Part shown: piece after piece, positions 1 through 64,000 of the stretch | Layout: every line of letters begins with the position of its first letter | Numbering within the stretch: position 1 is the stretch's first letter | Assembly: GCA_049302035.1 (NCBI GenBank) | Contig: JBAQLR010000108.1 | Location: 4,886 to 68,885, forward strand | Reading direction: 5' to 3' | Length of the DNA: 64,000 nt | Source of the DNA: Syntrophales bacterium | GTDB taxonomy: Bacteria > Desulfobacterota > Syntrophia > Syntrophales > JACQWR01 | The notes under the pieces: model-generated | Told to the model about the DNA's origin: nothing | Database searches by the model: none | Seen by the model: only the letters and a program-made list of their open reading frames with translations | Program-made: the position numbers and the translations under genes

Positions 1-149
1 TCCACACGTGCACGCCTTTACTATACAGAAAACCATACCGTGGATGCAACTGTCCCCAGATTTGTTGAGATATTTTTAGATGCTTTCCACGAAGGAACTT
101 CCCGTATTCAGGCCCGCCCCACGTGATTGTTTAAAGCTTGGAGATATAA

Positions 150-1340
150 ATGCCCCGTCACCTCTTCCCCCCTCCGCATAAGGTCGTAATAGTCATCGAC
201 AACCTCGAATACGGAGGCGCCCAGCGGCAGGTCGTCGAATTGGCCAACCACATCGATCCTTCCCACTTCGACGTCCACATCTGCTCGCTTTCAGGATATG
301 TTCCCTTAGCCGAGCGATTGATCGATTGCGAGCGCCGTTTGCACGTAATCGCCAAGAAATGGAAGTACGATGTGACGGTCGTGCCGCGTTTGACAAAGCT
401 GCTGCGTCGGCTTGAGGCCGATATTGTCCACGGTTATCTGTTTGCTGCCGAAATAGCCGCTCGCCTGGCCGGCAGGCTAGCCCGCACACCGCTGGTCTTC
501 GGGTCGGAACGAAACACCGATTACTGTCTAAATTGGCGGCAGTTGACAGCCTATCGCCTGACACGGGGTTGCATGGACCTGCTTGTGTCCAACTCGAACG
601 CCGGGGCACAATTTGATTGTCGCTTGCTCGGCTACGATGCCTCGCAGTGCCGGGTATGCCATAATGGCGTGGATACGCAGAGATTCCGGCCTCATGACGA
701 GCAATCGCTGCGGCGTGAACTCGGCATCGGCGACCAAGAGTTAGTGGTGGGTATGTTTGCGAGTTTTAAAGAACAGAAAAATCACCAGCTCTTGTTCCGT
801 GCGACCCGGCGCGTGTTGCGGCGCCTGCCGCAGACCAGACTGCTGCTGGTTGGCGATGAACTGCACGGGGGCATGTACGGTTCCGATAATTACAAGCGGG
901 ATATGGACCGGCTGGTGGACGAATTGGCTATACGCGAGCGGTGCCTGTTTCTGGGCAATCGCCGCGATGTGGAGAGGCTTTATTGTGTATGCGACCTGAC
1001 AGTGCTGCCATCGCTTTTCGAAGGGACGCCGAATGTCGCTCTGGAATCTATGGCCTGCGGAGTTCCCGTCATTGCCACGCAAGTTTCGGACAATGCGTTG
1101 ATAATTCCTGATGGGCAGGTGGGGTATGTGATCCCGCAGGGGGATGAGATCGCTCTGGGCGAGAAAATTTGTGAGTTGCTGGAAGACGAAACACGGCGGC
1201 GTCAGATGGGACGGGAAGCACGCATCTGGGTGGAGACGGAATTTTCCCTGACCCGCCTGGTGGAAAAAACCGCATTGGTTTACCAGGATGCCCTCGACAA
1301 TCTGAATACCGCTGCGGGTGGTGAAAATATAAAATCATGA
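150..1340 (+). CDS. glycosyltransferase, GT4 (GT-B) family
   Basis: 396-aa ORF. The C-terminal 'LPSLFEGTPNVALESMACGVPVIAT' is a GT4-type E-x7-E region. It sits in a polysaccharide locus. Confidence 0.8.
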   Translation: MPRHLFPPPHKVVIVIDNLEYGGAQRQVVELANHIDPSHFDVHICSLSGYVPLAERLIDCERRLHVIAKKWKYDVTVVPRLTKLLRRLEADIVHGYLFAAEIAARLAGRLARTPLVFGSERNTDYCLNWRQLTAYRLTRGCMDLLVSNSNAGAQFDCRLLGYDASQCRVCHNGVDTQRFRPHDEQSLRRELGIGDQELVVGMFASFKEQKNHQLLFRATRRVLRRLPQTRLLLVGDELHGGMYGSDNYKRDMDRLVDELAIRERCLFLGNRRDVERLYCVCDLTVLPSLFEGTPNVALESMACGVPVIATQVSDNALIIPDGQVGYVIPQGDEIALGEKICELLEDETRRRQMGREARIWVETEFSLTRLVEKTALVYQDALDNLNTAAGGENIKS

Positions 1341-1343
1341 GGT

Positions 1344-2066
1344 TTGGTGTTGATGGTACTGTTGGAAAAGAAAGCTTCTTGGGGTCTGGTAAAGCATCGG
1401 TTTTGCCTGGTACCTACATGGCGTGGTTGGCTGATGCTGATTTTTATCCTGTCGGGCTTGTCAGTGGTCATAGTGCGGGAACTTCATCCTTTCTTGGCAG
1501 TGACCGAGCCTGTTACGAGCGGAATGCTTGTGGTCGAGGGCTGGGTTTCAGACGTTACGATGGGGGCAACAATCGCCGAATTTAGGAAGCATCACTATGA
1601 GAAAGTTTGTGTGACAGGTGGTCCAATCGAGCACAGCGCTTGGGTGAACTATTACAAAACTTACGCTGAGGAGGGCGCTGCCACGCTTCTCAGATTTGGG
1701 CTTAATATGAATGAGGTTCAAGCTGTACCCTCATCACGGGTCCGTACGGACCGGACGTATGCGTCGGCGGCAGCGTTTAGTAAATGGGCGAGAGGCAGTG
1801 GTATAACGTTTACGACCGTTCACCTGATCACCGAAGGTTCCCATGCCCGACGTTCACGACTGTTGTTTCAACGGGCACTCGGTGGCGGCGTGACAGTAGG
1901 GGTGACGTCTGTTCCAGGCAGCGAATACGACCCAGAGCACTGGTGGCAGTCAAGTGCGGGAGTAAGGGAGGTTCTTGGAGAAGCGATTGCGTACTCGTAT
2001 GCACGCCTTTTTTCTGGCCTGCAAAGGAATCGTGAAATATGTTTTATCTCCCGCCCCGTCCAATGA
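1344..2066 (+). CDS. DUF218 (YdcF/ElyC/SanA-like) membrane-anchored protein
   Basis: N-terminal TM helix, then 'VTGGPIE...' and 'LITEGSHARRSRLLF', which resembles the DUF218 '..Ts.yH..R' signature. Confidence 0.55.
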   Translation: MVLMVLLEKKASWGLVKHRFCLVPTWRGWLMLIFILSGLSVVIVRELHPFLAVTEPVTSGMLVVEGWVSDVTMGATIAEFRKHHYEKVCVTGGPIEHSAWVNYYKTYAEEGAATLLRFGLNMNEVQAVPSSRVRTDRTYASAAAFSKWARGSGITFTTVHLITEGSHARRSRLLFQRALGGGVTVGVTSVPGSEYDPEHWWQSSAGVREVLGEAIAYSYARLFSGLQRNREICFISRPVQ

Positions 2067-3192
2067 GGAGATGTTTAAACGTTTTCAAAGCATTCTCGAT
2101 TCTGAATTTCAGGAGAGGTTTTTGCAACCGAATCCATATCAACCGGTTATGATGGGTAGCCAGGCTCATTTTATAGCGACTGCCCCCGCCCAGAAAATCA
2201 TATGTTCTATGGCCCGTGTTTGCATTGTGCCTGATGGCTTCAACGTGAACGACTAATCCTGGTTTCAACCGTTTATCGGAATTAAAGTTAATGCCACTCT
2301 GATAGAAATACACCTTGTTCTTATAAACAAAATTGTATAGGCACCCCAGCGTATGATTCGCGCATTTTATTCGGAGTAATTGTATCTCATTATGTGCAAA
2401 TCGACTTTCGATCAGTTGCTTGTGAAACTGAAACAGGTAGTCGGAAGAAAACGCTCCTTCCCGGTTTCTTTTTCTCCAGGCGTCTTCGTGCAAGCCGACC
2501 AACTCCCGATAGGTATCCATGGCGCTCCGGGTATCATGGGCAATCTCAAGTCGCACTGGCGCAATTTTTTCGTACAGCCGATAGGATCTATTAACCTGCG
2601 ATCTGGTATTGGCCGACAAGAGCGACAGATAATCTCCCGCCTGGGCGCGCACCACAGCCAAATCAACGAAAGGCGATAAAACTATGCCGTCATCCTTGAT
2701 GATGGTCTTGAATGGAGGTATGTTATTCAGCGCCTCCGCTCCCGGCGAAGATCGTATATCGAGACCCGGTAAATACAATTCGTCCCAGGAATCAGGCAGG
2801 AGCTGCAGTATCTCAAGCAATCGCAACGGTTCATCCTTGTTATAGAGAAAACCATTGTACTCTACCTCGACACGATCGTAGGCAGGTATGCCGGTTGCGT
2901 TGAGGAACAACCCCCGGCTCTTGAATAGATGCTTTTGACCGTACAATTCAGCCTGCGGTGTTTTCCTGGCCAAAGTCGCTTTTCCGAGAAAAAATGCCAA
3001 ACGTGGGTTTTTACCTTCCATGATTAGCGCCAGTTCAGGCTTGGTGTGGTCAGGGAGGCTGTTTAACCAGTTTTCGATCCATCCCCAGGAGAGGAAGTAG
3101 GAAGCATCAGTGTTTTCCTCCAGATTTTCCCATATCTCTTTTATTCGCTTTAAGTTACCGGGTACAGGAATCAAATCCAGTCTCATGTGCAA
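2044..3192 (-). CDS. FemAB/CelD-like GNAT acyltransferase (BioF2-like acetyltransferase domain)
   Basis: 382-aa ORF with the C-terminal pattern 'YFYQSGINF...GLVVHVEAIRHNANTGHRTYDFLGG', typical of CelD/FemAB-related EPS proteins. It is a paralogue of the next gene. Confidence 0.65.
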   Translation of the reverse strand: MHMRLDLIPVPGNLKRIKEIWENLEENTDASYFLSWGWIENWLNSLPDHTKPELALIMEGKNPRLAFFLGKATLARKTPQAELYGQKHLFKSRGLFLNATGIPAYDRVEVEYNGFLYNKDEPLRLLEILQLLPDSWDELYLPGLDIRSSPGAEALNNIPPFKTIIKDDGIVLSPFVDLAVVRAQAGDYLSLLSANTRSQVNRSYRLYEKIAPVRLEIAHDTRSAMDTYRELVGLHEDAWRKRNREGAFSSDYLFQFHKQLIESRFAHNEIQLLRIKCANHTLGCLYNFVYKNKVYFYQSGINFNSDKRLKPGLVVHVEAIRHNANTGHRTYDFLGGGSRYKMSLATHHNRLIWIRLQKPLLKFRIENALKTFKHLLIGRGGR

Positions 3193-3202
3193 ACCTTCCG
3201 CC

Positions 3203-4360
3203 TTATTTCTGTATCCGCCTTGACAGATGGTGTTTAATGTGGGTCTGATAATATTCTTTGAGGGTTGGATAATATTTCATAATTATAAATCCGACGCGGC
3301 CCGCCGGCGTGGCATTAAAAACGTAAAGTTTGGATTTATTATAAGTTTTTGGTCTCCAATCCGCATGCCATTCTGCGTCCGTAATTAAGTTTATGTTCTT
3401 GATTGCGCCCTCCTCCATGCTCTGCTTGAGTAAGAGATCCACCAGAAAATTTCCAGGAGCGTAGCGTTTGTAACCCTCGTCGTAACCTATTTTCAGGACA
3501 TAAGCTGTGTCATCCAGCAGGATACAGAACTGCGCTGCGATGCACTTTCCATCGGTGGTTAGAGTATTGATGGACACCCTCCCGGAAGCAGAGAGTGTAC
3601 GGACAAGCGTGCTGTAAAAGCATCGGAGGCTTGGGTGCAATTTGATGGCGGTCCCAATTCCCAAAGCGCCTTTCCAACCAGAGGCCTCCACGTCCATAAA
3701 TGCCTCGAGCTTCTCCTCCAATTCCGGACCGTTTCGCGTGAAGGTAAACTGGATTCCGTGTAATTCGTCGAGGTATTGCTTGGCCCGTTTCAGACTTCTT
3801 CTAAAATTCTTAGAGAGACACGATAAAAAAGACTCATATGTCCCCGTGGTATCCATGGAGTCACAGCGGCCTTCATGCTTCAGCAAGAACCTGGGGGGGG
3901 GCTGGTTATTAACAATTTGAAGGGCGCATGCGCCTTCCAACAAGTGGGGAAGCTGGATCATGTCCCATAACTTCCCCTGCTTGCTGAGGTGTTGGCTGAG
4001 GATTCGAAACAAGGGCAGATCTAGCGCGTCCCTGTGACATACAAGATCACAAAGCTGCATGTGGTCGTGGGAGGGAAACGCCAAAGCCTTAAGTTTCAGG
4101 CCTCCTAAAGAAACTTTGGTAAATTGCAGCGGAAAGATGGCAACAGGAAGCGTCCCTTTCGTAAACAGGAAGAACACAAGCGACCGGGGATCGGCCTCCA
4201 GGCATTTGAGGTGACTGTAATGCCATTCCCACAAGTGGAAATAATGTCTTCTGTTCATTCCGGAAACGATTTCATTCCAGACATTTCGGAGGGATTCAAG
4301 CCCTGCCATGCCCTGAAAAAAGGTTATATTGATGTCCTCGTCCCCTGACAAATGCCGCAT
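3203..4360 (-). CDS. FemAB/CelD-like GNAT acyltransferase, second copy
   Basis: 385-aa ORF. 'AAQFCILLDDTAYVLKIGYDEGYKRYAPGNFLVDLLLK' is the same domain type as 2044-3192. Confidence 0.65.
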   Translation of the reverse strand: MRHLSGDEDINITFFQGMAGLESLRNVWNEIVSGMNRRHYFHLWEWHYSHLKCLEADPRSLVFFLFTKGTLPVAIFPLQFTKVSLGGLKLKALAFPSHDHMQLCDLVCHRDALDLPLFRILSQHLSKQGKLWDMIQLPHLLEGACALQIVNNQPPPRFLLKHEGRCDSMDTTGTYESFLSCLSKNFRRSLKRAKQYLDELHGIQFTFTRNGPELEEKLEAFMDVEASGWKGALGIGTAIKLHPSLRCFYSTLVRTLSASGRVSINTLTTDGKCIAAQFCILLDDTAYVLKIGYDEGYKRYAPGNFLVDLLLKQSMEEGAIKNINLITDAEWHADWRPKTYNKSKLYVFNATPAGRVGFIIMKYYPTLKEYYQTHIKHHLSRRIQK

Positions 4361-4402
4361 CAGGAATTCCTCCTGCTATAAGTTTGTTCGTTAAGGGCGC
4401 CT

Positions 4403-5479
4403 TCAATCAAAGACGATTTGTTTGAATCTATTCTTAATAAACCCTTTCATCGCTATCAGATATTTTACCATGTCAAAAGGAAACAACAAAGTCAGCAGGT
4501 AGAAAAAATAAGTTCTGTCTTCGGTTGGTCCATTTAGCCTCCTTATAAGGCCATATGTTTTACGAGCCTCCACCCGCATGCCGTCTTTGAGATATTTTTT
4601 GAAGAGAAGAATATTTAATAGCTTACAAGTCTTATCAATCTCTTTGTCAGATGGCCGGTGGATGCTTTTAGATGGTCGATATATTTTATTGCAAATATCA
4701 ATGTGCGTTTTGAATATTTCAATATAACCGGTTTCTGTCAAGCGTGGCCCATGATGAGCTCTGTTTTCCGCTGTAGCAATATCCATAAAAATTACATCGC
4801 ACCTCTCAGTAAGTCGGCATAAGAACCAATAATCCTCATTGAGCCTATAGTTTTCCGCAAAACGTACTTCTTTACACAGACAATCCCTGCGGACTAACAG
4901 TGTCCAATTACTGACGCAATTTGCTTTCAATTGGACAGCGAAAATGTTGCCGACATAAATGGGGAACGAACCACTTCCACCATAAATATTGTAATCCGCC
5001 GCTTCGTATCTGTAGGAATAGATTTTATCCCAAACGATCTTTTCCAATGTTGAAGGATCGCTTAGCCAGTATTGCAATCCCTTGTTCGTCAGGATTCCTG
5101 CAGCATCAAAAATTAGAAATTCCGAGTGTATGGCGCTGTAGCCGGGGAAGGCATCCATAACCTTGAATTGCAAAGTTAGTTTTTCCGGCAACCACCTGTC
5201 GTCTGAGTCCAAAAAGGCCAGCCATTCCCCCGTCGCTTCCTGGATGCCTCGATTTCTGGCCGAACCGGCGCCGCGATTATCCTGGTATATATATCGGACA
5301 CTGTTGCCGAACTTTTCGAGAACCTCTTTAGTATCGTCTGTGGACCCATCATCAACAACAATGATTTCGATTTGACAGCCCTGGATATCCTGATTCAGAA
5401 TACTGGCTATCGCCTCGCCCAGATAAGGGGCTCTGTTATAGGTGGGTACGATTACGCTAACGGTTCGCGAACACGTCAT
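4403..5479 (-). CDS. glycosyltransferase family 2
   Basis: 'VSVIVPTYNRAPYLGEAIASILNQ...IEIIVVDDGSTDDT...LDSDD' is a GT2 DxD signature. The start is placed at the internal Met (MTCSRT...) so the gene does not overlap the upstream one. Confidence 0.8.
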   Translation of the reverse strand: MTCSRTVSVIVPTYNRAPYLGEAIASILNQDIQGCQIEIIVVDDGSTDDTKEVLEKFGNSVRYIYQDNRGAGSARNRGIQEATGEWLAFLDSDDRWLPEKLTLQFKVMDAFPGYSAIHSEFLIFDAAGILTNKGLQYWLSDPSTLEKIVWDKIYSYRYEAADYNIYGGSGSFPIYVGNIFAVQLKANCVSNWTLLVRRDCLCKEVRFAENYRLNEDYWFLCRLTERCDVIFMDIATAENRAHHGPRLTETGYIEIFKTHIDICNKIYRPSKSIHRPSDKEIDKTCKLLNILLFKKYLKDGMRVEARKTYGLIRRLNGPTEDRTYFFYLLTLLFPFDMVKYLIAMKGFIKNRFKQIVFD

Positions 5480-5490
5480 GTCACACCTCG

Positions 5491-7014
5491 TCAAATCTTC
5501 AATCCATCCGCTTTTTTGCTCATCACCGTGGCACGCAACATCCGAACTAATGCTTCCCAACAGACGCTTAAATCCTTTGTCTTAAACATCCAGACAACCC
5601 CCAAATAGGTTATGCATACGAGCGTTATGGTAATCGGGAGTGATATCCATTTTGCAGTAGTCACCATCTGAAACAGTCTCAAAGACATAAATCCCATTCC
5701 CAGCATACAGGCGGCAGCGAGGATTATCCTGTAAAAGCTGGAAAATATTTCCGAGAGGTTGGATATATCCAGGCGACGTTTCAATAAATAGACAAAATAC
5801 ATTGAGATGATGAACATGGTAAAGCTGGTGGAAAGGGCAATTCCCTTAACGCCCATTAACTGCATGAAGAGGAAATTGAAAGACACATTTATAAAAATTG
5901 AGGCGATTCCCATATAAAGAAGGGCTTTGGTATTCTGCAGAGCGGCAAAAAAGCTGCCATTGATAAAAGTGTAACCATAAAAAAACAGCCCCAGGCTATA
6001 GCAGACCAGAGTTTCGGCGGTTTGTCTCGCCGCTGCCATATCGAAAGCCCCTCGTTTCAGCAACAGGATGACCATATCCTCGGAAAAGAGCACCACCAGG
6101 CAGGTGATGGGGATAGTTAAAAATCCTAAAAAAATGAGAGCGTATTTGAAAATGCCCTTGAGATTTTCCTTGTTTCCGGCTGCCGCTTCTTCACTTATAA
6201 ACGGAAAAATCGCCATGGAAACCGCTGTAATAATCACCTGGATGGGAAAGTCATTGATCCGAAAGGCATAACGCAGGGTTGAAATAGAGCCCGTCGGCAA
6301 TTGAGTGGCCATTATCTGGTCTATCATAACGTTTGAGTTGGCGATCAGTGCGTTCCCCAGCATGGGAATGGCCAACAACCATAATGCCTTCATTTTTTGA
6401 CGGTCAAACGGCAGGGGAGTGCCATATTGGAATCCTTCACGATAAAGCGCGATACCCATATAAGTGGTTTTCATCAGCGTTCCAATAAGAAACCCACACA
6501 CCAGTACGTAGATATCCAACCCCATATCAAAGAACAGCAGAAAAATAATTGTGACATTCACAAATAGGGGCGCAATATACAGATGTAAGAAAAGCTTTCT
6601 AGCGTGCAAAATTCCCCGGAAGAGAATACCCGCCCCGTCAATTATAATTAGCAGGATCAGCAGGCGCTCCATGGTAACAGCCAACTGCTGTTCCCTTGGG
6701 TGAAATCCATAACCAATCAACTGTATAATCTCTGGAGTGAAGACAAAACAAATCAGGGCCAGCACAGTAAAAAGCAGCGTGGTTGAATAGATCAACCAGG
6801 TAGCTTGAGAGTCTGCTGCCTGAGAAGAACGATAGCGCCATTCCAGATACAGGGGAACAAAGGCTGCACCCAACACACCAGAAAACAGGACAATGGTCCC
6901 TGAAAAGGAATAGGCCAGATTGAAGACATCCAGAGACGGCAAAATGCCAAAACGCTGAGCCGTCAGCATTTCCTTGCCAATGGCCAGGATTTTATCCACC
7001 ATCGACCAGATCAT
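5491..7014 (-). CDS. MurJ/MviN-like MOP-family polysaccharide or lipid flippase
   Basis: Polytopic membrane ORF of more than 500 aa with a MurJ-like N-terminus. The start is uncertain because the long ORF (to 7152) would overlap the OmpA-like gene. Confidence 0.7.
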   Translation of the reverse strand: MIWSMVDKILAIGKEMLTAQRFGILPSLDVFNLAYSFSGTIVLFSGVLGAAFVPLYLEWRYRSSQAADSQATWLIYSTTLLFTVLALICFVFTPEIIQLIGYGFHPREQQLAVTMERLLILLIIIDGAGILFRGILHARKLFLHLYIAPLFVNVTIIFLLFFDMGLDIYVLVCGFLIGTLMKTTYMGIALYREGFQYGTPLPFDRQKMKALWLLAIPMLGNALIANSNVMIDQIMATQLPTGSISTLRYAFRINDFPIQVIITAVSMAIFPFISEEAAAGNKENLKGIFKYALIFLGFLTIPITCLVVLFSEDMVILLLKRGAFDMAAARQTAETLVCYSLGLFFYGYTFINGSFFAALQNTKALLYMGIASIFINVSFNFLFMQLMGVKGIALSTSFTMFIISMYFVYLLKRRLDISNLSEIFSSFYRIILAAACMLGMGFMSLRLFQMVTTAKWISLPITITLVCITYLGVVWMFKTKDLSVCWEALVRMLRATVMSKKADGLKI

Positions 7015-7060
7015 GATCACAGCACCGGCTCTGCCAATCTGGCCAGCGAGACTTGGGGGG

Positions 7061-8086
7061 TCACTTTTCAACGGTAACTTCAAATTCTGCCCTGCGGTTG
7101 ATCGCGCGGCCCTCGTCTGTCTTGTTGTCGGCAATGGGTCTTTTTTCGCCATATCCCACCACTCTGATCCGCCCAGGAGCTATCCCCTTTTGAACCAGAT
7201 AGCGACGCACCGCATTGGCTCTTCTTTCCGACAGCTTTTGGTTATAATTATCCGAACCCTTAAAATCAGTATGACCTTCAACGGTGACTGGTGATGAGGG
7301 ATGTTCTGTCAAATAGACCACATGTTCATCAAGATCAGGAATATAAATTTTCTTGATATTGTACTTGTCAAAATCAAAATGAACTATCGGCAGACGGATT
7401 TTTTCCGGAGCAGCCTTTTCTATCGCCGGGGACGACTCTTTGGCCACAACGGATAAATTGACAACGGCATTCTTCATCCGGTCCGTGTACACAACCGTCG
7501 CATAAAGCTGCTGGTTGTGATCCAGCCAGAAGGCAATCCCCTCCTTATCGTCAACGTATTTATATTTTATGACTGCTCCGGCGTTGAAAAACATATAAAG
7601 TTTTTTCTCCCCTGGGTATTGAAGCGGAAATTCTCCCTTTTCTTTACCCGTGGGATCTGTTCTATTCTCGGTTTCAGTTGTGGCTTTGGTCTGAATGATG
7701 CCGGATGGTTGATAATTCAGCTTTTCAATGGAGGCATGAACTCCGAATTCCTTTTCGATATCTGCAAGCAAAATACCCTCAGGTTGCTGTTTATTGCCCA
7801 CATAACCCTTAAAATCTCTGGAAAGATAGATTTGTTCAACCTGATCGTTCTGATTTATGTAAAGACTTAATCCCATGGATTCGTATTGCAGGCACATTCC
7901 GTCGCTCTTGATGACGTCAGGAGTCCCCAGTGTTTCAATGACCTCTTTGCGCGGCATGTCCAAACTAATCAGGCGCAAGGTGTCCCCAAATTGAATGCTC
8001 ATGGTTGTAATACAGCTCCCCTTTATCGGAAATGCCAAAATCAGCGCCCCGCACAATAGGGCGACTATGGCTATGCGGGTTTTCAT
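7061..8086 (-). CDS. OmpA-domain protein (secreted/periplasmic)
   Basis: Signal peptide plus a C-terminal OmpA_C motif 'VEGHTDFKGSDNYNQKLSERRANAVRRYLVQKGI...GYGEKRPIADN...NRRAEFEV'. Confidence 0.75.
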   Translation of the reverse strand: MKTRIAIVALLCGALILAFPIKGSCITTMSIQFGDTLRLISLDMPRKEVIETLGTPDVIKSDGMCLQYESMGLSLYINQNDQVEQIYLSRDFKGYVGNKQQPEGILLADIEKEFGVHASIEKLNYQPSGIIQTKATTETENRTDPTGKEKGEFPLQYPGEKKLYMFFNAGAVIKYKYVDDKEGIAFWLDHNQQLYATVVYTDRMKNAVVNLSVVAKESSPAIEKAAPEKIRLPIVHFDFDKYNIKKIYIPDLDEHVVYLTEHPSSPVTVEGHTDFKGSDNYNQKLSERRANAVRRYLVQKGIAPGRIRVVGYGEKRPIADNKTDEGRAINRRAEFEVTVEK

Positions 8087-9135
8087 TGTTGTCCTCCTTT
8101 TTGTATATTAATTGCGCAACATTCAAGCAGATTGTTGAAGAGAGTCATACGGTAATCGTCAAATTTCAAAGCAGCCTGTCGGGCCTGTTGCCCCATCCGC
8201 TCGGCTGGCTCTCGGTGATTCCACAGATGTTGGATGTGTTCTGACAGTTCCTTATCGTTGCCTGCTCCAAAAAACAGGGCTGTCTGCCGATGCGTCGCGT
8301 ATTCTTTCGTGGCCATATTCTCAGTAATGATCAGTGGTCTGGCCAGGGCCATCACTTCCAGCATGCTGATCTGCCCGGCAGAAATCCGATAGTCTTTCAG
8401 GGAAAGAACCACTATCCGACTGGACGCGATCCACTGTACCATATCCTGGCTGGAAACATACTCTCTCATTATACAAACATTTTCCGGCACCGTAACCTGC
8501 GGTTTATATTTGCGAGAGAGAATATAAGTTTTAATATTCAACGCCGCCACCGAACGAATTAACGTGTCAAAGTCTCTGTCACTTTTCCCATAAGAAAAAA
8601 TATAATCCTTTATTGGGCGGCTCGGCTCCTCAAAGTTTGGCGAAGCTTCCACCAACGGTAAGAAGGCAATCCGGCTGCGGGGGATATTAAACATTTGGCT
8701 GTAAATTGCTTCTTCTTCAGTGGATGTACAGAAAAAATAATCAATCCCAGGAATTGCCAGTTTTAACAGGGCAAGATTAAACCTATAAAACCATCGCGTT
8801 TGTGCCAAATCAACATGGAAATCCTGAATGATATGAACCGGCGGCTTTTGGGAATGAGCAATTCGCTTCAGAATACCGTAGCAAACGCCCATGCGCATTT
8901 GCCAGGAGACAACAACATCATACCGTCTTTTCCTTGCAACAGCCATAAGCGGCACATAAAATTCCGATAAATAATTGGAAAAATAGGTCAAGCGGCGACT
9001 AACCGGGTGTTTGAAAGAAAGAGGCTGAAGAATGTCAACATTTTGAACCTTGAGCTTAAGCTGACGGAGAAAAGACCAATGACCTTCTTCCTTCCAATTG
9101 GCCAATATCACCAGTTTCAATCGAGAAATCGTCAC
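8083..9135 (-). CDS. glycosyltransferase (GT-B fold, GT1/GT4-like)
   Basis: 350-aa ORF with a GT-B C-terminal half ('ISMLEVMALARPLIITEN'). Its start overlaps the neighbouring gene's stop codon. Confidence 0.6.
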   Translation of the reverse strand: MTISRLKLVILANWKEEGHWSFLRQLKLKVQNVDILQPLSFKHPVSRRLTYFSNYLSEFYVPLMAVARKRRYDVVVSWQMRMGVCYGILKRIAHSQKPPVHIIQDFHVDLAQTRWFYRFNLALLKLAIPGIDYFFCTSTEEEAIYSQMFNIPRSRIAFLPLVEASPNFEEPSRPIKDYIFSYGKSDRDFDTLIRSVAALNIKTYILSRKYKPQVTVPENVCIMREYVSSQDMVQWIASSRIVVLSLKDYRISAGQISMLEVMALARPLIITENMATKEYATHRQTALFFGAGNDKELSEHIQHLWNHREPAERMGQQARQAALKFDDYRMTLFNNLLECCAINIQKGGQQ

Positions 9136-10514
9136 GTTTTTTTCCCATTGTAATTGGCAATGACGTTTTCAAAAAGGTGGATCAGGCTGTCCATTTGATC
9201 CTTGATGAGTAACGTTTTTCCGACATAGCCCTGAGCGGCGATTCCCATTTGCAGCAGTTGATCCCTGTCCGAGAGCATCTCGACCATTTTCTGCGCCAAA
9301 TCGTCGCAAGAATCCGGCTCAAACAATCGTCCGGTAACCCCTTCCTGAATCTGTTCGGGAATGCCGCCAATGCGGGATGCCAGCACCGGCGTTCCATTCA
9401 TGAAACTTTCATAGGTGCTGATCGGCGCATTATCATACCAACGGCTGGGCACCACACTGAACAGGGCCTCGGCAATCCATTGCATCAAGGTTTGTCCGGA
9501 TTGGAATCCCAGAAAATGGATGCGGTTTTGCACATGAGGCTCAATAAGCCGCTTCAGGCGCTCCTCCTCCCCGTCGTAACTCCGGCCGATGATATAAAGG
9601 TCTAGCGGCGGATTCAGCTTCTGAAAAGCGCCGATCAGGGTATCTATACCTTTTTCGTAAGATAATCTGCCAAAATAGAGAATATAGTCTTTTTTATGCC
9701 AGGCCTTATCCGGGGGTACGGTTCTTTCAATCGGATACTGCAACACATGAATACGTTCTTGGCTCCTTACCTCTCCTTCCCTCCTGCCCTCCCTTGCTCT
9801 TTCCCCCTGTCTTTTTCTTATCCCCCATCTTCTTTCAACATGATAATGCAATACCTGCAGCTTATGTTCGGAAATGCCGCCTTCGAGCAGTTTGTTTTTC
9901 ATGAACTCACAGGGCACAACAAAGGCATCCACCAGTTCATACAATCCGAGCAAGCGCTGGAGATACATGGCGGCAACCCGAACGGCGGAAGCGGCGAGAT
10001 TGTTCTTCACGCACCGATGTTGGAGCCCATGATAATACTGCCCCCGGACACAGAGCGTACAGGGCCTGCCATCCCGAAGCAATGAGTAGCTGGGGCAAAG
10101 CAGATTGTAGTCGCCGATCTGCATTACCACGGGGATATGATGGTGTTTCAAGGTGTGGATAATGCTTGGCGACATGTAGTTATAGATATTGAGGATATAG
10201 GCAATGTCCGTTCCAGGAAACGCTTTCAACAGCCGGCTCAATTTTATTCTGGCTTCAAAAGAGTAGGTGCTTCTGTCCAGAAATCGCAGGATATTGACAG
10301 GGGAAAACCGGATATTTGCCCAAAGCGCCTGTTCAGGTTCCCCGGGAGGCGCCAGAAAATAATCCTGGTATGGAGAAGGCCATGTCCCGGCATAACGGAC
10401 GCTGAAAGGGATAGCCGTATGCCCCCTTGACGAGAGGTAATTCATAACATCATAGAGATATTTCTCCACACCGCCGTTTAAAAAAAAATACTTATTACAG
10501 AAGACAATCTGCAT
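9132..10514 (-). CDS. glycosyltransferase GT4 with a charged low-complexity insert
   Basis: 'FGRLSYEKGIDTLI...VPSRWYDNAPISTYESFMNGTPVLASRIGGIPE' is a GT4 signature. There is an Arg/Glu-rich insert, 'RKRQGERAREGRREGEVRSQ'. Confidence 0.75.
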   Translation of the reverse strand: MQIVFCNKYFFLNGGVEKYLYDVMNYLSSRGHTAIPFSVRYAGTWPSPYQDYFLAPPGEPEQALWANIRFSPVNILRFLDRSTYSFEARIKLSRLLKAFPGTDIAYILNIYNYMSPSIIHTLKHHHIPVVMQIGDYNLLCPSYSLLRDGRPCTLCVRGQYYHGLQHRCVKNNLAASAVRVAAMYLQRLLGLYELVDAFVVPCEFMKNKLLEGGISEHKLQVLHYHVERRWGIRKRQGERAREGRREGEVRSQERIHVLQYPIERTVPPDKAWHKKDYILYFGRLSYEKGIDTLIGAFQKLNPPLDLYIIGRSYDGEEERLKRLIEPHVQNRIHFLGFQSGQTLMQWIAEALFSVVPSRWYDNAPISTYESFMNGTPVLASRIGGIPEQIQEGVTGRLFEPDSCDDLAQKMVEMLSDRDQLLQMGIAAQGYVGKTLLIKDQMDSLIHLFENVIANYNGKKT

Positions 10515-12566
10515 TTATGGTTTTTCTCCTCGCACTAAGCGAAAAATTCCGGTCCCTATAAACCCGATATATGCTGCGGCTGACTCTCCCGCGGCAGGAG
10601 TAATGACACTCATACTCACCTTGGGAATATCCATGGGAACTTGCCGAAACGTTTTTGCGCTGTCTGTACTCATAAAGAGCCCTTCTGTTGCCCCGCCATC
10701 ATAGCGAAGCGTGCCCGCAAAAACCACTCCCGGAGACTGTGAATGAAAAGCTACGCTATATACGGCCATTTGTGGTGATACGGCCACTGGAAGGTGGGCT
10801 TCCTGCCAGCTTTTCCCTTCGTCCCTTGAGACTAAAAGTGTATTTCCATCACACCCCGCCACAATCCTCAATGGCGTTGAAGTATCTATGGCCATGCCAA
10901 ATATGAATCGCTGGTCGGCTGTCACGCGCTGCCAAGAACTTGCGCCATTGGTGGATTTGTAAATACCTCCTGCCTGCGTTCCGGCAAACAAAATTCCCGG
11001 AATTTGTGGATGAACACGCAATGCTCCTGGCCCCTTAATAAAAGGCGTATCCAGCCCACGATTCATCGGAGACCATGATCTCCCCGAATTAGTGGTCTTA
11101 TACACACCATATCCGTTGGTGCCAACATAAATCGTGTCATCGGAAAAAGGGTCCAGTTCCACATTGGTCGCCAAACCATTCACATATCCCTTTTGGGGAA
11201 GGGTTTCTACGGGAACAGAAAACCCGATATCCTTCCAGCTGTTACCTGCGTTCCGGGATTCATAAACATATATTTTCCCCTGTTTCCCCCGGAGGTTTAT
11301 CAGCAGAATCATCCGGGAAGGATCTTTGGGAGATATTTCAATCTCCTGGGCATGGCCTTCCTTGACAACGCCATTCATCGCTCTTCTCCAGTGCGTTCCT
11401 GAATCTTCGGAGACCATCAGGCCGTCGTCCCAGGCGCAAAGATAGAGGGTTTTCGGGTTGCGAGGATGAATTTTCAAGTCATTGACGCAGATGTTTTGCA
11501 GGCCGTAATGCCTTTGATTCCAGTGTTCCCCATTGTCAGGGGACTGCCAGAGATTCCACCAGTCCGTCAAGAAGATGGATTGGGATGTTCCTGGAACAAA
11601 GGCCATCTCTTCGATACCCGTAAAGGTGTTGTACTGAGTGGCGGGTGCTTCGGGATCGAGCTTAAACGAGAGGATGGATTTCCATGTTAATCCGCCATCC
11701 TGGGTTTTGTAAAGCAGATGCGGCCAGCTCTCAGGGTGCGAGCTGATAAATACCAGTTCCGGATTGTTCGGATGGACGAGCAGGGATTTATAGCCCTTGG
11801 GCTTTGGTTGCAGCGAAAACGGTCGCCCCTCCCAGGCGAGGGAGGTCGGATTCCAGCGGAACAGGCCGTTTTGTTTTTCTACCATGTATAGCGAATTGCC
11901 CGAAGAGGCGATATCCGTAATCTCGTCAAAGCCCGGTAAAAGGCCTCGATGTTGTGGTTTCCAGATTTGCCCCTCCAGCCGAAAAACGCCGCGGGACGTT
12001 CCGGCATACATATACCCCTCATACACCGCAAGTCCATTGACCTTGAAACGCTCCAGTCCCGGAACCGGCTGTGGGGAGGTTTTCAGATTGTTCAACGGAA
12101 TTTTGAAAACGCCTTTTGTGTCGGTTCCAATCCACAACGAGTTTCTGGTAAAGAGCAGCAACCTGCTTCCAAAAAATGTTGAAGCAGGGTAAGAGGTTTC
12201 GCCGGATATTCGAAGCCAGACGTCACCCTGATTGAGACTGTAATAGAGACCATCGCCGGTCAGGGCAACAAGTTGATGGGGGGCGGCCGGATTTATGGCG
12301 ATAGCGGCAACGCCAAAGCTTTCCAGTCCCTTTCCTATCAATTCAAAGTGGTTGCCTCCGTCCCGGCTTCTGAATATTCCGGCAACATCCGATCCGACAT
12401 AGACGGTTTTGGGGTTAAATGGATCTATCGCAATACTTGTAAACCGCCCGCCACCGCCATAGCCTGAAGGATACCAAATCAGACGGTTGTCCCCAGTGCT
12501 CGCGCTTACTGAAATCAACACTGAAACCAGGACTGCTGAGAGGATATGGTTCAAACGGTGCGTCAT
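10515..12566 (-). CDS. BNR/Asp-box repeat beta-propeller protein (Ycf48/sortilin/GH74-like), secreted
   Basis: Signal peptide and about 10 Asp-box motifs (SRDGGNHF, TQDGGLTW, SPDNGEHW, SEDSGTHW, SRNAGNSW, TTNSGRSW, STNGASSW, SRDEGKSW and others). Confidence 0.7.
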   Translation of the reverse strand: MTHRLNHILSAVLVSVLISVSASTGDNRLIWYPSGYGGGGRFTSIAIDPFNPKTVYVGSDVAGIFRSRDGGNHFELIGKGLESFGVAAIAINPAAPHQLVALTGDGLYYSLNQGDVWLRISGETSYPASTFFGSRLLLFTRNSLWIGTDTKGVFKIPLNNLKTSPQPVPGLERFKVNGLAVYEGYMYAGTSRGVFRLEGQIWKPQHRGLLPGFDEITDIASSGNSLYMVEKQNGLFRWNPTSLAWEGRPFSLQPKPKGYKSLLVHPNNPELVFISSHPESWPHLLYKTQDGGLTWKSILSFKLDPEAPATQYNTFTGIEEMAFVPGTSQSIFLTDWWNLWQSPDNGEHWNQRHYGLQNICVNDLKIHPRNPKTLYLCAWDDGLMVSEDSGTHWRRAMNGVVKEGHAQEIEISPKDPSRMILLINLRGKQGKIYVYESRNAGNSWKDIGFSVPVETLPQKGYVNGLATNVELDPFSDDTIYVGTNGYGVYKTTNSGRSWSPMNRGLDTPFIKGPGALRVHPQIPGILFAGTQAGGIYKSTNGASSWQRVTADQRFIFGMAIDTSTPLRIVAGCDGNTLLVSRDEGKSWQEAHLPVAVSPQMAVYSVAFHSQSPGVVFAGTLRYDGGATEGLFMSTDSAKTFRQVPMDIPKVSMSVITPAAGESAAAYIGFIGTGIFRLVRGEKP

Positions 12567-13303
12567 TACTCTTTAACTTTCGTCCCTTTTTTTTGTTCCA
12601 GATTGGGTCTCAGACTATTATACACTCGACTACCGTATAGCTGGGCACTGTACAGGACAAACGCTTTTTCCACCTGATCATAGCCTCTCATCCAAACCGT
12701 CCCTGAAACCGAATTTGAATAGATGCGAAGCTTCAGCTGGCCGGCCATGGCTCTGATGAAGGTTGGAAGGGCTACACTTTCAACTAATTTCCTTCCTTCT
12801 GCTCCTGCTGTAGGGGAAACGTGTCGATACAGCTCGGGACTTAAAGAATAAAAATATATATCGACTGGTTTGATAAACGTTCTTTTTATGTCGCAAGTGA
12901 TTTCGTTTGCAATCGCCCTCATTTCTGAACCGTCGCCGGCCCAGTAAAAGCTGTTGACGGAATTTTGCTTGGGAAAACCTTCAATGATAATAAGGTAGGG
13001 ATTGCCGTATTTGTTGCCGGGGACGGGCGCCGTCAGGGTCAACAATGCCTGGGCGCCTGAGAATGTTTCATTCATGACCGTGCCGGAAAGTTTCACCAGG
13101 TACTGCTTCTTTGATGACATCGCGCCATCCAGAAGCGGAATATCTCCAAAATAACCACCCGCATCTTCTTGGGGCGGATCTTTATAGAACGGATCTTTAA
13201 TAGCTAAATCTTTTGCAAAGGAGTATGCAGAAAAGAAACCTGAAGCGAGAAGCAGCAACAACATTCCAATGAAAAAAAAACGTGAAATGCTCTTCACCGT
13301 CAT
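12566..13303 (-). CDS. hypothetical secreted protein
   Basis: The ORF has a good signal peptide when started at 'MTVKSISRFFFIGMLLLLLASG'. Its ATG overlaps the galE stop (TAATG). I recognise no motif. Confidence 0.45.
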   Translation of the reverse strand: MTVKSISRFFFIGMLLLLLASGFFSAYSFAKDLAIKDPFYKDPPQEDAGGYFGDIPLLDGAMSSKKQYLVKLSGTVMNETFSGAQALLTLTAPVPGNKYGNPYLIIIEGFPKQNSVNSFYWAGDGSEMRAIANEITCDIKRTFIKPVDIYFYSLSPELYRHVSPTAGAEGRKLVESVALPTFIRAMAGQLKLRIYSNSVSGTVWMRGYDQVEKAFVLYSAQLYGSRVYNSLRPNLEQKKGTKVKE

Positions 13304-14295
13304 TATGCTCCCCTCTTTTTCGATTGGGATTGTTGCCAATTCCAGGCTGTTAATATCGTTTTCTGAATGTCGCTGAAATCCGGCTTCCAGCCCAGCAGTG
13401 TATAGGCGCGGTCTGCCTTTGCCACTAAAACCGGCGAATCACCAGGGCGCCTGCCGACAAGTCGATAGGCCACCGGTTTCCCCGTAACCTGCTGGACTGC
13501 CTGTATGACCTCCATCACAGAGTTTCCCTGCCCACTCCCCAAGTTGATACAGATATTTTGATGGGATTCGCCAAGATATCTTAAGGCCAGGACATGGGCG
13601 CCGGCCAAATCTTTTACGTGGACATAGTCCCGAATCGCAGTGCCGTCCGCGGTGTCATAATCAGTCCCATAGACTTCCGTGTAATCACGTTGGCCCTGTA
13701 CCGTTTGCAGAAGAAGAGGGATCAAATGGGTTTCGGGATCATGATCCTCGCCGATTTGCCCCTCCGGATCGGCGCCTGCCGCATTAAAATAACGCAGAAT
13801 GGCATACCGAATACCGTAGGCATTCCCGTAGTCTCGGATGATTTGCTCCATCATGAGCTTGCTGCGACCATAGGGGTTGATAGGGTTTTGTGGATGGCTT
13901 TCGGGAATGGGAATCTGCAGCGGCATACCATAAGTTGCACAACTGCTGGAAAAGATGATGTTCTTGCATCCATGTCGTCTCATGGCCTCCAGAAGTGTAA
14001 GCGACCCTGATACATTATTCTGATAATATTTGGCCGGGTGTTCAACTGACTCCCCGACATACGCATAGGCAGCGAAATGAACAACGGCCTTTGGTTGATA
14101 GTCAGAGAAAATTTGATCCAGAACCAGAGAATCGGTAATATCGCCTTCAATTAAAGGCCCCCACTGGACAGCCCAACTGTGACCGTACACCAGATTGTCG
14201 AGAGAGATTGGTAAATAACCCAGCGCAACCAGAGCCTTGCAGGTTTGGCTGCCGATATAGCCTGCGCCTCCCGTGATCAGAACTGTTTCTGCCAT
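13303..14295 (-). CDS. galE: UDP-glucose 4-epimerase
   Basis: 'MAETVLITGGAGYIGS' Rossmann motif and the 'YGRSKLMMEQ' YxxxK catalytic motif. The start is trimmed to the Met at 14295. Confidence 0.85.
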   Translation of the reverse strand: MAETVLITGGAGYIGSQTCKALVALGYLPISLDNLVYGHSWAVQWGPLIEGDITDSLVLDQIFSDYQPKAVVHFAAYAYVGESVEHPAKYYQNNVSGSLTLLEAMRRHGCKNIIFSSSCATYGMPLQIPIPESHPQNPINPYGRSKLMMEQIIRDYGNAYGIRYAILRYFNAAGADPEGQIGEDHDPETHLIPLLLQTVQGQRDYTEVYGTDYDTADGTAIRDYVHVKDLAGAHVLALRYLGESHQNICINLGSGQGNSVMEVIQAVQQVTGKPVAYRLVGRRPGDSPVLVAKADRAYTLLGWKPDFSDIQKTILTAWNWQQSQSKKRGA

Positions 14296-14422
14296 CCTGA
14301 AATCTTCCTTTAATTCTAAGATGTTGCCGGTGCGTTTAATCGCAACTCGCCCGTCGTTGCGCCATGTATGAATAAAAGGCGATTGCTTGTCAAGAAAAAA
14401 ATGAGCACAACGTAGAAAAAGC

Positions 14423-14452
14423 TTGACAACTTTCTTTTTTTGTACATATATG
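14423..14452 (+). promoter_or_regulatory. candidate sigma70-type promoter for the epimerase/export operon
   Basis: TTGACA (14423-14428), 17-18 nt spacer, ATATAT/TATATG, about 195 nt upstream of the ATG at 14648. Confidence 0.3.
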
Positions 14453-14647
14453 GGGCACACTGGAAGAGTTCGGAATTATACGGATGAGTTCTAATGTGAC
14501 GGGATAGGTTAAGATAGTGATCAGCAGAACGTCGAATCGCAGCAGTGAAGGGGTTTTTACCGCATTTACAGGTACTGCAATCGACGCCGCGGATAATGAC
14601 GGAAGCTGTGTGGGTATCGAATTATCTCTATCGTGTTCTAGGGCTAT

Positions 14648-15685
14648 ATGAATAGAAAAAAAACACTTGTAACTGGTGGGGCGGGATTTATCGGTTTTCA
14701 CCTCTCCCAACGATTGCTTGACCGGGGCGATCAGGTATGCGTGATAGACAATATCTGTGACTTTTATGACGTCGGCCTCAAACAGGATCGCTTAAAATTG
14801 CTTGCGCGACGTTCAAACTTCCTTTTCATAAAGGCTGACATCGCGGATAGGAAACTAGTGTCTGACGTTTTTGCGGGCGAGAAATTTGACGTTGTCGTTA
14901 ATCTGGCTGCGCAGCCGGGCGTTAGATACTCACTGGTGAATCCCTATTCTTATATCGACAGCAATATTGCCGGCTTCCTGAATATTCTTGAAGGATGTCG
15001 CCACAACAATATCGGACATTTGGTTTTTGCATCTTCAAGTTCGGTCTATGGCGCAAACACAAAAATGCCTTATTCGGTGCATCATAATGTTGATCATCCG
15101 ACATCGCTCTATGCAGCTTCAAAAAAAGCTAACGAGCTCATGGCGCACTCCTACGCGAGCCTGTATGGGACCCCTGTGACAGGACTTAGGCTATTCACTG
15201 TCTATGGCCCCTGGGGACGTCCGGACATGGCGTATTTTTTGTTCACAAAGGCCATCCTTGCTGGAACGCCGATCCAGGTTTTCAATTACGGTGAGATGAA
15301 AAGGGATTTCACTTATATCGACGATATAGTTGAAGGCATGGTCCGGGTCATTGACCGGGCTCCTCAGCCAAATCCAGACTGGCGTGAAGAAGATCCCGAT
15401 CCCGCATCGAGTTATGCGCCCTTCAGATTATACAACATAGGAAATCATCAGTCCGTTGAGCTGCTGCAAGTCATTAAGATTTTAGAATATTATCTCGACC
15501 GTCCGGCCACAATAAATCTTATGCCCATGCAAGCAGGCGATGTTTTAGCCACTTGTGCAGATGTTAAAGACCTCATGGACGATGTAGGATTTACGCCTCA
15601 CACTCCAATTGATGAAGGAATAAAGAAATTTATAGAATGGTATCGTAGTTATTACGGGCTAAAATCAAACACCATGGTTTTGTGA
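14648..15685 (+). CDS. NAD-dependent nucleotide-sugar epimerase (UDP-glucuronate 4-epimerase-like)
   Basis: 'TGGAGFIGFHL', 'SSSSVYG' and 'YAASKKANE' are SDR-extended motifs. Confidence 0.8.
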   Translation: MNRKKTLVTGGAGFIGFHLSQRLLDRGDQVCVIDNICDFYDVGLKQDRLKLLARRSNFLFIKADIADRKLVSDVFAGEKFDVVVNLAAQPGVRYSLVNPYSYIDSNIAGFLNILEGCRHNNIGHLVFASSSSVYGANTKMPYSVHHNVDHPTSLYAASKKANELMAHSYASLYGTPVTGLRLFTVYGPWGRPDMAYFLFTKAILAGTPIQVFNYGEMKRDFTYIDDIVEGMVRVIDRAPQPNPDWREEDPDPASSYAPFRLYNIGNHQSVELLQVIKILEYYLDRPATINLMPMQAGDVLATCADVKDLMDDVGFTPHTPIDEGIKKFIEWYRSYYGLKSNTMVL

Positions 15686-15705
15686 GTAATATCTAATCGT
15701 TATGG

Positions 15706-15945
15706 ATGGGATATATGAATGGAAATAGATTGAAGGAGCGGCGCATTGCCGAAGGGCTTACGATAACCGAATTGGCACGCTTGTCCAGAATATGCACCAA
15801 AGTCATTAGCCAAACCGAGCGGTTGTTGAATGATCCAACGGCAGTGACGAAGAGAAAAATATTAAATGGCTTAAACGCCGTAAAGAAGCCTGGGGAAAAG
15901 CCCTATGACTTTGAATATATTTTTCCACGTGCCGACAACGATTAG
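15706..15945 (+). CDS. XRE-family helix-turn-helix protein
   Basis: 'LKERRIAEGLTITELARLSRICTKVISQTE' is an HTH_3-like segment. Confidence 0.6.
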   Translation: MGYMNGNRLKERRIAEGLTITELARLSRICTKVISQTERLLNDPTAVTKRKILNGLNAVKKPGEKPYDFEYIFPRADND

Positions 15946-16014
15946 TTTTTTTCGATGTAGCTAGGGAATATTGGCACTGGATAAAATCTGTGGTTCCATG
16001 TTAGGGGAAAAGCA

Positions 16015-17154
16015 ATGGCGTTGTTTGTCGCGCAACAATTTATTAAGCATTACAAGCCTGTCGTGTTAATCATGATTTCGCTGGTATATTTTACATCCTG
16101 CGTGCATTCTCCGGATCTTCCTTCCCAGTTCGACGCCGACATAAATACTGCCGAGGATGTCAAAAGGCTGAAAACATTGGAGACGCAGTTAACCGTCACT
16201 TCGGAAAAGGCCGCGTTAAATCCCGATTATCAGGTGATTGATAATATCGCCGTCCCGTATGTTCCCGAATACAGAATGGGGCCAGGGGATGTGCTGGAGA
16301 TTGTTTACCACCTCAAGTACGAAAAAACCGAGGATGATTATCGTATCGAAGTCCAAGACAGGGTCAGCATCCACCTCCCCTTTTATCCACAATTTAGCAC
16401 ATCGGTTCTGGTTCGATCGGATGGGAAAATTACGGTGCCGCTTCTTGGTGATCTGGCAGCAGAATCCAAGACCCCCATGGAATTGGCAGCGGAATTGGAT
16501 CGGCAATACCAAAAATATCTTACAAAACCAAATGTTGTCGTTGCATTGGAAGCATTTAATGTTAAAATCGACGAGTTGAAAAAAGCCATCACCACGGCCG
16601 CCAGGGGGCAAAGCAAGATCGCCCCAATTGCTCCGGACGGCCGCATTTCCTTCCCGGTGATCGGCGCCATGCAAGTACAGGGGTTAACAGCGGCCCAGGC
16701 GGAAAAGATAATCAACGAAATGTATGCCAAACAGGTTCGCAACCTCAATTGCACCCTTATTCTCCTGGAAATTCATCATCCCAAACTCTACGTTCTTGGT
16801 GAAGTGGAGAGACCAGGAGCTTACGACATTGCCTCCGTGCCCAATGTTATGAATGCGCTGACGCTTGCCGGTGGCTTCAAAAAAAGTGGAGAGTTGGAAG
16901 AAATCGCCGTTTTCCGCAATGAAGGCCTGGAAAGACCGATTTCCTTCAAAGTAAATATCAAAAAAGCTTTAACAACCGGCCTTTCACTGACCAATATCAA
17001 ATTGAAACCGGGGGACATTATATATGTTCCTAAAACCCGGCTTGATGAGCGAAATGATACCTACGAGAAAATCTTCACCAGAGGTATTTGGGCCGTACTG
17101 CCCTTTACCACCGGCTTGAGTGCAGGTTACGACTTGAATCAGGGACCCAGATAA
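16015..17154 (+). CDS. polysaccharide export protein (Wza/EpsE-like; Poly_export + SLBB)
   Basis: 'YRMGPGDVLEI' Poly_export motif, plus 'GEVERPGAYDI' and 'LKPGDIIYVP' SLBB-like motifs. Confidence 0.8.
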   Translation: MALFVAQQFIKHYKPVVLIMISLVYFTSCVHSPDLPSQFDADINTAEDVKRLKTLETQLTVTSEKAALNPDYQVIDNIAVPYVPEYRMGPGDVLEIVYHLKYEKTEDDYRIEVQDRVSIHLPFYPQFSTSVLVRSDGKITVPLLGDLAAESKTPMELAAELDRQYQKYLTKPNVVVALEAFNVKIDELKKAITTAARGQSKIAPIAPDGRISFPVIGAMQVQGLTAAQAEKIINEMYAKQVRNLNCTLILLEIHHPKLYVLGEVERPGAYDIASVPNVMNALTLAGGFKKSGELEEIAVFRNEGLERPISFKVNIKKALTTGLSLTNIKLKPGDIIYVPKTRLDERNDTYEKIFTRGIWAVLPFTTGLSAGYDLNQGPR

Positions 17155-17165
17155 GGCCATTTTTT

Positions 17166-18554
17166 ATGCAAAATATACTTCGAGAGTTTGTTTTTATCCT
17201 CTTTTATCGCTCTCGGTTAATCGTTGTAGTTTTCCTGACGGTTTTCATTTTGTCGGCTGTCTTTGCCGTGACGCTTCCTTCCATTTACCGTTCAACAGCT
17301 AAATTTTCCCTGGTTATTCCGCAAAGCCTTGATCCCCTGCAGCAGGAAAGTTCCGCTGATTACCGAAACAGGGTACGCCGCTTTCTTCAAGATCAGAAAG
17401 AGCTGATTACATCCAACCGGGTGCTGACCAAGGTTGTTAATGAAATATATCCCGGCACCAACCGGCAGTCGGCAATCAGCGCAAAAATCAATGATCTTCT
17501 GGCGAATTTGGATGTTGTACCTCCAGGGGGAGAGTCTGCTGAAAGCTCCAGTGTGTTTATTGTTGAATTTTCCGATCACAGTCCGGCATTTGCTGCCAAA
17601 GTTGCGCAATCCGTCACTGATAACTATCTGGCCACATACCGGGAAATATCTCAGGGCAAGAGCGATTTCTCGCATACTTTTTTTCAGGAGCAAACTCGGA
17701 AACTACAGAAAGACATGGAGGAAAAAGAAAGCAAAGTCCGCGACTTTGAAACCAAGCAAGCATTAGCTCTGCTGGAAATCCTGAATCTGGGGGAAAATAA
17801 AGGAAACGCGGAAGTTGGCCCCAACGCGCTGTTAACTCAGTTTATTGGCAGTTACCATGCGCTTCAAACCGAGTTGGCAGGTCTTCAGGTTTCCATCGGC
17901 TCTATTGAGGGGGAACTCAAGAAGAAGGGAATTCCGATAGTTATGCCGGAAATGGAAGTAGCCGGTCGTTCGATTTCTGTTTTTAAAAGCAAGGTGGCCC
18001 AGCTACAGATTCAGTTGAACGAAATGAAACCACAGTTTAAGGAAAATTTTGAGCCTATGAAACAGGTCGAGCAAGAGCTGAACCTTAGTGTGGACTCCCT
18101 GAAAAATGAGCTGAAAAGATCCATAACCGCACAAAAAATAACTGCGCAAAGCATTAGAGCCAGAATAGGGCAACTCGAAAAGATTATCCGAGGTTTGCAA
18201 GAGCGGATTCAGACCATAGCTCAGGAGAAGGCAACCTATCAGAACCTGTTGCAGCAATTTAACATCGCCAAAGAAGCTTATACCCGTACGCAAGCTCAGA
18301 TGGAGCAGGCCAGAATGGCACAGTCCCTGACTCAGGACAAACAGTTTCTAACCTTGATAGATAAGCCTGCTGTTCCGGTCAGCCCGTATAAGCCTAACCG
18401 CATTATGCTGGTAGTAGGCGGGCTAATCTCCGGAATTTTTCTGGGAATTGCCACCGCTTTAACGGTTGATCATTTTGATCACCGTTTTAAGACCATTTAT
18501 GAAATAGAAACGCAGTTAAAAGTTCCGGTATTGGGGTCAATGCAGAACTTGTAA
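17166..18554 (+). CDS. polysaccharide chain-length determinant (GumC/EpsF/Wzz-like)
   Basis: N-terminal TM, 'YRSTAKFSL', a long coiled-coil, 'PAVPVSPYKPNR' and a C-terminal TM. The start is trimmed to MQNILREF. Confidence 0.75.
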   Translation: MQNILREFVFILFYRSRLIVVVFLTVFILSAVFAVTLPSIYRSTAKFSLVIPQSLDPLQQESSADYRNRVRRFLQDQKELITSNRVLTKVVNEIYPGTNRQSAISAKINDLLANLDVVPPGGESAESSSVFIVEFSDHSPAFAAKVAQSVTDNYLATYREISQGKSDFSHTFFQEQTRKLQKDMEEKESKVRDFETKQALALLEILNLGENKGNAEVGPNALLTQFIGSYHALQTELAGLQVSIGSIEGELKKKGIPIVMPEMEVAGRSISVFKSKVAQLQIQLNEMKPQFKENFEPMKQVEQELNLSVDSLKNELKRSITAQKITAQSIRARIGQLEKIIRGLQERIQTIAQEKATYQNLLQQFNIAKEAYTRTQAQMEQARMAQSLTQDKQFLTLIDKPAVPVSPYKPNRIMLVVGGLISGIFLGIATALTVDHFDHRFKTIYEIETQLKVPVLGSMQNL

Positions 18555-18578
18555 TGCTGTAATGAAAAGGCGGCCTCC

Positions 18579-20012
18579 GTGTACATTCAAGTTGTACTTG
18601 TAATCATCGCTCTGGTAGCCATACTTCTGTGGTTGGTGGGCGGGTATAAACAAACAGGCAATCTGCCAAGCCTGCCGGCAATCCTTCTGGCAGCATGGAT
18701 CATTGCCAGCGCAGTATTCGGTTCCGCTTATTTTGTTTTTAAGCTCGGTCTTTTCGATCTTACCATCGAACGGCTGCTTTTTTCAATGATGCTTCTCTTC
18801 CTGGCGGCAGGCTTGCTGAAGGGAAATGTTCGTTTCCAAACCAACACCACCATCGAGATCGCCATGCTTTCTTTTTCCCTGGTCTGTGTTTTTTCGATGA
18901 TTCAACACGGCTTTGTCCCTGTTACGCAGCGCTTCATATCCCCCTGGTTTGTATTTATCTCTGCTTATCTTTTTCCTTTTTTCGTGTTTGTTTTTGCTAA
19001 GAATTATATCATCAGCGAAAGGGATGTGACGCTCATCCTTAATACGCTGTTTTATTTTGGTATATACCTGTCGATTACGGCCTTTTTCGAACATACAAAT
19101 CTTCGACAGCTTGTTTTTCCCCGCTATATCAATGACTTTGAAATAGGGATACACATAGACCGCGCCAGGGGGCCTTTTCTTAATGCGGCTTTCGATGGGG
19201 TCGGGATTCTGATCGGATTTATCAGTGGACTGCATCTCCTGCAAAGCAAAACAGGTTTTGCCAAAGTCTTTCATCAGGCGGCGCTGTTGCTTTTTTTCCC
19301 GGCTGTTTTTTTTACTCTGACCCGCTCCGTCTATCTGGGTATGTTAATTACGCTGTTTATTTTCCTGGGATGGTACAAGACACCTTTCTCAAAATGGAAA
19401 CTGATTTCACTGCCCCTTGCTGTCGTTCTGATTTTTGGAATCATCAACTCTCCCCGTTTGTTGTCCAAGGAAAGACGTGAAGGCGGCGTAGCTCAAGTCG
19501 AAGAAGTGGAAATCCGCTTGGCATTGCTTAGAAGATCTTTTTTCATGATTAGAGAAGACCCCCTAATGGGGGTCGGATTGGCACAGTTCACGCCTGCAAC
19601 GATGAGTTCGTATAAGGGGCCGATTACTGGTATTGAGGTAGGCGCAGAAGCGACAATTCAACACAGTCATTTAGTGGGTATGACTGCGGAGCTTGGCATT
19701 GTGGGCGTACTACCCTATCTGACCTTGATTATCCTGATTATACGGCAACTGAAGCAATTGGCCGGAAAACTACCTGCTACAGGAATCATGGGAGACAATC
19801 TGCGGGTTACTATCTTGGCTATCTGGTGTGTTTACCTGAATAATAACCTGTTTGTGGAGCCCTCGTCAAGTATTTTTACCAACGCTGTCCCTTTTTTGTT
19901 TGCAGGTCTGGCTGCAGGCCTGTATACCAGATCCGTGGAATCGGCCTTGCTCTCTCCGTCGCCAACAAGGATTTCCCGGTCACCCTTGAGGATGGTAAAT
20001 AGCCATGTATAA
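18579..20012 (+). CDS. O-antigen ligase/polymerase-like membrane protein (Wzy_C type)
   Basis: Polytopic membrane protein with 10 or more TM helices and 'TLTRSVYLGML', a periplasmic-loop pattern typical of the Wzy_C family. Confidence 0.65.
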   Translation: MYIQVVLVIIALVAILLWLVGGYKQTGNLPSLPAILLAAWIIASAVFGSAYFVFKLGLFDLTIERLLFSMMLLFLAAGLLKGNVRFQTNTTIEIAMLSFSLVCVFSMIQHGFVPVTQRFISPWFVFISAYLFPFFVFVFAKNYIISERDVTLILNTLFYFGIYLSITAFFEHTNLRQLVFPRYINDFEIGIHIDRARGPFLNAAFDGVGILIGFISGLHLLQSKTGFAKVFHQAALLLFFPAVFFTLTRSVYLGMLITLFIFLGWYKTPFSKWKLISLPLAVVLIFGIINSPRLLSKERREGGVAQVEEVEIRLALLRRSFFMIREDPLMGVGLAQFTPATMSSYKGPITGIEVGAEATIQHSHLVGMTAELGIVGVLPYLTLIILIIRQLKQLAGKLPATGIMGDNLRVTILAIWCVYLNNNLFVEPSSSIFTNAVPFLFAGLAAGLYTRSVESALLSPSPTRISRSPLRMVNSHV

Positions 20013-21879
20013 AGATTATTATCATTTGCAATCCGAACCTTTCAGCACCCATCCCAACACCAGTACTTTCTTTATCTCCGATACGCATAAGGATGCCTGG
20101 TATTACCTACTCTTCGGCATCGATACCCATGAACCATTCCTGGTCTTAACCGGGGAATACGGTATGGGGAAAACTCTGCTGTGTCTTAGACTGATGAAGG
20201 TGCTGAAGGAAAAAGGTACGCCTTGGGTTGAATATATCCCGACCACTAATGAAGGATTTGGAGGGATATTGAGGCGCATGGCCTCAAACATGGGAATCAC
20301 TCCGATTCCTGAGGATGAAGAGATTCTTCAGGAGATGATTTATGACCGTTTCAGGGCTGATATCAAACATCGCCGTTTCTATCTGGTCATTGATGATGCC
20401 CATGAACTGGATAAAACTATACTGACCAAGTTGAAGTTTTTATCTACATTCAGCCATAACGAGTTTTTCCCTATTATTATGGTTTTTGTCGGTCACCCAT
20501 CATTTTTGCAGGATATGAGGTCTGCGGCCTTAAGTTCACTCAACCAACGCATCAAAAGACGATATCACTTGGCGGCGTTCAGTTTTGAGGATACCAAAAA
20601 TTACATTTATTTCCGTTTATTGAAAGCGGGCGCAACCGGCATTCCTGCTTTTCCAGATGAAACGATTCAAAAAATATTTCAATACAGCGGGGGTATTCCA
20701 CGCCTGATCAACAACATCTGCGATACCTGTATGCTGATTGGCGCATCAAATCACTTGGCCACAATCACTCCTGCGACTGTGGACAACGCTGAAAACCTGG
20801 TACATGGGACTTTATCGGAAGCTGAATTGGAGATAATTAACAGTGGCGATCCCCCCCCCGAACTTGAAGAACCAGCAGTTGATTGTTCAGAAGAGATCAT
20901 AAACGCAGACCTTAATGAACAAGGATCGGAACATTCGACATCCGCAAATGCTGACGAGTATGAAAAAGCAGTTCCTCCTTCCCCGACGACATTTGCAAAT
21001 GTTGACGAGTATGAAAAAGCAGTTCCTCCTTCCCCGCCAACATTTGCGAATGTTGACGAATATGAAAAAGCAGTTCCCCCTCCCCAAGGAGCGGTTTTAA
21101 TAAAAAAACGTACTTTAATAAATATACTCTGGATGTCTGCGGCCGCTATCCTGCTCATACTCTTCGGTGCCCTTTTGGCTAAGTTTTTTATTAATTATGA
21201 TAAAGGACTAAATATTAGTTCGCCCGGCTCACTGACACTGTCGCCCAAATTTCCGGTACAAACCAATGTAACGGGGTCGGAAATTCCAGCCCTGCGTGAA
21301 GAAATTGCCAACAAATCGGCGCCTGAAAAAACATCTTCATCCCTTCCAACGGATACGAATGCTTCTTGGCCAGTCGAAAGGGAGCCTTCCGCCGCCCCAA
21401 AGGCAGATTTTCCCGTAGAAAACAGTGAGCCCACGGCATTTTTTCCGTTTTCGCTCCGTTCATCAAGCTACCAGCGGGAAGAACTGGCTTTCAAGGAGCT
21501 TGCTGAAATTAGAAAAATCGGCCTCACCCCCTACCTGGTCAAAGTTGACTTAGGGGATATGGGCTCCTTGTGGCGGATCTATATTGGCTTTTATGCAAAT
21601 GAAGAAGAAGCAGTGAAAATAAAGACTAACTACAAGCTTGCCAACGCCGTTGTCCAGAAAACTGAATTTGCCTGTCTGGTTGGCGATTATTCTAACGATT
21701 CCGAGATTCTCGGTGTGTTTGACAAATTAAAAAAATCCGGCTACTTCCCTTATGCTATTCAAAAGGGCAGAAACCGTTTTCAGTTGTATTTAGGCGCTTA
21801 TGAAGGTAAGACCGAGGCAGAGTCTCTTCAGGAGCGACTTCAGAGAAATGGGCTCAAGACCCAGGTTGTAAAAAGATAG
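20005..21879 (+). CDS. ExeA-like AAA ATPase with a repeat linker, TM segment and C-terminal SPOR domain(s)
   Basis: Walker A 'GEYGMGKT' and Walker B 'LVIDDAHEL'. A TM segment 'ILWMSAAAILLILFGALLA' is followed by C-terminal SPOR-like repeats ('WRIYIGFYANEEEA', 'FQLYLGAYEGKTEAE'). Confidence 0.75.
   Translation: MYKDYYHLQSEPFSTHPNTSTFFISDTHKDAWYYLLFGIDTHEPFLVLTGEYGMGKTLLCLRLMKVLKEKGTPWVEYIPTTNEGFGGILRRMASNMGITPIPEDEEILQEMIYDRFRADIKHRRFYLVIDDAHELDKTILTKLKFLSTFSHNEFFPIIMVFVGHPSFLQDMRSAALSSLNQRIKRRYHLAAFSFEDTKNYIYFRLLKAGATGIPAFPDETIQKIFQYSGGIPRLINNICDTCMLIGASNHLATITPATVDNAENLVHGTLSEAELEIINSGDPPPELEEPAVDCSEEIINADLNEQGSEHSTSANADEYEKAVPPSPTTFANVDEYEKAVPPSPPTFANVDEYEKAVPPPQGAVLIKKRTLINILWMSAAAILLILFGALLAKFFINYDKGLNISSPGSLTLSPKFPVQTNVTGSEIPALREEIANKSAPEKTSSSLPTDTNASWPVEREPSAAPKADFPVENSEPTAFFPFSLRSSSYQREELAFKELAEIRKIGLTPYLVKVDLGDMGSLWRIYIGFYANEEEAVKIKTNYKLANAVVQKTEFACLVGDYSNDSEILGVFDKLKKSGYFPYAIQKGRNRFQLYLGAYEGKTEAESLQERLQRNGLKTQVVKR
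20944..21090 (+). repeat. tandem repeat of about 3 x 51 bp inside the ExeA-like gene
   Basis: Units start at 20944, 20995 and 21046 and encode AN(A/V)DEYEKAVPPSP(T/P)TF. Confidence 0.9.
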
Positions 21880-21973
21880 ACAAGCGTTGGTCAGCTGCAA
21901 ACACAGTACCTTTATCGAGGTCATGGTAACCTGCTTTTGTTTTTAACGTGCTGACCAAGCTAAGGAGCATCAT

Positions 21974-23038
21974 ATGAGCATATGGGAAGATGTATACTCT
22001 AAGCATAGCGAACTAAACAAGGAGGTTCCCCTTCCTAAGCATCGGGAACCTCCGATTGAGACTGATTCGGTAAACCACGAACCGCAACCAGCAACCTCTG
22101 TGTCATTTGAAGAAATGTACTATGGGACCGGCAGGCCGCAATCAGCGAATCAGCGCGTCCCTGCTTCTAAGCCTAAACAGGTAAATCCACCCATCAACGC
22201 TTCTAAGCCTAAACCGATATGTCCGCCCATCAACGCTTCTAAGCCTGAAAAGGTAAGTTCACCCATCAACACTTCTCTGCCTAAGCAAGTGAGTCCACCC
22301 ATCCCTGCCCCTTCGACAACAAAGCCACAGGCTCCCCCCTCAGAAACGGTGAGCTCCCGCTTCCTTCCTCGCCAACCGGGTAGGCTCACCACGTCCTACC
22401 CTGCGGTGCTTGCCAAAATGCGTAATCAGCTCTCCGATATGTGGGCAAACATAATGATTGAAACAAAACAAAACGTCAATTCACTGCTCATATGCGGATC
22501 CGCTCACGGTGAAGGAAGTACCTTCATATCCTTTCACCTGGCTATGTATTTGTCTAAAGAATACAACATGAAGGTAATTTATGTAGATACGAATCTCAAC
22601 CATGCAGCTATCCCGATAATGCGAAATCTTCCGGGGCTTTACTCCTTTATCTCAGAAAACAGAAAGCTTTCATCGCTCATTCTTCAAAGCGAGTATCCGG
22701 GGCTCTATCTACTGCCCTCCGGAGCCGGTAAAATTGCGAAAAATATCGGGGGTAACATGCTCACACGTGAACCGGCAGAAATCCTTATTGAATATTGCCG
22801 AAGTAATTTCGATATGACTATTATCGACGGACAGCCCGTAACCGGCAGCGCCGTCATGATTGAACTAGCGAGGCTGGCTGACATGACATTGCTGGTATGT
22901 CGATATGGATATTCACGGCAGGAAGTCTGTAAAATGGCCACGGACAAGCTTCAAAAATTTGGCATAACTTCCATAGGGGCCATTTTGAACGATCGCAGGT
23001 TTCCCGTACCTCAGAAACTTTACAGACTGATGGGGTGA
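21974..23038 (+). CDS. BY-kinase-like (CpsD/CapB/EpsG-type, MinD/ParA fold) protein with a degenerate P-loop
   Basis: The C-terminal half aligns with BY-kinase motifs (A' 'VIYVDTNL', B 'FDMTIIDGQP'). The Walker A position reads 'GSAHGEGSTF', so there is no Lys. The N-terminus is Pro-rich and repetitive. Confidence 0.6.
   Translation: MSIWEDVYSKHSELNKEVPLPKHREPPIETDSVNHEPQPATSVSFEEMYYGTGRPQSANQRVPASKPKQVNPPINASKPKPICPPINASKPEKVSSPINTSLPKQVSPPIPAPSTTKPQAPPSETVSSRFLPRQPGRLTTSYPAVLAKMRNQLSDMWANIMIETKQNVNSLLICGSAHGEGSTFISFHLAMYLSKEYNMKVIYVDTNLNHAAIPIMRNLPGLYSFISENRKLSSLILQSEYPGLYLLPSGAGKIAKNIGGNMLTREPAEILIEYCRSNFDMTIIDGQPVTGSAVMIELARLADMTLLVCRYGYSRQEVCKMATDKLQKFGITSIGAILNDRRFPVPQKLYRLMG
22163..22306 (+). 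repeat. tandem repeat of 4 x 36 bp inside the BY-kinase-like gene
   Basis: Units start at 22163, 22199, 22235 and 22271 and encode ASKPKxxxPPIN-like 12-mers. Confidence 0.85.
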
Positions 23039-23057
23039 TAGAGGTTAGGGTGGTCTG

Positions 23058-24185
23058 TTGCCTTCAATTATAAAAATTGCCGTAACCGGTCTAAGGGGCC
23101 TCCCCGCTACCTGGGGCGGTATTGAACATCATTGTGAAAACCTCTATGCACGCCTTGCGGAAAAGGGATATGACATTACCATTTATGCCCGCAACTACTA
23201 TGTTCCCAAAGGCGTCACCACCTACAAAGGGCTGAAAGTAAAACGCCTGCCAACCCTGAACCTGAAATATACCGACGCGTTGATACACACATTGCTATCT
23301 GTTATTCACATTATTTACACAAATCCTGATATCGTACATATTCATGGGATTGGCCCCTGTTTTTTTGGTTGGCTACCCCGTGTTTTCAGGCCCCGGATGA
23401 AGGTTTTTTTTACCTGCCATGGACTCGATTGGCAACGTAAGAAATGGCCCTGGTGGGCATCAAAACTGATCTACCTGGGAGAGCTTAGCGCCACCTTCTT
23501 TGCCCAGTATCGGATCGTGGTTTCCCGCGAGTTACAGAGATATTTTAGCGCTGAACATGGGATAAAAACGCTCTATATTCCGAATGGAATCACCCCCCTC
23601 CCCCCGCGTGAACCAAACCTGATCAAGCAATGGAACCTTGCGGCCCAACAGTATTTTCTCTGCGTTGGTCGCATCGTGCCGGAAAAACGCGTGGAGGATA
23701 TCATAAAAGCTTATTTGCTGAAACCAAGGCGGTACCCGCTGGTTATTGTGGGAGATAACACCGCTGCCGGACAATATATAAAAGATTTACTGGAATTGGC
23801 ACGGCAAAGTCCTTCCATAATATTTACCGGCTATCAGTTCGGAACTCTTCTGGAAGAACTGTTCTCCAACACCCTCGCTTTTTTTACCGCATCGGAACTG
23901 GAAGGGCTTCCAATCGCCCTTCTGGAAGCATTGTCATATGGAAAAATATGTGCTACAAGCGACATCCCTCCGCACCGGGAACTGACGGAAACACTTCCGG
24001 CGCTGCTGTTTCCGATAGGAGATATAGAGGCAATAGCAAGATGTATGGATGACGTTGAAGCAATGGATGAAAATCAGCTTGACTTTTTTAAGCAAAAAGC
24101 CATAGCGATGGCTCGTCGTCAGTTTAGTTGGAGTGCCGCTTGCGACGAGCATGACCACCTGTATCAAGAGAGCCTGGGCCATTGA
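23058..24185 (+). CDS. glycosyltransferase GT4
   Basis: 'GLRGLPATWGGIEHH' and 'TASELEGLPIALLEALSYGKICATSDIPPHRE'. The start codon is TTG. Confidence 0.8.
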   Translation: MPSIIKIAVTGLRGLPATWGGIEHHCENLYARLAEKGYDITIYARNYYVPKGVTTYKGLKVKRLPTLNLKYTDALIHTLLSVIHIIYTNPDIVHIHGIGPCFFGWLPRVFRPRMKVFFTCHGLDWQRKKWPWWASKLIYLGELSATFFAQYRIVVSRELQRYFSAEHGIKTLYIPNGITPLPPREPNLIKQWNLAAQQYFLCVGRIVPEKRVEDIIKAYLLKPRRYPLVIVGDNTAAGQYIKDLLELARQSPSIIFTGYQFGTLLEELFSNTLAFFTASELEGLPIALLEALSYGKICATSDIPPHRELTETLPALLFPIGDIEAIARCMDDVEAMDENQLDFFKQKAIAMARRQFSWSAACDEHDHLYQESLGH

Positions 24186-24220
24186 AAATCAACCAATGGT
24201 GGGTAAGGACGGATAGATAG

Positions 24221-25642
24221 ATGGTAAAACGAATTGAATTGGCGCTGGACGTTTTCCTCACAGTAATGGTGTTTGTTGCTGTACTCGCCGCTAAACAAAG
24301 TTGGCTGGCAGGTCCTTTTGAAGGGCTGGCCGCTACGCCCAACTATTACCTTTTGCTGCTGATGATCACCATCATCTGGTACATAACCCTGGATCTTTTC
24401 AACACCGACTATCGCTACGGCACGAAAATGACGTTCCCCTTGGTAATGGAGATATTTAAAGGGGTCACCACCAGTATCGTTGTTTTGGTGGTGGGCATGT
24501 ATATCTTTAAAATCACCGATATCAGCCGCCTGCTGATCTTTCTGTTTTATGTTATGGATCTGATCGTTCTTAATCTTGCCCGCTGGCTGACGTATCGGTT
24601 TATTACTTTAAAACACAGCAATGGCTATTTCCACCGCTATATCCTCATCCTGGGAAGCCGGACCGCCGCTCAAGAACTCATCCAATTGGTCAAAAATCAA
24701 GAGGCAAGCACTATTAAAATCGTTGGTTGTATAGAATTGAACCATGAGGATGTCGGAAAAACCGTATCCTGCGGAGTCAAAGTGATTGGAACACTGGATG
24801 ATCTTCGGGATATTTTGTTTAACCAGGTCATCGATGAAGTTTTGATCACCATGCCGTTAAATGAAATTAAGAATTCCGAGTGGTACCTGTCGTTCATCAA
24901 CACTTTTGGAATCACCGTCCGGATTATTCCCTATTGGTATATTCGGAAATTCATGACGATCCATGCCTTTCACTCCGTCAAGGTTGAGCAGTTTTTATCA
25001 GAACCGGCGCTCATCATCAGCAGGATTCAGAAAAATCAGGACGCCATGGCCATCAAATCCATTATGGATTACGTTTTGGCCATTTTCTCACTCATCATCA
25101 CCTCGCCGCTGTTCGTGATTATTCCCTGCCTGATCAAATTATTTTCTCCCGGTCCTATTTTTTATAAACAGATTCGCAGTGGTCAGGACGGCAGAAGATT
25201 CCCACTCTTCAAGTTTCGCTCCATGGCTATAGGCGCCGAAGAACAGCAATACACCCTGATAGAATTGAATGAGGCCGACGGCCCGGCATTCAAAATTAGA
25301 AACGATCCCCGCATTATTCCCTACGTGGGCAAGTTCATAAGAAAATTCGGTTTGGATGAGCTCCCCCAGTTCATCAATGTGATCCGCGGTGAAATGAGCA
25401 TTGTAGGCCCCAGGCCTCCTACCCCTGCTGAGGTGGAAAAATACGAACTATGGCAACGCCGGCGCCTCTCCATGAAACCCGGCATTACCTGTCTCTGGCA
25501 GGTCCAGCCCGGAAGAAACGACATCACCTTCAATCAGTGGATGGATATGGACATGAACTATATTGACCACTGGTCTTTGTGGCTGGATATCAAACTGATC
25601 TTGCGAACCATTCCGGCCATCCTGATCGGGCACGGCAGATAA
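24221..25642 (+). CDS. EPS priming polyprenyl-phosphate sugar-phosphate transferase (WcaJ/EpsB-like)
   Basis: Four or five N-terminal TM helices plus a C-terminal bacterial sugar transferase domain: 'GPIFYKQIRSGQDGRRFPLFKFRSM...DELPQFINVIRGEMSIVGPRP'. Confidence 0.85.
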   Translation: MVKRIELALDVFLTVMVFVAVLAAKQSWLAGPFEGLAATPNYYLLLLMITIIWYITLDLFNTDYRYGTKMTFPLVMEIFKGVTTSIVVLVVGMYIFKITDISRLLIFLFYVMDLIVLNLARWLTYRFITLKHSNGYFHRYILILGSRTAAQELIQLVKNQEASTIKIVGCIELNHEDVGKTVSCGVKVIGTLDDLRDILFNQVIDEVLITMPLNEIKNSEWYLSFINTFGITVRIIPYWYIRKFMTIHAFHSVKVEQFLSEPALIISRIQKNQDAMAIKSIMDYVLAIFSLIITSPLFVIIPCLIKLFSPGPIFYKQIRSGQDGRRFPLFKFRSMAIGAEEQQYTLIELNEADGPAFKIRNDPRIIPYVGKFIRKFGLDELPQFINVIRGEMSIVGPRPPTPAEVEKYELWQRRRLSMKPGITCLWQVQPGRNDITFNQWMDMDMNYIDHWSLWLDIKLILRTIPAILIGHGR

Positions 25643-25645
25643 CCT

Positions 25646-25678
25646 GCGATTGCCGTCGGCAATGTCAAGTTTTTTGTG
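25646..25678 (+). terminator. weak candidate rho-independent terminator
   Basis: ATTGCC/GGCAAT stem followed a few nt later by TTTTTTG, immediately after the sugar-transferase stop. Confidence 0.35.
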
Positions 25679-25728
25679 CGTTTATGATCTGGCCTGGGAT
25701 TCCCAAAGCAACAAAATCAAGGTAGCAT

Positions 25729-26083
25729 TGGTGGAGGCGGCGGGAGTCGAACCCGCGTCCGAAAACATTCCACTGAAGTTTCTACGTACGTAGACTTTGA
25801 TTTGCTTTCGCCCCCGAAAACTCCCAAAGTCAGGATTGATCAGGCGCTATTCCGTTATCTTTTCGCCCCTCCCCCGCCGGACAAAAGGGAGCAGTTATCC
25901 TGCCTGAATGACGCCCCCATCTGAGCCGACAGGCGAGCCCAGGAGAACGTTAGCCGACTAAGCGGCTAAAGCGTAATCGTAATTATCTGCGATTATGTTT
26001 TCCTACCTGTTTAACGAGGCCTGTAGGAACCTCGGTACGCTGCTGCAGCTTCAACTATCCCCGTCGAAACCGTGACGCCCCCA
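25729..26083 (-). ncRNA. ssrA: tmRNA (transfer-messenger RNA)
   Basis: On the minus strand the 5' end reads GGGGGCGTCACGGTTTCGACGGGG and the 3' end reads CGCGGGTTCGACTCCCGCCGCCTCCACCA. The internal tag frame at 25990-25958 is GCA GAT AAT TAC GAT TAC GCT TTA GCC GCT TAG = ADNYDYALAA*. Confidence 0.92.
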
Positions 26084-26171
26084 TAAGGGTAAAACTATCC
26101 TCCTGTAGTTACGGATAAGACTTTCGGCCGGAAAAGTCAAGGATAGAAAAGAGTATCTGCGCCGACAATTC

Positions 26172-26200
26172 TTGACACGCTCAGTCCTAAATGTTAATAA
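26172..26200 (+). promoter_or_regulatory. candidate sigma70-type promoter
   Basis: TTGACA (26172-26177), 17 nt spacer, TAATAA (26195-26200), 23 nt upstream of the ATG at 26224. Confidence 0.35.
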
Positions 26201-26223
26201 CTTCGCGGGACAATTAACACATT

Positions 26224-27747
26224 ATGAAAAATAGAAACAAAAGAATCATTCCTCCGGCGAAGAGGCAAGAGATTCAGCTCGGCGTAGCCTCGGTTTGGGC
26301 CGTAATCCGGGACGCCTGCCTCAATTATACCCGCAACAGCGATGTAAACCAGGCCGCCGCCATCGCCTTCTATGCCATTTTTTCTCTTATCCCGCTTCTT
26401 CTGCTGACGCTTTTGACGGCCGGTTACATCTTTAGCTCCAGTTCTCATATTCAAGATGAGATCGCCACCACCATCAGGACCATTCATCCTTTTTTTTCTG
26501 AAGACTTGCTGAATAATCTGGTGAACTTGAAGGAAAAAAACCGTCTCATCGGCGGCATCGGCAGCATCAGCCTTATCTGGCTTTCCGCCATGATCTTCAG
26601 CGCCCTGGAAAATTCATTGAATATGATCTTCCGCGCCAGAAACCACCGCAACATGATTCAGTCAAAACTCCTGGCTTTCGCCATGATCCCCCTGGGTTGG
26701 CTTGTTGCCATCATCAGCGTCGGGGTAAGCTATGCAGCGGCAATTATTCAGAAGCAGGCCCTGATAACTGACAATATCATCATCTCGCGGAGCTACGCCG
26801 CCGCCAGCCGCTATTTTCTCCCCTATCTCTTGACGATTATCTTCGTGGCCCTTTTATACAAAATTATCCCAAAGATCCGCCTGTCCACCCGCGGCGTTCT
26901 GGGAGGCGCGATAATATTTGCCACCTTGCTGCAGGCAGCCAGATTCGTATTCGCCTGGTACACAATTAACTTCAGTCATTACGATGTTATCTTCGGCACC
27001 ATGGAAGCGGTTGTGATGCTTGTTATCTGGGTATTTTACATGGCAATCATGCTGCTTTTTTGCGCCGAGCTTATCTCTTCTTATGAAAGGCGGGATCTGA
27101 TCCTGCTGGAAGCAACTTTTGTCGCACCCAACAGCAAGGCACTGCAGACCGAAGAACGCCTGTACCGTAAATTTGGCCGCTTATATCCTCCCGGCGATTA
27201 TCTCTTCCGGGAAGGCGAAGAGGGCAATGAAATGTTCTATGTCCTCGATGGTCAAATAAGGGTAGAAAAAAAGGCCGGCAAGGTATCCAAACAACTTGCC
27301 ATGCTCGGCAAAGGCGCATATCTGGGCGAAATGGCCGCCCTTATCGATGCCCCCCGCACCGCTTCGGCCGTCGCCATAACGGATAGCCACGTTGCCGTAA
27401 TCGATGGCCTCATCTTCCGCAACGTATTGCGGGAAAGTGAAGCTGTTTCCCTTTACATGCTAAAGGAATTTTCTCACCGCATCAAACATACCAACGAAGA
27501 CCTGCAACGCGCCACGCGCGCCTGGATAAAACTGATTATCGTACTCTATTTTTTGAAGGAATGGCCGCTTGCGGAGACAAGAAATCCTATCGCCGAATTA
27601 GCAGTGCTTACCACTCAAACCCCAGGCGAAATAGAGGAACTGTTTTCCTTGTTGACTAAAGAAGGCATTTTGGATATTCACGGGGGGCGCATAATCAACT
27701 TTACGAAAGAACGCGCCTGGGAACTTCTTAAAGGTCATGACCAATAA
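26224..27747 (+). CDS. YihY/BrkB-family membrane protein fused to a cyclic-nucleotide-binding domain
   Basis: N-terminal 'AAAIAFYAIFSLIPLLLL...' YihY signature with about 6 TM helices. The C-terminal 'FREGEEGNEMFYVLDGQIRVEK...GEMALIDAPRTASAVA' is a cNMP-binding beta-barrel with the RTA motif. Confidence 0.75.
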   Translation: MKNRNKRIIPPAKRQEIQLGVASVWAVIRDACLNYTRNSDVNQAAAIAFYAIFSLIPLLLLTLLTAGYIFSSSSHIQDEIATTIRTIHPFFSEDLLNNLVNLKEKNRLIGGIGSISLIWLSAMIFSALENSLNMIFRARNHRNMIQSKLLAFAMIPLGWLVAIISVGVSYAAAIIQKQALITDNIIISRSYAAASRYFLPYLLTIIFVALLYKIIPKIRLSTRGVLGGAIIFATLLQAARFVFAWYTINFSHYDVIFGTMEAVVMLVIWVFYMAIMLLFCAELISSYERRDLILLEATFVAPNSKALQTEERLYRKFGRLYPPGDYLFREGEEGNEMFYVLDGQIRVEKKAGKVSKQLAMLGKGAYLGEMAALIDAPRTASAVAITDSHVAVIDGLIFRNVLRESEAVSLYMLKEFSHRIKHTNEDLQRATRAWIKLIIVLYFLKEWPLAETRNPIAELAVLTTQTPGEIEELFSLLTKEGILDIHGGRIINFTKERAWELLKGHDQ

Positions 27748-28726
27748 CCTTAAGCGCAGGATCAACAACCAGACCTCGCGGATACTTGCGGAGACAAAAA
27801 GACTGGTGAGGGAGAAACGCTTGCTTACCGGTCTTCTGGCGTGCATGAATATCGGCATCATGAGTTTTTATACTTTCTGCGACACAGCCTGCCGCTACCT
27901 CAAAGGTGACATTGGGGGTATAGATATCAAATATGTGGGTATATTTTTTATGTCGCTCATCCTGTTTTTTTTATACCTTAATAAGAAAACAACCGTGCTG
28001 GTCCTCCTTTCCCTGGGGATCGGCGCCGAGTCTTTTCTTGCCGGTTTTCAGGTAAAAGCTGGTGTTTATTGCCCCTTTTGTCTCGCCTTCGGATTTATAT
28101 TAGCGATCATGTTCGCGATCAACTTCGAACGTAAGAAAATATATCTTATGGTCACATCGGCCTTCGTCGGACTCGCCTTCTTCTTCCTTGCTTTTAATGG
28201 TTCCACCACCCCTGCTTTCGCCGGGGAAAACGGCATTACTTCTTTTGGCTCCGGACCGATCCAGGTACGCCTTTACACCGATTATTTCTGTGGACCATGT
28301 CGCGCCGCTGAGGCGGAAATGGAGTTACAGCTCATTAATTTGCTGGAAAAAAATACCATCAGGCTCACTTTGATCGATACACCTGTTCACAAGTACACAT
28401 CCCTTTATGCACGCTATTTCCTGTATATCCTAAATGAAAGTCAGCATCTTTTTTCGCAGGCCATGCAGGCGCGCCAGGCGCTCTTCGAGGCCGCCGGGCA
28501 AAATATCAATAAGCCCGGATTACTGGAAGCCTTCCTTGGCAAAAAAAATTACAAGTTCAAACCCTTTGACGTAAAGCCCGTTTTTCGTAGTTTCGATGCC
28601 CGACTCAAGGAAGACAAAATCACCAGCACCCCCAGCTGTGTTATCATCGGACCTAGGGGCAAGGAGACCTTTGTTGGCGGGGTAAATATCGTTAAGGCCC
28701 TTAAATCACTCCAGGAAACATCGTGA
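27737..28726 (+). CDS. membrane-anchored thiol:disulfide oxidoreductase (VKOR-like CxxC membrane domain + DsbA/thioredoxin-like domain)
   Basis: Four or five TM helices with the 'CDTAC' loop cysteines and an intramembrane 'CPFC', followed by a soluble domain with 'YFCGPCR'. Confidence 0.5.
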   Translation: MTNNLKRRINNQTSRILAETKRLVREKRLLTGLLACMNIGIMSFYTFCDTACRYLKGDIGGIDIKYVGIFFMSLILFFLYLNKKTTVLVLLSLGIGAESFLAGFQVKAGVYCPFCLAFGFILAIMFAINFERKKIYLMVTSAFVGLAFFFLAFNGSTTPAFAGENGITSFGSGPIQVRLYTDYFCGPCRAAEAEMELQLINLLEKNTIRLTLIDTPVHKYTSLYARYFLYILNESQHLFSQAMQARQALFEAAGQNINKPGLLEAFLGKKNYKFKPFDVKPVFRSFDARLKEDKITSTPSCVIIGPRGKETFVGGVNIVKALKSLQETS

Positions 28727-30060
28727 GAGAAGTTGACACGATCATCACGGGGGGCGTCATCCTTACCCTGGACAGGCATAATCTCCGCATTGAAGACGGG
28801 GCGCTGGCTGTTGACGGTGACAGTATCGTAAAAACCGGATCTGCCGCTGATATCGATAAGCAATTCGTCGCCCGTCAAATCATCGAGGCCAATGATTGCC
28901 TGGTGATGCCCGGCTTGATAAATGGCCATACCCATGCCGCAATGTCCTGTTTTCGCGGCATGGCCGACGATCTGGAGCTTATGGACTGGCTCGGCGACTA
29001 CATCTTTCCCGCCGAGTCAAGAAATGTTGATCCGGAACTCGTATATTGGGGAAGCCTGCTGGCCAACGCGGAGATGATTAAATCCGGCACAACGACCTTC
29101 TGCGACATGTATCTCTTCGAGGAAGAAACAGCTCAAGCGGCCAAGCAAGCCGGCGTGCGCTGTCTGTTAGGAGAAGGATTATTCGATTTCCCTTCCCCGA
29201 ATGCTCAGACCCCGGCTGAGGCGCTGGCCTATGCGCGTAAGTTACTCGATAAATGGGATGGTGATCCGCTCATAAATTTTTTCATCGCACCGCACTCCCT
29301 CTATACCTGTTCACCAAATGTGCTTGCCGCAGCGAAGCAATTGGCCGACGAGTACCAAATCATTTATGGCCTCCACCTTTTGGAAAACGAGGCGGAACGC
29401 AGCCAATTGCAGCACAAATATGGCAAAAAAGCGTTGCATTTCCTGAAAGATACTGGGTATCTGACAGAGCGCTTTCTCTCCTTCCACTGTGTCTGCGTGG
29501 ACGATGAAGATATGCGGCTGCTCGCGGACCACGGCTGCCGGGTGGTGCATAATCCGGAAAGCAACATGAAACTGGCCTCCGGCATCGCGCCCGTAACTGC
29601 CATGATGAGGACCGGTGTTGCTGTGGGGCTCGGCACCGATGGTTGCGCAAGCAACAACAATCTCGATATGTTTCAGGAAATGGATACCGCCGCCAAACTC
29701 CAGAAAGTAAGCAGCCTTGATCCCACCGTCATGGATGCCCGGACGGTAGTCCGTATGGCCGCCTGCGATGGCGCCCAGGTTCTGGGGCTGGGTAACATAA
29801 CCGGTTCACTTGAAGCCGACAAAAAAGCTGATATCATCATCATTGATTTGAACAAGCCCCATCTCACCCCCCTTTATAACGAATACTCGCATATCGTCTA
29901 TGCCGTTGGCGGCGCCGATGTGGATACAGTGCTCATAAACGGCAAAGTGGTGATGCGAAAGAGAGAGCTGCTGACTATCGATGAGGGCGCCGTTATCGCC
30001 AAAGTGAAAGACATCGCCAGACGCATTAAATTCAGTTTACAGGCAAATGGAACGAAATAA
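28723..30060 (+). CDS. amidohydrolase, MTA/SAH (aminofutalosine)-deaminase family
   Basis: 'PGLINGHTHAAM', 'HLLENEAE' and 'GLGTDGCASNNNLDMF' are motifs of the MtaD/guanine-deaminase-like subgroup. Confidence 0.8.
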   Translation: MREVDTIITGGVILTLDRHNLRIEDGALAVDGDSIVKTGSAADIDKQFVARQIIEANDCLVMPGLINGHTHAAMSCFRGMADDLELMDWLGDYIFPAESRNVDPELVYWGSLLANAEMIKSGTTTFCDMYLFEEETAQAAKQAGVRCLLGEGLFDFPSPNAQTPAEALAYARKLLDKWDGDPLINFFIAPHSLYTCSPNVLAAAKQLADEYQIIYGLHLLENEAERSQLQHKYGKKALHFLKDTGYLTERFLSFHCVCVDDEDMRLLADHGCRVVHNPESNMKLASGIAPVTAMMRTGVAVGLGTDGCASNNNLDMFQEMDTAAKLQKVSSLDPTVMDARTVVRMAACDGAQVLGLGNITGSLEADKKADIIIIDLNKPHLTPLYNEYSHIVYAVGGADVDTVLINGKVVMRKRELLTIDEGAVIAKVKDIARRIKFSLQANGTK

Positions 30061-31520
30061 TGTATAGATCACTCTCCATTGGCATTCTATTGCTGTCTTT
30101 TGCTGCTGCGCCCCTGGGGGCCGCGCCGCAGGAAATTACCTTGTACCGACAAGCCGCCCGCGTTACAGAATTGACGAAAGTACGCTTCCAGCCAGCGGGA
30201 AAACAACTTCAACATTGCCTTATCATCATTTCCGGGCAGGCTGATCCGGCTTCCTTCCAGGCCATCCCCCTGGGTAATGATCTTGTGAAAATTGAAGATA
30301 TCGCCTGGCGCCGGTTGCCCAAAGAGGACGACGCTGACCTCAAGGCCCGCCGCCGCACGACCAATCAACTTAAAGAAACCAAAAATGGCCTTTTAGCGGA
30401 ACTTGAAGGAATTGAAAGCCAGTTGCAGTTCTGGCAGCAGCAAACAAAAGCCAAGGCGAAGACGCCTGCCGAGGCAGCGCTGATAGCCACCAACATCGGC
30501 CGCAACACGAAGAAGGCCTTTCTGCAAAAGCTGAGTATATCTGAGGAAATAACCATTTTAAACAGGAGAATCAAACAGCTTGAGGAAGAAGTAAACGCCT
30601 CCGACAGCGCCGCCCAAGCTCTCTGGGAAGGAACAATAACCGTTTCCGGAACCGCGGCGCCGCTGGAAGTTCTGCTTTCTTACAGCTATACTTTATCCGG
30701 CTGCGGCTGGCGCCCCGTCTATCGGCTTGACGCCGTCATCCCGGAAAATAAAATCAAGTTTAACTGGGAAGCGGAAGTGTGGCAAAACTCGGGCGTTATA
30801 TGGCAGGATGTTGACCTGCGGCTGACCGCGACACCCCTACCTTCCGTTTCTCCTTCTATGTCCCTTACCCCGCCCTCCCCGTTCGTTGATCCCGATACCG
30901 CCACACACCCGAAAAGAAGCAAATCCCCAGGAAAGAAAAAGCCGCTGCCGTCTTTGGCAACTGGAAAAAGCAATGACGCAGGGGCGCCTTCGCCGTCGGC
31001 TTTATCCGGAGGTTTTCCCCTGCAGCAAGTGGTAAAAACGACCCTCCCTTCGGGGTTACGAAAAAAAATCATCTTGCAGGAAGAAAACTGGCCAGCCGCT
31101 TTCGACTACCTGGCACGTCCCGATAATGATTCCCCAGTCTATCTGCAAGCCCAAGTCCGTTTATCTGTGACCAGGGAAATTCCGCGCGGAGAGGCCGTCT
31201 TTTTCCGTAATGGCAGTTTTTTGCACAGGGGGGAGTTTGTCTTCTCGGGGCAGCAGGAAAGTATCATTATCGGTCAAGATCCCCTGGTGTCCCTTGTCCG
31301 CTCTTCATCCCCCGAAAAAAACGAAAGGCTGTGGCGCTGGGAGGCGCAAAATAATCAACCCTTCCCTATTAAAATGCGCATCGAAACATCGATTTACGCG
31401 GCTGCCGGTAACGTGTCCCAACCGGCGCCTGCGCCTGTTGAGGAAAAACCTGGTTTGTGGGTCTGGACACTTGGTTTGCAAGCCGGAGAGAAGAAGATCA
31501 TACTGGACCATTATCACTAA
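30060..31520 (+). CDS. DUF4139 (MuiA-like) secreted protein
   Basis: Signal peptide, central coiled-coil and a 'LSYSYTLSGCGWRPVYRLDA' pattern typical of DUF4139. There is a Pro/Ser-rich linker. Confidence 0.5.
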   Translation: MYRSLSIGILLLSFAAAPLGAAPQEITLYRQAARVTELTKVRFQPAGKQLQHCLIIISGQADPASFQAIPLGNDLVKIEDIAWRRLPKEDDADLKARRRTTNQLKETKNGLLAELEGIESQLQFWQQQTKAKAKTPAEAALIATNIGRNTKKAFLQKLSISEEITILNRRIKQLEEEVNASDSAAQALWEGTITVSGTAAPLEVLLSYSYTLSGCGWRPVYRLDAVIPENKIKFNWEAEVWQNSGVIWQDVDLRLTATPLPSVSPSMSLTPPSPFVDPDTATHPKRSKSPGKKKPLPSLATGKSNDAGAPSPSALSGGFPLQQVVKTTLPSGLRKKIILQEENWPAAFDYLARPDNDSPVYLQAQVRLSVTREIPRGEAVFFRNGSFLHRGEFVFSGQQESIIIGQDPLVSLVRSSSPEKNERLWRWEAQNNQPFPIKMRIETSIYAAAGNVSQPAPAPVEEKPGLWVWTLGLQAGEKKIILDHYH

Positions 31521-31653
31521 ACCTGTCGAAAAATAGATTGATATTCTGCCGAATCTTTTTTAGATTATCCGATCCCCCTGGGAAATTTCCTCTGCTGCCC
31601 CGGTCGGCGGCAATACGAAAGGAGAAGGATAAAATCCTCCTTACCTTCAAATC

Positions 31654-33486
31654 ATGACGATAAATTACGAAAATCTAACGGAATTTGTCCAGGCCCTGGA
31701 GGCGGAAAATGAGCTGATCCGCATTCATGCCCCCGTTTCCTCTCATCTGGAAATTACCGAGATTACGGACCGGGTTTCCAAAAGCAGGGGTGGGGGCAAA
31801 GCCCTGCTGTTCGAGAAAGTCGAAGGATCGCCCTTCCCCCTTTTGATAAATGCCTTTGGCAGCCCCCGACGCATCGCGCTTGCCTTGGGAACGCCTGATC
31901 TGGAAGATTTGAGGAAGCGGCTGCAAGACATTCTGACGCCCAACGTACCGAAAAATCTCCGGGACAAACTGGCTCTTTTGCGGCGGGCTTTCAGCATAGC
32001 CCGTTTTTTTCCCAAAGTCGTCTTTATGAACCCTGCCCCCTGCCAGGAGGTCATCCGGCGCGGTGATGATATTGACCTGGGGGAATTTCCCATTCTTAAA
32101 TGCTGGCCTGATGACGGCGGCCCCTTCATTACCTTGCCGGTGGTCTTCACCAAAAGCCTGGTTTCCGGTAAAAGAAACGCCGGGATGTATCGCATGCAGG
32201 TATTCGATCGGAACACGACGGGCATGCACTGGCATGTGCATAAGGATGGCGCACACTTTTTCCGGGAATACGAACGTGCCGGCAAAAGGATGGAAGTGGC
32301 CGTGGCCATCGGCACCGACCCGGCGATTACATACGCTGCCACGGCGCCTCTGCCGCCGGGCATAGATGAACTCCTCCTGGCCGGTTTCATCCGCCAAAAG
32401 CCCGTCAAATTGACAAGGGCGATAACGGTAGATATGGAAATCCCCGCCGAGGCGGAAATCATCCTTGAAGGTTATGTGGATCCGGCGGAAAGGCGCCTCG
32501 AGGGACCTTTCGGCGATCATACCGGTTATTACTCGCTTGCCGACGATTATCCCGTCTTTCATGTAACTGCGATCACTCATCGTAAGCGACCCCTCTACAG
32601 CGCCTCCATCGTCGGACGGCCGCCGATGGAGGACTGCTATCTGGCCTTGGCCACGGAACGCATCTTTCTGCCGCTCATCCGCACCATCCAACCGGAGATT
32701 GCCGACTACTGGCTCCCCTGGGAGGGAGTTTTTCATAATATTGTGGTGGTGTCCATAAAGAAGGAATACCCCGGACAGGCCCGCAAAGTAATGCAGGGGC
32801 TCTGGGGATCCGGCCAGATGAGCTTCTGCAAGACGATTGTGGTTGTCGATGCAGACAGCCCGCTTGGCCAGGGCGCAGCGCTCATTAAGTCAATCCTTTC
32901 TCAGATAGATTTGACCAGTGATATTTTCCTCACTGATGGCATTTTAGATGCTTTGGACCATGCGGCGCCTGGCGCCTTTTTTGGCGGTAAACTGGGCATT
33001 GACGCCACTGCACGCCTCGGCGGCGAACCTCCCCGTCGCCAGTCTGTCCCATCATTAAGTGGGAACAATCCAACGCTACCAGTAAATATAGTTAAAGCAC
33101 TGGATAGCAACATTGCAGATTGCCGTGTGCTGTTCGATGATACCCCCCTGCCCTTGCTTATGGTGAAGGTGAGTAAGACTGAACAAAAGCGCGGTATTTA
33201 TTTTCGCGACCTTTTGCTTGACGCCGAAGCGCTCTCTTTGGGAATTATCTTTTTTTATGACGCTGAAATTGATCTGGAGGATTTATCCCTCCTTGCCTGG
33301 AAGGCCTTCAACAACGTCGATCCGCAGCGTGATATCACCATCAGAAAAAATGTTGCCCTGGTGGATGCAACAAAAAAAACGGAGCTCGACGGTCACTTCC
33401 GTCCCTGGCCGGACGATCTGGTTAATACTCACGAGATTGTAGAACGCGTCAACGCCCGCTGGCAAGAATACGGCATCCCCCTTTAA
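31654..33486 (+). CDS. UbiD-family (prenyl-FMN-dependent) decarboxylase, menaquinone-biosynthesis type
   Basis: 'NAGMYRMQV', 'HWHVHKDGA' and 'GPFGDHTGYY' are UbiD signatures. At 610 aa it carries a C-terminal extension. Confidence 0.85.
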   Translation: MTINYENLTEFVQALEAENELIRIHAPVSSHLEITEITDRVSKSRGGGKALLFEKVEGSPFPLLINAFGSPRRIALALGTPDLEDLRKRLQDILTPNVPKNLRDKLALLRRAFSIARFFPKVVFMNPAPCQEVIRRGDDIDLGEFPILKCWPDDGGPFITLPVVFTKSLVSGKRNAGMYRMQVFDRNTTGMHWHVHKDGAHFFREYERAGKRMEVAVAIGTDPAITYAATAPLPPGIDELLLAGFIRQKPVKLTRAITVDMEIPAEAEIILEGYVDPAERRLEGPFGDHTGYYSLADDYPVFHVTAITHRKRPLYSASIVGRPPMEDCYLALATERIFLPLIRTIQPEIADYWLPWEGVFHNIVVVSIKKEYPGQARKVMQGLWGSGQMSFCKTIVVVDADSPLGQGAALIKSILSQIDLTSDIFLTDGILDALDHAAPGAFFGGKLGIDATARLGGEPPRRQSVPSLSGNNPTLPVNIVKALDSNIADCRVLFDDTPLPLLMVKVSKTEQKRGIYFRDLLLDAEALSLGIIFFYDAEIDLEDLSLLAWKAFNNVDPQRDITIRKNVALVDATKKTELDGHFRPWPDDLVNTHEIVERVNARWQEYGIPL

Positions 33487-33496
33487 AGACTGGCAT

Positions 33497-34888
33497 ATGG
33501 AAATTTTCGCACAGCAGAATAATTTGTCGCCCTACCGCCCCCTCGCCGACCGTATGAGACCGGAAACTTTGGCTGATTATGTGGGGCAGAGGCATCTTTT
33601 GGAACCGGGCTGCCTGCTGCATGGCTTAATTGCCGAAGGCAGCCTTATTTCCCTGATTTTCTGGGGGCCGCCCGGTTCCGGGAAAACTACCTTAGCCGCT
33701 CTGCTCGCCAAGGAAATGAAGGCGCATTTCACCAGTTTTTCCGCCGTTCTTTCCGGTGTCAAGGAAATCCGGGCGGTTGTGGAAGAAGCAAAAATTCTTC
33801 GGCAACAGCGCCAAAAAAATACTATTCTCTTCGTAGATGAAATCCATCGCTTCAGTAAATCCCAGCAGGACGCCTTTCTTCCCCATGTGGAAAGCGGCCT
33901 GATCACGTTGATCGGCGCCACCACGGAAAACCCCTCCTTTGAGGTCATCGCCCCCCTCTTGTCCCGAATGCGCGTCGTCTTGCTGAAACCTTTTTCCACA
34001 GCGGAAACAGCCACCATCATCCAAAATGCCTTGACGGATAAGGACCGGGGACTGGGTATGATGGCGCTTTCCCTGGAAGATGCGGCCCTCAGCCATCTCA
34101 TTTGGGCCGCAGGCGGAGATGCCCGCACCGCCCTCAACAGTCTGGAGGCGGCCGCATCGCTCCTTGGCTCGCAAGACAAGGCAAAGCGAATAATTACCCT
34201 GGCGGTCGTGGAGGAGGCAATTCAAAAAAAGGCACTGCTCTATGACAAAACGGGCGAAGAGCACTATAACATCATCTCCGCTTTTCATAAAAGCATGCGG
34301 GGCAGTGACCCGGATGCTTCTCTCTACTGGCTGGAACGCATGCTGATGGCCGGCGAAGATCCTCTGTACATCATCCGCCGCATGGTCAGATTTGCCTCGG
34401 AAGATGTGGGGAACGCCGATCCCCGGGCACTATCCATCGCCCTTGCGGCCCTGCAGGCTTTTCAATTTCTCGGCAGCCCGGAGGGCGAGTTGGCAATAGT
34501 CCAAGCGGCGCTTTATCTCGCCACGGCGCCCAAAAGCAACGCCCTCTATGCCGCGGAAGGCCGGATCAAAGAAACCATTCGGAAAACCGGCGCCCTGCCG
34601 GTCCCGTTGCACATCAGGAATGCTCCCACCCGCTTAATGCGCGAGCTCGACTATGGACGTGGCTATCAATACGCCCACGACTTTGCCGACGCCTACGTAC
34701 CGCAGGAATATCTGCCTGACGACTTAACCAGGAATAAATATTATCATCCCACCGAGCGAGGATATGAAAAAACTATCAAAGAACGAATGCTGTATTGGGA
34801 AAAGATAAGGACCACAAATAAAGGTAAGATTAAAAAGGAGGAGCCGGAAGGCCATGGTGGCCTCCCGGCTCGAGGAAGAGAAGAGTGA
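33497..34888 (+). CDS. rarA: replication-associated recombination protein A (AAA+)
   Basis: 'LADRMRPETLADYVGQ', 'GPPGSGKTT', 'LFVDEIHRF' and 'YDKTGEEHYNIISAFHKSMRGSDPDA'. Confidence 0.9.
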   Translation: MEIFAQQNNLSPYRPLADRMRPETLADYVGQRHLLEPGCLLHGLIAEGSLISLIFWGPPGSGKTTLAALLAKEMKAHFTSFSAVLSGVKEIRAVVEEAKILRQQRQKNTILFVDEIHRFSKSQQDAFLPHVESGLITLIGATTENPSFEVIAPLLSRMRVVLLKPFSTAETATIIQNALTDKDRGLGMMALSLEDAALSHLIWAAGGDARTALNSLEAAASLLGSQDKAKRIITLAVVEEAIQKKALLYDKTGEEHYNIISAFHKSMRGSDPDASLYWLERMLMAGEDPLYIIRRMVRFASEDVGNADPRALSIALAALQAFQFLGSPEGELAIVQAALYLATAPKSNALYAAEGRIKETIRKTGALPVPLHIRNAPTRLMRELDYGRGYQYAHDFADAYVPQEYLPDDLTRNKYYHPTERGYEKTIKERMLYWEKIRTTNKGKIKKEEPEGHGGLPARGREE

Positions 34889-35294
34889 AGGGTTGCACCC
34901 TCTCGTTTGGGCGTTGGCTATTGTCTAGCCGGAGGAAAACTGTTTACCGCCTTGTCCATTGTTCTGCATATTATATGCCAAGCTTCCAATAATAAGCGGA
35001 CAAGACCCCACTTTACCTCTTTTCTTCATCGGCGCACGGCCAAATTTGAGGCTGTTTTATCATTCCCACAGAGGCGGAAATCCAATGATTACCAATTGCT
35101 CTGGACTCAGACTTCCGCGAAAGTGACAGGGGGCAGATAGCCATTCTGAGGTTGTCACGATTTTAGTTTCTAACATTTACAAGATCCCCCAGGGAACCGA
35201 TCTACGGCAAGAAATGTCGCCCGGCGCAGGAAATATTGCAAATTTAACCATATATTTTAAGTACATTAGTTTTTAATCACAAATTACGCTTAGA

Positions 35295-35310
35295 TCGACA
35301 ATATTGTCGA
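35295..35310. promoter_or_regulatory. perfect 16-bp palindrome upstream of the sensor kinase
   Basis: TCGACAATATTGTCGA, ending 15 nt before the ATG at 35326. Confidence 0.3.
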
Positions 35311-35325
35311 AATCAGGTTTGCAAG

Positions 35326-37140
35326 ATGAAAGCTAAAACAACCCTTTGGCGCAGCCAAATCGCCTACGACAAGCGACTCGACCTGCCACCCCTGGCCATT
35401 GGAGCAGCCTGTGCCCTATTCATCAGTATGTTCATTATCATGGGACTACTCTATCTCCAGAGGATAGAACGAAGTCTCGTTACTTTACTGGAAAACCAGG
35501 GCCGGGCAATCACTGAGGTACTCCAGAGACTCAGTCAGGAAAACCTTAACTTGCTCGTTCAGGCAGGGCAGCAGCAGCCGGAAAGACCCTACTCACTGCC
35601 GCAGGAACAGCCCCTGTACCCCAAATCATGGCTAACCAGTGCGCTGGCGGAGTTGGGACAGGAAGTTGACAAAAAGTGGTTGGTAGCTAATCTGAATGAG
35701 GAGGCCATCAAGAAATTTGCCCAAGATAAAGGGCTGTGGCTGGTGGCTTTGATGGACAAGCATGGCAAGGTAGTTTTTCAGAATCGCCGCCTGCCAGCCG
35801 CTTACCTCTTCGCAGGGGAAAATGAGAGCCAATCGCCGCTTACCATTGAGCGGCTCTTACGGTTGGCGCAATTAAAAAAGATCGGCTATATTGCCCTCCA
35901 GCGCAAGGACGGCAGCGGCACGGTGATCATCGCTTTGGACAGAGGGGGCCTATTGTACTGGGGCCTTAAAGTCTCCGTAGAAAAGGCAATCGAAAAACTG
36001 GGGGAAGGTCAAAGACAAGGCCTTGTTTACATAACTATTACCAACGTGCAAGGCATGCCCCTGGGTTATTCCGGTTATGTGCCCGAACGTTGGCACGTGA
36101 CAGAGATGCCCTTTATCGAGTTGTTGCGGGGTTCCGTGAAGCTGGCCAGCCGCTCGGTACGCTATCTCAACAGGAATGTCATAGATATGGCCATCCCCTT
36201 TTATATCAACGGAAAAATCGTCGGCATTGTCCGTATCGGTATGGATAAAGAAAGCACCGACCGCATATTGAGGGATAATAAGCGGCAGCTCCTGTCTTTT
36301 CTGATCTTTGTCATGCTCATCACCATTTTTTCCATGTGGACGTTATATCACAATCACAATCGACATATGGCTCGGATTGTAGAGATTGAGAGAAGTTTGG
36401 AAAAGGCGGAAAGATTATCCTCTTTAGGCCAACTGGCGGCAGGTGTCGCCCATGAAATCAGGAATCCGTTAAACGCCATCAGCATGGCCAGCCAACGGCT
36501 TAAACGCGACTTTTCCCCCGCAGCTGAAGAATACAACCGCGAATTTCAGATGCTCTGCGGTGTTATTCGCGATGAGATACGGCGCCTCAACGGCATCGTT
36601 GAGGAGTTTCTCTCCTTTTCGAAAAGCAGACGCCGCCTGGAACTGCATAATTATCCAGTAACGGAAGTACTGCAAAAGATCGTCAATCTCACCCAGGAAG
36701 AGGCCCGTTCAAAAGAAATTTCAATAAGAACCAGGGGTTTTGCCAACCAGCAAACTCTCCCTATGGATATGGACAAGCTCCAGCAGGCTCTGCTCAATTT
36801 TGTCAAGAATGCCATGGAATCCATCAAGGGAGCCGGCGAGATCGAGATTACCATGCACCAGCGGGATAGGGACTTTATCTCGATTACCGTCTCGGACACC
36901 GGCTGCGGCATGACGGCAGCGGAAATAGAGCGGATATTCAACCCCGAGTACACAACCAAGGAGAAGGGAGTGGGGCTTGGTTTAGCCCTGGCGCATGAGA
37001 TTATCCGGGGACATGGCGGGGAAATACGCATATCCAGCACTCCCAACGTCGGGAGTGATTTTGAGATAAGGCTGCCAATTAAGAAGAGATCGGCAGAGGG
37101 CGCCGTCCGTAGCGTTGCCAAAACCGGGGAGGTTTCCTGA
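35326..37140 (+). CDS. sensor histidine kinase (periplasmic sensor + HisKA + HATPase_c)
   Basis: Two TM helices. H-box 'AAGVAHEIRNPLN', N-box 'LLNFVKNAME', G-boxes 'DTGCGM' and 'GVGLGLA'. Confidence 0.85.
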   Translation: MKAKTTLWRSQIAYDKRLDLPPLAIGAACALFISMFIIMGLLYLQRIERSLVTLLENQGRAITEVLQRLSQENLNLLVQAGQQQPERPYSLPQEQPLYPKSWLTSALAELGQEVDKKWLVANLNEEAIKKFAQDKGLWLVALMDKHGKVVFQNRRLPAAYLFAGENESQSPLTIERLLRLAQLKKIGYIALQRKDGSGTVIIALDRGGLLYWGLKVSVEKAIEKLGEGQRQGLVYITITNVQGMPLGYSGYVPERWHVTEMPFIELLRGSVKLASRSVRYLNRNVIDMAIPFYINGKIVGIVRIGMDKESTDRILRDNKRQLLSFLIFVMLITIFSMWTLYHNHNRHMARIVEIERSLEKAERLSSLGQLAAGVAHEIRNPLNAISMASQRLKRDFSPAAEEYNREFQMLCGVIRDEIRRLNGIVEEFLSFSKSRRRLELHNYPVTEVLQKIVNLTQEEARSKEISIRTRGFANQQTLPMDMDKLQQALLNFVKNAMESIKGAGEIEITMHQRDRDFISITVSDTGCGMTAAEIERIFNPEYTTKEKGVGLGLALAHEIIRGHGGEIRISSTPNVGSDFEIRLPIKKRSAEGAVRSVAKTGEVS

Positions 37141-38504
37141 TGAAGAAATTACAGATCCTGGTAATTGAAGATGGTCAGTCCCAGCGAGAGATGTTGAAGG
37201 ATTTTCTTGCAAGGGAAGGGCACAATTGTCAGGAAGCGGAAAGTGGCGAACTTGGCATCGCAGCAGTGCAGGCCGGACATTTTGATTTGATTCTGCTGGA
37301 TTACAAAATGCCGGGCATGGACGGCATGGCGGTGCTAAAAAGCATTAAAGCCATCAACCCGGAAATTGATGTCGTTATTATCACAGCCTACGGCACCATC
37401 GAAACTGCCGTGGAAGCCATGAAAGCCGGAGCTATCGATTACATCACCAAGCCCATCGAATTTGACGAATTGCTGCTGCTGATTGAGCACGTTGCCGAGC
37501 GCCGCACCTTGATCCGGGAAAATGAACTCATGCGTCGAGAATTGCAGGGAAAAGGCATCACTTCCGATAAAATCATTTATCGCAGCGCCTCTATGAGAGA
37601 GCTCATCAACATGGCCGGGAGGGTTGCCAGCAGTCGCGCCACCGTGCTTCTCCAGGGTGAAAGCGGCACCGGCAAGGAGCTCCTGGCGCGCCTGATCCAT
37701 CAGTCGGGCGGGCGATCGCAAAAGCCTTTTGTGGCGATCAATTGTGGAGCGCTGCCGGAAACACTGCTGGAGAGTGAACTTTTTGGCCATGAAAAAGGGG
37801 CCTTTACCGGTGCGGCGCTGCGGCGTATCGGCAGATTTGAAGAGGCCGACGGAGGCACCCTTTTTCTCGATGAGATCGGCGAAGTCACGCAGGCCGTGCA
37901 GATCAAGCTCCTCCGTTTCCTTCAGGAACGCGAGTTCCAGCGTCTGGGAGGCAATCTCAGCATCACCGCCGATGTGAGAATCATCAGCGCCACAAATCGC
38001 GATCTGGCGACACGGGTAAAGGAGGGGTTTTTTCGCGAAGACCTCTTCTACCGGTTGAACGTGGTGGTCATGTCCCTGCCGCCGCTCCGGAAAAGAAAAG
38101 AAGATATCCCGCTGTTGATTGAGCATTTCCTGCGGAAATATGCTCAGGCGAACAACAAGCGGATGGAAGGACTGACGAGCGAAGCCCAGGATATGCTGTT
38201 GAAATACGATTATCCGGGAAATGTCCGGGAGCTGGAAAACATCCTGGAGAGGGCCGTGGTTATCGCCCGCGATGATTTAATCGCTCTGGAAGACCTTCCC
38301 TTTCGCGATACGGATCTAAGTGAGTATGCGGCCATGAAAACGGAAGGCGGCGTCCTGCGGCAAGCCCTTGATGACCTGGAACGCAAAATGATCACCTCCG
38401 CCATGGCCAAGGCGGACAACCATCAAACCAAAGCTGCCGAAATTCTCGGCCTGAGCGAACGCATGTTAAGATACAAGCTTAAAAAATATGCACTGAAAGA
38501 ATGA
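37140..38504 (+). CDS. sigma-54-dependent response regulator (NtrC/ZraR/AtoC family)
   Basis: Receiver domain '[14 protein letters not shown]', AAA+ 'GESGTGKE', the 'GAFTGA' sigma-54 contact motif and a C-terminal Fis-type HTH. Confidence 0.9.
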
Positions 38505-38513
38505 CAGTTCGAC

Positions 38514-39305
38514 TTAAATCGCCTGCTTGATCTCCCTGGCGAAGTCCGCAACCCTGCTCACCAAGTCATCCCGTCCACTGTTCTCTTCAATCATTTGAAC
38601 AAAGGCGCTGCCCACGACAACGGCGTCGGCAAGGGGAGCAAGCTCTGCTGCCTGTGCCGGGGTTGAGATGCCGAAACCGACCGCTACCGGCAGCGTACTG
38701 AAGCGCCTGATTCTTGCCATGTCCCCTTTGACACTACTCACTTCCGGTTTTTTCGTACCCGTGATCCCCATTACGGAAATATAATAGAGGAAGCCCGTGG
38801 CCCGGGAAGCGATTGCACCGATTCTTGCGTTATCCGTCGTCGGCGCAATCAGCGTAATAAAATCGAGGCCGCGGGGATCGGTGAATTTTCGCAGTTCCGG
38901 CGCCTCTTCCGGCGGCAAATCTACCACCAGCAGCCCGTCCAGACCGACCTCCTTCGCCCGGCGGGCAAAAATGGCCGGCACGTAGCTGAAAATGGGATTG
39001 TAATAGCCGAAAAGTACAATGGGTACCGGCGATTTCCTTCTTATCCTCTCGATGAGATCAAGCACTTTATCCAGTGTCACGCCCTCTTGCAGGGCTCGCC
39101 GGGCGGCGGCCTGGATCACCGGTCCGTCGGCGGTGGGATCGGAAAAAGGCACGCCGATCTCCAGGATATCGACACCGGCTGCGGCCAGGGCCAGGCATAT
39201 TTCCCCGGTTTTCTCTAAAGTTGGATCACCGGCAGTAATGTAGGCAATGAGCGCCTTCTCGCCTTTTGCCTTTAACGCGGCGAATTTATCTCCAATGCGG
39301 CTCAT
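38514..39305 (-). CDS. trpA: tryptophan synthase alpha chain
   Basis: '[18 protein letters not shown]' and 'GFGIS' motifs. It is the last gene of the trp operon. Confidence 0.9.
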
Positions 39306-40495
39306 GGCTGCTTCATCCTCCCGATAATGGTTTCCGCATCCTTGTCCCCCCGCCCGGAAAGATTGACCACGATGATCTTCCCTCTCCCCAGGCGCGGAGC
39401 AAGCTGCATGGCATAGGCGACGGCGTGGGCGCTCTCCAGCGCCGGGATGATGCCTTCCAGTTTGGAAAGGGAGAGAAAAGCGGAAACCGCTTCGTCGTCG
39501 CCAATTGTCACATACTTGGCCCGACCGGTGGCATGAAAATAGCTGTGCTCCGGGCCAATGCCGGGATAATCGAGGCCCGCCGCCAAGGAATAGGCATCCC
39601 TGACCTGACCGGCGCTATCCTGGAGAAGGTAGGTTTTATTGCCGTGCAGCACCCCTACCCGGCCCGCCGTAATGCTTGCCGCGTGCAGCCCGGTCGCAAT
39701 ACCCTCGCCGGATGCTTCGACGCCGAACATGGATACCTCAGCCAGGCTGCGGAAAGGATAAAATAGCCCCATGGCGTTGCTGCCGCCGCCGACACAGGCG
39801 ACCAGCGCATCGGGATAGCGGCCCGCGCTTTTGATGATCTGTCTTTTTGTTTCCCGGCCGATGACGCTCTGAAAATCTCGCACCATCCGCGGATAGGGAT
39901 GGGGACCAGCCGTGGAACCGATCACATAATAGGTGTCCCGCACCTGGGAGACCCACTGGCGCATTGCCTCATTCATGGCATCCTTCAGGGTAGCCGTGCC
40001 GGAATCGACGGGAATGACTTCCGCCCCCAGTATTTTCATGCGAAAGACATTCGGCGCTTGGCGTCGAATATCTTCCTCGCCCATGAATATTTGGCAGGAC
40101 ATGCCGAAGAGGGCCGCGACGGTGGCCGTGGCGACCCCGTGCTGACCGGCGCCCGTCTCGGCAATAATTTTTCTCTTACCCATCCGGCGGGCCAAAAGCG
40201 CCTGCCCTAGGGTATTGTTAATTTTGTGGGAACCGGTATGGTTTAAATCCTCCCGCTTCAAGTAGATGGTGGCGCCGTTCAGATGTTCCGTCAGTCGCTG
40301 CGCCAGGTACAGCGGTGTTTCACGTCCCGCGTAATCGTGCAGATAAGCGCGCCACTCGCTCAGGAAGGCTTTATCTTTCCGTGCAGTTTCGTAGGCTTTT
40401 TCCAGCTCGAGCAAAGCCGGCATAAGCGTCTCGGCGGCATAACGCCCCCCAAAAATGCCAAAATGTCCCTTTTTATCGGGTAAAGAATTTCTCAT
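39302..40495 (-). CDS. trpB: tryptophan synthase beta chain
   Basis: '[16 protein letters not shown]' PLP-lysine motif and 'GGGSNAMG'. Confidence 0.95.
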
Positions 40496-40556
40496 ATATC
40501 GTCTCGTTTCAAATGTACGACTTCACTCTCCGTTGCTCTTCTCCCCCGCTTTTACT

Positions 40557-40595
40557 CCCCTCAATCCCCTCCCTCGACGGGAGGGGATTGAGGGG
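40557..40595. repeat. perfect 17-bp-stem hairpin in the trpF-trpB spacer; member of a GC-rich repeat family
   Basis: CCCCTCAATCCCCTCCC-tcgac-GGGAGGGGATTGAGGGG. One arm recurs at 43848-43870. Confidence 0.85.
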
Positions 40596-40662
40596 AGGGT
40601 GCCCCCCGCCCTGACCCTCCCCTTTAGGCCTTTTGGGTCCGTCGAGGGGGAGGAAATATTGG

Positions 40663-41328
40663 CTATCGTTCAGTTTGAGGGCGAGGAATAAATAGTTTCC
40701 TCACCCCTTTTCTATCGTCCTTGCCCCTGATAATATCCACCATGCGGCGCACCTTATCGTGATCCTTCCGGCCCGGCGCTATTTCCACGCCGCTGTTGAT
40801 GTCCACGGCATCTGGAGAAACCTCCGCCAAGGCCGCGACAATATTTTCTTCCCTCAACCCCCCGGAGAGGATCAGCGTCCGGTTTTCCTTAACCCGGCGC
40901 GCCAATTTCCAGTTGGCCTGCCGTCCCGTGCCGCCGTAGCAACCGGCAGTGCGGGAATCAACGAGCAGCGCCTGCACTTGATACGCAGCCAGCGCAGAAA
41001 GTTCGCTTGCCGTGAGAGAAACCGCCTTGATCAAGAGCGAAGGGGGAAACTGGCGGCAATAGGCAGGTGTCTCGTCACCGTGGAGCTGGATGTAATCAAG
41101 CCCGCAATCTTCAAAGATCCGCTGCACTTCATCCGGCTTCTGGTTGACAAACACGCCTACCCTGGCCACCTCAGGCGGCAGAGCCGCGATGATCCGCTTC
41201 GCGTCGGACGGGGCAATATATCTGGGGCTGCGATCATAAAATATAAATCCCAGCGCCTCCACCCTGCAGGCTGCGGCAAAGAGGGCATCCTCCAGATCGG
41301 TGATGCCGCAAATCTTGATCTCCGTCAC
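40663..41328 (-). CDS. trpF: phosphoribosylanthranilate isomerase
   Basis: 'IKICGIT', 'GFIF...SPR', 'IQLHGDE' and 'LILSGGL'. The C-terminal tail may run into the repeat region. Confidence 0.85.
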   Translation of the reverse strand: MTEIKICGITDLEDALFAAACRVEALGFIFYDRSPRYIAPSDAKRIIAALPPEVARVGVFVNQKPDEVQRIFEDCGLDYIQLHGDETPAYCRQFPPSLLIKAVSLTASELSALAAYQVQALLVDSRTAGCYGGTGRQANWKLARRVKENRTLILSGGLREENIVAALAEVSPDAVDINSGVEIAPGRKDHDKVRRMVDIIRGKDDRKGVRKLFIPRPQTER

Positions 41329-42116
41329 GGCGTTACCCGCCTGCCGGACAGCTCCCGGAGCTGCTGCCCCGGTTCCGCCGCACGCATCAATGTTTCACCG
41401 ATGAGAAAAGCATGAATACCCGCCTCCATGAGCATCTCAATGTCGATCCGGTTCCTGATGCCGCTTTCGCTCACCAGGATTTTCCCGGCCGGCACATGGG
41501 CGGCCAGAACCAGAGAATTACTGATATCCGTAATAAATGTCTGGAGATTACGGTTGTTGACCCCGATAATCTCAGCGCCGGCCGCCAAAGCTACCTCCAG
41601 ATCGTTGATCGCATGAACCTCCACCAATGGCCAGATTCCCAGTGAACGGGCGATGGCGATGAATTCCCGCAATCGCGTCTCCGGCAAGACGCCGGCGATC
41701 AGCAGCATCGCATCGGCGCCTATAAGGCGGGATTCATAAATCTGGTAGGCGTCGATAATGAAATCTTTGCGCAACACCGGAATACCCACCCGCTGCTTGA
41801 TCGCCACAAGATCAGCCGACGCCCCATGAAAGAATTCCCGTTCCGTCAGCACGGAAATGGCCGCCGCGCCATTTTGTTCGTAAACGGCAGCCGCCTCGCC
41901 GGGATCTATTTCCTCCCGCAGGGCGCCGCAAGATGGCGAATGCCTTTTAATCTCGGCAATAATGGCACAGCTACCCCCCAGCGCCACACGGAAATCCGGC
42001 CCCGTGGCCACGGGCACGTCCTTCACCCGCGCCTGCAACTCCGGCAAAGGCATGCTTTTTTTCAGAAGCGCTACTTCTCTTTTCTTCGCCGTAATTATTT
42101 TATCCAAGATAGTCAT
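41325..42116 (-). CDS. trpC: indole-3-glycerol-phosphate synthase
   Basis: 'IIAEIKRHSPS', 'AISVLTE' and 'IGVNNRNL'. Confidence 0.9.
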   Translation of the reverse strand: MTILDKIITAKKREVALLKKSMPLPELQARVKDVPVATGPDFRVALGGSCAIIAEIKRHSPSCGALREEIDPGEAAAVYEQNGAAAISVLTEREFFHGASADLVAIKQRVGIPVLRKDFIIDAYQIYESRLIGADAMLLIAGVLPETRLREFIAIARSLGIWPLVEVHAINDLEVALAAGAEIIGVNNRNLQTFITDISNSLVLAAHVPAGKILVSESGIRNRIDIEMLMEAGIHAFLIGETLMRAAEPGQQLRELSGRRVTP

Positions 42117-42167
42117 GTATTTCGTCCACCCCCACCCTAACCCTCCCCTTTAGGCCCTTTGGGTCCG

Positions 42168-43178
42168 TCAACTGTTCGTACGTTGAATCAAGGTTTCAAG
42201 TTTGGCCGACGCAGCGCCGCTGTCAATGCAGGCAGCGGCTATGCCGATTCCTTCGCGCACATTGCCCGCCTTGTTGCCGGCCACGAGCGCCAGGGCGGCA
42301 TTCAGCAGCACGACCTTACGGCGGGGGCTGTCTTCTCCAGCCAGAATCTGGCGCGTGATCACGGCGTTTTCTGCCGGTGTCCCCCCCTTTAGATCCTTGA
42401 GGGCGCATGTCTCCCCGAAGAAATCCCGGGGATCGATGTTGTAAGTGCTAACCAGCCCGTCCTTCAACTCGGACACCCGGGTTTCGCCTGTCACCGTTGC
42501 CTCATCAAGCCCGTCGGCGCCGTGGACGATAAAGGCGCGTTTCGTCCCGAGATTTTTCAGGACACCGGCAAACATTTCCGTTAATTTGGCGTCGTAAACG
42601 CCAATAAGCTGGCAGTTCGCGCCGGCAGGATTCGTAAGTGGTCCCAGCATATTGAAAATGGTGCGGATACCGATCTCGCGACGCGGCCCGATGGCGTGTT
42701 TCATCGCTCCATGGAGCAGGGGAGCAAAAAGAAAGCCGATGCCGATCTGCCCGAGACACTCCTCCACGATCTCCGGCCCCACATTGATGTTCACACCCAG
42801 GGCCTCCAGCACATCGGCGCTGCCGCTACCGCTGGAGACGGCGCGATTACCGTGTTTGGCTACCGCCAAACCGGCGGCAGCCACGACAAAAGCCGTCGTC
42901 GTCGAGATATTGAAGGTATTGATCCCATCCCCGCCCGTGCCGCAGGTATCCACGATTACCGGGGCGCAGGCATCGATGCGGGTGGCCATCTGGCGCATAA
43001 TCCGGGCAGCGCCGGTGACTTCCGCCACCGTTTCTCCTTTCATCCGCAGGGCCGTGATGAAGGCGGCGATCTGGGGCGCTGTCGCAACACCGGTCATCAC
43101 CTCGGACATAACCTCCATCATGACCTTCTCCGACAAATCCTCGCCCTTCACAACGGTTGCGATTGCTTCTTTAATCAT
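42168..43178 (-). CDS. trpD: anthranilate phosphoribosyltransferase
   Basis: '[16 protein letters not shown]' and '[14 protein letters not shown]'. Confidence 0.9.
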
Positions 43179-43765
43179 TTAATTGCTCCTGGACAGTCCG
43201 CCACCAGGTCCAAAAAGTTCTTGATCAATCTTTTGCCCTGGGGGGTGAGGATAGATTCCGGATGAAACTGGATACCCTCCAGCAGATATTTCCGGTGCCT
43301 GATCCCCATGATTTCACCTTCTTGCGTGGAAGCGCTGATTTCAAACTCTGCCGGCAAGGTCTGCCGGTCGATGATCAGCGAGTGATAACGACCCGCCTTG
43401 AAGGGATTAGGCAAACCTTGAAAAATCGTCCGGCCGTCGTTGATAATTTCCGACGTTTTGCCGTGCATCACACGGTCCGCCCGAATCACTGCGGCCCCAA
43501 AGGCATACCCGATGGCCTGATGCCCCAGACATACCCCCAGGATCGGCAAGCGGCCGGAAAAATGTTTGATTGCCGCTACAGTAACGCCAGCCTCGCGGGG
43601 CGTGCAGGGACCAGGCGAAAGAAAAATGGCTGTCGGCTTTAACGCCTCGATCTCCGACAGATCAATCTTGTCATTGCGGCGCACCAGCACCTCCGCGCCC
43701 AACTGCCCCAGATATTGCACCAGGTTGTAGGTAAAAGAATCATAATTGTCTATCATTAAAATCAT
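43175..43765 (-). CDS. trpG: anthranilate synthase component II (glutamine amidotransferase)
   Basis: '[19 protein letters not shown]', 'GVCLGHQ' and 'QFHPES'. The start is trimmed to the Met at 43765. Confidence 0.9.
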
Positions 43766-43899
43766 CTTGACACCTTTTTGATCTGTAATTTTATTACTCC
43801 CCCTCTGACGGAGCCAACGGGCCTCAAGGGGAAGGCCAGGGAGGTTCACCCTCCCCTCAATCCCCTCCCGTCAAGGGCTGGAAGAAAGGCCGATACGTT

Positions 43900-45414
43900 T
43901 CATCCTGTAATCTCGAATCCCTTTTTTGCCAGCAGGATCGCCTGTTTCATCCCCTCCGCCTTGTTCATCGTTTCCTGGTACTCCCGCCCCGGGTCGGAAT
44001 CCGCGACAATCCCGGCGCCCGCCTGGATATAAAGCTGGTCACCCTTCATCATAATCGTCCTAATGGTAATGCAGAAATCCATATTGCCGCCAAAACTGAA
44101 ATAGCCCACCGCCCCGCCGTAAGGTCCCCGCCGCGTCGGCTCCAGTTCATCGATGATTTCCATGGCCCGGATCTTCGGCGCCCCGCTTAACGTCCCGGCG
44201 GGAAAAGTGGCCCGCAACACATCGAAGGCATCGTTGCCTGCCGCCAACTGCGCCTGAATGTTGGAAACCAGATGCATCACATGGGAGTACCTTTCCACCG
44301 TCATGAGCTGTGTCACCTGCACGCTCCCGACCACGGCAATCCGGCCCAGATCGTTCCGGCCCAGATCAACGAGCATGACGTGCTCCGCCCTTTCCTTGGG
44401 ATCTTCCAGCAGATCATCGGCAAGCCGCCGGTCTTCCTGCTCGCTTGCGCCCCTTTTTCTCGTGCCGGCGATCGGCCGCAACTCCACCGTTTTTTCTTCC
44501 AGGCGCACCATGACCTCCGGTGAAGAACCGATCAGGGTCAGCTCCGGCAACTTCAGGAAAAACAGGTAGGGAGAAGGATTCACATAACGCAGCGCCCGGT
44601 AGAGATTGACGGGGCTCAAGCGATTCGCCATCTGGAAGCGCTGGGAAAGCACGACCTGGATGATGTCCCCGCTCATGATATACTCTTTCGCTTTTTCCAC
44701 TATCCCTTCGAAGTAAGCACGGGACATGTTGCTCTCAAAAACCGCTTCCTCACCGGCCACAGGCGCCGCCGCTTCTTCCTCGATGTCCGGGGCAGCAAGG
44801 AGGGCCAGCATTTCGTCTATTTTACGGGCGCAATTATGGTAAACCTCTGTGAGCGTTTCCTTTCCTTCCGTAAAACCGCAGGCAACCACTTTGATCGTAT
44901 GGCGGACGCTGTCAAAGACAATCAGCGTGTCCGTGATGAGAAAGACGGCGTCGTCCGTCGGCAGGTCATTTTTTGCCCGGGCCGGCAAGCTTTCAAAATA
45001 GCGCACCATGTCATAGCCGAAAAATCCCACCGCGCCGCCGTAAAAGCGGGGACAACCGGCAACGGCAACCGGCCGGTAAGGACTGATCATTTCCTTGAGA
45101 AAGCGCAGCGGCTCGCCCTGATGGGGCTCACGACGGCTTTGGCCGTTCTGTTCGATGATGACCTCCGCACCCCGCACCCGCAAGACCGCCTGCGGATCAG
45201 CGCCCAGAAAGGTGTAACGACCCCACTTCTCGCCGCCTTCCATGCTTTCCAGCAAAAAGGCCGAAGGCCGGTCGCTCAGCTTCTTCAGTACCGAGACCGG
45301 CGTCTCCGTATCCGCCAGAATTTCGCGGTAAAGGGGAATCAAATTCCCCTCCCTGGCTAATTTTTCAAAATCTGCAAAAGCCGGGTAATACATAAAATCC
45401 CCTTTTAATTCCAT
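43900..45414 (-). CDS. trpE: anthranilate synthase component I
   Basis: 'LLESMEGGEKWGRY' and 'GAVGYFSFGGNMDFCITIRT'. An alternative start lies at 45393. Confidence 0.9.
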   Translation of the reverse strand: MELKGDFMYYPAFADFEKLAREGNLIPLYREILADTETPVSVLKKLSDRPSAFLLESMEGGEKWGRYTFLGADPQAVLRVRGAEVIIEQNGQSRREPHQGEPLRFLKEMISPYRPVAVAGCPRFYGGAVGFFGYDMVRYFESLPARAKNDLPTDDAVFLITDTLIVFDSVRHTIKVVACGFTEGKETLTEVYHNCARKIDEMLALLAAPDIEEEAAAPVAGEEAVFESNMSRAYFEGIVEKAKEYIMSGDIIQVVLSQRFQMANRLSPVNLYRALRYVNPSPYLFFLKLPELTLIGSSPEVMVRLEEKTVELRPIAGTRKRGASEQEDRRLADDLLEDPKERAEHVMLVDLGRNDLGRIAVVGSVQVTQLMTVERYSHVMHLVSNIQAQLAAGNDAFDVLRATFPAGTLSGAPKIRAMEIIDELEPTRRGPYGGAVGYFSFGGNMDFCITIRTIMMKGDQLYIQAGAGIVADSDPGREYQETMNKAEGMKQAILLAKKGFEITG

Positions 45415-45431
45415 AATTTTTCACTAGCAAC

Positions 45432-45464
45432 AAAAAAGGCCGTGATTTCTCGCGGCCTTTTTGT
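45432..45464 (-). terminator. rho-independent terminator after the YjbH-like gene
   Basis: The minus strand has a GGCCGCGA/TCACGGCC stem (8 bp including one G-U, loop GAAA) followed by TTTTTTG. It lies just upstream of trpE. Confidence 0.6.
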
Positions 45465-45474
45465 CAAACATTTT

Positions 45475-47619
45475 TTACCGGTACGTCAGATAGGCATCCC
45501 GCAAGCGCAACAGGTGTTTCCTGATGTAATCCTCCGTTAAGCGATCGCGATTGTAGAAGATCCGCTCCAGATTGTACCGCGGCTGCGGATTAACGCCAAT
45601 GGAAGTCGCCAGATAATTCGCCTCCCCCGGCGAGACAATCTTCGTTTCCTGCGAATAGCTCCACTCGTCGCTACCCTTAACCTGGACGATATAAGGCTTC
45701 ATATCCCGACGGAAAGTCAGGGGGATGGAAAACTGCACGCCGGCCATCTGCACATGTTCCTCGGCTGCCGTTTGGGAATCCTTAAAGTATATCGTTAGCG
45801 CCGTATCACCGAAGAATCTCTTTAACTCCAGCCGGTAACCGCGATCCTGATCCAGAAATTTACCGGCAGTCCCTATCAGGTAGAGATCGAGCGGGCTGGA
45901 ATAGTAGCGGTAGGAGCCTAGGTAAACGCTTTTTTTCTCATCAGGAACGCTACTTTCCGTATTGTCGAGATAGGCATGCTTCAGCATAAAACGGTGATTG
46001 CCGCTCCCCGGCGTCCACATCAGTTCATTAAGGGTCCCGTAGGTATCCCTAAGGATGTAGCCCGCTCCGAGGTTGAGCATCACGGAAGGCGTGGCCTTGA
46101 TAGCCTGAAAAAGCATAAGCCGTTCGAACTGGCTGCCCTTGCGGCTATTCCCATAGACCTGCCCGTCGTCGTAAACGTCGCTCCAATCAAGGGGAATGTC
46201 CCAGCGCGCATTCAAGACGGCGCCCGGCCAGAGATTAACGTATAAATCCGGTTTCAGCGACAGCATGTAATCGAAGTTTCCGTAATCGGAGGCAACCAGC
46301 GTGGACAGGGCCGGCGCAAGGAATAACTCCGATTTCAGGAAGGAAGGATTGGCTTTTTCGTCAATGAAACGCACAGAATCATCTACCGCCACTTCGGTAG
46401 TTATCCCCAGCGTGCCATCCAATTGATATTCGTTGTCCGGATTCTGTAAAAAACTGCGAAAATCCGCGAGGGGCGCCGTAAGCTGGAGCATCCTGATACC
46501 CTGTACTTTGATAATAAGCTGCAGAATCTCGAAATCGGGAGAAACGTTATCCACAACAGTGCCGATGACGACTCCGAGGCCATCCAACTGATTATAGTTA
46601 TAACGGCGGTTCTCATATTCGATGACCAGCAGCGCCCCCTCCGGATCCGTACCCACCCGGACATTCTGGAAGCCGTCGGCCGCCAGTTTTTCCTGTAAGG
46701 TTTGCAGAGCGGGTTTGCCGTCTCCCACCTTGTCCTGTGCACTTGCTGCGGTCACCCCTCCTGTCGTCATGGCGAGGCGCCCGGGTGGCGCGGCAATCTC
46801 TTGGACGCTCGCCGGTTCATGGAATTGCTTCGTTTTACTCGCAATGACCGGCGAATCGTTTCGCGACGTGCCTGCCACGGTTGCTGCCGCTTTGTCGGGC
46901 ACAGGCTGCCGGTTGTGGCGGTCCATGCCTAAAACAAACTGGAGACCGATGCCGAACTCCAGGTCCCGTGACCGGTGATCGAGGGATGATTTAGCGGTAG
47001 CCTGAAGGCTTATGGGCCAGCCGCCTAACTCCGGCGTGACCAACCTGAGCCCCACATTCGCCTCTTCCGTGTCTCTTTCGCCAAGGAGATAAAGCCAGTC
47101 AAAGGCCTTAAGCTCCAGGCCGCCAAAGGCGCCGTCCAGCCGGTCCGGACCAAAGCCGTACCCCATGGTGAAGCGCAACCGCCACCATTCCTTCGAGGCC
47201 ACCAGATATTTCGTCTGGAAATTCTTCGCGCCCCCCCCCACGTCCTGCATGCCGAAAGCGAGATCGGGAAGATAACTATCCTCCGGGATAAAGGGCATTT
47301 TGATCTTAAAATTGGCCGACAGATCGCGTATCTCCCCCGGGGCGGCATCAGTTATGCGTCCACCTATTTCAAAACAAGGCAACAGGCCAAGGGAGAAGAT
47401 ATAGCTGTCCTCACGGGTAAGCCAATCGCGCTTGCTGCTTTCCTCCTGATCGGAATAGAATAAAACAACTTTCCCCTGATCCGTCACGGCGGCGTTCGGA
47501 ATATTGAGCAGCCCCGTATATCCCTGAAGCGACATGGCATTCTGAAATCCTGCCGCAGCGCAAACCGGCGCCGTCAAAAGAAGTACGATAATACCCAGGT
47601 ACAGAGCGACAGTTTTCAT
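45475..47619 (-). CDS. YjbH-family outer-membrane/EPS-associated protein
   Basis: Signal peptide, then 'LQGYTGLLNIPNAAV', which resembles the YjbH 'GGVGLLQTPTA' N-terminus. Its length of 714 aa is typical, and it ends in an aromatic residue as beta-barrel proteins do. Confidence 0.55.
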   Translation of the reverse strand: MKTVALYLGIIVLLLTAPVCAAAGFQNAMSLQGYTGLLNIPNAAVTDQGKVVLFYSDQEESSKRDWLTREDSYIFSLGLLPCFEIGGRITDAAPGEIRDLSANFKIKMPFIPEDSYLPDLAFGMQDVGGGAKNFQTKYLVASKEWWRLRFTMGYGFGPDRLDGAFGGLELKAFDWLYLLGERDTEEANVGLRLVTPELGGWPISLQATAKSSLDHRSRDLEFGIGLQFVLGMDRHNRQPVPDKAAATVAGTSRNDSPVIASKTKQFHEPASVQEIAAPPGRLAMTTGGVTAASAQDKVGDGKPALQTLQEKLAADGFQNVRVGTDPEGALLVIEYENRRYNYNQLDGLGVVIGTVVDNVSPDFEILQLIIKVQGIRMLQLTAPLADFRSFLQNPDNEYQLDGTLGITTEVAVDDSVRFIDEKANPSFLKSELFLAPALSTLVASDYGNFDYMLSLKPDLYVNLWPGAVLNARWDIPLDWSDVYDDGQVYGNSRKGSQFERLMLFQAIKATPSVMLNLGAGYILRDTYGTLNELMWTPGSGNHRFMLKHAYLDNTESSVPDEKKSVYLGSYRYYSSPLDLYLIGTAGKFLDQDRGYRLELKRFFGDTALTIYFKDSQTAAEEHVQMAGVQFSIPLTFRRDMKPYIVQVKGSDEWSYSQETKIVSPGEANYLATSIGVNPQPRYNLERIFYNRDRLTEDYIRKHLLRLRDAYLTYR

Positions 47620-47670
47620 ACACTTGCTTTCATGGTGGGAAAATTAGGAGAAACGAGAGCGCAGGGGCAT

Positions 47671-47715
47671 CAAAAAGTGTTACAGGGGGGAGACTTACCG
47701 CCTCCCCCCTGTAAC
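47671..47715 (-). terminator. rho-independent terminator after the He_PIG-domain gene
   Basis: Perfect 14-bp stem GTTACAGGGGGGAG/CTCCCCCCTGTAAC (47679-47692 and 47702-47715), followed on the minus strand by ACTTTTTG. Confidence 0.65.
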
Positions 47716-47775
47716 TTTCAAACTTCTCTTAAATTTTTAGCAGAGATCAACTCACACTTCCGGCCATAGCAACGA

Positions 47776-49086
47776 TCAGAAGCCGCTCCCGGTGCCGCCC
47801 GTGCCACCGGTACCACCAGTGCCGCCAGTGCTGCCCGTTGCCCCAGCGGTTACGGTGATTGTGAAGGCCGGCAGAGACACAAGAGCGTTACCCGGACCAT
47901 CTGAAACGGAAATCACTATGCCGGCGTGCGTTCCGGCCTGGGTGGGCGTGCCACTTAACTGGCCCGTGGCGGTATTGAAAGTAGTCCCGCTCGGTTTATT
48001 TACGATGCTGAAGAGCAACGTATCGCCATCCGGGTCGTACGCAGTGGGTGTGAATGAATACAACGCACCAACGGTACCCTGCGTGCCGGGTTGACCAGAA
48101 ATGGTCGGCGGCCTGTTAACCGACGCTTGAACCGTTACTGTTGTGGTCGCATCTGCTGCCGCCGTATCTGCAGCCGAGTTCAACGCCGAGACACCGGCCT
48201 GTGATACCAGAGATGCCTCCTCTACAGTACCGGTTGTGCTAGTGGAGCCGATTACCGTCGCCACGTTTTGGATAAGCGAATCGGGAACTATCAGCGCAGC
48301 GGTGTTTGCGGCGGCGGCAAAGGTGATCCTGCTATGCAAAGTGGCATCGTCCAGGGTTTGCTGGACTGCAACCCGCAGCGCTGCTGCTAAGGTACTCACC
48401 GTGGTTAAACCCGCGGCTGTCGTCGTGTCTTTAAGCTGGTTGGCGATATTGGCCATGGCAGTTGATTGCAGAGCGACAATCTGCCGATTAGTTAAAGTAC
48501 CACCAGCGCTGGTGTTCATGGTTTTTGTCAAGCTGTTGATCGTCGCCTGAATGCTATGCACAAAAAACGCGGCGGCCGACGTAGTCCCCCGTGTAATGTC
48601 TGCATCGTAATCCACCCCCAGCCGGGAAATAACTGCCGCCATCGACGGTTCTGCAACCACCAAAGTCGTAAGGGGAGAAACTCTCAGGGAACCGGACGGG
48701 GCCATCATGGTTATAGCCGTATTGCCGGTCAAAGAATCTACTCCGGCGATGGAAACAAGGATATAAGGATAAGAAGGTGTAACGGGAAGCGTGAAGGTTC
48801 CTTCCCTTCCAGATATCGCCGAAGATGTCGTTTGCGTAGCTGCTTCGCTGGCATTGACGGTACCGTCCGCTTCGACGCCTGTCGCATGATCGGCATAAAC
48901 AAATGCCCCCATAACATCACCGAGGACAACCTTACCTGACACGGGTGGTGGCAACGGATCATCGTCACCCCGGCAATTAATCAGCAAAGCCGAAGTAAAT
49001 AATATCGCCAAAATCCCCACAACGCTTGAAAACTTTTTGACTGTAACCTTCATTGTCATCCTCCTCATTACTGTACTAGTTAACAA
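47776..49086 (-). CDS. secreted protein with a cadherin-like 'putative Ig' (He_PIG) domain and a Gly/Thr-rich tail
   Basis: Signal/anchor segment, then '[62 protein letters not shown]'. It ends with '[22 protein letters not shown]'. Confidence 0.6.
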
Positions 49087-49257
49087 ACCATTTACCCGTA
49101 TAATTATGGCCGATTACTTTCGTGCCAGTTTTATGTAATCCACACTCCCAATCCATATTCCCATCTAAAGGAAATGATGAATCAGACAGCACACAACTGA
49201 TAACTACAGCCCGCTCGGAGAAAGTATCATAAAAAAAACAAATGTCAACAACATTTT

Positions 49258-49291
49258 CGACAACGCTAAAATTGATGACCTCGTAAAAAGT
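49258..49291 (-). repeat. degenerate relic of the cassette-junction repeat (CJR)
   Basis: cgacaACGCTAAAattgatGACCTcgtAAAAAGT versus the consensus gcaaaACGCTAAAtttcaaGACCTgacccccAAAAGT. It lies downstream of galE2. Confidence 0.4.
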
Positions 49292-49357
49292 AAATTCCCC
49301 CCTCACCCATTACGACACAGTCTCCCACGGGGAGGGAATTTGGGACTTTTTACGAGG
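49279..49357 (-). terminator. long imperfect hairpin (about 26-bp stem) downstream of galE2
   Basis: Arms are at 49279-49304 and 49329-49357. The outer 13 bp are perfect (CCTCGTAAAAAGT / ACTTTTTACGAGG). It overlaps the CJR relic. Confidence 0.45.
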
Positions 49358-49366
49358 CCATCAAAG

Positions 49367-50353
49367 TTAGAGGCCTGAACCATTATGCAACCGCTGCTCC
49401 CACCGCCAGGCATCGGCAACGATCGTCGGGAGATCGTCAAAGCGCGGTTGCCAGCCGAGCTGTTCCCGGATGCGTTCCGCTTTAGCCACCAGACTGGCTG
49501 GATCTCCCGGGCGGCGCGGCGCTTCCAGGACGGCAAAATCAACCCCCGTGACCTCTTTCATCACCTTGATCACCTCCCGGACACTGCTGCCCTGGCCGTA
49601 ACCAACATTAAACGTCGTTGACTCGCCGCCCCCCTCCAGGTACTTGAGCGCCGCCAGATGGGCGCTTGCCAGATCCTCGATGTGGATATAATCACGAATC
49701 CCCGTGCCGTCAGGGGTCGGATAGTCCGTGCCAAAAATGGCGACAGCTTCCCGCATCCCCAGCGCCGCCTGGCAGCAAACCTTGATCAGGTGCGTGGCAT
49801 CGGGCGTCCGCTGCCCCATCCGCGCCTGCGGATCGGCGCCCGCCACATTGAAATAGCGGAGCGCGACATACTTAATGCCGTGTGCCAGGGCCGTATCCCG
49901 CAGCATCCATTCACTCATCAGTTTGGAAGCGCCATAGGGATTGATGGGAACGGTGGGACTTTCCTCCGCAGCCACGCCGGTTTTCGGCAAACCATAAACC
50001 GCCGCCGTACTGGAAAAGATAAACCGCCGCACCCCGAAACGAACACAAGCGGTAAGCAGATTCAGGGTGTTGCGGGTGTTGTTGTTGTAAAACTTGAGCG
50101 GCTCCGTGACCGACTCCGGCGCCACGATGGAAGCGGCAAAATGCAGCACCGTGTGGACAGGATGCTCCTCAAAAAGCGTTTGTAACGCCGCCGTATCGCC
50201 AAGCTCTCCCACAACCAGCTCTTCGCCATGGAGCAATGCAGCGGGCGAACCAGTCGAGAGATTGTCAAAAACAACCACCCGCTGCCCCGTCTCCGCAAGC
50301 TGCCGCACCACATGGCTCCCGATATAACCCGCCCCTCCCGTAACCAGAATCAT
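49367..50353 (-). CDS. galE: UDP-glucose 4-epimerase (second copy)
   Basis: 'MILVTGGAGYIGSH' and 'YGASKLMSE'. The start is trimmed to the Met at 50353. Confidence 0.85.
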   Translation of the reverse strand: MILVTGGAGYIGSHVVRQLAETGQRVVVFDNLSTGSPAALLHGEELVVGELGDTAALQTLFEEHPVHTVLHFAASIVAPESVTEPLKFYNNNTRNTLNLLTACVRFGVRRFIFSSTAAVYGLPKTGVAAEESPTVPINPYGASKLMSEWMLRDTALAHGIKYVALRYFNVAGADPQARMGQRTPDATHLIKVCCQAALGMREAVAIFGTDYPTPDGTGIRDYIHIEDLASAHLAALKYLEGGGESTTFNVGYGQGSSVREVIKVMKEVTGVDFAVLEAPRRPGDPASLVAKAERIREQLGWQPRFDDLPTIVADAWRWEQRLHNGSGL

Positions 50354-50442
50354 AATTGTCCGCCCCTCATATAATTGCTCCCCTTGCTGCCATCCAGCCC
50401 CTCTTCTTACTCCCCGCAAAAGCGGGAATTCAGGATCATCCT

Positions 50443-52296
50443 TCACTGCGGCATGTATTCCGGCACGATCTCTTTCAGTTTGCTTTTTATGGCCTCGGCA
50501 TCAAACCTATCCGCGATGACGACTAATTCATCAACCGCCGCCGAAATTTCTGCGTAGGAAAAATGATGATTTCCCCGCAGCACCATGATCTTTTCGTGAT
50601 GCGTCGGAATAATCCCCTCGCCTTCCGTAATCAGTTCTTCGTAGAGTTTTTCTCCCGGCCGCATGCCTGTCGTCACAATTTCGATATCTTTGCCTGGTTC
50701 TAAACCGCTTAGTTTGATCATGGAATGGGCCAAATCGATGATGCGCATGGGCTCGCCCATTTTCAGGATGAAGATTTCCCCACCCTTGCCCATCGCGCCG
50801 GCCTGCAAAATAAGCTGGGCGGCCTCGGGAATGCTCATGAAATAGCGGGTGACATCGGGATGGGTAATCGTTATCGGGCCGCCGGCGGCTATCTGTTGGC
50901 GGAAAAGGGGAATAACCGAGCCGGAACTGCCCAGCACATTGCCGAACCGCACGGCAAGAAATACCGTTTTAACACTGCCATTGAAGCTGGAAGAAAGAAT
51001 TTCGCAAATACGTTTTGTCGTCCCCATGACATTGGTGGGTCGCACGGCCTTGTCCGAGGAAACAAGGATAAATTTTTCGGCGTTGCAGGCGATGGCGGAA
51101 AGCGCCGTGTTCCTCGTTCCCAGCAGATTATTATGGACCGCTTCCCAGGGATTTACTTCCTGCATCGGCACATGTTTATAAGCGGCAGCATGGAAAACAA
51201 CCTGTGGTTTAAATTCCTGAAAGACACGTTCTGTCGCGCCGGGGTTCCGCAAATCGACAAGATAGGCGCAAACATCTTTATAGGCTAATATTTCCCGACA
51301 TTCCATCTCCACCTTATAAAGATTTAATTCGCTGAAATCCAGCAGGGCCAGAGCTTGCGGCCGAAATCGTGCAATCTGCCGCACGAGCTCCTCACCAATG
51401 GAGCCGCCGGCGCCGGTAATCAAAACGCGCTTCCCCAGGAGGTAGCTTTCTATCTCCTTATTGTCCAAGCGGACTTCCTCCCTGCCGATCAAGTCGGCGA
51501 TGGTGACTTCTCGCACCATCTTCAGGGAAACAAGTCCATCAATTAACTCGGCAATAGCCGGCATGGTCTTAAAAGGCTTGCCGGTACTTTTACACGCGAC
51601 GACAATACGTCGCATCTGAGTGCTGTTGGCCGAAGGCGACGTTATAAGAATCTCATCAAAAAAATCGCGATACGATTTTATCTGATCAATATTCCCCAGC
51701 ACGCAAATGCCATGGATAGATCTCCCTATTTTTTCATGGTCATCGTCGAGCAAACCGATGGGGACAAGCTTCACGCCGGGGTTTATCAGCATTTCGCGGA
51801 TAACGCGCTCCGCTGTTGTGCCGGCGCCAATGAGCAGCAACCTTTTGCCATCATGATGTTTTTCGTTCAGAAATAAAGACGGCCGCGTCTGCTCATTAGC
51901 CAAAGCAATGCGGATTGCCAGACGCGACCCGGCTATAAAGAATAACGTCAGTATGTAATCCATGATCACAATGGAATGTGAAAACCCCGCCAATCCGAAG
52001 AGAAATGTTTTGACCAGCACAAGCAGGACGGAGGCAGACGAAGTAGCCTTCAGAATATTCAGGAAATCCACCAGGCTGGTGTACCGCCACATCCCCCGGT
52101 AGAGATTAAAGACTATAAAACAAACCATCTTCAACGGCACGGCAACAAAGATGGTCTGCCTGAAAGTAACAAAGTAATCTTCCGGGATTCGCCCTTCAAA
52201 GCGCAACGCGTAAGCAAGGAAATACGCCAACCCGCTGAGAACTGCATCAACGGCAAACATCACCCAAAAGCTCTTATTCCTAACCAGTTGCTTCAT
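50443..52296 (-). CDS. membrane-bound nucleotide-sugar 4,6-dehydratase (CapD/PglF/WbpM-like)
   Basis: Four N-terminal TM helices, two Rossmann regions ('LLIGAGTTAE' and 'VLITGAGGSIGEEL') and 'MGTTKRICE'. Confidence 0.85.
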   Translation of the reverse strand: MKQLVRNKSFWVMFAVDAVLSGLAYFLAYALRFEGRIPEDYFVTFRQTIFVAVPLKMVCFIVFNLYRGMWRYTSLVDFLNILKATSSASVLLVLVKTFLFGLAGFSHSIVIMDYILTLFFIAGSRLAIRIALANEQTRPSLFLNEKHHDGKRLLLIGAGTTAERVIREMLINPGVKLVPIGLLDDDHEKIGRSIHGICVLGNIDQIKSYRDFFDEILITSPSANSTQMRRIVVACKSTGKPFKTMPAIAELIDGLVSLKMVREVTIADLIGREEVRLDNKEIESYLLGKRVLITGAGGSIGEELVRQIARFRPQALALLDFSELNLYKVEMECREILAYKDVCAYLVDLRNPGATERVFQEFKPQVVFHAAAYKHVPMQEVNPWEAVHNNLLGTRNTALSAIACNAEKFILVSSDKAVRPTNVMGTTKRICEILSSSFNGSVKTVFLAVRFGNVLGSSGSVIPLFRQQIAAGGPITITHPDVTRYFMSIPEAAQLILQAGAMGKGGEIFILKMGEPMRIIDLAHSMIKLSGLEPGKDIEIVTTGMRPGEKLYEELITEGEGIIPTHHEKIMVLRGNHHFSYAEISAAVDELVVIADRFDAEAIKSKLKEIVPEYMPQ

Positions 52297-52342
52297 AAGC
52301 TATCGCCTTCCTTCGGCTGCTACCGCCCCTGCTATGAGCGCT

Positions 52343-52379
52343 GCCATAAAATTTTAAAGACCTGCCCCCCAAAGTTGCA
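52343..52379 (-). repeat. CJR copy 0 (diverged)
   Basis: gccataaaattttAAAGACCTGcCCCCCAAAGTTGCA. It contains the stop codon of ATPase 1. Confidence 0.55.
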
Positions 52380-53667
52380 TGTTGTTCGGGGTTTGAAAAT
52401 CAATTTGGTTGTTGTCGATCGTCCGGGCGGTTTCCAGGGAACGATTCAGGATCACGAATTTTTCCGGGTGGTAGGCGTCGATGAAGCTGCGGCCGGAGCG
52501 ACTGAGCCCGGGCCGATCCAGATCGGCGAATTTGACTTCCATGGCCATGATTTTCCCCGCCTGTTCGACCACGAAGTCCACCTCCCCACCGCCCTTGCTT
52601 CTCCAGAAATGGATGTCTGAAGTCAGCGGTATACGTTTGTAAAGCTCCGAGAACGCCCAGTTCTCCATCAGGGCGCCTTTGTCGGTTCTCAACAAAATGT
52701 CGTCCGAAAAGGCATTGAGCAACTGATTCCGTATCCCGTTATCGATAAAAAATATTTTAGGCGCCGTGGTAAGTTCCCGGCGCTTCCCGCCGGCAAAGGG
52801 CCGGACAACTTTGACGATATGGCTCTCCTCAAGAATTTCCACGTAGGCATGGATCGTGCCCGCGTCCACACGGCACACCGAAGCCAGTTCCGAAAAATTC
52901 ACAAGATTTCCGGTTTGTCCTGCCAGCAACGTGAGGAGTTTCCGGAAAACATCCACCCGTTTGATGCGGAAGAGATCCGATGCGTCTCGCAGTATCAAGG
53001 CTTCGGTCAGGTCGGAGAGCAGGCGAACCCGATCCTGGTCCGCGGGCGCAAGATAAACGGCCGGGTAACTGCCGTGGATCATCTGCCGGTGGAAAATTCT
53101 CTCGCATAAACTCCTCATGGCGACAGGATTCTCCGGGGTTTCCTGTCGCATCAATTCCTTGAGACTGAACGGCAGCAGCCGCAGCCGGTCCGCCCTGCCC
53201 GCGAGGGATTCCCTTGTCTTGCTCATCAAGTGGAAGGATGAAGAACCGGTCACCAGAACGGGGATGCCCAATCTGGCGTCTACCAACCCCTTCACGAAGA
53301 TGCCGGCGTCGGTCAGGTGTTGGGCTTCGTCAAGAAAGAGGGCACGGATGAAGGAATAGCGTTCCCGGAGCAGCGAAACAAGCTCTACAGCAACGCCGAG
53401 GACCGAGCGCAGGAGCGGGTCTTCCAGATTGAGGTAAAGAATATTGGGCGCAAGAGATTGGAGAAGGCGCCAGGCAAGGGTGGACTTCCCGGATTGACGG
53501 GGGCCGACGATGAGGAGGGCGCGATCTTTCCGGAGCGAAACCGGTTCAGGCTCGCGCAGAACATAGGTTCCGGGAAGATAGCGACGAATCAATCCGTCGG
53601 CCTGGCCAGGCTGCGTCAGCCAGGGATTGTATTGAAGTATCCGGTTTTGGACTTCGCCACTCAACAT
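52354..53667 (-). CDS. DUF4143-type AAA+ ATPase with a C-terminal PD-(D/E)xK-like motif (COG1373-like), paralogue 1
   Basis: Walker A 'GPRQSGKST' and Walker B 'LFLDEAQH'. The C-terminal motif is 'FWRSKGGGEVDFVVE...AMEVKF'. An alternative GTG start lies at 53673. Confidence 0.8.
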   Translation of the reverse strand: MLSGEVQNRILQYNPWLTQPGQADGLIRRYLPGTYVLREPEPVSLRKDRALLIVGPRQSGKSTLAWRLLQSLAPNILYLNLEDPLLRSVLGVAVELVSLLRERYSFIRALFLDEAQHLTDAGIFVKGLVDARLGIPVLVTGSSSFHLMSKTRESLAGRADRLRLLPFSLKELMRQETPENPVAMRSLCERIFHRQMIHGSYPAVYLAPADQDRVRLLSDLTEALILRDASDLFRIKRVDVFRKLLTLLAGQTGNLVNFSELASVCRVDAGTIHAYVEILEESHIVKVVRPFAGGKRRELTTAPKIFFIDNGIRNQLLNAFSDDILLRTDKGALMENWAFSELYKRIPLTSDIHFWRSKGGGEVDFVVEQAGKIMAMEVKFADLDRPGLSRSGRSFIDAYHPEKFVILNRSLETARTIDNNQIDFQTPNNMQLWGAGL

Positions 53668-53673
53668 GGCCAC

Positions 53674-53702
53674 TGTCTATCCTGTCTAATAATGATTGTC
53701 AA
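53674..53702 (-). promoter_or_regulatory. candidate promoter abutting the ATPase-1 start (leaderless layout)
   Basis: On the minus strand: TTGACA (53702-53697), 17 nt, TAGACA (53679-53674), 6 nt, ATG (53667). Confidence 0.45.
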
Positions 53703-53969
53703 CCATAATCAGCCATCATAATCGGGGATGTCTGCAAAAATAGGAATGGATAGGCGCTGTCTGTCCCCGGAAAAGCTTACAAGCTGTTTCAATACGTGTT
53801 TTCTTACACTGCCGTAGAGGGCTTTGTATATCAATCGAGGTAATTCGTCAAACCCTGTATTCCATTTTCTTCACTCGCACTATAGAAGTAAGCCCTTTAT
53901 CGAAGGGAACCATAGCGCTTTACATATCCCCCCTTTTGTGTTGGCAAAAGCGGTGAAGGTTTCTATTGC

Positions 53970-54090
53970 GAGACCTTTGAATTTTGTCATTTCGAGGAGC
54001 ATTAGCGACGAGAAATCTTAATGCTCGTGTATAGTTAAAGATTTCTCCCTTCGGTCGAAATGACAATATTGGCAGTTATTCAAAGGTCTC
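53970..54090 (+). mobile_element. 121-bp MITE, copy A
   Basis: Terminal inverted repeats GAGACCTTTGAAT...ATTCAAAGGTCTC. It is about 97-99% identical to the copies at 60830, 62414 and 62926. Confidence 0.85.
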
Positions 54091-54111
54091 AATGACGCCC
54101 TAATTAACCGT

Positions 54112-54152
54112 CCCCCCGGCAAAACGCTAAAAAGCAAGACCTGACCCCCAAG
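54112..54152 (-). repeat. CJR copy 1
   Basis: CCCCCCGGCAAAACGCTAAAAAGCAAGACCTGACCCCCAAG, 6 nt downstream of the sugar-transferase stop. Confidence 0.85.
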
Positions 54153-54158
54153 TACTCC

Positions 54159-54734
54159 TTAATGGTGAACATTCTCCGCCCGCGTAACCTTAAAAAACGT
54201 CAAAACCAGTATCTTCAAATCAAACCAAAACGAGCAGTGATGCAAATAATACTCATCAAACTCCACCTTTTGGGGAATCGGAATATCATCCCGGCCGTTA
54301 ATCTGCGCCCAGCCCGTGATCCCCGGAATTAATCGATGAACACCGCGTTCCGTCCGCAAGGCAATCAGATCATCCTGATTGAACAACGCCGGCCGGGGCC
54401 CCACAAAACTCATATCGCCCTTCAAAACACTCCACAATTGCGGTAATTCATCCAGACTTGATCTTCGCAGAAAGGGACCAATTGGCGTCAGAAACTGATC
54501 GGGATCCGATAACAAGTGCGTCGCAACCGCAGGCGTATCAATACGCATCGTCCTGAATTTCGGCATACGGAAAATACTGTTGTCCTTACCAACCCGATCA
54601 GACCAATATAAAAAAGGCCCTTTTGATGTCGTTTTCACCAAAAGGGCAACAATAATCATCGGAACGATTAAGACTAAAAGAAGAATTATCGTAGCAGTTA
54701 AATCAAATAATCGCTTAACGACCTTATAAACCAC
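54159..54734 (-). CDS. small polyprenyl-phosphate sugar-phosphate transferase (PglC/WbaP-C-terminal type)
   Basis: One TM helix, then '[25 protein letters not shown]...[21 protein letters not shown]'. The start codon is GTG. Confidence 0.85.
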
Positions 54735-54790
54735 CTGATTCCCGCATTCCCTACCTTGCTCTGTGGCTGGTTCAATCTTACAGATTGGAC

Positions 54791-54850
54791 CAAAACACTA
54801 AGCAACTATGAACTAAGAACTAATAACTAAAAAGACCTGACCCCCAAAAC
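54791..54850 (-). repeat. CJR copy 2, with a central 4 x 7-bp expansion
   Basis: CAAAACACTAAGC-[AACTATG AACTAAG AACTAAT AACTAAA; 54804-54831]-AAGACCTGACCCCCAAAAC. Confidence 0.8.
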
Positions 54851-54854
54851 TTGC

Positions 54855-55253
54855 TCACCACAAAACGTGCAACCCGTTTTTACGGTACGCTGAAAAGGCC
54901 TTGTCCTGAGATATGAGCGTTAGTTTGTGAGTAATGGCCTGCCAAATAATCAAACGGTCAAAGGGATCTTTGTGTTCCTTGCGCGGCAGGTTGTGAAAGG
55001 TGGCCGCATCTGTATCGGCAAGCGGCAGGATGTCAAAACCCGATTGGAGAACAAGTGCGGGGAAGTTCTCAGGCGTTACATTGCCCAGGTCAAGCCTGCC
55101 AATAGAATACTTGAGGGATATCTCCCAAAAGCTGACCACACTGACCAACACGGCCATGTCGGGGTTCCGGATACTAATCGCAGCTTTTTTCCCAAGCCGT
55201 TCGGGATCAAAAAGCGACCAGAGCAACGTATGTGTATCAAGAAGGAAACTCAT
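54855..55253 (-). CDS. vapC: PIN-domain toxin
   Basis: 'MSFLLDTHTLLW' and 'HKDPFDRLIIWQA' are VapC signatures. Confidence 0.85.
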   Translation of the reverse strand: MSFLLDTHTLLWSLFDPERLGKKAAISIRNPDMAVLVSVVSFWEISLKYSIGRLDLGNVTPENFPALVLQSGFDILPLADTDAATFHNLPRKEHKDPFDRLIIWQAITHKLTLISQDKAFSAYRKNGLHVLW

Positions 55254-55495
55254 AGAGACAGAAACTCATTCTCACTGATCTTGAAGTCATCCTTTAGGGA
55301 AAACGATGCCTTCCCGGCCAAGAGCCCTAACTTACGTTCCGGTTTGCGTTCGTAGTGCGAAAAGGGAACCAGCACGGCTATCTTCTCCTTCTTTTTGCCG
55401 AAGCTGATGACGATGTCCTCACCCTGTTGCACTAATTCAAGCGCCTTTGAAAAATGCGCTTTCACGTTACCAACTGTCATGGTATGCATAGCCAC
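55250..55495 (-). CDS. Phd/YefM-type antitoxin
   Basis: 81 aa. 'VKAHFSKALELVQQGEDIVI'. Its stop overlaps the vapC start. Confidence 0.7.
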   Translation of the reverse strand: MAMHTMTVGNVKAHFSKALELVQQGEDIVISFGKKKEKIAVLVPFSHYERKPERKLGLLAGKASFSLKDDFKISENEFLSL

Positions 55496-55514
55496 TTACC
55501 TCATTTTTTATTTC

Positions 55515-55543
55515 AGTATATGCTTTTCGTGACATGTTGTCAA
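55515..55543 (-). promoter_or_regulatory. candidate promoter of the phd-vapC cassette
   Basis: On the minus strand: TTGACA (55543-55538), 17 nt, TATACT (55520-55515). A GAGGT Shine-Dalgarno sequence precedes the ATG at 55495. Confidence 0.55.
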
Positions 55544-55584
55544 GAAAATGAAGGCAGTGCTATAGTACACTCAGCACTATCTTT

Positions 55585-55624
55585 CCCCGGCAAAACGCTA
55601 AAATGCAAGACCTGACCCCCAAAA
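55585..55624 (-). repeat. CJR copy 3
   Basis: CCCCGGCAAAACGCTAAAATGCAAGACCTGACCCCCAAAA. Confidence 0.85.
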
Positions 55625-55631
55625 TCATTGC

Positions 55632-55925
55632 TTAAAGGGTGGCCGAATTGAGCCAGTCTTCCAGGTTGACGTTCAAGGCCATGTTCCTCTTTTTCAGCAG
55701 CAGGAGAAAGTCCCAGGTGTCCAAATCCAGCAGGCGGCAGGCTTCTTCAACGGAAAGATCGCCGGTCTGATACTTCGCCAAAAGCCTCTCCTGCCTGTCT
55801 TCTGCAAACCCTTTTTGCAGGATTTCCCGCAGATACGCCGACTTATCGAGGCGCATATCTTTGACAAACGAGGTTAGCTCCTTCAAAAACTCTTCAGGTA
55901 TCCTCACGGTTGCCGGTTTCAACAT
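55632..55925 (-). CDS. UPF0175-family antitoxin-like protein
   Basis: 'VRIPEEFLKEL...LAKYQTGDLSVEEACRLLDLDTWDFLLLLKK' fits the UPF0175/COG2886 pattern. Confidence 0.55.
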   Translation of the reverse strand: MLKPATVRIPEEFLKELTSFVKDMRLDKSAYLREILQKGFAEDRQERLLAKYQTGDLSVEEACRLLDLDTWDFLLLLKKRNMALNVNLEDWLNSATL

Positions 55926-56475
55926 TTCCCATCTCCTTCAGTATCAATAAAGCTTCAGCAATGATATCCGGTGCATACTGTCCCTCAATGCGCATCTTTT
56001 CAATGGCTGCTTTTGCCAAAGGTTTTTCGATGCATCCATGCCGGTACAGCTCCGTGGCGATCTTCGGGGATATGATAAAGGGCAGATTCAGAAATCTGCA
56101 TGTTTTAATGGCCTTCCCGTCGTCCGTGGCCAGGATCGCGCCTTCGCCCATCTCCTGTGCGAGCCTGATTGCCGCCCATTCCCCCTTGCCAAGCGTAAGG
56201 GGAGGCTTGCGATCCGGTAATTCTTTGGAGAATATTTCAATGTTTCCCTGTGAAGTCATGACGGATATACTTTTCGCATCGGGAAACTTCTCGATCGTAT
56301 CCTGATTGACCACTTCTTCGAATACCGCCGCCGGGATGATTGAGTCAAGACGAAAAACCAGAAACTGTAGAAACGCTAAAATGTGTATTGTTAAAAGGGT
56401 GCGGGCTGATTCGGAGAGCTTTTCCGGCTGGCCGGCAGCCCACAGGACAATGTGGGTATCGAGCAGCAGCTTCAC
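55894..56475 (-). pseudogene. chimeric ORF: VapC N-terminal fragment fused through a CJR half-site to an N-terminally truncated COG2405/DUF3368-like PIN protein
   Basis: Residues 1-29, 'MKLLLDTHIVLWAAGQPEKLSESARTLLT', are a VapC N-terminus. The linker 'IHILAFLQF' is encoded by the half-repeat at 56369-56384. The remainder, 'IPAAVFEEV...LGKGEWAAIRLAQE...ILATDDGKA', is DUF3368-like and lacks its first Asp segment. Confidence 0.55.
56369..56384 (-). repeat. CJR half-site (distal half only)
   Basis: AGAAACGCTAAAATGT matches the repeat up to its centre, after which the similarity stops. Confidence 0.6.
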
Positions 56476-56732
56476 GAAGGCGTTCCTTCAAAAAGTTCGA
56501 CCAGCGACCTTGCCGCCAGAGAATCAAAATCGTCGGGTACCGCAATCTCACCGGCCATAAACCCCAGCTTTTCAGCCCCTTGCAACTCCCCTTCCGATAG
56601 CGGCGAAACCTTAACCATCGGCTTGCCTGCCTTGGCAATGATAAAAACATTCCCTTTGGCGGCCTCATCGACCAGGCGTGAAAGGTGCGTCTTCGCTTCG
56701 TGGATATTGACGGTTTGCATGGAACACCTCAT
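56472..56732 (-). CDS. Phd/YefM-type antitoxin
   Basis: 86 aa. 'VNIHEAKTHLSRLVDEAAKGNVFIIAKAGKPMVKV'. Its stop overlaps the truncated vapC start (ATGA). Confidence 0.7.
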   Translation of the reverse strand: MRCSMQTVNIHEAKTHLSRLVDEAAKGNVFIIAKAGKPMVKVSPLSEGELQGAEKLGFMAGEIAVPDDFDSLAARSLVELFEGTPS

Positions 56733-56799
56733 AGGACTTAGTTTAGTGGGCTAAGCCTAATCTTCTCATATTCAGCCTTTGTCAAGTTTTCCTCTTGCT

Positions 56800-56839
56800 C
56801 CCCGGAAAAACGCTAAATGTTCAAGACCTGACCCCCAAA
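56800..56839 (-). repeat. CJR copy 4
   Basis: CCCCGGAAAAACGCTAAATGTTCAAGACCTGACCCCCAAA. It contains the mazF-like stop codon. Confidence 0.85.
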
Positions 56840-57186
56840 TAGAGGCTGTTCTTGAGCGCCATGTCCACCTTTTCCATGAGCTCATCTGAGAGAGTCGCAA
56901 GTTTCGACCCGGTCAACCGCCCCTTATCGAGGGTGCGGATCTGTGAGAGATTGACGATGGAATCCTTTTTCAGGCCGGAATCTTTGCCGATGACTACGCA
57001 GATTGGGTAAGTAGCTTTTTTCTCGGAATATTCGGTGATGACGGCGACGATGGTCGTGGGTGAATACCGATTGCCGACATCGTTCTGAACAATCAGCACC
57101 GGCCGGGTTTTTCCGGTTTCGCTTCCCACCACTGGGTCGAGCGCTGCGTAATAGATTTCTCTTCTTTTGACCTGCAGAGGAGTCAT
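56821..57186 (-). CDS. MazF/PemK-family toxin
   Basis: 'REIYYAALDPVVGSETGKTRPVLIVQNDVGN'. Confidence 0.85.
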   Translation of the reverse strand: MTPLQVKRREIYYAALDPVVGSETGKTRPVLIVQNDVGNRYSPTTIVAVITEYSEKKATYPICVVIGKDSGLKKDSIVNLSQIRTLDKGRLTGSKLATLSDELMEKVDMALKNSLYLGVRS

Positions 57187-57461
57187 GGAGCAACCTCGGG
57201 GAGATTTTCGGCGTCAGAGAATTTGAAATCCTCACAGATACGGATGTTTTCCTCGGCGAGATCCTGATAGGCTGCTTTCATTCGTGCCTCGAGATCCTGC
57301 CTGTCGAGCTGCATTAATTTTTCCTCGATGGATTCCCGCACGAGTGTGGAAACATTTTTCCCTTCCCGGGTAGAGGCTTGGGAAAGCCTGTTCTTGATCT
57401 CTGCAGAGAGTTGAATATTGAGCCGCGTTTTTTCCTGCTGTGCCGTTGAGAGCATTTTCAC
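57183..57461 (-). CDS. ribbon-helix-helix (CopG-like) antitoxin
   Basis: 'RLNIQLSAEIKNRLSQASTREGKNVSTLVRESIEEKL'. It overlaps the toxin start. Confidence 0.65.
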   Translation of the reverse strand: MKMLSTAQQEKTRLNIQLSAEIKNRLSQASTREGKNVSTLVRESIEEKLMQLDRQDLEARMKAAYQDLAEENIRICEDFKFSDAENLPEVAP

Positions 57462-57542
57462 ACCTCTATTTTATGTATAAATGATGTGTAATATCTTGTA
57501 GCAAAAAACGACAGGGAGAGCAATGGAAAATCTTCCCCACCT

Positions 57543-57589
57543 CCCCGGCAAAACGCTAAATTTCAAGACCTGACCCCCAAAAAGTTGCA
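57543..57589 (-). repeat. CJR copy 5 (closest to consensus)
   Basis: CCCCGGCAAAACGCTAAATTTCAAGACCTGACCCCCAAAAAGTTGCA. It encodes the last 10 codons of ATPase 2. Confidence 0.9.
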
Positions 57590-58734
57590 ATATTTTGCCA
57601 GGGGACTATCGAAATGTTTTTGTTGGTCAGGGCTTTATCTCCGCCATAAATTAGCCGGGCCGGCGCTTCCGGCTGCCCGGCCAGCTTCAGCCAACGCTTT
57701 AGTGACGTGAAGGAATCCGGAGCGATTGTCTGCCCCGATTTAATTTCGATTGCCTCGAGTTCCTCGCCCTCTTCCCGGATCAGATCGATTTCCAGACCTT
57801 TACTATCTCTCCAATAAAAGAGATTTGCCGGCAGCCCCTCGTTGAAGCGGCCTTTTAAAAATTCGGTCACCACAAACGTCTCAAATAGCGCTCCCCGCTG
57901 GGCATGAAAGCGAACCTGTTCCGGGGTGTTAATTCCCAGCAACCAGGCCGCCAAACCGACATCGCAGAAATACAACTTGGGTGCCTTGATCAAGCGTTTA
58001 TTGAAGTTCCGGTGATGGGGGCGCAGCAGATAGATCAGATAACTCGCCTCCAGGACGGATATCCACGCTGCCGCGGTATTATGCGTAATGCCGCAATCGG
58101 AGGCCAGTGATGACAAGTTCAGAATTTGACCGGTGCGGGCGGCGCACATCTTGACGAAGCGCTGGAATGCCGAGAGATCGCGGACGTTGATCAACTGTCG
58201 CGCATCCCGTTCCACATAGGTGGCGATGTAGCCGGAAAACCAGTCGCCGGAAAAAATGTCACGGTCGTACAGCGGGGGGTACAATCCCCGCACCAGCAGC
58301 TCTTCAAGAGAATCAGGCAGCTGCCGAACAGCGGCAAGCTCTTCGGCGGCAAAGGTCAGCAGGTGTATCATCCCGACACGCCCCGCTAATGATTGAGTAA
58401 TGCCCGACAGCAGCCCAAATTGCTGAGAACCGGTCAATACAAACATACCGGGGATGATTTTCTCATCCACTTTTGTCTGGAGATAGGAGAAAAGGTGCGG
58501 CGCACGCTGAGCTTCATCCAGGATCGCGCCGTCACGAAAAGCGGCCAAAAGACCTCGGGGGTCGCTTTCCGCCGTGGCTCTGACATCGGGATCTTCCAGC
58601 GACAGATAGGGTTTTTGGGGGAAGGTCAGTTTTGCCAGCGTGGTCTTGCCGGATTGACGCGGCCCCGTAATGGCAACGATGGGAAAGCCTTTTGCCAGAC
58701 GGAGCAGGGCTTTTTGTGCTGTTCTCGGTATCAT
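57556..58734 (-). CDS. DUF4143-type AAA+ ATPase/nuclease-like, paralogue 2
   Basis: Walker A 'GPRQSGKTT' and Walker B 'AILDEAQR'. The C-terminal motif is 'YWRDSKGLEIDLIRE...AIEIKSG'. Confidence 0.8.
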   Translation of the reverse strand: MIPRTAQKALLRLAKGFPIVAITGPRQSGKTTLAKLTFPQKPYLSLEDPDVRATAESDPRGLLAAFRDGAILDEAQRAPHLFSYLQTKVDEKIIPGMFVLTGSQQFGLLSGITQSLAGRVGMIHLLTFAAEELAAVRQLPDSLEELLVRGLYPPLYDRDIFSGDWFSGYIATYVERDARQLINVRDLSAFQRFVKMCAARTGQILNLSSLASDCGITHNTAAAWISVLEASYLIYLLRPHHRNFNKRLIKAPKLYFCDVGLAAWLLGINTPEQVRFHAQRGALFETFVVTEFLKGRFNEGLPANLFYWRDSKGLEIDLIREEGEELEAIEIKSGQTIAPDSFTSLKRWLKLAGQPEAPARLIYGGDKALTNKNISIVPWQNIATFWGSGLEI

Positions 58735-58740
58735 GGGTGC

Positions 58741-58791
58741 ATATTATGCGGAGTTGCACATATTGTCAATACAATTTACAATATGTGCAAC
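58741..58791 (-). promoter_or_regulatory. candidate leaderless promoter plus a perfect 14-bp inverted repeat
   Basis: On the minus strand: TTGACA (58769-58764), 17 nt, TAATAT (58746-58741), 6 nt, ATG (58734). The inverted repeat GTTGCACATATTGT (58753-58766) / ACAATATGTGCAAC (58778-58791) overlaps the -35 element. Confidence 0.5.
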
Positions 58792-58792
58792 T

Positions 58793-58824
58793 CAAAACGC
58801 TAAATTTCAAGACCTGACCCCCAA
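58793..58824 (-). repeat. CJR copy 6
   Basis: CAAAACGCTAAATTTCAAGACCTGACCCCCAA, directly after the PIN-gene stop (58825-58827). Confidence 0.9.
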
Positions 58825-59223
58825 TTACTTGCTAATTGCAGACCAGAATCCTCTTGGGGTCACGATTTTCGTGTCCTTATAGGCAAGCAGACATAATAAA
58901 TCCTGGTCTCCCGTGATTATGTATTCTGCCAATGAACGGTGAGCGAGGCCCAACACATGAATATCGTTCTTATCTCTGCACAATGACTCATCTAAATCAT
59001 CGGTCCCGGAAACAAGACAATTTTCTCTCAAATACGACACGATCAACCGGCATTGCGGTAAGGGGAGCTTGATTTTTCGCTCTAAATTTGTTGATACTTC
59101 CGCTAAAATCGCTTCACTCACGATGACATCAAACCGGTCAAGGCAGAGCTCGAAAACTGCGCTGCAGAGCCCACGACTGGCAAAGGCAGCAATGATCACA
59201 TTGGTATCAAGAATGACCTTCAT
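58825..59223 (-). CDS. PIN-domain toxin
   Basis: 'MKVILDTNVIIAAF' and 'YIITGDQDLL'. Confidence 0.8.
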   Translation of the reverse strand: MKVILDTNVIIAAFASRGLCSAVFELCLDRFDVIVSEAILAEVSTNLERKIKLPLPQCRLIVSYLRENCLVSGTDDLDESLCRDKNDIHVLGLAHRSLAEYIITGDQDLLCLLAYKDTKIVTPRGFWSAISK

Positions 59224-59438
59224 GAAATCATGTTGAATATATCTTCATCAGACAATATGCCCTGCGCCTCTGCAAATGGCAGTACCATATTTTTTAACCT
59301 GCGAAAGCGGTAAATAGCCAAATACCGTTTTAAGGATTCGCGCACGATATCACTCACCGGTTTATTCTCGTTTCTGCTTAATTCCTGCAACCCTTCTCTC
59401 ATGTCATCGGGCAGCCGGATAGTAAGAGTTTGATTCAT
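59220..59438 (-). CDS. ribbon-helix-helix antitoxin
   Basis: 'LTIRLPDDMREGLQELSRNENKPVSDIVRESLKRYL'. Confidence 0.65.
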   Translation of the reverse strand: MNQTLTIRLPDDMREGLQELSRNENKPVSDIVRESLKRYLAIYRFRRLKNMVLPFAEAQGILSDEDIFNMIS

Positions 59439-59453
59439 AGAGCACCTCCATTC

Positions 59454-59489
59454 GTGTTACAACGTAACACGCCCTGGTATTGCTGTCAA
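59454..59489 (-). promoter_or_regulatory. candidate promoter and operator of the RHH-PIN cassette
   Basis: On the minus strand: TTGACA (59489-59484), 17 nt, TACGTT. The palindrome GTGTTAC-aac-GTAACAC (59454-59470) overlaps the -10. A GGAGG Shine-Dalgarno sequence precedes the ATG. Confidence 0.45.
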
Positions 59490-59519
59490 CAAAAAACCGC
59501 GCAATAACATCGGGACAGA

Positions 59520-59559
59520 CAAAACGCTAAATTTCAAGACCTGACCTCCAAAAATTGCA
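59520..59559 (-). repeat. CJR copy 7
   Basis: CAAAACGCTAAATTTCAAGACCTGACCTCCAAAAATTGCA. It contains the ATPase-3 stop codon. Confidence 0.9.
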
Positions 59560-60679
59560 TTTCTGACAACCAGTTTTGAGCGGTGCGGATTTCCAGGCCG
59601 TCGGGATAGGTTTTTTCCCTTTTGAGTTCCTTGACAATCTGGATTTTTTTTGCGCCGGGCAGATATTTCTCGAATAAAGAAAATTTCGCACGACCCTCCG
59701 CATCGCTCCATTTAACTTCGAGCATCAGTGCCGGCTTATCTTCCCTGGTGAGAAAAAAATCAATCTCCCTGCCGTCCTTGTTTCTGAGGTAATAAACGTT
59801 CCATTTTTCGCCGAGGCAATCCTCGCGGAAATGCATTTCTTTCAGCAAGGCACAGGCAACAAGATTTTCCAGCTTCATTCCCGGATCATCCGGCGCCTGC
59901 CCGGTATCGTAAAAATAGTATTTGGGCGCCTTGAGAATGGACCGGGAAATGTTGCGATGAAAAGGGGGTACCTTGAAAACGACATAGAGTGTTTCCAGAA
60001 TAGTCAGCCATCTCTTGACGGTCTTGTCCGAACACTGAAGATCCTCGGCCAGCGAGCTGTATGATATGGGACTGCCAATCTTTCTCCTCAGAAGCTGGAT
60101 GAGTGTTTCAAACGAAGTTATCTGCTGCACATTTTCCAGATCGATCAAGTCCTGCTTCAGAATGATGTCCAGATGGCTTCTCTTCCAGCGATTGTAATAG
60201 GACGCATCGCTTTCCAGAAAGGGCTCAGGAAATCCGCCGATCGCCAAAAGCCTGTCAAGTTTTTCCTCCAGTTTATCTGGCCCCAGCACACTTTTAATTT
60301 CCTTCAGATCAAGGGGGTGGAGCCGAAACTCAAAAAACCTTCCCGCCAGGGAATCGCCTGCCTTTTTAAAGACATCCAGCTTTGCGCTTCCGGTCACCAC
60401 CAGGGAAGGCGGGATGCTTTCGGCATCGTAGATGCCCTTCAGCCATGATTTCCAGTTCTTGAGTTTGTGAAGCTCGTCAAAAATCACCAGATCTTTGGAG
60501 CGATCCCATGACTTATCCAGCAGACTCAGGCGGTGTTCGGCATAATCATAATTGAAATAATCGAAATTATGACTGAGCATCTTTGCCAGGGTCGTCTTGC
60601 CGACCTGTCTCGGGCCGGTGATCAGGACGATTTTTCTTTTAAGATCTTTCTGAATGTATTCTTCGAGGTATCTCTTCAT
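59534..60679 (-). CDS. DUF4143-type AAA+ ATPase/nuclease-like, paralogue 3
   Basis: Walker A 'GPRQVGKTT' and Walker B 'VIFDELHK'. The C-terminal motif is 'YYLRNKDGREIDFFL...MLEVKWS'. Confidence 0.8.
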   Translation of the reverse strand: MKRYLEEYIQKDLKRKIVLITGPRQVGKTTLAKMLSHNFDYFNYDYAEHRLSLLDKSWDRSKDLVIFDELHKLKNWKSWLKGIYDAESIPPSLVVTGSAKLDVFKKAGDSLAGRFFEFRLHPLDLKEIKSVLGPDKLEEKLDRLLAIGGFPEPFLESDASYYNRWKRSHLDIILKQDLIDLENVQQITSFETLIQLLRRKIGSPISYSSLAEDLQCSDKTVKRWLTILETLYVVFKVPPFHRNISRSILKAPKYYFYDTGQAPDDPGMKLENLVACALLKEMHFREDCLGEKWNVYYLRNKDGREIDFFLTREDKPALMLEVKWSDAEGRAKFSLFEKYLPGAKKIQIVKELKREKTYPDGLEIRTAQNWLSEMQFLEVRS

Positions 60680-60685
60680 GCGGCT

Positions 60686-60728
60686 ATTCTATCCTGCATT
60701 CCGAAAAAGTCAAGACTTTTTCGGAATG
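60686..60728 (-). promoter_or_regulatory. candidate leaderless promoter plus a 15-bp inverted repeat
   Basis: On the minus strand: TTGACT (60713-60708), 16 nt, TAGAAT (60691-60686), 6 nt, ATG (60679). The inverted repeat CATTCCGAAAAAGTC (60697-60711) / GACTTTTTCGGAATG (60714-60728) is centred on the -35 element. Confidence 0.5.
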
Positions 60729-60741
60729 GCTGCCTGTTCCT

Positions 60742-61113
60742 ATGGACATTATAGCCATGCAGCATTCAGGTTTAAGTGTGAGACAAATTGCCCGTAAACT
60801 GGGCATTCACAGAAATACGGTGAAGAAGCGAGACCTTTGAATTTTGTCATTTCGGGGAGCATTAGCGACGAGAAATCTTAATGCTCGTGCATAGTTAAAG
60901 ATTTCTCCCTTCGGTCGAAATGACAATATTGGCAGTTATTCAAAGGTCTCGCAGCATATTGAGAACAAAGCGTTTCCTCATTACCATCAGTCTAAACGAG
61001 GCGTAAGCATTCTGGAACCATATAAGCAAATCATCAACGATTACCTTGACCAGGATGACTACCAGGCAACCTGGGTTTTCGATAGAATCAAAAGGACCGG
61101 ATATCCCGGTTTC
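60742..61113 (+). pseudogene. IS21-family istA 5' remnant, split by a MITE and truncated at a CJR
   Basis: It reads 'MDIIAMQHSGLSVRQIARKLGIHRNTVKK', then the MITE, then 'HIENKAFPHYHQSKRGVSILEPYKQIINDYLDQDDYQATWVFDRIKRTGYPG'. This is an IstA-type HTH N-terminus and nothing follows it. Confidence 0.6.
60830..60950 (+). mobile_element. 121-bp MITE, copy B
   Basis: Same element and orientation as copy A. The flanks GAAGC / GCAGC look like an imperfect 5-bp duplication. Confidence 0.85.
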
Positions 61114-61153
61114 CAAAACGCTAAATTTCAAGACCTGACCCCCAAAAGTTGCA
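61114..61153 (-). repeat. CJR copy 8
   Basis: CAAAACGCTAAATTTCAAGACCTGACCCCCAAAAGTTGCA. It contains the ATPase-4 stop codon. Confidence 0.9.
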
Positions 61154-62282
61154 GTTTTTCTATTAAGGTGGGGAGGCTCACAAATGTTACTTCTATCCCT
61201 TTGTAATTTCTGCTAAACGGTTTTTCGACATCCGTGGCCGCCACCAGGGAATCTCCTTCGGGATAACGTTCACGAAACAGTTTCAGATTACCCGGATCGA
61301 AATCGGTCGCCGACCATTTGCATTCAATCGCCACCGGCGGCTTTCCTCTTGCGGCGATCACAAAATCAATTTCATGACCGCGCTTATCACGCCAGTACAT
61401 CACATTCCTCATCTGGAGACGTCCCTGAATCTCGTTCAGGACATAATGCTCCCAGAGCAGCCCCCGGTCTTCCCGCCGGAGTTCACGCCATCCCCGGTAA
61501 TAACAGACAAATCCCGTATCAAAGCCATACACTTTGGGAGCGGAAATGATCTCCGCCGCCTTGTTGCTGCTGAAGGGCCGGACAATGTGCGCCACGTAGG
61601 TCGCCTCGAGAACGGCAAGGTAATTGGCAATGGTCGGCCGGCTGACCTCGCAGGGTCCGGTAAAGCGTGATGCCTCAAAAATGCCGCCGCTCTGCGCCAT
61701 CAGCAGCTCGAAAAACCGCTGGAAGGCGTGTCGACGGCCCAGATGAAAGAGCTCTTGAATATCTTTCGCCCAATAACCGTCCACCCAATCCTGGAAATTC
61801 CGCTCCGGCACGGTCTCGGATAAATAGAACGGCGGCATTCCCCCAAAAAGCAGCCGCTTCGCCAGATCGGCATCCCCGAAATCGGCAAGATCCTGCACCA
61901 GCATGGGGGTGAGCCAGAGGGACTCCTTGCGGCCCGTCAGCGTATCCTTGAATTTGGCGGATGCGCCCAGGGTGGAAGAACCGGTGGCAAGAATCCGCAC
62001 ATCCGGATAGTGATCTGCAGCGATCTTGAGAAGCTCCGAGGGATTTTGCAGACGATGGATTTCGTCGAGGATGATCGTGCGCCCCCGGAGGGGTCGAAGA
62101 AACCCTTCGGCATCTTCCAGCATCGCCCGAACACGGGGCAGCTCGCAATCGAAGTATTCAGCATCCGTAAGACTCTGGCTCAGAAAGGTCTTCCCCACGC
62201 GCCTGACCCCGGAGAGCCAGATCACCGATCGCCTTTCCCAAGCCTTGCCTATCTGTTCCAACCAGAATGATCTTTTCTTCAT
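61128..62282 (-). CDS. DUF4143-type AAA+ ATPase/nuclease-like, paralogue 4
   Basis: Walker A 'GVRRVGKTF' and Walker B 'IILDEIHR'. The C-terminal motif is 'MYWRDKRGHEIDFVI...AIECKWS'. Confidence 0.8.
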   Translation of the reverse strand: MKKRSFWLEQIGKAWERRSVIWLSGVRRVGKTFLSQSLTDAEYFDCELPRVRAMLEDAEGFLRPLRGRTIILDEIHRLQNPSELLKIAADHYPDVRILATGSSTLGASAKFKDTLTGRKESLWLTPMLVQDLADFGDADLAKRLLFGGMPPFYLSETVPERNFQDWVDGYWAKDIQELFHLGRRHAFQRFFELLMAQSGGIFEASRFTGPCEVSRPTIANYLAVLEATYVAHIVRPFSSNKAAEIISAPKVYGFDTGFVCYYRGWRELRREDRGLLWEHYVLNEIQGRLQMRNVMYWRDKRGHEIDFVIAARGKPPVAIECKWSATDFDPGNLKLFRERYPEGDSLVAATDVEKPFSRNYKGIEVTFVSLPTLIEKLQLLGVRS

Positions 62283-62288
62283 GCAACC

Positions 62289-62317
62289 ATAATTTCACAT
62301 AGTGACACTAATTGCAA
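62289..62317 (-). promoter_or_regulatory. candidate leaderless promoter of ATPase 4
   Basis: On the minus strand: TTGCAA (62317-62312), 17 nt, AATTAT (62294-62289), 6 nt, ATG (62282). Confidence 0.4.
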
Positions 62318-62335
62318 GTAAAACATCATTTAGTA

Positions 62336-62348
62336 CAAAACGCTAAAT
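62336..62348 (-). repeat. CJR half-site (distal half only)
   Basis: CAAAACGCTAAAT, after which similarity to the consensus ends. Confidence 0.6.
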
Positions 62349-62413
62349 CACCGCGAAGCAGGCCCGATAGTTTTGGTTGAGGCAAACCCATACGGCGCCC
62401 GGCTTCCTCTTGT

Positions 62414-62534
62414 GAGACCTTTGAATAACTGCCAATATTGTCATTTCGACCGAAGGGAGAAATCTTTAACTATGCACGAGCATTAAGATTTCTCGTCGCT
62501 AATGCTCCTCGAAATGACAAAATTCAAAGGTCTC
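62414..62534 (-). mobile_element. 121-bp MITE, copy C
   Basis: Reverse orientation relative to A and B, flanked by a direct CTTGT duplication. Confidence 0.9.
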
Positions 62535-62770
62535 CTTGTGACAAGCCAAGATTGCGCACAGCCTTAGTGATTTCAATCACGAGCCCAGACTTGATTTTGA
62601 GTTTATCGGCCTCAGGCAAGTCAAGATCGGTTTGCGGTTCACGGACGTTTTCCAGCGGTCTAAGAAATCAGTAACGGTGCGTTTCATGGATGACTAAATA
62701 CACTATGTGTGTATTTTCTGCAAGGACTATTTACCTTAGACAGGTGTTACTTCTCAGTGCGTAGCTCCCA

Positions 62771-62806
62771 CCCCGGCAAAACGATAAATTTAAAGACCCC
62801 CAAAAC
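62771..62806 (-). repeat. CJR copy 10 (variant with a 5-nt internal deletion)
   Basis: CCCCGGCAAAACGATAAATTTAAAGAC-----CCCCAAAAC. Confidence 0.75.
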
Positions 62807-62846
62807 TAAGCTTGACAATCTGTATTTTATAAAATACGATACCGGC

Positions 62847-63267
62847 ATGTACGAGATTATGCAGAGTGCCACATTCTCCCAATGGTTGAGTGGCTTGAAA
62901 GACCAACAGGCACGAATGCGCATACGAGACCTTTGAATAACCGCCAATATTGTCATTTCGACCGAAGGGAGAAATCTTTAACTATGCACGAGCATTAAGA
63001 TTTCTCGTCGCTAATGCTCCTCGAAATGACAAAATTCAAAGGTCTCGCATACATGTGCGACTTGACCGTGTTAGGTTGGGCAATTTTGGTGATGCAGAGC
63101 CCACTGGGGAAGGACTTTCCGAATTGCGTATTCACTACGGCCCAGGTTATCGGCTATATTACATTCGGCGCGCGCTACGGGTCGTGATGTTGTGCGGTGG
63201 CGATAAGTCCTCTCAGCCCCACGATATTGAAAAAGCGAAAATAATCGCTAAGGAATGGAGGGATTAG
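62847..63267 (+). pseudogene. higB: HigB/RelE-type 'addiction module killer' toxin gene interrupted by a MITE
   Basis: It reads 'MYEIMQSATFSQWLSGLKDQQARMRI', then the MITE, then 'HVRLDRVRLGNFGDAEPTGEGLSELRIHYGPGYRLYYIRR...CGGDKSSQ'. Removing the MITE and one GCATAC copy restores the frame. Confidence 0.75.
62926..63046 (-). mobile_element. 121-bp MITE, copy D
   Basis: Same orientation as C, flanked by a direct GCATAC duplication. Confidence 0.9.
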
Positions 63268-63270
63268 ATT

Positions 63271-63561
63271 ATGTCCGAGAAATTTACCCGATACGATACG
63301 GCCGAATACCTGAAAACCGATGCGGATATGGCGGCTTACCTTGATGCCTGTCTGGAAGAAGCAGGGGACGACCCTGCCTTTATCGCCAATGCGTTGGGTG
63401 TGATTGCACGCGCGCGCGGAATGACGCAGCTTGCTCGCGACACTGGATTGGCGCGGGAAAATTTATACAAAGCGCTTTCCGCCGATGGAAATCCTGAATT
63501 TGGCACGATTCTGAAAGTTATTAAAGCTCTCGGACTAAAGCTCCACGCGCAATCTGCATGA
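63271..63561 (+). CDS. higA: HigA-family 'addiction module antidote' HTH antitoxin
   Basis: 'FTRYDTAEYLKTDADMAAYLDACLEE...IARARGMTQLARDTGLARENLYKALSADGNPEFGTILKVIKALGLKL'. Confidence 0.75.
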   Translation: MSEKFTRYDTAEYLKTDADMAAYLDACLEEAGDDPAFIANALGVIARARGMTQLARDTGLARENLYKALSADGNPEFGTILKVIKALGLKLHAQSA

Positions 63562-63633
63562 TGAGAGCTTTGCATAACTACGATTTCACCCCCCCGGCCC
63601 ATTTATCGACAACGACAACCTCCGCAGGCTATT

Positions 63634-63999
63634 TTAGACGCAGCTACCGTCCCAATACTGTTCGGCCCCTAATTTGCTTATCATTTCGAAGGTTCTTTTT
63701 GTAGGTTTGCGTCCTGTCCAGAGGGTAATGAGCATGCCTGAGATCAGGGCGCAATAGATTTGTATGGTTAGCCCGTTTTTAGATAGGGCGACGAGGTGAT
63801 TGCACCCGAGGACGCATTTGAACCACCGGAAGAAGAGTTCGATCTGCCAACGGCGCGTAAAGAGAAGAGCAATGGTTTCTGCCGGCAGGTCCAGGAGGTT
63901 CGTTGCCAGTAGTAAGTTGTAATCGACATCCTTGGTGCGAAAGGTTTTCTTGCTGGAAACCCTTGAGGGTCTATGATCGTTTTCATCCCCTTTGTGGAA
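63634..63999 (-). mobile_element. IS4-family DDE transposase, C-terminal 121 codons (the gene continues beyond the window)
   Basis: The minus-strand frame from 63999 reads '...ETIALLFTRRWQIELFFRWFKCVL...', a Y(F)-x2-R-x3-E-x6-K-type motif. The stop codon is at 63636-63634. Confidence 0.7.
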
Positions 64000-64000
64000 A

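Follow-up and report, generated by a model that had tools for sequence, protein, structure and literature searches.

Gene units with nothing in common, standing in line and each closed by the same short repeat, raise the question of whether they form a divergent integron or a cassette system of another kind. We addressed it in a window of 64,000 nt from a Syntrophales bacterium (GCA_049302035.1, contig JBAQLR010000108.1, positions 4,886-68,885), for which the original prediction had offered both readings. A repeat of about 45 nt occurs from 52.3 to 62.8 kb in ten co-oriented copies and three half-copies, which alternate with unrelated gene units; positions 1-49 kb of the window hold none. On the minus strand the repeat reads GGGGGTCAGGTCTT, five variable nucleotides and TTTAGCGTTTTGC, and the plus-strand spelling of a full copy is the A' block AAAACGCTAAA, 4-5 variable nucleotides and the B' block AAGACCTGACCCCC. 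As read from the sequence, the two conserved arms around this variable centre are not inverted repeats of one another, and the stop codons inside the repeat serve different reading frames. A 31-mer of the repeat has a chance expectation of about zero (0 in 100 shuffles), and a 17-mer was found nine times against 0.15 expected. The predicted sites proved real to within a few nucleotides, all copies share one orientation, and every one, as had been claimed, sits at or overlaps the 3' end of a gene, or pair of genes, on the minus strand. The repeat copies and gene units are as follows.

49255..49281, minus strand: degenerate repeat copy 3' of polysaccharide genes; A block with 1 mismatch, B block decayed
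52349..52372, minus strand: B-half copy without A block (GGGGGGCAGGTCTT + TAAAATTTTA), at the 3' end of the 439-aa ATPase gene
52354..53673, minus strand: AAA_14 + DUF4143 ATPase, 439 aa (Pfam), between PglC-like and PglF-like polysaccharide genes
54110..54151, minus strand: full solo copy after the PglC-like gene
54159..54734, minus strand: Bac_transf (PglC-like) sugar transferase (Pfam), with a repeat copy on either side
54790..54847, minus strand: solo copy with a 30-nt insert between block B and a diverged block A (TTAGTGTTTTGG)
54855..55495, minus strand: PhD/VapC (PIN) cassette (Pfam)
55585..55622, minus strand: full solo copy
55632..56475, minus strand: UPF0175 gene (Pfam) and neighbouring ORF
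56370..56383, minus strand: A-half copy (TTTTAGCGTTTC), fused into a truncated PIN gene
56800..56838, minus strand: full solo copy, 5-nt spacer variant
56821..57461, minus strand: RHH/PemK (MazF-like) cassette (Pfam)
57543..57580, minus strand: full solo copy; the ATPase frame ends inside it at TAG
57556..58734, minus strand: AAA_14 + DUF4143 ATPase, 392 aa (Pfam)
58791..58824, minus strand: full solo copy
58825..59438, minus strand: RHH/PIN_3 cassette (Pfam)
59518..59551, minus strand: full solo copy, 1 mismatch in B; the ATPase frame ends inside it at TGA
59534..60679, minus strand: AAA_14 + DUF4143 ATPase, 381 aa (Pfam)
61112..61145, minus strand: full solo copy
61128..62282, minus strand: AAA_14 + DUF4143 ATPase, 384 aa (Pfam families from the strain-contig annotation)
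62337..62349, minus strand: A-half copy, fused to the remnant of another ORF
62771..62803, minus strand: last copy, B shortened to GGGGGTCTT (5-nt deletion), 1 mismatch in A

Pfam thus confirms the mixed gene content first proposed for these units, namely four AAA_14 + DUF4143 ATPases, PhD/PIN, RHH/PemK, RHH/PIN_3, UPF0175 and Bac_transf. The ORF beside UPF0175 (55894-56475) had no Pfam match in the window search; its counterpart on the matching strain contig carries a precomputed DUF3368 annotation. Promoter-like sites of the gene units lie outside the repeat. All copies in the window are solo. They are spaced through a hypervariable island, within and next to a polysaccharide locus, that consists of self-promoted units of the toxin-antitoxin and DUF4143-ATPase kinds.

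The repeat is the terminal inverted repeat of an element of about 1 kb that encodes a RAYT-type Y1 (HUH) transposase. The ends of this element are inverted copies of GGGGTCAGGTCTT plus about 15 subfamily-specific nucleotides (GAAAT-TTAGCGTTTT in the window), with about 27 nt common to both ends of one element. Block B is present in 78 of 80 metagenomic loci encoding relatives, 44-90% identical, of the protein from two related loci (L056 and L020; L-numbered contigs, such as L176-L180, are related loci). Inverted copies flank the transposase gene in 46 of the 54 homologue loci that have at least 160 nt on both flanks, with median distances to the protein match of 50 nt on its start side and 33 nt on its end side, and the L056 gene lies between perfect inverted copies of the window's own repeat subtype. 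The protein matches NCBIfam REP_Tyr_transpos (88.3 bits, cut-off 80) and Pfam Y1_Tnp and carries an extra C-terminal tail resembling a helix-turn-helix, for which the HTH matches are weak. No RAYT gene was found within the 64-kb window. Relatives occur in MAGs assigned to several phyla, and the motif is conserved to the base in many species, which suggests that recognition by a protein persists.

In Syntrophales-like MAGs the repeat takes two further forms. It occurs near core genes as REPIN-like hairpin doublets with a 29-bp stem, which fold at -33 kcal/mol (z = -12); spacer bases co-vary in 15 perfect doublets, and two doublets lie 3' of tRNA-Ser. It also occurs as co-oriented solo copies in toxin-antitoxin and defence arrays, three of which contain a RAYT gene: in L089 three small gene units come after the gene, with a co-oriented copy closing each of them, and L108 and L056 are alike. 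On contigs with at least three copies, the majority orientation accounts for 77 of 85 solo copies. Among truncated tandem copies, 39 of 47 stop 7-9 nt into block B, near ACC|TGA of the other strand. The original prediction had held that genome-wide scatter downstream of unrelated core operons would mark a REP-like or terminator-associated element, and the motif does lie on many contigs of related genomes, beside tRNA-Ser and purA-, xseA-, lpxK- and SRP54-type genes; together with its identity as a Y1 transposase end-repeat, this makes it REP-like. The same spacers are crowded by other small repeats, including a 123-nt MITE, a second REP type and AGTGCTGAG runs.

Strain contigs that are 97-99% identical differ in which units stand between copies and in the order of these units, through gains, losses and rearrangements whose breakpoints lie at the copies. 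The VapBC unit (98.4% identical) has three different downstream neighbours: PglC in the window, the 392-aa ATPase in L176-L179, where this unit (98% identical) occupies another position than in the window, and the 384-aa ATPase in L180. The 439-aa ATPase gene has an 82% identical copy in L065, and the 384-aa ATPase is 91.6% identical in L043. L173 matches the window only downstream of the copy at 61112..61145 (from 61109), its upstream part being unrelated and repeat-free, and L086 parts from the window inside the copy at 62771..62803, at CGA|TAAAT. Internal homology endpoints fall within 15 nt of a copy in 10 of 15 cases (P about 8e-9 under a uniform null), a clustering that is to some degree expected because the repeat fills most of the short intergenic spacers. 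Where the window has half-copies at 52349..52372 and 62337..62349, the corresponding junctions (in L176, and in L043 and L180, respectively) hold both blocks. The variable 5-mer tracks neither flank cleanly. The cassette idea therefore holds in part: cassette-level variation bounded by the repeat and a recombinase-type gene physically linked to copy clusters, here RAYT in related loci, had both been named as checks, and both were found.

The array shares much with sedentary chromosomal integrons and CALINs: it is co-oriented and rich in toxin-antitoxin modules, with one repeat per cassette, its ORFs extend into the repeat, and cassettes are gained, lost and moved among close strains. Nevertheless, we rejected a divergent integron with unusually short, asymmetric attC sites, which we regard as highly improbable. 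On neither strand did the junctions fold better than shuffled sequence (z -1.5 to +0.8), and the repeat is no imperfect palindrome and lacks the R''/L''/L'/R' organisation. There is no enrichment of the proposed upstream box partly complementary to GCGTTTTGC: over 118 solo copies, the longest complementary match in the 60 nt upstream was on average 4.33 nt long, as compared with 4.46 and 4.47 nt for two control regions. GTTTTGC does not match GTTRRRY. Neither the window nor 823 kb of related loci yielded an integron-integrase-like gene in a tblastn search with an XerD query that does detect IntI4, and no recombinase family recurs among 147 neighbouring ORFs. Unlike attC sites, the same 45-nt sequence is conserved in many species, also stands singly near core genes and ends a Y1 transposase element; its units have their own promoter-like sites, and gene orientation relative to it varies. 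It is no more credible that a host recombinase acts in trans on a site co-opted by chance as a transposon end. The two arms around a variable centre and the lack of an adjoining recombinase at most copies recall the XerC/XerD-dependent pdif modules of Acinetobacter plasmids, in which small modules, often toxin-antitoxin pairs, also lie in variable order between short recombination sites. However, the arms here are neither mutual inverted repeats nor related to dif, the copies are all direct whereas the 28-bp pdif sites alternate in orientation, and the Y1 transposase is the only protein consistently linked to the repeat. We also consider a regulatory element common to the units (promoter, operator, terminator or RNA-stability signal) very unlikely. 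The repeat is invariably found at gene boundaries, a REP in other bacteria can make the transcript upstream of it more stable (PMC3184786), and doublets after tRNA-Ser and between co-directional genes could be hairpin terminators; yet the genes have no fixed strand relative to the repeat (opposite on both sides at 33 junctions, same-strand on both at 22, the rest mixed or without a call), solo copies are unstructured and without terminator-like signals, and there is no Rfam match.

The reading we prefer, and judge on balance somewhat probable, is that these solo copies of a REP/RAYT end-repeat are sites of RAYT-catalysed unit exchange. A RAYT encoded elsewhere in the genome would nick one strand at C|T sites within the repeat, with CGC|TAAA and ACC|TGA as candidate plus-strand sites, proposed from five half-copies and by analogy with a distant enzyme. 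Nicks at two successive co-oriented copies and strand exchange would release a single-stranded circle of one unit and one repeat copy, which might re-insert by joining either a different copy or a secondary, TTTA-like site, the latter producing half-copies. The products would look like those of integron cassette shuffling, but the reactions would be those of REP and IS200/IS605 elements. As a precedent, TnpA_REP from E. coli cuts single-stranded DNA at C|T, passes through a covalent intermediate and carries out strand transfer (PMC3333891). The sole RAYT studied biochemically requires a REP hairpin for binding (PMC3333891), and solo copies cannot form a hairpin, which counts against this mechanism, as do the absence of a RAYT gene from the 64-kb window and the loose association of the variable 5-mer with the flanks. 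The main rival is homologous recombination between copies: the repeats would be passive REP-like litter, dead derivatives of RAYT elements inserted strand-specifically into the spacers of an island variable for other reasons, and the re-orderings would come from ordinary RecA-dependent or slipped recombination between the 45-nt and other small spacer repeats. This is a real possibility, though on the unlikely side. The dispersal near core genes and the crowded spacers fit it, as do breakpoints spread over more than a single phosphodiester. In L176 the repeat is absent from three of six unit junctions, so that some rearrangements proceed without it, and there is one possible 'empty site' (TTTTTGGGGGGGAAGATAG). 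Y1 transposition is strand-specific (PMC3333891), so independent insertions could share an orientation too. Against litter, half-copies joined to non-repeat DNA (window 56370, 62337 and 52349; L086), which are compatible with a break at TTTA|GCG, are impossible by repeat-by-repeat homologous exchange. Moreover, a repeat of 45 nt offers RecA little length for efficient recombination, and still such closely related strains show several orders; RAYT genes lie inside such arrays, and the motif is kept to the base.

Among known systems, the closest likeness is to REP/BIME-RAYT systems (REPtrons and REPINs of Escherichia, Pseudomonas and Stenotrophomonas), in which a Y1 HUH gene lies between inverted short repeats that are also dispersed extragenically as hairpin doublets and singlets. 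Here, by contrast, a single arm is no small GTAG-headed palindrome and folding is confined to the doublet, the transposase has roughly double the length and a C-terminal HTH-like tail, relatives come from MAGs placed in several phyla, and singlets form long co-oriented arrays delimiting gene units in strain-variable order, for which our literature search found no description for REPs. IS200/IS605 'peel-and-paste' elements and their non-autonomous PATE derivatives possess a Y1 catalytic domain of related type; their enzymes recognise the two ends on a single strand and in one orientation, and the excised product is a single-stranded circle, matching units between direct solo copies and the strand bias. 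Their ends are subterminal hairpins without terminal inverted repeats, whereas the autonomous element here has such repeats, of about 27 nt, and a hairpin is lacking in the solo copies. Rolling-circle HUH elements, IS91/ISCR among them, share the HUH chemistry and single-end capture of adjacent genes, but their enzymes use two catalytic tyrosines and distinct ori and ter ends, and they form no arrays with every unit closed by the same repeat.

In summary, of the two readings first offered, the integron falls, and a previously undescribed site-specific cassette-accretion system stands as a live, though not proven, reading. The re-ordering of units between end-repeat copies suggests a second, integron-like route to gene-cassette arrays.

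The array in the window is built from a repeat of two conserved blocks. On the + strand these read AAAACGCTAAA and then AAGACCTGACCCCC, with 4-5 variable bases between them; on the minus (coding) strand the same sequence reads (T-rich)-GGGGGTCAGGTCTT-NNNNN-TTAGCGTTTTGC-(G-rich), in which the blocks are named B and A, in that order. The copies named in the original prediction were confirmed. Every copy in the window has the same orientation, shuffling gives an expectation of about zero matches, and the first 49 kb hold nothing comparable.

Copies of the repeat in the window (one shared orientation)
54110-54151, full copy
55585-55622, full copy
56800-56838, full copy
57543-57580, full copy
58791-58824, full copy
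59518-59551, full copy
61112-61145, full copy
54790-54847, copy with a 30-nt insertion between the blocks
62771-62803, copy with a 5-nt deletion
56370, half-copy, first (+ strand) block only
62337, half-copy, first (+ strand) block only
52349, half-copy, second (+ strand) block only
49255, decayed copy

Each copy lies over or immediately past the 3' end of one gene, or a pair of genes, on the minus strand. The stop codons of three ATPase frames fall inside the repeat in different frames, and its conservation is therefore at the DNA level. Pfam searches bore out the gene list proposed from the sequence: four AAA_14+DUF4143 ATPases, PhD/PIN, RHH/PemK, RHH/PIN_3, UPF0175 and a PglC-like transferase. 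No Pfam match was obtained for the ORF adjoining the UPF0175 gene, whose counterpart on a strain contig carries the annotation DUF3368. Three strong promoter-like sites occupy the interval from a copy to the start codon that follows. Outside the array, the window is ordinary chromosome, with a trp operon, glycosyltransferases, MurJ and UbiD. A block B variant with GGGGTCTT in place of GGGGTCAGGTCTT recurs at window 62771-62803 and in the related loci L029, L047, L082 and L183, and corresponds to the loss of one unit, 5 nt, of an internal GGTCA/GGTCT direct repeat.

When one genome per species was scanned for the exact pattern, 84 stretches were returned from about 50 metagenome-assembled genomes (MAGs), with several contigs per MAG. 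The hosts are mostly Syntrophales, Syntrophus, Smithellaceae and 'Deltaproteobacteria' MAGs, with a minority in MAGs labelled as other phyla; viral contigs gave no match to the motif. These loci contain about 140 solo copies, 33 B-only copies, about 11 copies whose B and A are split by an insertion of 9-60 nt, and 15 perfect palindromic doublets (B-A-loop-A'-B'), whose variable bases co-vary between the arms and which fold into 29-bp stems (z = -12). On contigs with at least three solo copies, 77 of 85 share the majority orientation. Neighbours of the repeat include core genes (adenylosuccinate synthetase, exonuclease VII, LpxK, an SRP54-type GTPase and transketolase) and numerous MNT/HEPN, PIN, HepT and DUF4143 genes, and in two MAGs doublets lie directly downstream of tRNA-Ser(GGA). 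Genes on both sides are on the opposite strand to the repeat at 33 junctions and on the same strand at 22, the remainder being mixed or without a call. Genes thus run in either direction with respect to the repeat, which excludes it as a simple promoter or terminator; terminator-like signals also coincide with no copy. In several species, a polysaccharide gene region of PglC-like, PglF-like and DegT-type genes hosts arrays of toxin-antitoxin (TA) and ATPase genes (window 49367-54734; related loci L005, L016, L029, L041 and L065), and in the window an ATPase unit stands between the PglC-like and PglF-like genes.

Four of the related loci encode Y1_Tnp proteins. In one of them, L056, perfect inverted copies of the repeat seen in the window lie on both sides of the gene for a 301-aa protein, and the stop codon of this gene falls inside block A. 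This protein has a Y1_Tnp domain with weak C-terminal helix-turn-helix matches in Pfam, and it scored 88.3 bits against the NCBIfam model for REP-associated tyrosine transposases (RAYTs), NF047646 (cut-off 80); its 40% identical relative from L020 scored 57.8 bits, below that cut-off. A PDB sequence search with the RAYT gave no match. The two proteins were aligned and metagenome contigs were scanned, from which the best 80 loci (44-90% identity) were taken. Block B is present in 78 of these 80. Where each flank spanned at least 160 nt (54 loci), it occurs inverted on both sides in 46, on one side in seven and on neither in one. Its median distance is 50 nt ahead of the start of the protein match and 33 nt beyond the end. 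In 57 elements, the left and right ends form inverted repeats of about 27 nt. The entire protein family shares the outermost 13 nt, while the next 15 nt or so vary by subfamily, yet are identical at both ends of one element. Arrays and RAYT occur together on one contig of MAG JBAWYD01; at L089, three small gene units come after the RAYT and a co-oriented copy ends each of them, and L108 and L056 are similar.

A REPtron consists of a RAYT gene between inverted repeats together with dispersed doublets (REPINs) and singlets (PMC3333891, PMC5581495, PMC3337134). The same components are found here, namely a Y1 HUH transposase, flanking inverted copies and extragenic dispersal that includes hairpin doublets. 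The repeat is thus a REP/RAYT end-repeat, a known kind of element, in a lineage and form without description in the literature searched. A REP-like element scattered near core genes is what the original prediction had named as evidence against its own reading, and this architecture is of that type. Whereas the classic REP unit is a short imperfect palindrome headed by GTAG or a similar tetranucleotide, a single arm here has no internal palindrome and begins with GGGG. IS200/IS605 elements have subterminal hairpins and no terminal inverted repeats, in contrast to the inverted repeat ends described here. A shorter RAYT subfamily (233-241 aa, at L004 and L025) was considered as the partner of the repeat and rejected, because the inverted repeat on its two sides, GGGGGACAGCTCCCTATT, is a different one. 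This second REP-like repeat, GGGGGACAGCTCCCTATT / GGGACAGCGCCCCATTA, lies at L004:1600-2460 and L025:2000-3200, and also at some of the strain-contig unit junctions that do not carry the main repeat (L176:768-800 and 2900-2940).

The original prediction had placed the array close to integrons or to clusters of attC sites lacking an integrase (CALIN), and this did not hold. attC sites span about 57-141 nt and are imperfect palindromes, in which R'' pairs with R' and L'' with L' when the single strand folds. Single-strand folding of four junctions, each on both strands (eight folds), gave z values of -1.54 to +0.81 and was no more favourable than for shuffles. The upstream complement to GCGTTTTGC, initially read as R''-like, was no more frequent at 118 solo copies than in control regions. 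GTTTTGC stands where the R' core would be GTTRRRY, a mismatch that had been pointed out from the outset. An intI gene beside the array is a hallmark of integrons, though not required for CALIN. A XerD query, validated against PDB 1A0P and able to detect IntI4 at 3.6e-22, had no tblastn match in the window (E<=1), in agreement with the initial reading, and none in 186 related loci totalling 823 kb (E<=0.01). No recombinase family recurred when 147 representative neighbour ORFs were scanned with Pfam, and an Rfam search of 48-64 kb (E<=5) gave nothing relevant. On these grounds, we reject the integron/CALIN reading. The array does share with integrons co-oriented cassettes with one site each, which vary between strains.

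This variation was seen by comparing the window with contigs of closely related populations, recovered by exact-protein look-ups. The contigs obtained in this way were short, apart from one of 42.5 kb whose end falls inside the array. What follows the PhD/VapC (VapBC) unit (window 54833-55578, 98.4% identical) takes three forms: in the window it is the PglC gene, in strain contigs L176-L179 a 392-aa ATPase unit (window 57574-58790, 98% identical), and in strain contig L180 a 384-aa ATPase unit, which begins at window 62347. In the window, the 392-aa ATPase unit stands three units upstream of VapBC, so its position has changed. The neighbours upstream of VapBC also vary, L176 has extra units absent from the window (a 77-aa and 59-aa pair and a 395-aa ATPase), and in L029, a more distant MAG with a pglC 86% identical, an MNT-type unit replaces VapBC upstream of pglC with the repeat at the junction. 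Units have thus been re-ordered between near-identical strains at the copies: among 15 distinct internal endpoints of homology, 10 fall no more than 15 nt from a copy, positions that make up 7.2% of the region (P ~8e-9 under a uniform null, which overstates the significance because the repeat fills much of each short spacer). Two further endpoints are at the edges of miniature elements (MITEs). At three of six unit junctions in L176 the repeat is missing, one of them resembling an empty site, or else a deletion between two runs of G. Two things are unusual: whole self-promoted gene units are set off by solo copies in long co-oriented arrays, and those units change order between near-identical strains. 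L052 was considered as a cassette inserted in pglC and rejected, its sequence being two different transferase fragments with no clean insertion. An IS200-type transposase gene with a typical end hairpin (127 aa, NCBIfam transpos_IS200) lies upstream of VapBC at L178:135-518.

The MITE-like element is about 123 nt long, with terminal inverted repeats GAGACCTTTGAAT...ATTCAAAGGTCTC, and has four copies in and around the array.

Copies of the MITE-like element in the window (98-99% identical)
53968-54090
60828-60950
62414-62534
62926-63046

It is polymorphic between near-identical strains, the 60828 copy being absent from L173 and the 62926 copy, which occupies the region upstream of an antitoxin-like gene (63271-63561), from L085 and L086. 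An 82% identical copy is found in L004. Runs of short repeats of the AGTGCTGAG / GACTGAG type adjoin the repeat or interrupt it between B and A (L044, L082, L083, L176:2880-2930 and window 55560-55580), and some form long hairpins. At the right edge of the array, a DDE_Tnp_1 (IS4-type) transposase fragment (window 63650-64000) abuts the gene pair at 62950-63561, and the array may continue beyond the window.

How the units move can be approached from the broken copies. Half-copies at window 62337, 56370 and 52349 and in strain contig L086 are joined to unrelated DNA; TTTA immediately precedes both A-halves (62337 and 56370) and ends both B-halves (52349 and L086). All four fit one break between TTTA and GCG on the minus strand, that is, between CGC and TAAA on the + strand. 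A survey of half-copies across the 84 genome loci was noisy, returned mainly the 5-nt deletion variant GGGGTCTT and did not confirm this breakpoint. Truncated tandem copies (flank + GGGGTCA) lie upstream of full copies, and 39 of 47 end 7-9 nt into block B, adjoining the step between ACC and TGA on the + strand. At the outer boundary, a stretch of 5-9 flanking nt followed by GGGGTCA(G)(G) is duplicated one to three times ahead of a full copy, upstream of block B (L102, L098, L109, L113, L121, L134, L142, L018, L069 and others). Solo copies show this, and so do autonomous elements at both of their ends. These duplications may be the footprint of repeated cleavage and rejoining. The E. coli enzyme TnpA_REP cleaves only single-stranded DNA, needs a CT dinucleotide, which it cuts between the two bases, and has one site class cut between TGCC and TGAT; it forms a covalent intermediate, strand transfer is possible, and its authors proposed that single-stranded circles are excised between two cleavage sites (PMC3333891).

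The half-copies, the truncated copies and this precedent suggest a scheme in which a RAYT, acting in trans, would use solo co-oriented copies as recombination sites to excise, insert and re-order gene units. If two successive co-oriented copies were nicked, a single unit would come free together with one repeat, and it would change place by rejoining at another copy. It is the mechanism we prefer, put forward tentatively and at less than even odds. Against it, solo copies are free of the hairpin that the E. coli enzyme needs, no RAYT gene lies within the 64-kb window, and half of the L176 junctions lack the repeat. In the main competing explanation, the repeats are passive and recombine with each other homologously or by slippage; it accounts for the imprecision of the breakpoints but leaves the half-copies fused to non-repeat DNA unexplained. 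Also against the RAYT scheme, the 5-nt spacer follows neither the left nor the right unit consistently, with few informative pairs and a mixed outcome. For the other half of the original prediction, a previously undescribed cassette-accretion system, the strain-level reordering with endpoints near copies and the RAYT genes inside solo-copy arrays speak in favour; we consider this reading less likely than not. Under the RAYT scheme, the cassette platform would be functionally like an integron but mechanistically unrelated, with single-strand HUH chemistry in place of a tyrosine recombinase acting on folded attC.

What REPs and RAYT transposases do for or against their hosts has reportedly been debated since the 1980s, and integrons are, to our knowledge, the sole well-understood system so far that stacks and shuffles single-gene cassettes. 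If the repeats only form passive litter, REP-type repeats can mimic integron-like arrays, and arrays should be screened against RAYT ends before CALIN are called. If the RAYT scheme is true, REP singlets would have a testable function and, with RAYTs, gain a concrete role in structuring genomes. The tag GGGGTCAGGTCTT...TTAGCGTTTT would then locate hypervariable defence/TA islands in metagenomes, and anaerobic syntrophs and their neighbours would have a second, independent path to cassette arrays.

Follow-up and report, generated by a model that had tools for sequence, protein, structure and literature searches.

A junction repeat, probably of the REP type, borders toxin-antitoxin and ATPase cassettes in a Syntrophales polysaccharide locus

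Results

Genes and repeat copies at the locus

The window, which is the whole 64-kb stretch of DNA analysed here, includes a polysaccharide locus in which toxin-antitoxin genes and genes for AAA_14/DUF4143 ATPases form an island, with single repeats on the same strand at every boundary. Gene identities were confirmed with Pfam (Table 1). From 52.3 to 62.8 kb, a repeat unit of 28 to ~45 nt is present at each junction between genes, and 12 copies or relics were counted (seven full, four half and one deleted, all on the same strand), all inside 10.5 kb; none was found outside this row in the 64 kb. The core AAGACCTGACCCCCAA occurs nine times on the plus strand (52357-61145). At up to three mismatches it gave 10 matches against 0.6 expected from shuffles, and none of 100 shuffles reached 10. 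Degenerate copies lie at 62337, 62778 and 56370.

On the minus strand, which is the orientation of the genes, the consensus reads (T)GCAA(C/G)TTTTG-GGGGTCAGGTCTT-nnnn-TTTAGCGTTTT-GCCGGGG, where GGGGTCAGGTCTT-nnnn-TTTAGCGTTTT is the repeat unit and the extended form measures ~38-45 nt. The breakpoints of the half-site copies vary and show no single fixed nucleotide. The relic at 56370 marks the fusion point in orf193, which joins a truncated VapC N-terminus to a DUF3368 PIN protein, whereas the intact Phd-VapC cassette is kept in another locus (L034). The GTTTT-side edge of the copy at 61115 adjoins a truncated IS21-like transposase gene, and repeat copies were seen beside other mobile DNA, namely a MITE and this IS21 remnant. 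In locus L064, the orthologue of the CapD-like gene also has repeat copies upstream, with a gene resembling that of a RAYT (REP-associated tyrosine, Y1/HUH transposase) downstream; neither a RAYT gene nor an inverted doublet of the repeat was found in the 64-kb window.

Table 1. Cassette genes and copies of the junction repeat in the window (identities of genes from Pfam).
Feature	Position	Strand	Remarks
CapD-like Polysacc_synt_2 gene	50443-52296	-	conserved array flank
Left-half repeat copy (TGCAACTTTGGGGGGCAGGTCTTTAAAATTTTA)	52349-52381	-	ends ATPase1; last copy before the CapD-like gene
ATPase1 cassette gene, AAA_14 + DUF4143	52354-53673	-	
Full repeat copy, 28 nt	54121-54148	-	9 nt past the sugar-transferase stop; missing at the orthologous place in L071
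Bac_transf sugar transferase	54159-54734	-	polysaccharide-locus gene, yet with repeat copies on both sides; orthologue in L071
Left-half repeat copy	54832-54858	-	follows the PIN gene stop; heptad-like repeats come next
Phd/YefM antitoxin + PIN toxin cassette	54855-55495	-	PIN gene at 54855-55253
Full repeat copy	55592-55619	-	after the UPF0175 gene
Composite cassette: Phd antitoxin + chimeric VapC-N/DUF3368 ORF + UPF0175	55632-56732	-	UPF0175 at 55632-55925
Right-half repeat relic (ATTTTAGCGTTTC)	56370-56384	-	within orf193
Full repeat copy, 29 nt	56807-56835	-	gives MazF its LGVRS*
RHH antitoxin + MazF/PemK toxin cassette	56821-57461	-	MazF at 56821-57186
Full repeat copy, 0 mismatches	57550-57577	-	gives ATPase2 its WGSGLEI*
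ATPase2 cassette gene, AAA_14 + DUF4143	57556-58734	-	
Full repeat copy, 0 mismatches	58794-58821	-	PIN_3 stop (TAA) within the extended GCAAGTAATTG part
RHH antitoxin + PIN_3 toxin cassette	58825-59438	-	PIN_3 at 58825-59223
Full repeat copy, GGAGGTC variant	59521-59548	-	gives ATPase3 its LEVRS*
ATPase3 cassette gene, AAA_14 + DUF4143	59534-60679	-	
Full repeat copy, 0 mismatches	61115-61142	-	gives ATPase4 its LGVRS*
ATPase4 cassette gene, AAA_14 + DUF4143	61128-62282	-	orthologue in L101, 91.6% identical
Right-half copy only	62337-62348	-	upstream of ATPase4; full copy at the same place in L101
Internally deleted copy (TTTTGGGGGTCTTTAAATTTATCGTTTTGCCGGGG)	62778-62806	-	uppermost copy in the window

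Gene ends and their peptide tails

The repeat is read by five genes in two frames, while four others stop just before it. When checked individually, the termini of MazF, ATPase3 and ATPase4 read TTG GGG/GAG GTC AGG TCT TGA (...L(G/E)VRS*), that of ATPase2 reads TGG GGG TCA GGT CTT GAA ATT TAG (...WGSGLEI*) and ATPase1 ends in ...WGAGL*, and thus each frame given in an earlier note on this DNA was verified. The same note had placed the stops of the PIN, UPF0175 and sugar-transferase genes just ahead of the repeat, and those of PIN_3, PIN, UPF0175 and the sugar transferase were indeed measured at 2-11 nt before GGGG, and in three of the four the stop coincides with the extended GCAAG part of the unit or immediately precedes it. 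The unit also supplies stop codons in two frames, as had been proposed: two of the three forward frames contain TGA and TAG, and the opposite strand contains TAA.

Comparison of C-termini among homologues revealed that these tails are not conserved. A ...(K/R)NSLAL(x)* terminus was present in 119 of 120 MazF homologues, and ...YLGVRS occurred only in a 99%-identical Syntrophales copy. Homologues of ATPase2 were conserved up to ...VPWKNI and carried unrelated tails beyond, with repeat-derived tails restricted to relatives of 98-100% identity and one of 89%, in which other frames are used (ATFWGGR, QVLGVTH). In the L101 orthologue of ATPase4 the 3' end lacks the repeat and the last ~15 codons differ, and the downstream copy is missing at the sugar-transferase orthologue of L071. 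This lack of conservation identifies the junction repeat as a DNA-level element, as the earlier note had concluded from the different reading frames, and the tails, which differ in orthologues or go with a missing copy, are by-products of it. As the repeat lies at or inside the 3' ends of genes, the last codons of five of them have been replaced, and the ...GVRS* and ...WGSGL...* endings result. The ending ...(G/E)VRS of three proteins and the WG(S/A)GL contained in two others could have suggested a conserved C-terminal peptide with a function of its own, for instance in sorting or as a degradation tag. This reading has practically no probability and was rejected: one DNA block read in two frames yields the tails, four genes stop ahead of it, and the tails are missing in 119 of 120 MazF homologues and in nearly all ATPase homologues, which is the outcome of the orthologue comparison that the earlier note had proposed.

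A dispersed repeat family in other genomes

A scan with the exact pattern, using one genome per species, revealed more than 115 repeat-bearing loci, mostly in Syntrophales, Syntrophaceae and Syntrophus MAGs, and many contigs per MAG carried the repeat (at least 17 in CAYLZN, 11 in CAYSSF and 8 in MICN01). The listed loci comprised 129 singletons, 27 inverted doublets and three tandem pairs. In the doublets the GGGG ends were always outside, the arms were of 28 nt and the loops mostly of 5-15 nt, so that they form perfect 28-bp hairpins between genes, ~62-75 bp overall; the 4-nt centre of the repeat co-varies between the arms of the 27 doublets, and no target-site duplications were seen around them. 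The identical 28-mer was present in MAG loci of 39-69% GC and several phylum labels. Singletons and doublets also occupied housekeeping intergenic regions (e.g., dxs-tlyA in L005), and the four classes of repeat orientation relative to the adjacent gene were about even genome-wide (31/23/29/28).

A RAYT-like transposase gene between inverted copies

Of the 115 listed loci fetched by pattern, seven had a Y1_Tnp gene next to the repeat, and in L086 the gene had inverted copies on both sides. The best NCBIfam match was NF047646 (REP-associated tyrosine transposase), at 80.3 bits for the L086 protein against a cut-off of 80 and, under this cut-off, at 72.2 bits for the L064-type protein, while the IS200 model scored far lower (E = 0.005). 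The best PDB match was TnpA-REP (4ER8, E = 1.3e-5), in an alignment that matched the HUH and Y..NPV motifs. The L086-type protein has ~286 aa and a C-terminal HTH.

An independent sample of 80 metagenome loci was fetched with the RAYT protein alone as query. All homologues of at least 58% identity with enough flank had a forward copy 11-73 nt upstream (237 nt in L129-L131), and most also had a reverse copy at -7 to +70 nt downstream, with 0-3 mismatches; the upstream copy was co-oriented instead of inverted at the RAYT genes of L124, L134 and L138. Homologues of ~50% identity showed the identical layout, with repeats at 6-9 mismatches in which the outer GGGGTCAGGTCTTGC was kept. In related genomes the complete element consists of a repeat, a RAYT-like gene and a second repeat in inverted orientation, the two GGGG ends facing outwards; in its compact form (repeat, 20-60 nt, ORF, repeat) it measures ~0.95 kb and the ORF stops inside the repeat.

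Arrays and exchange of cassettes

Consecutive singletons 300-2000 nt apart were co-oriented in a ratio of 27:5, compared to 6:5 beyond 2 kb, and internal ends of homology blocks between MAG loci lay within 25 nt of a repeat in 57 of 179 cases (32%, against 3.2% expected), both counts being of non-independent events. Toxin-antitoxin modules and ATPases again made up the cassettes elsewhere, and a YoeB/YefM cassette was common to L057, L062 and L077, each time with different neighbours. The orientation of genes relative to the repeat flips between arrays and is reversed in most arrays other than that of the window. Together, the co-orientation and the homology blocks that end at repeats point to integron-like arrays of toxin-antitoxin/ATPase cassettes.

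Discussion

Because inverted copies flank RAYT-like genes in every close homologue with enough flank, the junction repeat is read as a REP, and it is probably the selfish repeat of a RAYT system. Of the two origins named in the earlier note, the selfish DNA motif is the one that the evidence picks out, here a repeat of the REP type linked with a Y1 transposase. The recombination site agrees with the data as well, given that homology blocks stop at the repeat, but not in the form of an attC site of integrons. The RAYT would spread the repeat, leaving single copies scattered through intergenic DNA, and the inverted doublet would be the non-autonomous derivative of the element, a REPIN-like hairpin. 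Neither an excised circle nor a clean empty site turned up, and the half-site breakpoints vary; we therefore infer, rather than observe, that the arrays formed by recombination at the repeat. A circle with one copy that integrated at another copy would necessarily end up between co-oriented copies; either RecA-type exchange over ~40 nt of identity or the RAYT itself could bring this about, and repeat-to-repeat units would thereby become exchangeable cassettes.

An ordinary horizontally moving IS encoding a Y1 transposase, with the repeat as its terminal inverted repeat (TIR), the doublets as MITEs, the singletons as solo ends and the cassette pattern as a chance result of which sites tolerate insertion, involves no domesticated REPIN-like relationship and is rather unlikely. 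The compact unit with its ORF stop within the TIR and the copies adjoining a MITE and an IS21 remnant agree with it, and one sequence across such different GC contents and phylum labels fits a horizontally moving IS or MITE better than vertically inherited REPINs. However, the doublets lack target-site duplications, the protein matches RAYT best and not IS200, and random solo ends would neither be co-oriented 27:5 at cassette spacing nor meet homology-block ends ten times above expectation. This explanation overlaps with that of a RAYT/REP system except in the label and in how the array is interpreted. Classical REPs are reported to stabilise upstream mRNA and to affect translation near stop codons, and copies a few nt from stop codons, together with the perfect doublet hairpins between genes, would suit a 3'-end, terminator or stabiliser element that acts at the RNA level, with DNA mobility secondary. 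We consider this very improbable, as neither strand of the singletons, the form present in the window, folds significantly, no Rfam match to the repeat was obtained, and the orientation relative to adjacent genes is about even and reversed in most other arrays.

An attC site has R''/L''/L'/R' boxes, forms a bottom-strand hairpin and measures ~55-140 nt. A chromosomal integron or CALIN, with an IntI tyrosine recombinase encoded outside the window acting on the repeat as attC, is suggested by the row of toxin-antitoxin-rich cassettes of one or two genes, by the single conserved site in direct orientation at each junction and by the ORF ends that overlap it; moreover, only 1.2 kb of the window remain beyond the last copy, so an integrase gene could lie further out. 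The conserved unit is nevertheless shorter (28-45 nt) than attC sites, consistent single-strand hairpins are lacking (z-scores of -1.5 to +0.8), and the 3' box is GTTTTGC and not GTTRRRY. An integrase was found neither in the array or its flanks nor among the listed families (25 of 58) of the other window ORFs, and no integrase domain was detected in 77 cassette ORFs of 25 other loci. With copies on many different contigs of a genome, both as singletons and as inverted doublets in housekeeping intergenic regions, with gene orientation relative to the site flipping between arrays, and with a Y1 transposase as the gene consistently flanked by the site, an integron is extremely unlikely.

Comparison with known systems

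The REP-type reading is in line with the REP/BIME and REPIN-RAYT systems in that a short repeat has many dispersed, mostly extragenic copies, inverted doublets fold into hairpins, a Y1/HUH transposase gene lies between inverted copies, target duplications are absent, and the protein matches best the RAYT family model and the TnpA-REP structure. The REPtron layout and the cleavage of single-stranded DNA by TnpA-REP were described in E. coli (PMC3333891), and REPINs in Pseudomonas (PMC3116915, PMC5581495). The E. coli enzyme requires a REP with imperfect palindromic symmetry and a conserved GTAG ahead of it (PMC3333891), whereas the 28-nt unit described here starts with GGGG, is not itself a palindrome and lacks the GTAG tetranucleotide. 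Further differences are the C-terminal HTH of the ~286-aa L086-type RAYT, the occurrence of one 28-mer in MAGs of very different GC and taxonomic label, and the co-oriented singletons that delimit toxin-antitoxin/ATPase cassettes, of which no description was found in the literature searched.

MITEs such as the Correia elements of Neisseria and the enterobacterial ERIC/IRU are small non-autonomous inverted-repeat elements at or in gene termini, where they supply stop codons or alter C-termini, as the repeat does here; in contrast, the doublets described here are only ~62-75 bp, show no target-site duplication and have a Y1 transposase, not a DDE transposase, as partner enzyme. The pdif modules of Acinetobacter plasmids, in which XerC/D sites bound resistance and toxin-antitoxin modules, share the modules of one or two genes including toxin-antitoxin pairs, the 28-bp sites and the varied contexts, but pdif sites alternate in orientation, have a XerC-spacer-XerD structure and serve as substrates of the host's Xer recombinases; the present repeat showed none of these features. 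Sedentary chromosomal integrons and CALINs resemble the array in the row of small, often toxin-antitoxin cassettes, in the one direct-orientation site per junction that ORF ends enter, and in the recurrence of the same cassette with different neighbours in other genomes. They differ in their IntI, attC hairpin and R/L boxes, for which no counterpart was found here, whereas the present site is half the size, is also spread genome-wide and in inverted doublets, varies between arrays in its orientation relative to the genes, and is associated with a Y1 HUH transposase.

Junction repeat and gene ends in the window

The core of the junction repeat, AAGACCTGACCCCCAA on the plus strand, occurs nine times between 52.3 and 62.8 kb; when up to three mismatches were allowed, 10 matches were obtained against 0.6 expected, a number reached by none of 100 shuffles. 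All copies lie on a single strand, and the remaining 52 kb of the window contain none. Read in the direction of the genes, on the minus strand, the unit of 28 nt is GGGGTCAGGTCTT-nnnn-TTTAGCGTTTT, and its flanks are often extended by (T)GCAA(C/G)TTTTG at the left and GCCGGGG at the right. Seven full copies were found in addition to the left-half, right-half and internally deleted ones (see table). Pfam analysis of the array revealed four AAA_14+DUF4143 ATPases, a Bac_transf sugar transferase, the pairs Phd+PIN, RHH+MazF and RHH+PIN_3, and a UPF0175/DUF3368 pair.

An earlier note had read the repeat as a DNA-level element and not a conserved C-terminus. All reading frames that it gave proved correct when each was checked against the sequence: MazF, ATPase3 and ATPase4 end in ...L(G/E)VRS, with the TGA of TCTTGA as stop, ATPase2 ends in ...WGSGLEI, with the TAG of ATTTAG as stop, and ATPase1 ends in ...WGAGL. 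The remaining four genes terminate before the repeat, 2-11 nt ahead of GGGG, three of them at the border of the extended part. Comparison with orthologues showed that the MazF and ATPase2 tails are not conserved, and the contrary case named in the note, orthologues that lack the repeat and keep the same tails, was not encountered. Among MazF homologues, 119 of 120 end in ...NSLAL(x), and ...YLGVRS is present only in one 99%-identical Syntrophales copy. Homologues of ATPase2 share their sequence as far as ...VPWKNI and diverge beyond it, with repeat-derived tails only in the closest relatives, where they are read in other frames (ATFWGGR, QVLGVTH). In addition, the ATPase4 orthologue of comparison locus L101 (91.6% identical) lacks a repeat copy at the 3' end and differs in its last codons, while the sugar-transferase orthologue of locus L071 (85.7% identical) has no downstream copy. 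As the tails are not conserved and orthologues without the repeat exist, the junction block is a DNA-level element; the observation thus holds, and its interpretation as a recombination site or selfish motif is supported.

Of the three forward frames of the repeat, two contain stop codons, and the reverse strand has one; the repeat thus rewrites gene ends. For annotation, this means that it generates spurious C-terminal tails and one chimeric open reading frame (orf193).

Other short features were also recorded. Between two polysaccharide genes, a diverged relative, ACTTTTTACGAGGTCATCAATTTTAGCGTTG, is present as an inverted pair with a spacing of 53 nt; the pair is head-to-head, opposite to the 27 doublets (inverted pairs) found in other loci. 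In several genomes, left-half copies are accompanied by heptad-like short tandem repeats (CTGAGTG / TTAGTTC type), which lie on the upstream side of the adjoining gene. An Rfam search of the whole window at gathering thresholds returned only a tmRNA, as did ARAGORN; this gene (tag peptide ADNYDYALAA) is unrelated to the array.

Positions of repeat relics and associated features (L-numbers are comparison loci from other genomes and metagenomes)
Feature	Locus	Position	Strand
Left-half repeat copy	window	52349-52381	-
Left-half repeat copy	window	54832-54858	-
Right-half repeat copy	window	56370-56384	-
Right-half repeat copy	window	62337-62348	-
Repeat copy with internal deletion	window	62778-62806	-
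Inverted pair of ACTTTTTACGAGGTCATCAATTTTAGCGTTG	window	49255-49291, 49345-49370	
tmRNA gene	window	25729-26082	-
orf193 (chimeric)	window	55894-56475	-
IS21-like transposase fragment	window	60740-61110	+
MITE-like element copies	window	53967-54090, 60828-60951, 62411-62534, 62925-63048	
Heptad-like repeats	window	54780-54830	
Heptad-like repeats	L102	~270-300, ~1715-1744	
Heptad-like repeats	L026	~1260-1300	
Heptad-like repeats	L071	~1070-1095	
Copies with ~35-nt central insert	L064	2252-2345, 36-62	
Copies with ~35-nt central insert	L111	26-90, 3027-3090, ~4050-4105	
CapD-like gene orthologue with repeat copies	L064	153-3166	

A dispersed repeat family

An exact-pattern scan with one genome per species retrieved at least 115 loci. 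Most of the loci listed belong to Syntrophales, Syntrophaceae or Syntrophus metagenome-assembled genomes (MAGs), with many contigs per MAG, and they contain at least 129 singletons (lone copies), at least 27 inverted doublets and at least three tandem pairs. In the 27 doublets, of which one lies between dxs and tlyA in L005, the GGGG ends always point outward, the loop measures 5-15 nt and the centre co-varies between the arms; no target-site duplications were seen around them. Viral contigs gave no matches. Left-end stutters are common among the copies in other loci. In several copies, GGTCTTGAA and ATTTAGCG are separated by an insert of about 35 nt (TTGAGCGAAGCGGCAATCTGGGGTTGGGGCCCCTCA) that lies exactly in the middle of the repeat; it represents either a longer variant of the repeat or another tiny element, with the centre as its target.

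Near-identical copies occur in MAG loci of 39-69% GC with several phylum labels. At least 13 doublets were found in a Vicinamibacteraceae-labelled MAG of 69% GC (L024, L030, L032, L053, L069, L083, L098, L113), and Chlorobiaceae-labelled contigs of 61% GC and 74-220 kb (L028, L055, L089) also carry the 28-mer; in both groups it departs from the unit only in the 4-nt centre. Some short contigs with odd taxon labels are probably mis-binned, and the hosts of the repeat truly differ, as judged by composition. Short contigs that start or stop at or near a copy are numerous among those fetched, and thus the repeat probably breaks metagenome assemblies.

Association with a Y1/HUH transposase

Seven of the 115 loci listed have Y1_Tnp genes next to the repeat, and in L086 the gene has inverted copies on both sides. 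The best family match of these proteins is NCBIfam NF047646 (REP-associated tyrosine transposase, RAYT), at 80.3 bits for the L086 type (cut-off 80) and 72.2 bits, below the cut-off, for the L064 type; among solved structures, 4ER8 (E. coli TnpA-REP) matches best, in an alignment that includes the HUH and Y..NPV motifs. An independent test used 80 metagenome loci fetched by the L086 protein alone. All homologues at least 58% identical and with enough flank have a forward copy 11-73 nt upstream (237 nt in L129-L131), and most of them also have a reverse copy -7 to +70 nt past the stop, with 0-3 mismatches, while homologues of about 50% identity show a like layout with 6-9 mismatches, in which mainly the outer GGGGTCAGGTCTTGC is kept. 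The stop codon of the RAYT gene itself (CGC TAA) falls within its downstream copy. This protein-only fetch confirmed the RAYT-repeat link. The repeat is a selfish element at gene boundaries, linked to this probable RAYT.

In L124, L125, L134 and L138, a co-oriented, not inverted, copy lies 19-26 nt upstream of the RAYT gene, with a forward copy at a further distance of 300-500 nt, so that the gene is placed cassette-like between co-oriented copies. In L064, a CapD-like gene orthologue has copies just upstream, as in the window, and a copy cluster with a RAYT-like gene just downstream, indicating that the polysaccharide locus is a recurrent home of the repeat.

Scars and mobile DNA at the repeats

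Rearrangement scars are located at the repeats in the window and, in the form of the central insert and the left-end stutters, in other loci. The right half at 62337 stands where L101 has a full copy. The product of orf193 is a chimera in which the first 30 or so residues of a VapC/PIN toxin are fused in frame to a DUF3368 PIN-like protein, the fusion point being the right-half relic at 56370; VapC is intact in L034, and its truncation here leaves the upstream Phd antitoxin without its toxin. The DUF3368 part pairs with the downstream UPF0175 gene. An N-terminal fragment of an IS21-like transposase is interrupted by a MITE and truncated at the border with the 61115 copy, and in L203, a contig of a near-identical strain, the IS21-like gene continues for at least 168 aa. 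Breakpoints of the half-sites cluster in the centre and right half and not at one nucleotide, and a single sharp cleavage point was thus rejected.

The MITE-like element, of about 124 nt, has four copies in the window, 98-99% identical and with terminal inverted repeats GAGACCTTTGAAT. The copy at 60828 is absent from L203, and that at 62925, which splits a Gp49/HigB-like toxin gene, is absent from L001-L004, indicating active or recent insertion polymorphism. A relative of 82% identity occurs in L012, and a related element occupies a spacer in L050.

Exact-protein contexts gave no sign of recent mobility, since for both ATPase2 and PIN_3 they consisted solely of this array in near-identical strains. 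Neither these contexts nor the orthologous spacer in L103, L050 and L008, which holds a singleton, an unrelated MITE and a doublet, respectively, provided an excised circle or a clean empty site.

Orientation of arrays and possible origin of the cassettes

Other loci (L062, L026, L102, L097, L054 and others) contain three to five co-oriented singletons, 0.3-1.6 kb apart, which enclose MNT/HEPN, YoeB, HigB/ParE, AbiEii, HepT, Phd and AAA_14/DUF4143 genes. Consecutive singletons 300-2000 nt apart are co-oriented in a ratio of 27:5 (23:5 without the window), and by locus the pairs are all-same in 13, all-opposite in three and mixed in two. Beyond 2 kb the ratio is 6:5 in a small sample; co-orientation is thus a local property, and a replichore-wide strand bias as its cause is unsupported. 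An element fixed to gene 3' ends was ruled out, as the four gene contexts of all singletons are about equally frequent, repeat-gene orientation is not fixed, and genes run against the unit in most other arrays and with it in the window. An individual cassette (repeat-to-repeat segment) retains its own orientation relative to the unit. Between MAG loci, 57 of 179 internal ends of homology blocks (32%) fall within 25 nt of a site or half-site, compared to 3.2% of positions. For instance, a YoeB/YefM unit is common to L057, L062 and L077 at 82-90% identity among unrelated neighbours, and the adjacent cassette of L057 is found again in L097.

By analogy with TnpA-REP and IS608, the RAYT would spread the doublets as single-stranded DNA hairpins, whereas the co-oriented rows may arise via recombination between copies. 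A one-copy circle integrating at another copy would produce exactly the co-oriented topology and keep the orientation of each cassette, and the exchange could be catalysed by the RAYT or be of the RecA type, using about 40 nt of identical sequence. If the repeats are exchange points, they would represent a second, integrase-free route to cassette arrays. It seems unlikely that the co-oriented singletons function as recombination sites in an integron-like cassette system driven by the HTH-bearing Y1/HUH transposase and not by a tyrosine-recombinase integrase. Such a system would excise toxin-antitoxin, MNT/HEPN or DUF4143-ATPase segments as single-repeat circles and re-insert them at any other copy, so that arrays of defence and addiction genes would be built and shuffled within Syntrophales and across other lineages. 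It is allowed by the co-orientation and the block ends at repeats, by the half-sites and the 35-nt central insert, and by the RAYT genes placed as cassettes in L124 and L134; the same evidence equally allows for plain homologous recombination among the copies. Proof that exchange at single copies is transposase-driven would sharply raise the value of the finding. A true attC/integron origin was rejected. Folding of eight junctions as single-stranded DNA on both strands gave z-scores of -1.5 to +0.8 and no hairpin common to them, the sequence of the right box is GTTTTGC, and neither the array and its flanks nor the cassette ORFs of other loci yielded an integrase.

Comparison with REP/REPIN-RAYT systems

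REP/REPIN-RAYT systems have been studied mainly in enterobacteria and pseudomonads, where descriptions present them as populations of palindromic repeats that are specific to a genome and inherited vertically. Unlike such vertical inheritance, the same 28-mer in high-GC Vicinamibacteraceae- and Chlorobiaceae-labelled loci suggests spread across distant lineages. The literature searched contained no description of this repeat family or of REP-bounded rows of toxin-antitoxin cassettes. The defining layout is present: the L086-type arrangement matches the REPtron described for TnpA-REP (PMC3333891), and REPINs (PMC3116915, PMC5581495) are the counterpart of the doublets. One of the two protein types lies below the family cut-off, and E. 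coli TnpA-REP needs a palindrome and GTAG (PMC3333891), whereas the single unit here is non-palindromic and without GTAG. Further differences from classical REPs are the C-terminal HTH of the L086-type RAYT, the near-identity of copies across genomes of 39-69% GC, and the rows of co-oriented single copies that split toxin-antitoxin and ATPase genes into units common to several genomes. With these differences, the best classification of the element is as one that works like a REP/REPIN-RAYT system.

Follow-up and report, generated by a model that had tools for sequence, protein, structure and literature searches.

The locus analysed here raises the question of why several divergent genes of one ATPase family should be gathered in a small region of a Syntrophales genome, interspersed with TA modules and with copies of a short repeat. 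The region lies towards the end of a 64-kb stretch of DNA (hereafter the window), and the genes, repeat copies and promoter sites located below are on its minus strand. The explanation that we favour, with a probability of about 0.5, is that these are independently acquired, single-gene PDC-S01 modules residing in a hypervariable island, and that they encode what may be autorepressed, ATP-controlled nucleases for conflict with foreign DNA.

All four DUF4143 genes named in the earlier note are present and intact. Gene 1 (52354..53673) is longer than previously given, with 439 amino acids when read from a GTG codon at 53673. However, the ATG at 53667 chosen in that note is the probable start and agrees with the conserved start in the ortholog at locus L042. 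Genes 2 (57556..58734), 3 (59534..60679) and 4 (61128..62282) encode proteins of 392, 381 and 384 amino acids, respectively. The HMM search that had been proposed as a check yielded scores above the Pfam gathering cut-offs for both domains in every protein (70-100 bits for AAA_14, cut-off 27; 113-169 bits for DUF4143, cut-off 28.1), and protein 3 has additional weak matches to ATPase_2 and DUF234. The PADLOC profile HMMs for PDC-S01 match all four proteins end to end, over approximately residues 1-380, with E values from 4.7e-54 to 4e-100. An alignment of the four proteins reveals Walker A (GPRQSGK[ST]/GVRRVGKT), Walker B ((L/F)DE) and the C-terminal G.E(I/V)D...E(V/I/C)K pattern. These motifs had been read correctly in the earlier note, except that the [YF]WR portion of the C-terminal signature does not extend to protein 3, which carries YLR.

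The family is already known. COG1373 corresponds to Pfam AAA_14 plus DUF4143 and to the PADLOC phage defence candidate PDC-S01, a single gene. COG1373 was entered in a 2012 list of PD-(D/E)XK families, the architecture given in the literature joins an ATPase to a PD-(D/E)xK domain (PMC12988326; PMC3424549), and PDC-S01 has been called very prevalent (PMC12988326). At E<=1e-3 the family comprises 40,162 cluster representatives, with homologs on 336 plasmid records versus only seven phage records, which are doubtful. At the protein level the four genes are the same as PDC-S01/COG1373 and share its architecture. Only their context differs, namely four divergent copies in 10 kb, a junction repeat, and a setting within a polysaccharide locus. 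The Syntrophales island is therefore of interest as an unusually dense and instructive setting for very common candidates.

Structure prediction agrees with the suggestion in the earlier note that the C-terminus is PD-(D/E)xK-like. A model of the 127-amino-acid C-terminal domain (pLDDT 87) adopts a nuclease fold, for which the top match is the nuclease domain of Can2 (TM 0.59-0.63, prob 1.0), followed by VC1899, Cdn1, Hjc, Bax1 and EcoT38I. The E/D/ExK residues E285, E315, D317, E330 and K332 are invariant in 29 of 29 sequences, and the Walker motifs are likewise intact, with G..GK[ST] and DE invariant in the alignments. The full-length AlphaFold model of the gene 2 protein (pLDDT 90.5, pTM 0.90) has its best PDB matches among 2QEN, Orc1/Cdc6, RuvB and STAND proteins. 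As modelled, the protein is an ORC/Cdc6/STAND-like P-loop ATPase joined to a winged helix, with a PD-(D/E)xK nuclease fold at the C-terminus.

Two known groups of proteins offer useful comparisons. Over the full length, the structure that matches best is the Walker-type ATPase PABY2304 of Pyrococcus abyssi (PDB 2QEN; Foldseek E 4.5e-6, TMq 0.44), a member of Arch_ATPase (PF01637), which often occurs with DUF234. It likewise combines a P-loop ATPase with a winged helix, although it belongs to another Pfam family and shares only 14% sequence identity. The PD-(D/E)xK domains of the CRISPR ancillary nucleases Can2, Card1 and Cdn1 superpose on the C-terminal domain (TM approximately 0.6, prob 1.0). 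By analogy, the shared design might be an N-terminal alpha/beta nucleotide-binding sensor domain that controls a C-terminal nuclease. However, the N-terminus is a CARF domain in those enzymes, whereas in PDC-S01 it is a P-loop ATPase with Walker A and B motifs, and no CRISPR or cyclic-oligoadenylate context is present within the 64-kb window.

Pairwise identity among the four proteins is approximately 30%, and the genes are thus not recent duplicates, in agreement with the earlier note. Relatives 70-98% identical to each gene are found in other lineages or phyla (for gene 2, in Smithella, Syntrophales, Nitrospiraceae and Brocadiaceae). From these comparisons, the four genes are judged to be independent acquisitions. 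The L042 ortholog of gene 1 has 82% nucleotide identity and a dN/dS of 0.13, and the L029 ortholog of gene 4 has 92% nucleotide identity and a dN/dS of 0.16. Such ratios show, on the basis of substitution patterns, purifying selection on the DUF4143 genes.

The island adjoins polysaccharide genes. The gene 1 module is located between a CapD-like gene and the Bac_transf sugar transferase gene of the polysaccharide locus (54159..54734). Beyond the latter, according to the Pfam annotation of an identical metagenome contig, interleaved TA modules span 54855..59438 with gene 2 also inside, and include PhdYeFM/PIN, UPF0175/DUF3368/PhdYeFM, a PemK pair, and RHH_1/PIN_3. The neighbours of the DUF4143 genes in the window are TA modules and polysaccharide genes, with no recognised defence system beside them. 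In the near-identical strains L060-L064, blocks 97-99% identical to the window occur with the order and number of modules changed, other TA modules, and one extra DUF4143 gene, so a sister strain has five copies. In other genomes, close homologs either stand alone, inserted among housekeeping or glycosyltransferase genes, or have MmeI RM and AbiEii genes as neighbours. The DUF4143 modules are autonomous and are re-ordered, gained and lost between near-identical strains, and the earlier description of each gene as its own cassette stands in this sense.

The junction repeat is approximately 36-45 nucleotides long. Nine copies of its core, AAGACCTGACCCCCAA, fall between 52357 and 61145, all on one strand, with none elsewhere on that strand of the 64 kb, and there is one further match, with three mismatches, on the opposite strand. 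The total of 10 matches compares with 0.6 expected and was reached in none of 100 shuffles. The stop codon of each of the four DUF4143 genes falls within a repeat copy. The copy at gene 1 (52349..52379) is a terminal one with a degenerate right half that abuts the CapD-like gene, and those at genes 2, 3 and 4 are at 57549..57591, 59520..59562 and 61114..61156. The core is missing at the gene 2 junction in strain L060, and the L029 ortholog of gene 4 has no repeat at its 3ˊ end. Additional copies follow the Bac_transf gene (54120..54162), occur as a variant copy succeeded by TTAGTTn heptamer repeats (54816..54858), and lie at 55591..55633 and 56807..56849. Another copy (58793..58835) separates the RHH/PIN_3 module from gene 2 and is directly upstream of the latter. 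The earlier assertion that every gene is bounded by the repeat therefore holds without exception on the 3ˊ side but requires qualification on the 5ˊ side. There, a 124-nucleotide MITE with 16-nucleotide terminal inverted repeats (53967..54090, with more copies at 60828-60953, 62411-62534 and 62925-63049) intervenes for genes 1 and 3. The gene 4 module is immediately preceded by a lone right half of the repeat (62336..62348), at a junction where L029 has a full copy; the L042 ortholog of gene 1 carries none at its 5ˊ end. As the L029 and L042 orthologs illustrate, a module does not require the repeat at both of its ends. Homologs of gene 3 with 377-378 amino acids stop a few codons earlier, indicating that the repeat supplies the last codons of this gene. 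The repeat is an element that accumulates at module junctions and provides the last codons and stop of the upstream gene.

Beyond the window, the repeat was found at 46 loci, nearly all in MAGs of Syntrophales/Syntrophaceae. From related loci, 106 core-matched copies were gathered, among them tandem and inverted doublets. It is equally associated with TA, MNT/HEPN, AbiEii and polysaccharide genes, and in other loci it faces either way with respect to the adjacent genes. Eight more DUF4143 genes reside in repeat-anchored loci, and several abut a repeat. No such repeat is present at the DUF4143 homologs with 71-86% identity in L052, L053-55, L056 and L059. TA modules without DUF4143, on the other hand, have the repeat. 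The repeat often, though not always, marks junctions, and it is independent of DUF4143 rather than part of a DUF4143 unit.

The closest resemblance is to REP/REPIN-RAYT systems. As in those, the repeat is short and dispersed in the intergenic DNA of one lineage, its inverted doublets fold into perfect hairpins (L021, -33 kcal/mol), and a Y1_Tnp gene is flanked by its copies. Specifically, a RAYT-like Y1 transposase gene is located between inward-facing copies in L037 and in L050/L025, copies are found within approximately 160 nucleotides of a RAYT-like gene in L045, L007 and L020, and the Y1 transposase is among the recurrent neighbours of repeat loci. The link between repeat and RAYT comes from these other MAGs, and no RAYT gene is present within the 64-kb window. 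Unlike classical REPs, the single unit is not palindromic, and in a folding test it gave no hairpin (DNA MFE -0.7 to -1.2 kcal/mol, z-scores +0.9 to +1.4 versus shuffles). Further differences are that the repeat is clustered in accessory islands (approximately 10 copies in 11 kb versus none in 52 kb), that it overlaps the stops of upstream genes, and that the C-terminus of the neighbouring transposase carries an HTH.

Each DUF4143 gene appears to carry its own predicted sigma-70-type promoter, in which the -35 TTGAC centres a subfamily-specific palindrome. Strong promoter-like sites precede genes 2 and 3 and one TA module. The region upstream of gene 2 (58741..58793) includes TTGACA-17-TAATAT at 58769-58741, inside a palindrome of 20+20 nucleotides at 58751-58793 whose core is also conserved ahead of the L052 and L053 homologs. 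For gene 3 (60686..60728), TTGACT-16-TAGAAT at 60713-60686 is inside a perfect palindrome of 15+15 nucleotides at 60697-60728. This palindrome is kept in Smithella (L056) and, with symmetric compensatory changes, in Acidobacteriota (L059). The palindromes are thus conserved across phyla, preceding homologs in Nitrospiraceae, Smithella and Acidobacteriota. Upstream of gene 1, an imperfect palindrome centred on TTGAC (53693..53711) is a putative operator/-35 element; it is degenerate in the window, and the L042 ortholog has a longer and better one at the same place. No convincing palindrome was seen upstream of gene 4.

In our preferred explanation, the modules would lie in a hypervariable accessory island that, along with TA pairs, the junction repeat, MITEs and IS elements, would have grown into the end of a Syntrophales polysaccharide-biosynthesis locus. 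Each module would consist of a sigma-70-type promoter with a palindrome on its -35 element and one ATPase-winged helix-nuclease ORF. The palindromes, which are the only basis for this step, suggest that the PDC-S01 protein might repress its own promoter through the winged helix. The protein could then act as an ATP-controlled DNA nuclease against phage or plasmid DNA, possibly abortively, and the several divergent copies might provide different recognition specificities. Defence is the published hypothesis for the PDC-S01 family, and this candidate function is also the most likely role of the DUF4143 genes. The PDC systems derive from genes that occur inside the loci of BREX, DISARM and type I RM systems (bioRxiv 10.1101/2024.01.29.577857), and the presence of plasmid DNA induces a Thermus homolog 6.6-fold (PMC4406477). 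In the one published assay that we found, with T4, T5 and T7 in E. coli B, the single PDC-S01 representative was outside the four protective candidates.

That negative phage assay fits another explanation, which we hold to be a possible but distinctly less probable one. The modules could be selfish single-gene elements, maintained because their loss is difficult or because they spread efficiently, with no net benefit to the host. They would resemble addiction modules, or orphan restriction-like nucleases restrained by their own ATPase and repressor functions, and would accumulate where insertions are tolerated. The units are self-promoted and palindrome-controlled like TA systems, among which they are located, and the family is frequent on plasmids. 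Identity across phyla reaches 70-84%, and the solitary homologs that Nitrospiraceae and Acidobacteriota carry amid housekeeping genes suit a selfish gene equally well. However, a partner antitoxin or methylase is absent, the occurrence of the family within BREX, DISARM and RM loci is what led to its detection, and the Thermus homolog responds to plasmid DNA. The dN/dS values of 0.13-0.16 and the intact catalytic residues suit any functional protein, and so do not discriminate.

Other explanations assign the junctions the leading part. The earlier note had raised the idea that the ATPase-nuclease is itself the mobilising component, cutting the repeat to move or capture cassettes. The modelled union of nuclease, ATPase and DNA-binding domain in a single chain would suit such an enzyme, as would four copies in an array whose order varies by strain and the eight further genes in repeat-anchored loci. 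Yet we give this idea almost no credence. The same repeat serves TA modules free of DUF4143 as well as MNT/HEPN, AbiEii and polysaccharide genes, is missing at the 71-86% identical homologs (L052, L053-55, L056, L059), and is uniform despite the 30% identity of the four proteins. Moreover, the family exceeds 40,000 clusters across prokaryotes while the repeat is limited to Syntrophales MAGs, and the gene flanked by inverted copies encodes the Y1 transposase rather than DUF4143. An integron-like array, with the DUF4143 genes as ordinary cargo and an integrase beyond the window, is also highly improbable. The array does resemble integron cassettes in its co-oriented small modules with a copy of the repeat after each, its TA-rich content typical of chromosomal integrons, and its strain-to-strain variation in order. 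However, attC sites are imperfect, hairpin-folding palindromes of at least approximately 57 nucleotides, and integron cassettes are mostly promoterless. The repeat was rejected as an attC site, being approximately 36-45 nucleotides long with an MFE no better than that of shuffles, and most modules seem to have their own promoters. Mixed orientation in other loci and the tandem and inverted doublets also argue against this assignment. No integrase or attI was found in the window, where the array runs into MITEs and an IS near the end, and the 25 most frequent neighbour families of the 46 related loci include no integrase family, whereas the Y1 transposase is a recurrent neighbour. Better than either, though still doubtful, is the notion of a non-integron gene-cassette platform. 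Its junction elements, with the RAYT-like Y1 transposase and its C-terminal HTH as the cognate enzyme, would be sites of capture, loss and re-ordering, and the captured modules would be self-promoted TA pairs and PDC-S01 genes. If this were true, Syntrophales polysaccharide loci would constitute a cassette 'shuffling deck' of conflict genes. In a related version, the palindrome-controlled PDC-S01 genes would encode autoregulated, single-polypeptide, addiction-like nucleases.

A copy of the 124-nucleotide MITE is also present in L007.

The four DUF4143 genes, numbered here by rising window coordinate, are real and intact ORFs on the minus strand, as the earlier note had proposed. They are located at 52354-53673 (gene 1, opened by a GTG at 53673), 57556-58734 (gene 2), 59534-60679 (gene 3), and 61128-62282 (gene 4). 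For gene 1, the ATG at 53667 that had been taken as the start lines up with the conserved start of its ortholog in L042 (L-numbers denote comparison loci from other genomes and metagenomes). All four proteins score above the Pfam gathering thresholds for both AAA_14 and DUF4143, which confirms the proposed assignment, and their overall identity in a four-way alignment is about 30%. In this alignment, the Walker A (G..GK[ST]), Walker B (DE), and C-terminal G.E.D...E.K motifs are invariant, as claimed, but the [YF]WR element ascribed to all four proteins is not, since protein 3 carries YLR. The genes evolve under purifying selection, with dN/dS values of 0.16 for gene 4 compared to its ortholog in L029 and 0.13 for gene 1 compared to its ortholog in L042.

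A sequence search of the PDB yielded P-loop noise and no detectable solved structure, and therefore the structure of protein 2 was predicted. The full-length model (pLDDT 90.5, pTM 0.90) is closest to 2QEN, a Walker-type ATPase of P. abyssi, and then resembles Orc1/Cdc6, RuvB, clamp-loader, and STAND ATPases. In a separate model (pLDDT 87), the C-terminal 127 residues form an alpha-beta-beta-beta-alpha-beta core that superposes on the PD-(D/E)xK nuclease domain of Can2 (TM 0.59-0.63, probability 1.0) and on those of VC1899 and Cdn1, with further matches to Hjc resolvases, Bax1, and EcoT38I. Residues E285, E315, D317, E330, and K332 are invariant in a 29-sequence alignment that includes two subfamilies and the remaining two window proteins. 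In the model, these residues map to helix 1 and to strands 2 and 3, the positions seen in canonical PD-(D/E)xK enzymes. The suspected nuclease fold is thus borne out by modelling and by the invariance of the catalytic residues.

The four genes are members of an already known family. Each protein is matched over its full length by the PADLOC models for the phage defence candidate PDC-S01 (E 1e-54 to 1e-100), which corresponds to COG1373. DUF4143/COG1373 was listed in 2012 as a PD-(D/E)XK family of unknown function (PMC3424549). The PDC systems, released as 145 untested candidates, originate in genes that lie within BREX, DISARM, and type I RM loci (bioRxiv 10.1101/2024.01.29.577857). In a 2026 survey, PDC-S01 is described as a fusion of an ATPase with a PD-(D/E)xK domain and ranks fourth in frequency as a 'defence' across prokaryotes (PMC12988326). 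When one representative was cloned into E. coli B and exposed to T4, T5, and T7, it was outside the four protective candidates (bioRxiv 10.1101/2024.09.26.614923). Published work already covers the gene family, its domains, its nuclease fold, and the idea of a role in defence, and current views stand. At E<=1e-3, a profile of the four window proteins retrieves the representatives of 40,162 clusters built at 50% identity, and 336 plasmid records carry DUF4143 homologs. A phage-borne family is ruled out by the 7 matching records, all doubtful, among 50,697 phage records and by the 13 matching loci in IMG/VR, where several matches lie near a contig end. Members of the family are essentially found in cellular genomes and on plasmids.

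Each gene is a stand-alone module, and the genes carry their own promoters. Promoter-like sequences, each scoring 10 of 12, precede gene 2 (TTGACA-17-TAATAT) and gene 3 (TTGACT-16-TAGAAT). Upstream of genes 1, 2, and 3, a palindrome is centred on the TTGAC of the −35 element, and its arms vary between subfamilies (58751-58793 for gene 2 and 60697-60728 for gene 3). The palindrome of gene 1 recurs upstream of the L042 homolog, that of gene 2 upstream of homologs in L052, a further Syntrophales genome, and in L053 (Nitrospiraceae), and that of gene 3 upstream of homologs in Smithella (L056) and Acidobacteriota (L059). In subfamily 3, the arms have changed symmetrically in a compensatory manner (TCCGAAAAAGTCTTGACTTTTTCGGA versus TCCGGAATAGTCTTGACTATTCCGGA). 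These subfamily-specific palindromes, kept across phyla, look like operators for autoregulation. Because Pfam HTH matches identify the winged helix of the DUF4143 protein as the only DNA-binding domain of the module, autorepression by the gene's own product would be the simplest reading.

Read along the coding strand, the island consists of gene 4, a MITE, gene 3, RHH/PIN_3, gene 2, a PemK pair, PhdYeFM/DUF3368/UPF0175, PhdYeFM/PIN, Bac_transf, a MITE, gene 1, and CapD-like and GalE-like genes. We compared window positions 52350-58790 with L060 (7413 nt), L061, and L062, which belong to a set of closely related strains (L060-L064). Blocks that are 97-99% identical in DNA to the window are arranged differently in these strains, in the order PhdYeFM/PIN, gene 2, a pair encoding 77 and 59 aa, Bac_transf, an extra DUF4143 gene (395 aa), a MITE, and gene 1. 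The block edges fall at the junction repeat, the ~36-45 nt repeat found at module borders, or a few bases away from it. Such rearrangement of near-identical blocks indicates that modules come and go and change their order within a short time, in agreement with the earlier suggestion that each gene forms a separate cassette. L062 also has an upstream IS200 insertion (Y1_Tnp, 135-518).

Elsewhere, close homologs are typically single insertions. For example, a Nitrospiraceae homolog sits between NamZ and the SecG/TIM/AspRS genes, Acidobacteriota homologs sit among housekeeping genes, and a homolog from another Syntrophales genome is located within a glycosyltransferase cluster. The Smithella homolog of gene 3 (L056) adjoins IS200-type Y1 transposases, an MmeI-type RM enzyme, and AbiEii. 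The repeats on its flanks belong to another, classical REP family consisting of GTAGGG and a GC-rich hairpin (7431-8000 and 9134-9340), and its adjoining Y1_Tnp gene encodes 158 aa. Repeat-rich surroundings therefore seem to be a property of the landing neighbourhoods rather than of the DUF4143 genes. Both DUF4143 genes and TA modules recur in or beside polysaccharide-biosynthesis loci (Bac_transf, CapD-like genes, and glycosyltransferases) in several Syntrophales MAGs (window 50443-52296 and 54159-54734; L008, L015, L042, and L052), and such loci seem to be where these genes preferentially land.

The core of the junction repeat (AAGACCTGACCCCCAA on the plus strand, roughly GCAAnTTTTGGGGGTCAGGTCTTGaaaTTTAGCGTTTTGCCGGGG on the coding strand) is present in nine copies, all on one strand and all within 52357-61145, and is missing from the rest of the 64 kb, apart from one match on the opposite strand with three mismatches. 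These 10 matches compare to 0.6 expected by chance in the window. The stop codons of all four genes lie inside the repeat, in two frames (...WGSGLEI* and ...LGVRS*). Homologs stop a few codons before the ends of the window proteins; the repeat has thus taken the place of the native stop and provides the final codons. The claim that each gene is bounded by the repeat holds, with qualifications, in the window, but the repeat is not obligatory. Specifically, the L029 ortholog of gene 4 has an identical 5ˊ junction and a 3ˊ end that lacks the repeat and is followed by an ABC-2 transporter gene, and the gene 1 ortholog in L042 carries the repeat only at its 3ˊ end, with none on the 5ˊ side. In L060, the core (~27-35 nt) is absent from the 3ˊ end of gene 2, where the remnant TTTTTGGGGGGGAAGATAG is found. 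The two orthologs, along with repeat-free homologs outside the lineage, show that DUF4143 modules do not inherently end in the repeat. Duplication of a tRNA or tmRNA end is likewise ruled out, because the sole such gene is a distant tmRNA (25729-26082, minus strand, tag peptide ADNYDYALAA) that is unrelated to the DUF4143 genes.

A scan of one genome per species located the repeat, with a conserved part of ~36 nt, in 46 loci; MAGs assigned to Syntrophales, Syntrophaceae, or Syntrophus supply nearly all of them. Its orientation relative to neighbouring genes is uniform in the window and mixed in other loci, where the adjacent genes include MNT/HEPN pairs, AbiEii, AAA_14/DUF4143 (n=8), PIN, polysaccharide genes, and Y1 transposases. 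Repeat copies on both sides of the transposase gene are a known feature of REP-associated tyrosine transposases (RAYTs). RAYT-like genes were located by their HUH motif and confirmed with Pfam; a query with one IS200 TnpA sequence had no match in the loci. The repeat-linked genes encode proteins of ~300 aa that combine a Y1_Tnp domain with a C-terminal HTH. Such a gene lies between inward-facing repeat copies in L037 (1195-2210, with the gene at 1221-2126) and L050/L025 (L050 7028-8000 and L025 1-536), and repeat copies occur within ~160 nt of one in L045 (1084-2547), L007 (1467-2386), and L020 (2343-2893). The junction repeat is best read as a family of REP-like elements paired with a cognate RAYT. 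Unlike classical REP elements, its single unit is non-palindromic and its copies are strongly clustered in accessory islands. Inverted doublets, which form perfect hairpins, and tandem copies both exist. Head-to-tail units of ~40 nt (GCAAGTTTTGGGGGTCAGGTCTTGAAATTTAGCGTTTT) with no gene between them are present in L020 (45-111 and 2343-2426) and L032 (3952-4034 and 6286-6365). Some copies are followed directly by heptamer tandem repeats, of the form TTAGTTn in the window (54790-54832, minus strand) and of the CTGAGTG/CTGAGGG type elsewhere (L030, about 100-1800; L060, 2885-2915).

The domain architecture, catalytic residues, selective constraint, modularity, and own promoters of these genes are established. 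We tentatively favour a role for them in defence against foreign DNA, at a probability of roughly 0.45-0.5. The DUF4143 protein would be an ATP-controlled, DNA-binding, autorepressed nuclease. A selfish, addiction-like single-gene element comes second and is rather unlikely, and the two roles are compatible. An integron array is very improbable, and an attC site is ruled out for the repeat because neither the single unit (z-scores of +0.9 to +1.4) nor the tandem dimer folds as DNA. The short conserved part, the mixed orientation in other loci, and the tandem and inverted doublets also speak against attC. The earlier note had also raised the ATPase-nuclease as the mobilising component of the cassette system. 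This is the least probable reading, since the repeat occurs equally at modules without DUF4143, is absent near close homologs in other genomes, and is tied to another enzyme.

What is new here is modest but concrete: putative operators kept across phyla with compensatory change, module shuffling at the strain level, and the link between the repeat and RAYTs. PDC-S01/COG1373 is reported to be among the commonest candidate defence genes in prokaryotes, with no known activity. The locus brings together four divergent natural variants, and every one of them has a short native promoter plus a putative operator. It is a convenient set for asking whether the family acts as a nuclease in defence, as an addiction-like gene, or in both ways, and whether its members are self-repressing. 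Re-ordering of modules and a RAYT-associated repeat also make it a tractable case of island assembly beside polysaccharide loci in uncultured syntrophs.

An Rfam scan of window positions 50000-64000 at E<=1 returned no known RNA. Near the window end, matching metagenome contigs break at MITEs and IS elements, and the far end of the island lies outside the data. A DDE_Tnp_1 transposase gene is located there, just past a HigB-like/HI1420-type antitoxin pair (63768-64000; L002 958-1737). The MITE is 124 nt long with terminal inverted repeats of 16-17 nt (TGCGAGACCTTTGAAT...). Its four copies, which are 98-99% identical and occur in both orientations, lie at 53967-54090, 60828-60953, 62411-62534, and 62925-63049, and a further copy is found in L007 (2595-2721). 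The copy at 62411-62534 splits an XRE/HigA-like gene that is whole in L015 (5729-6184).
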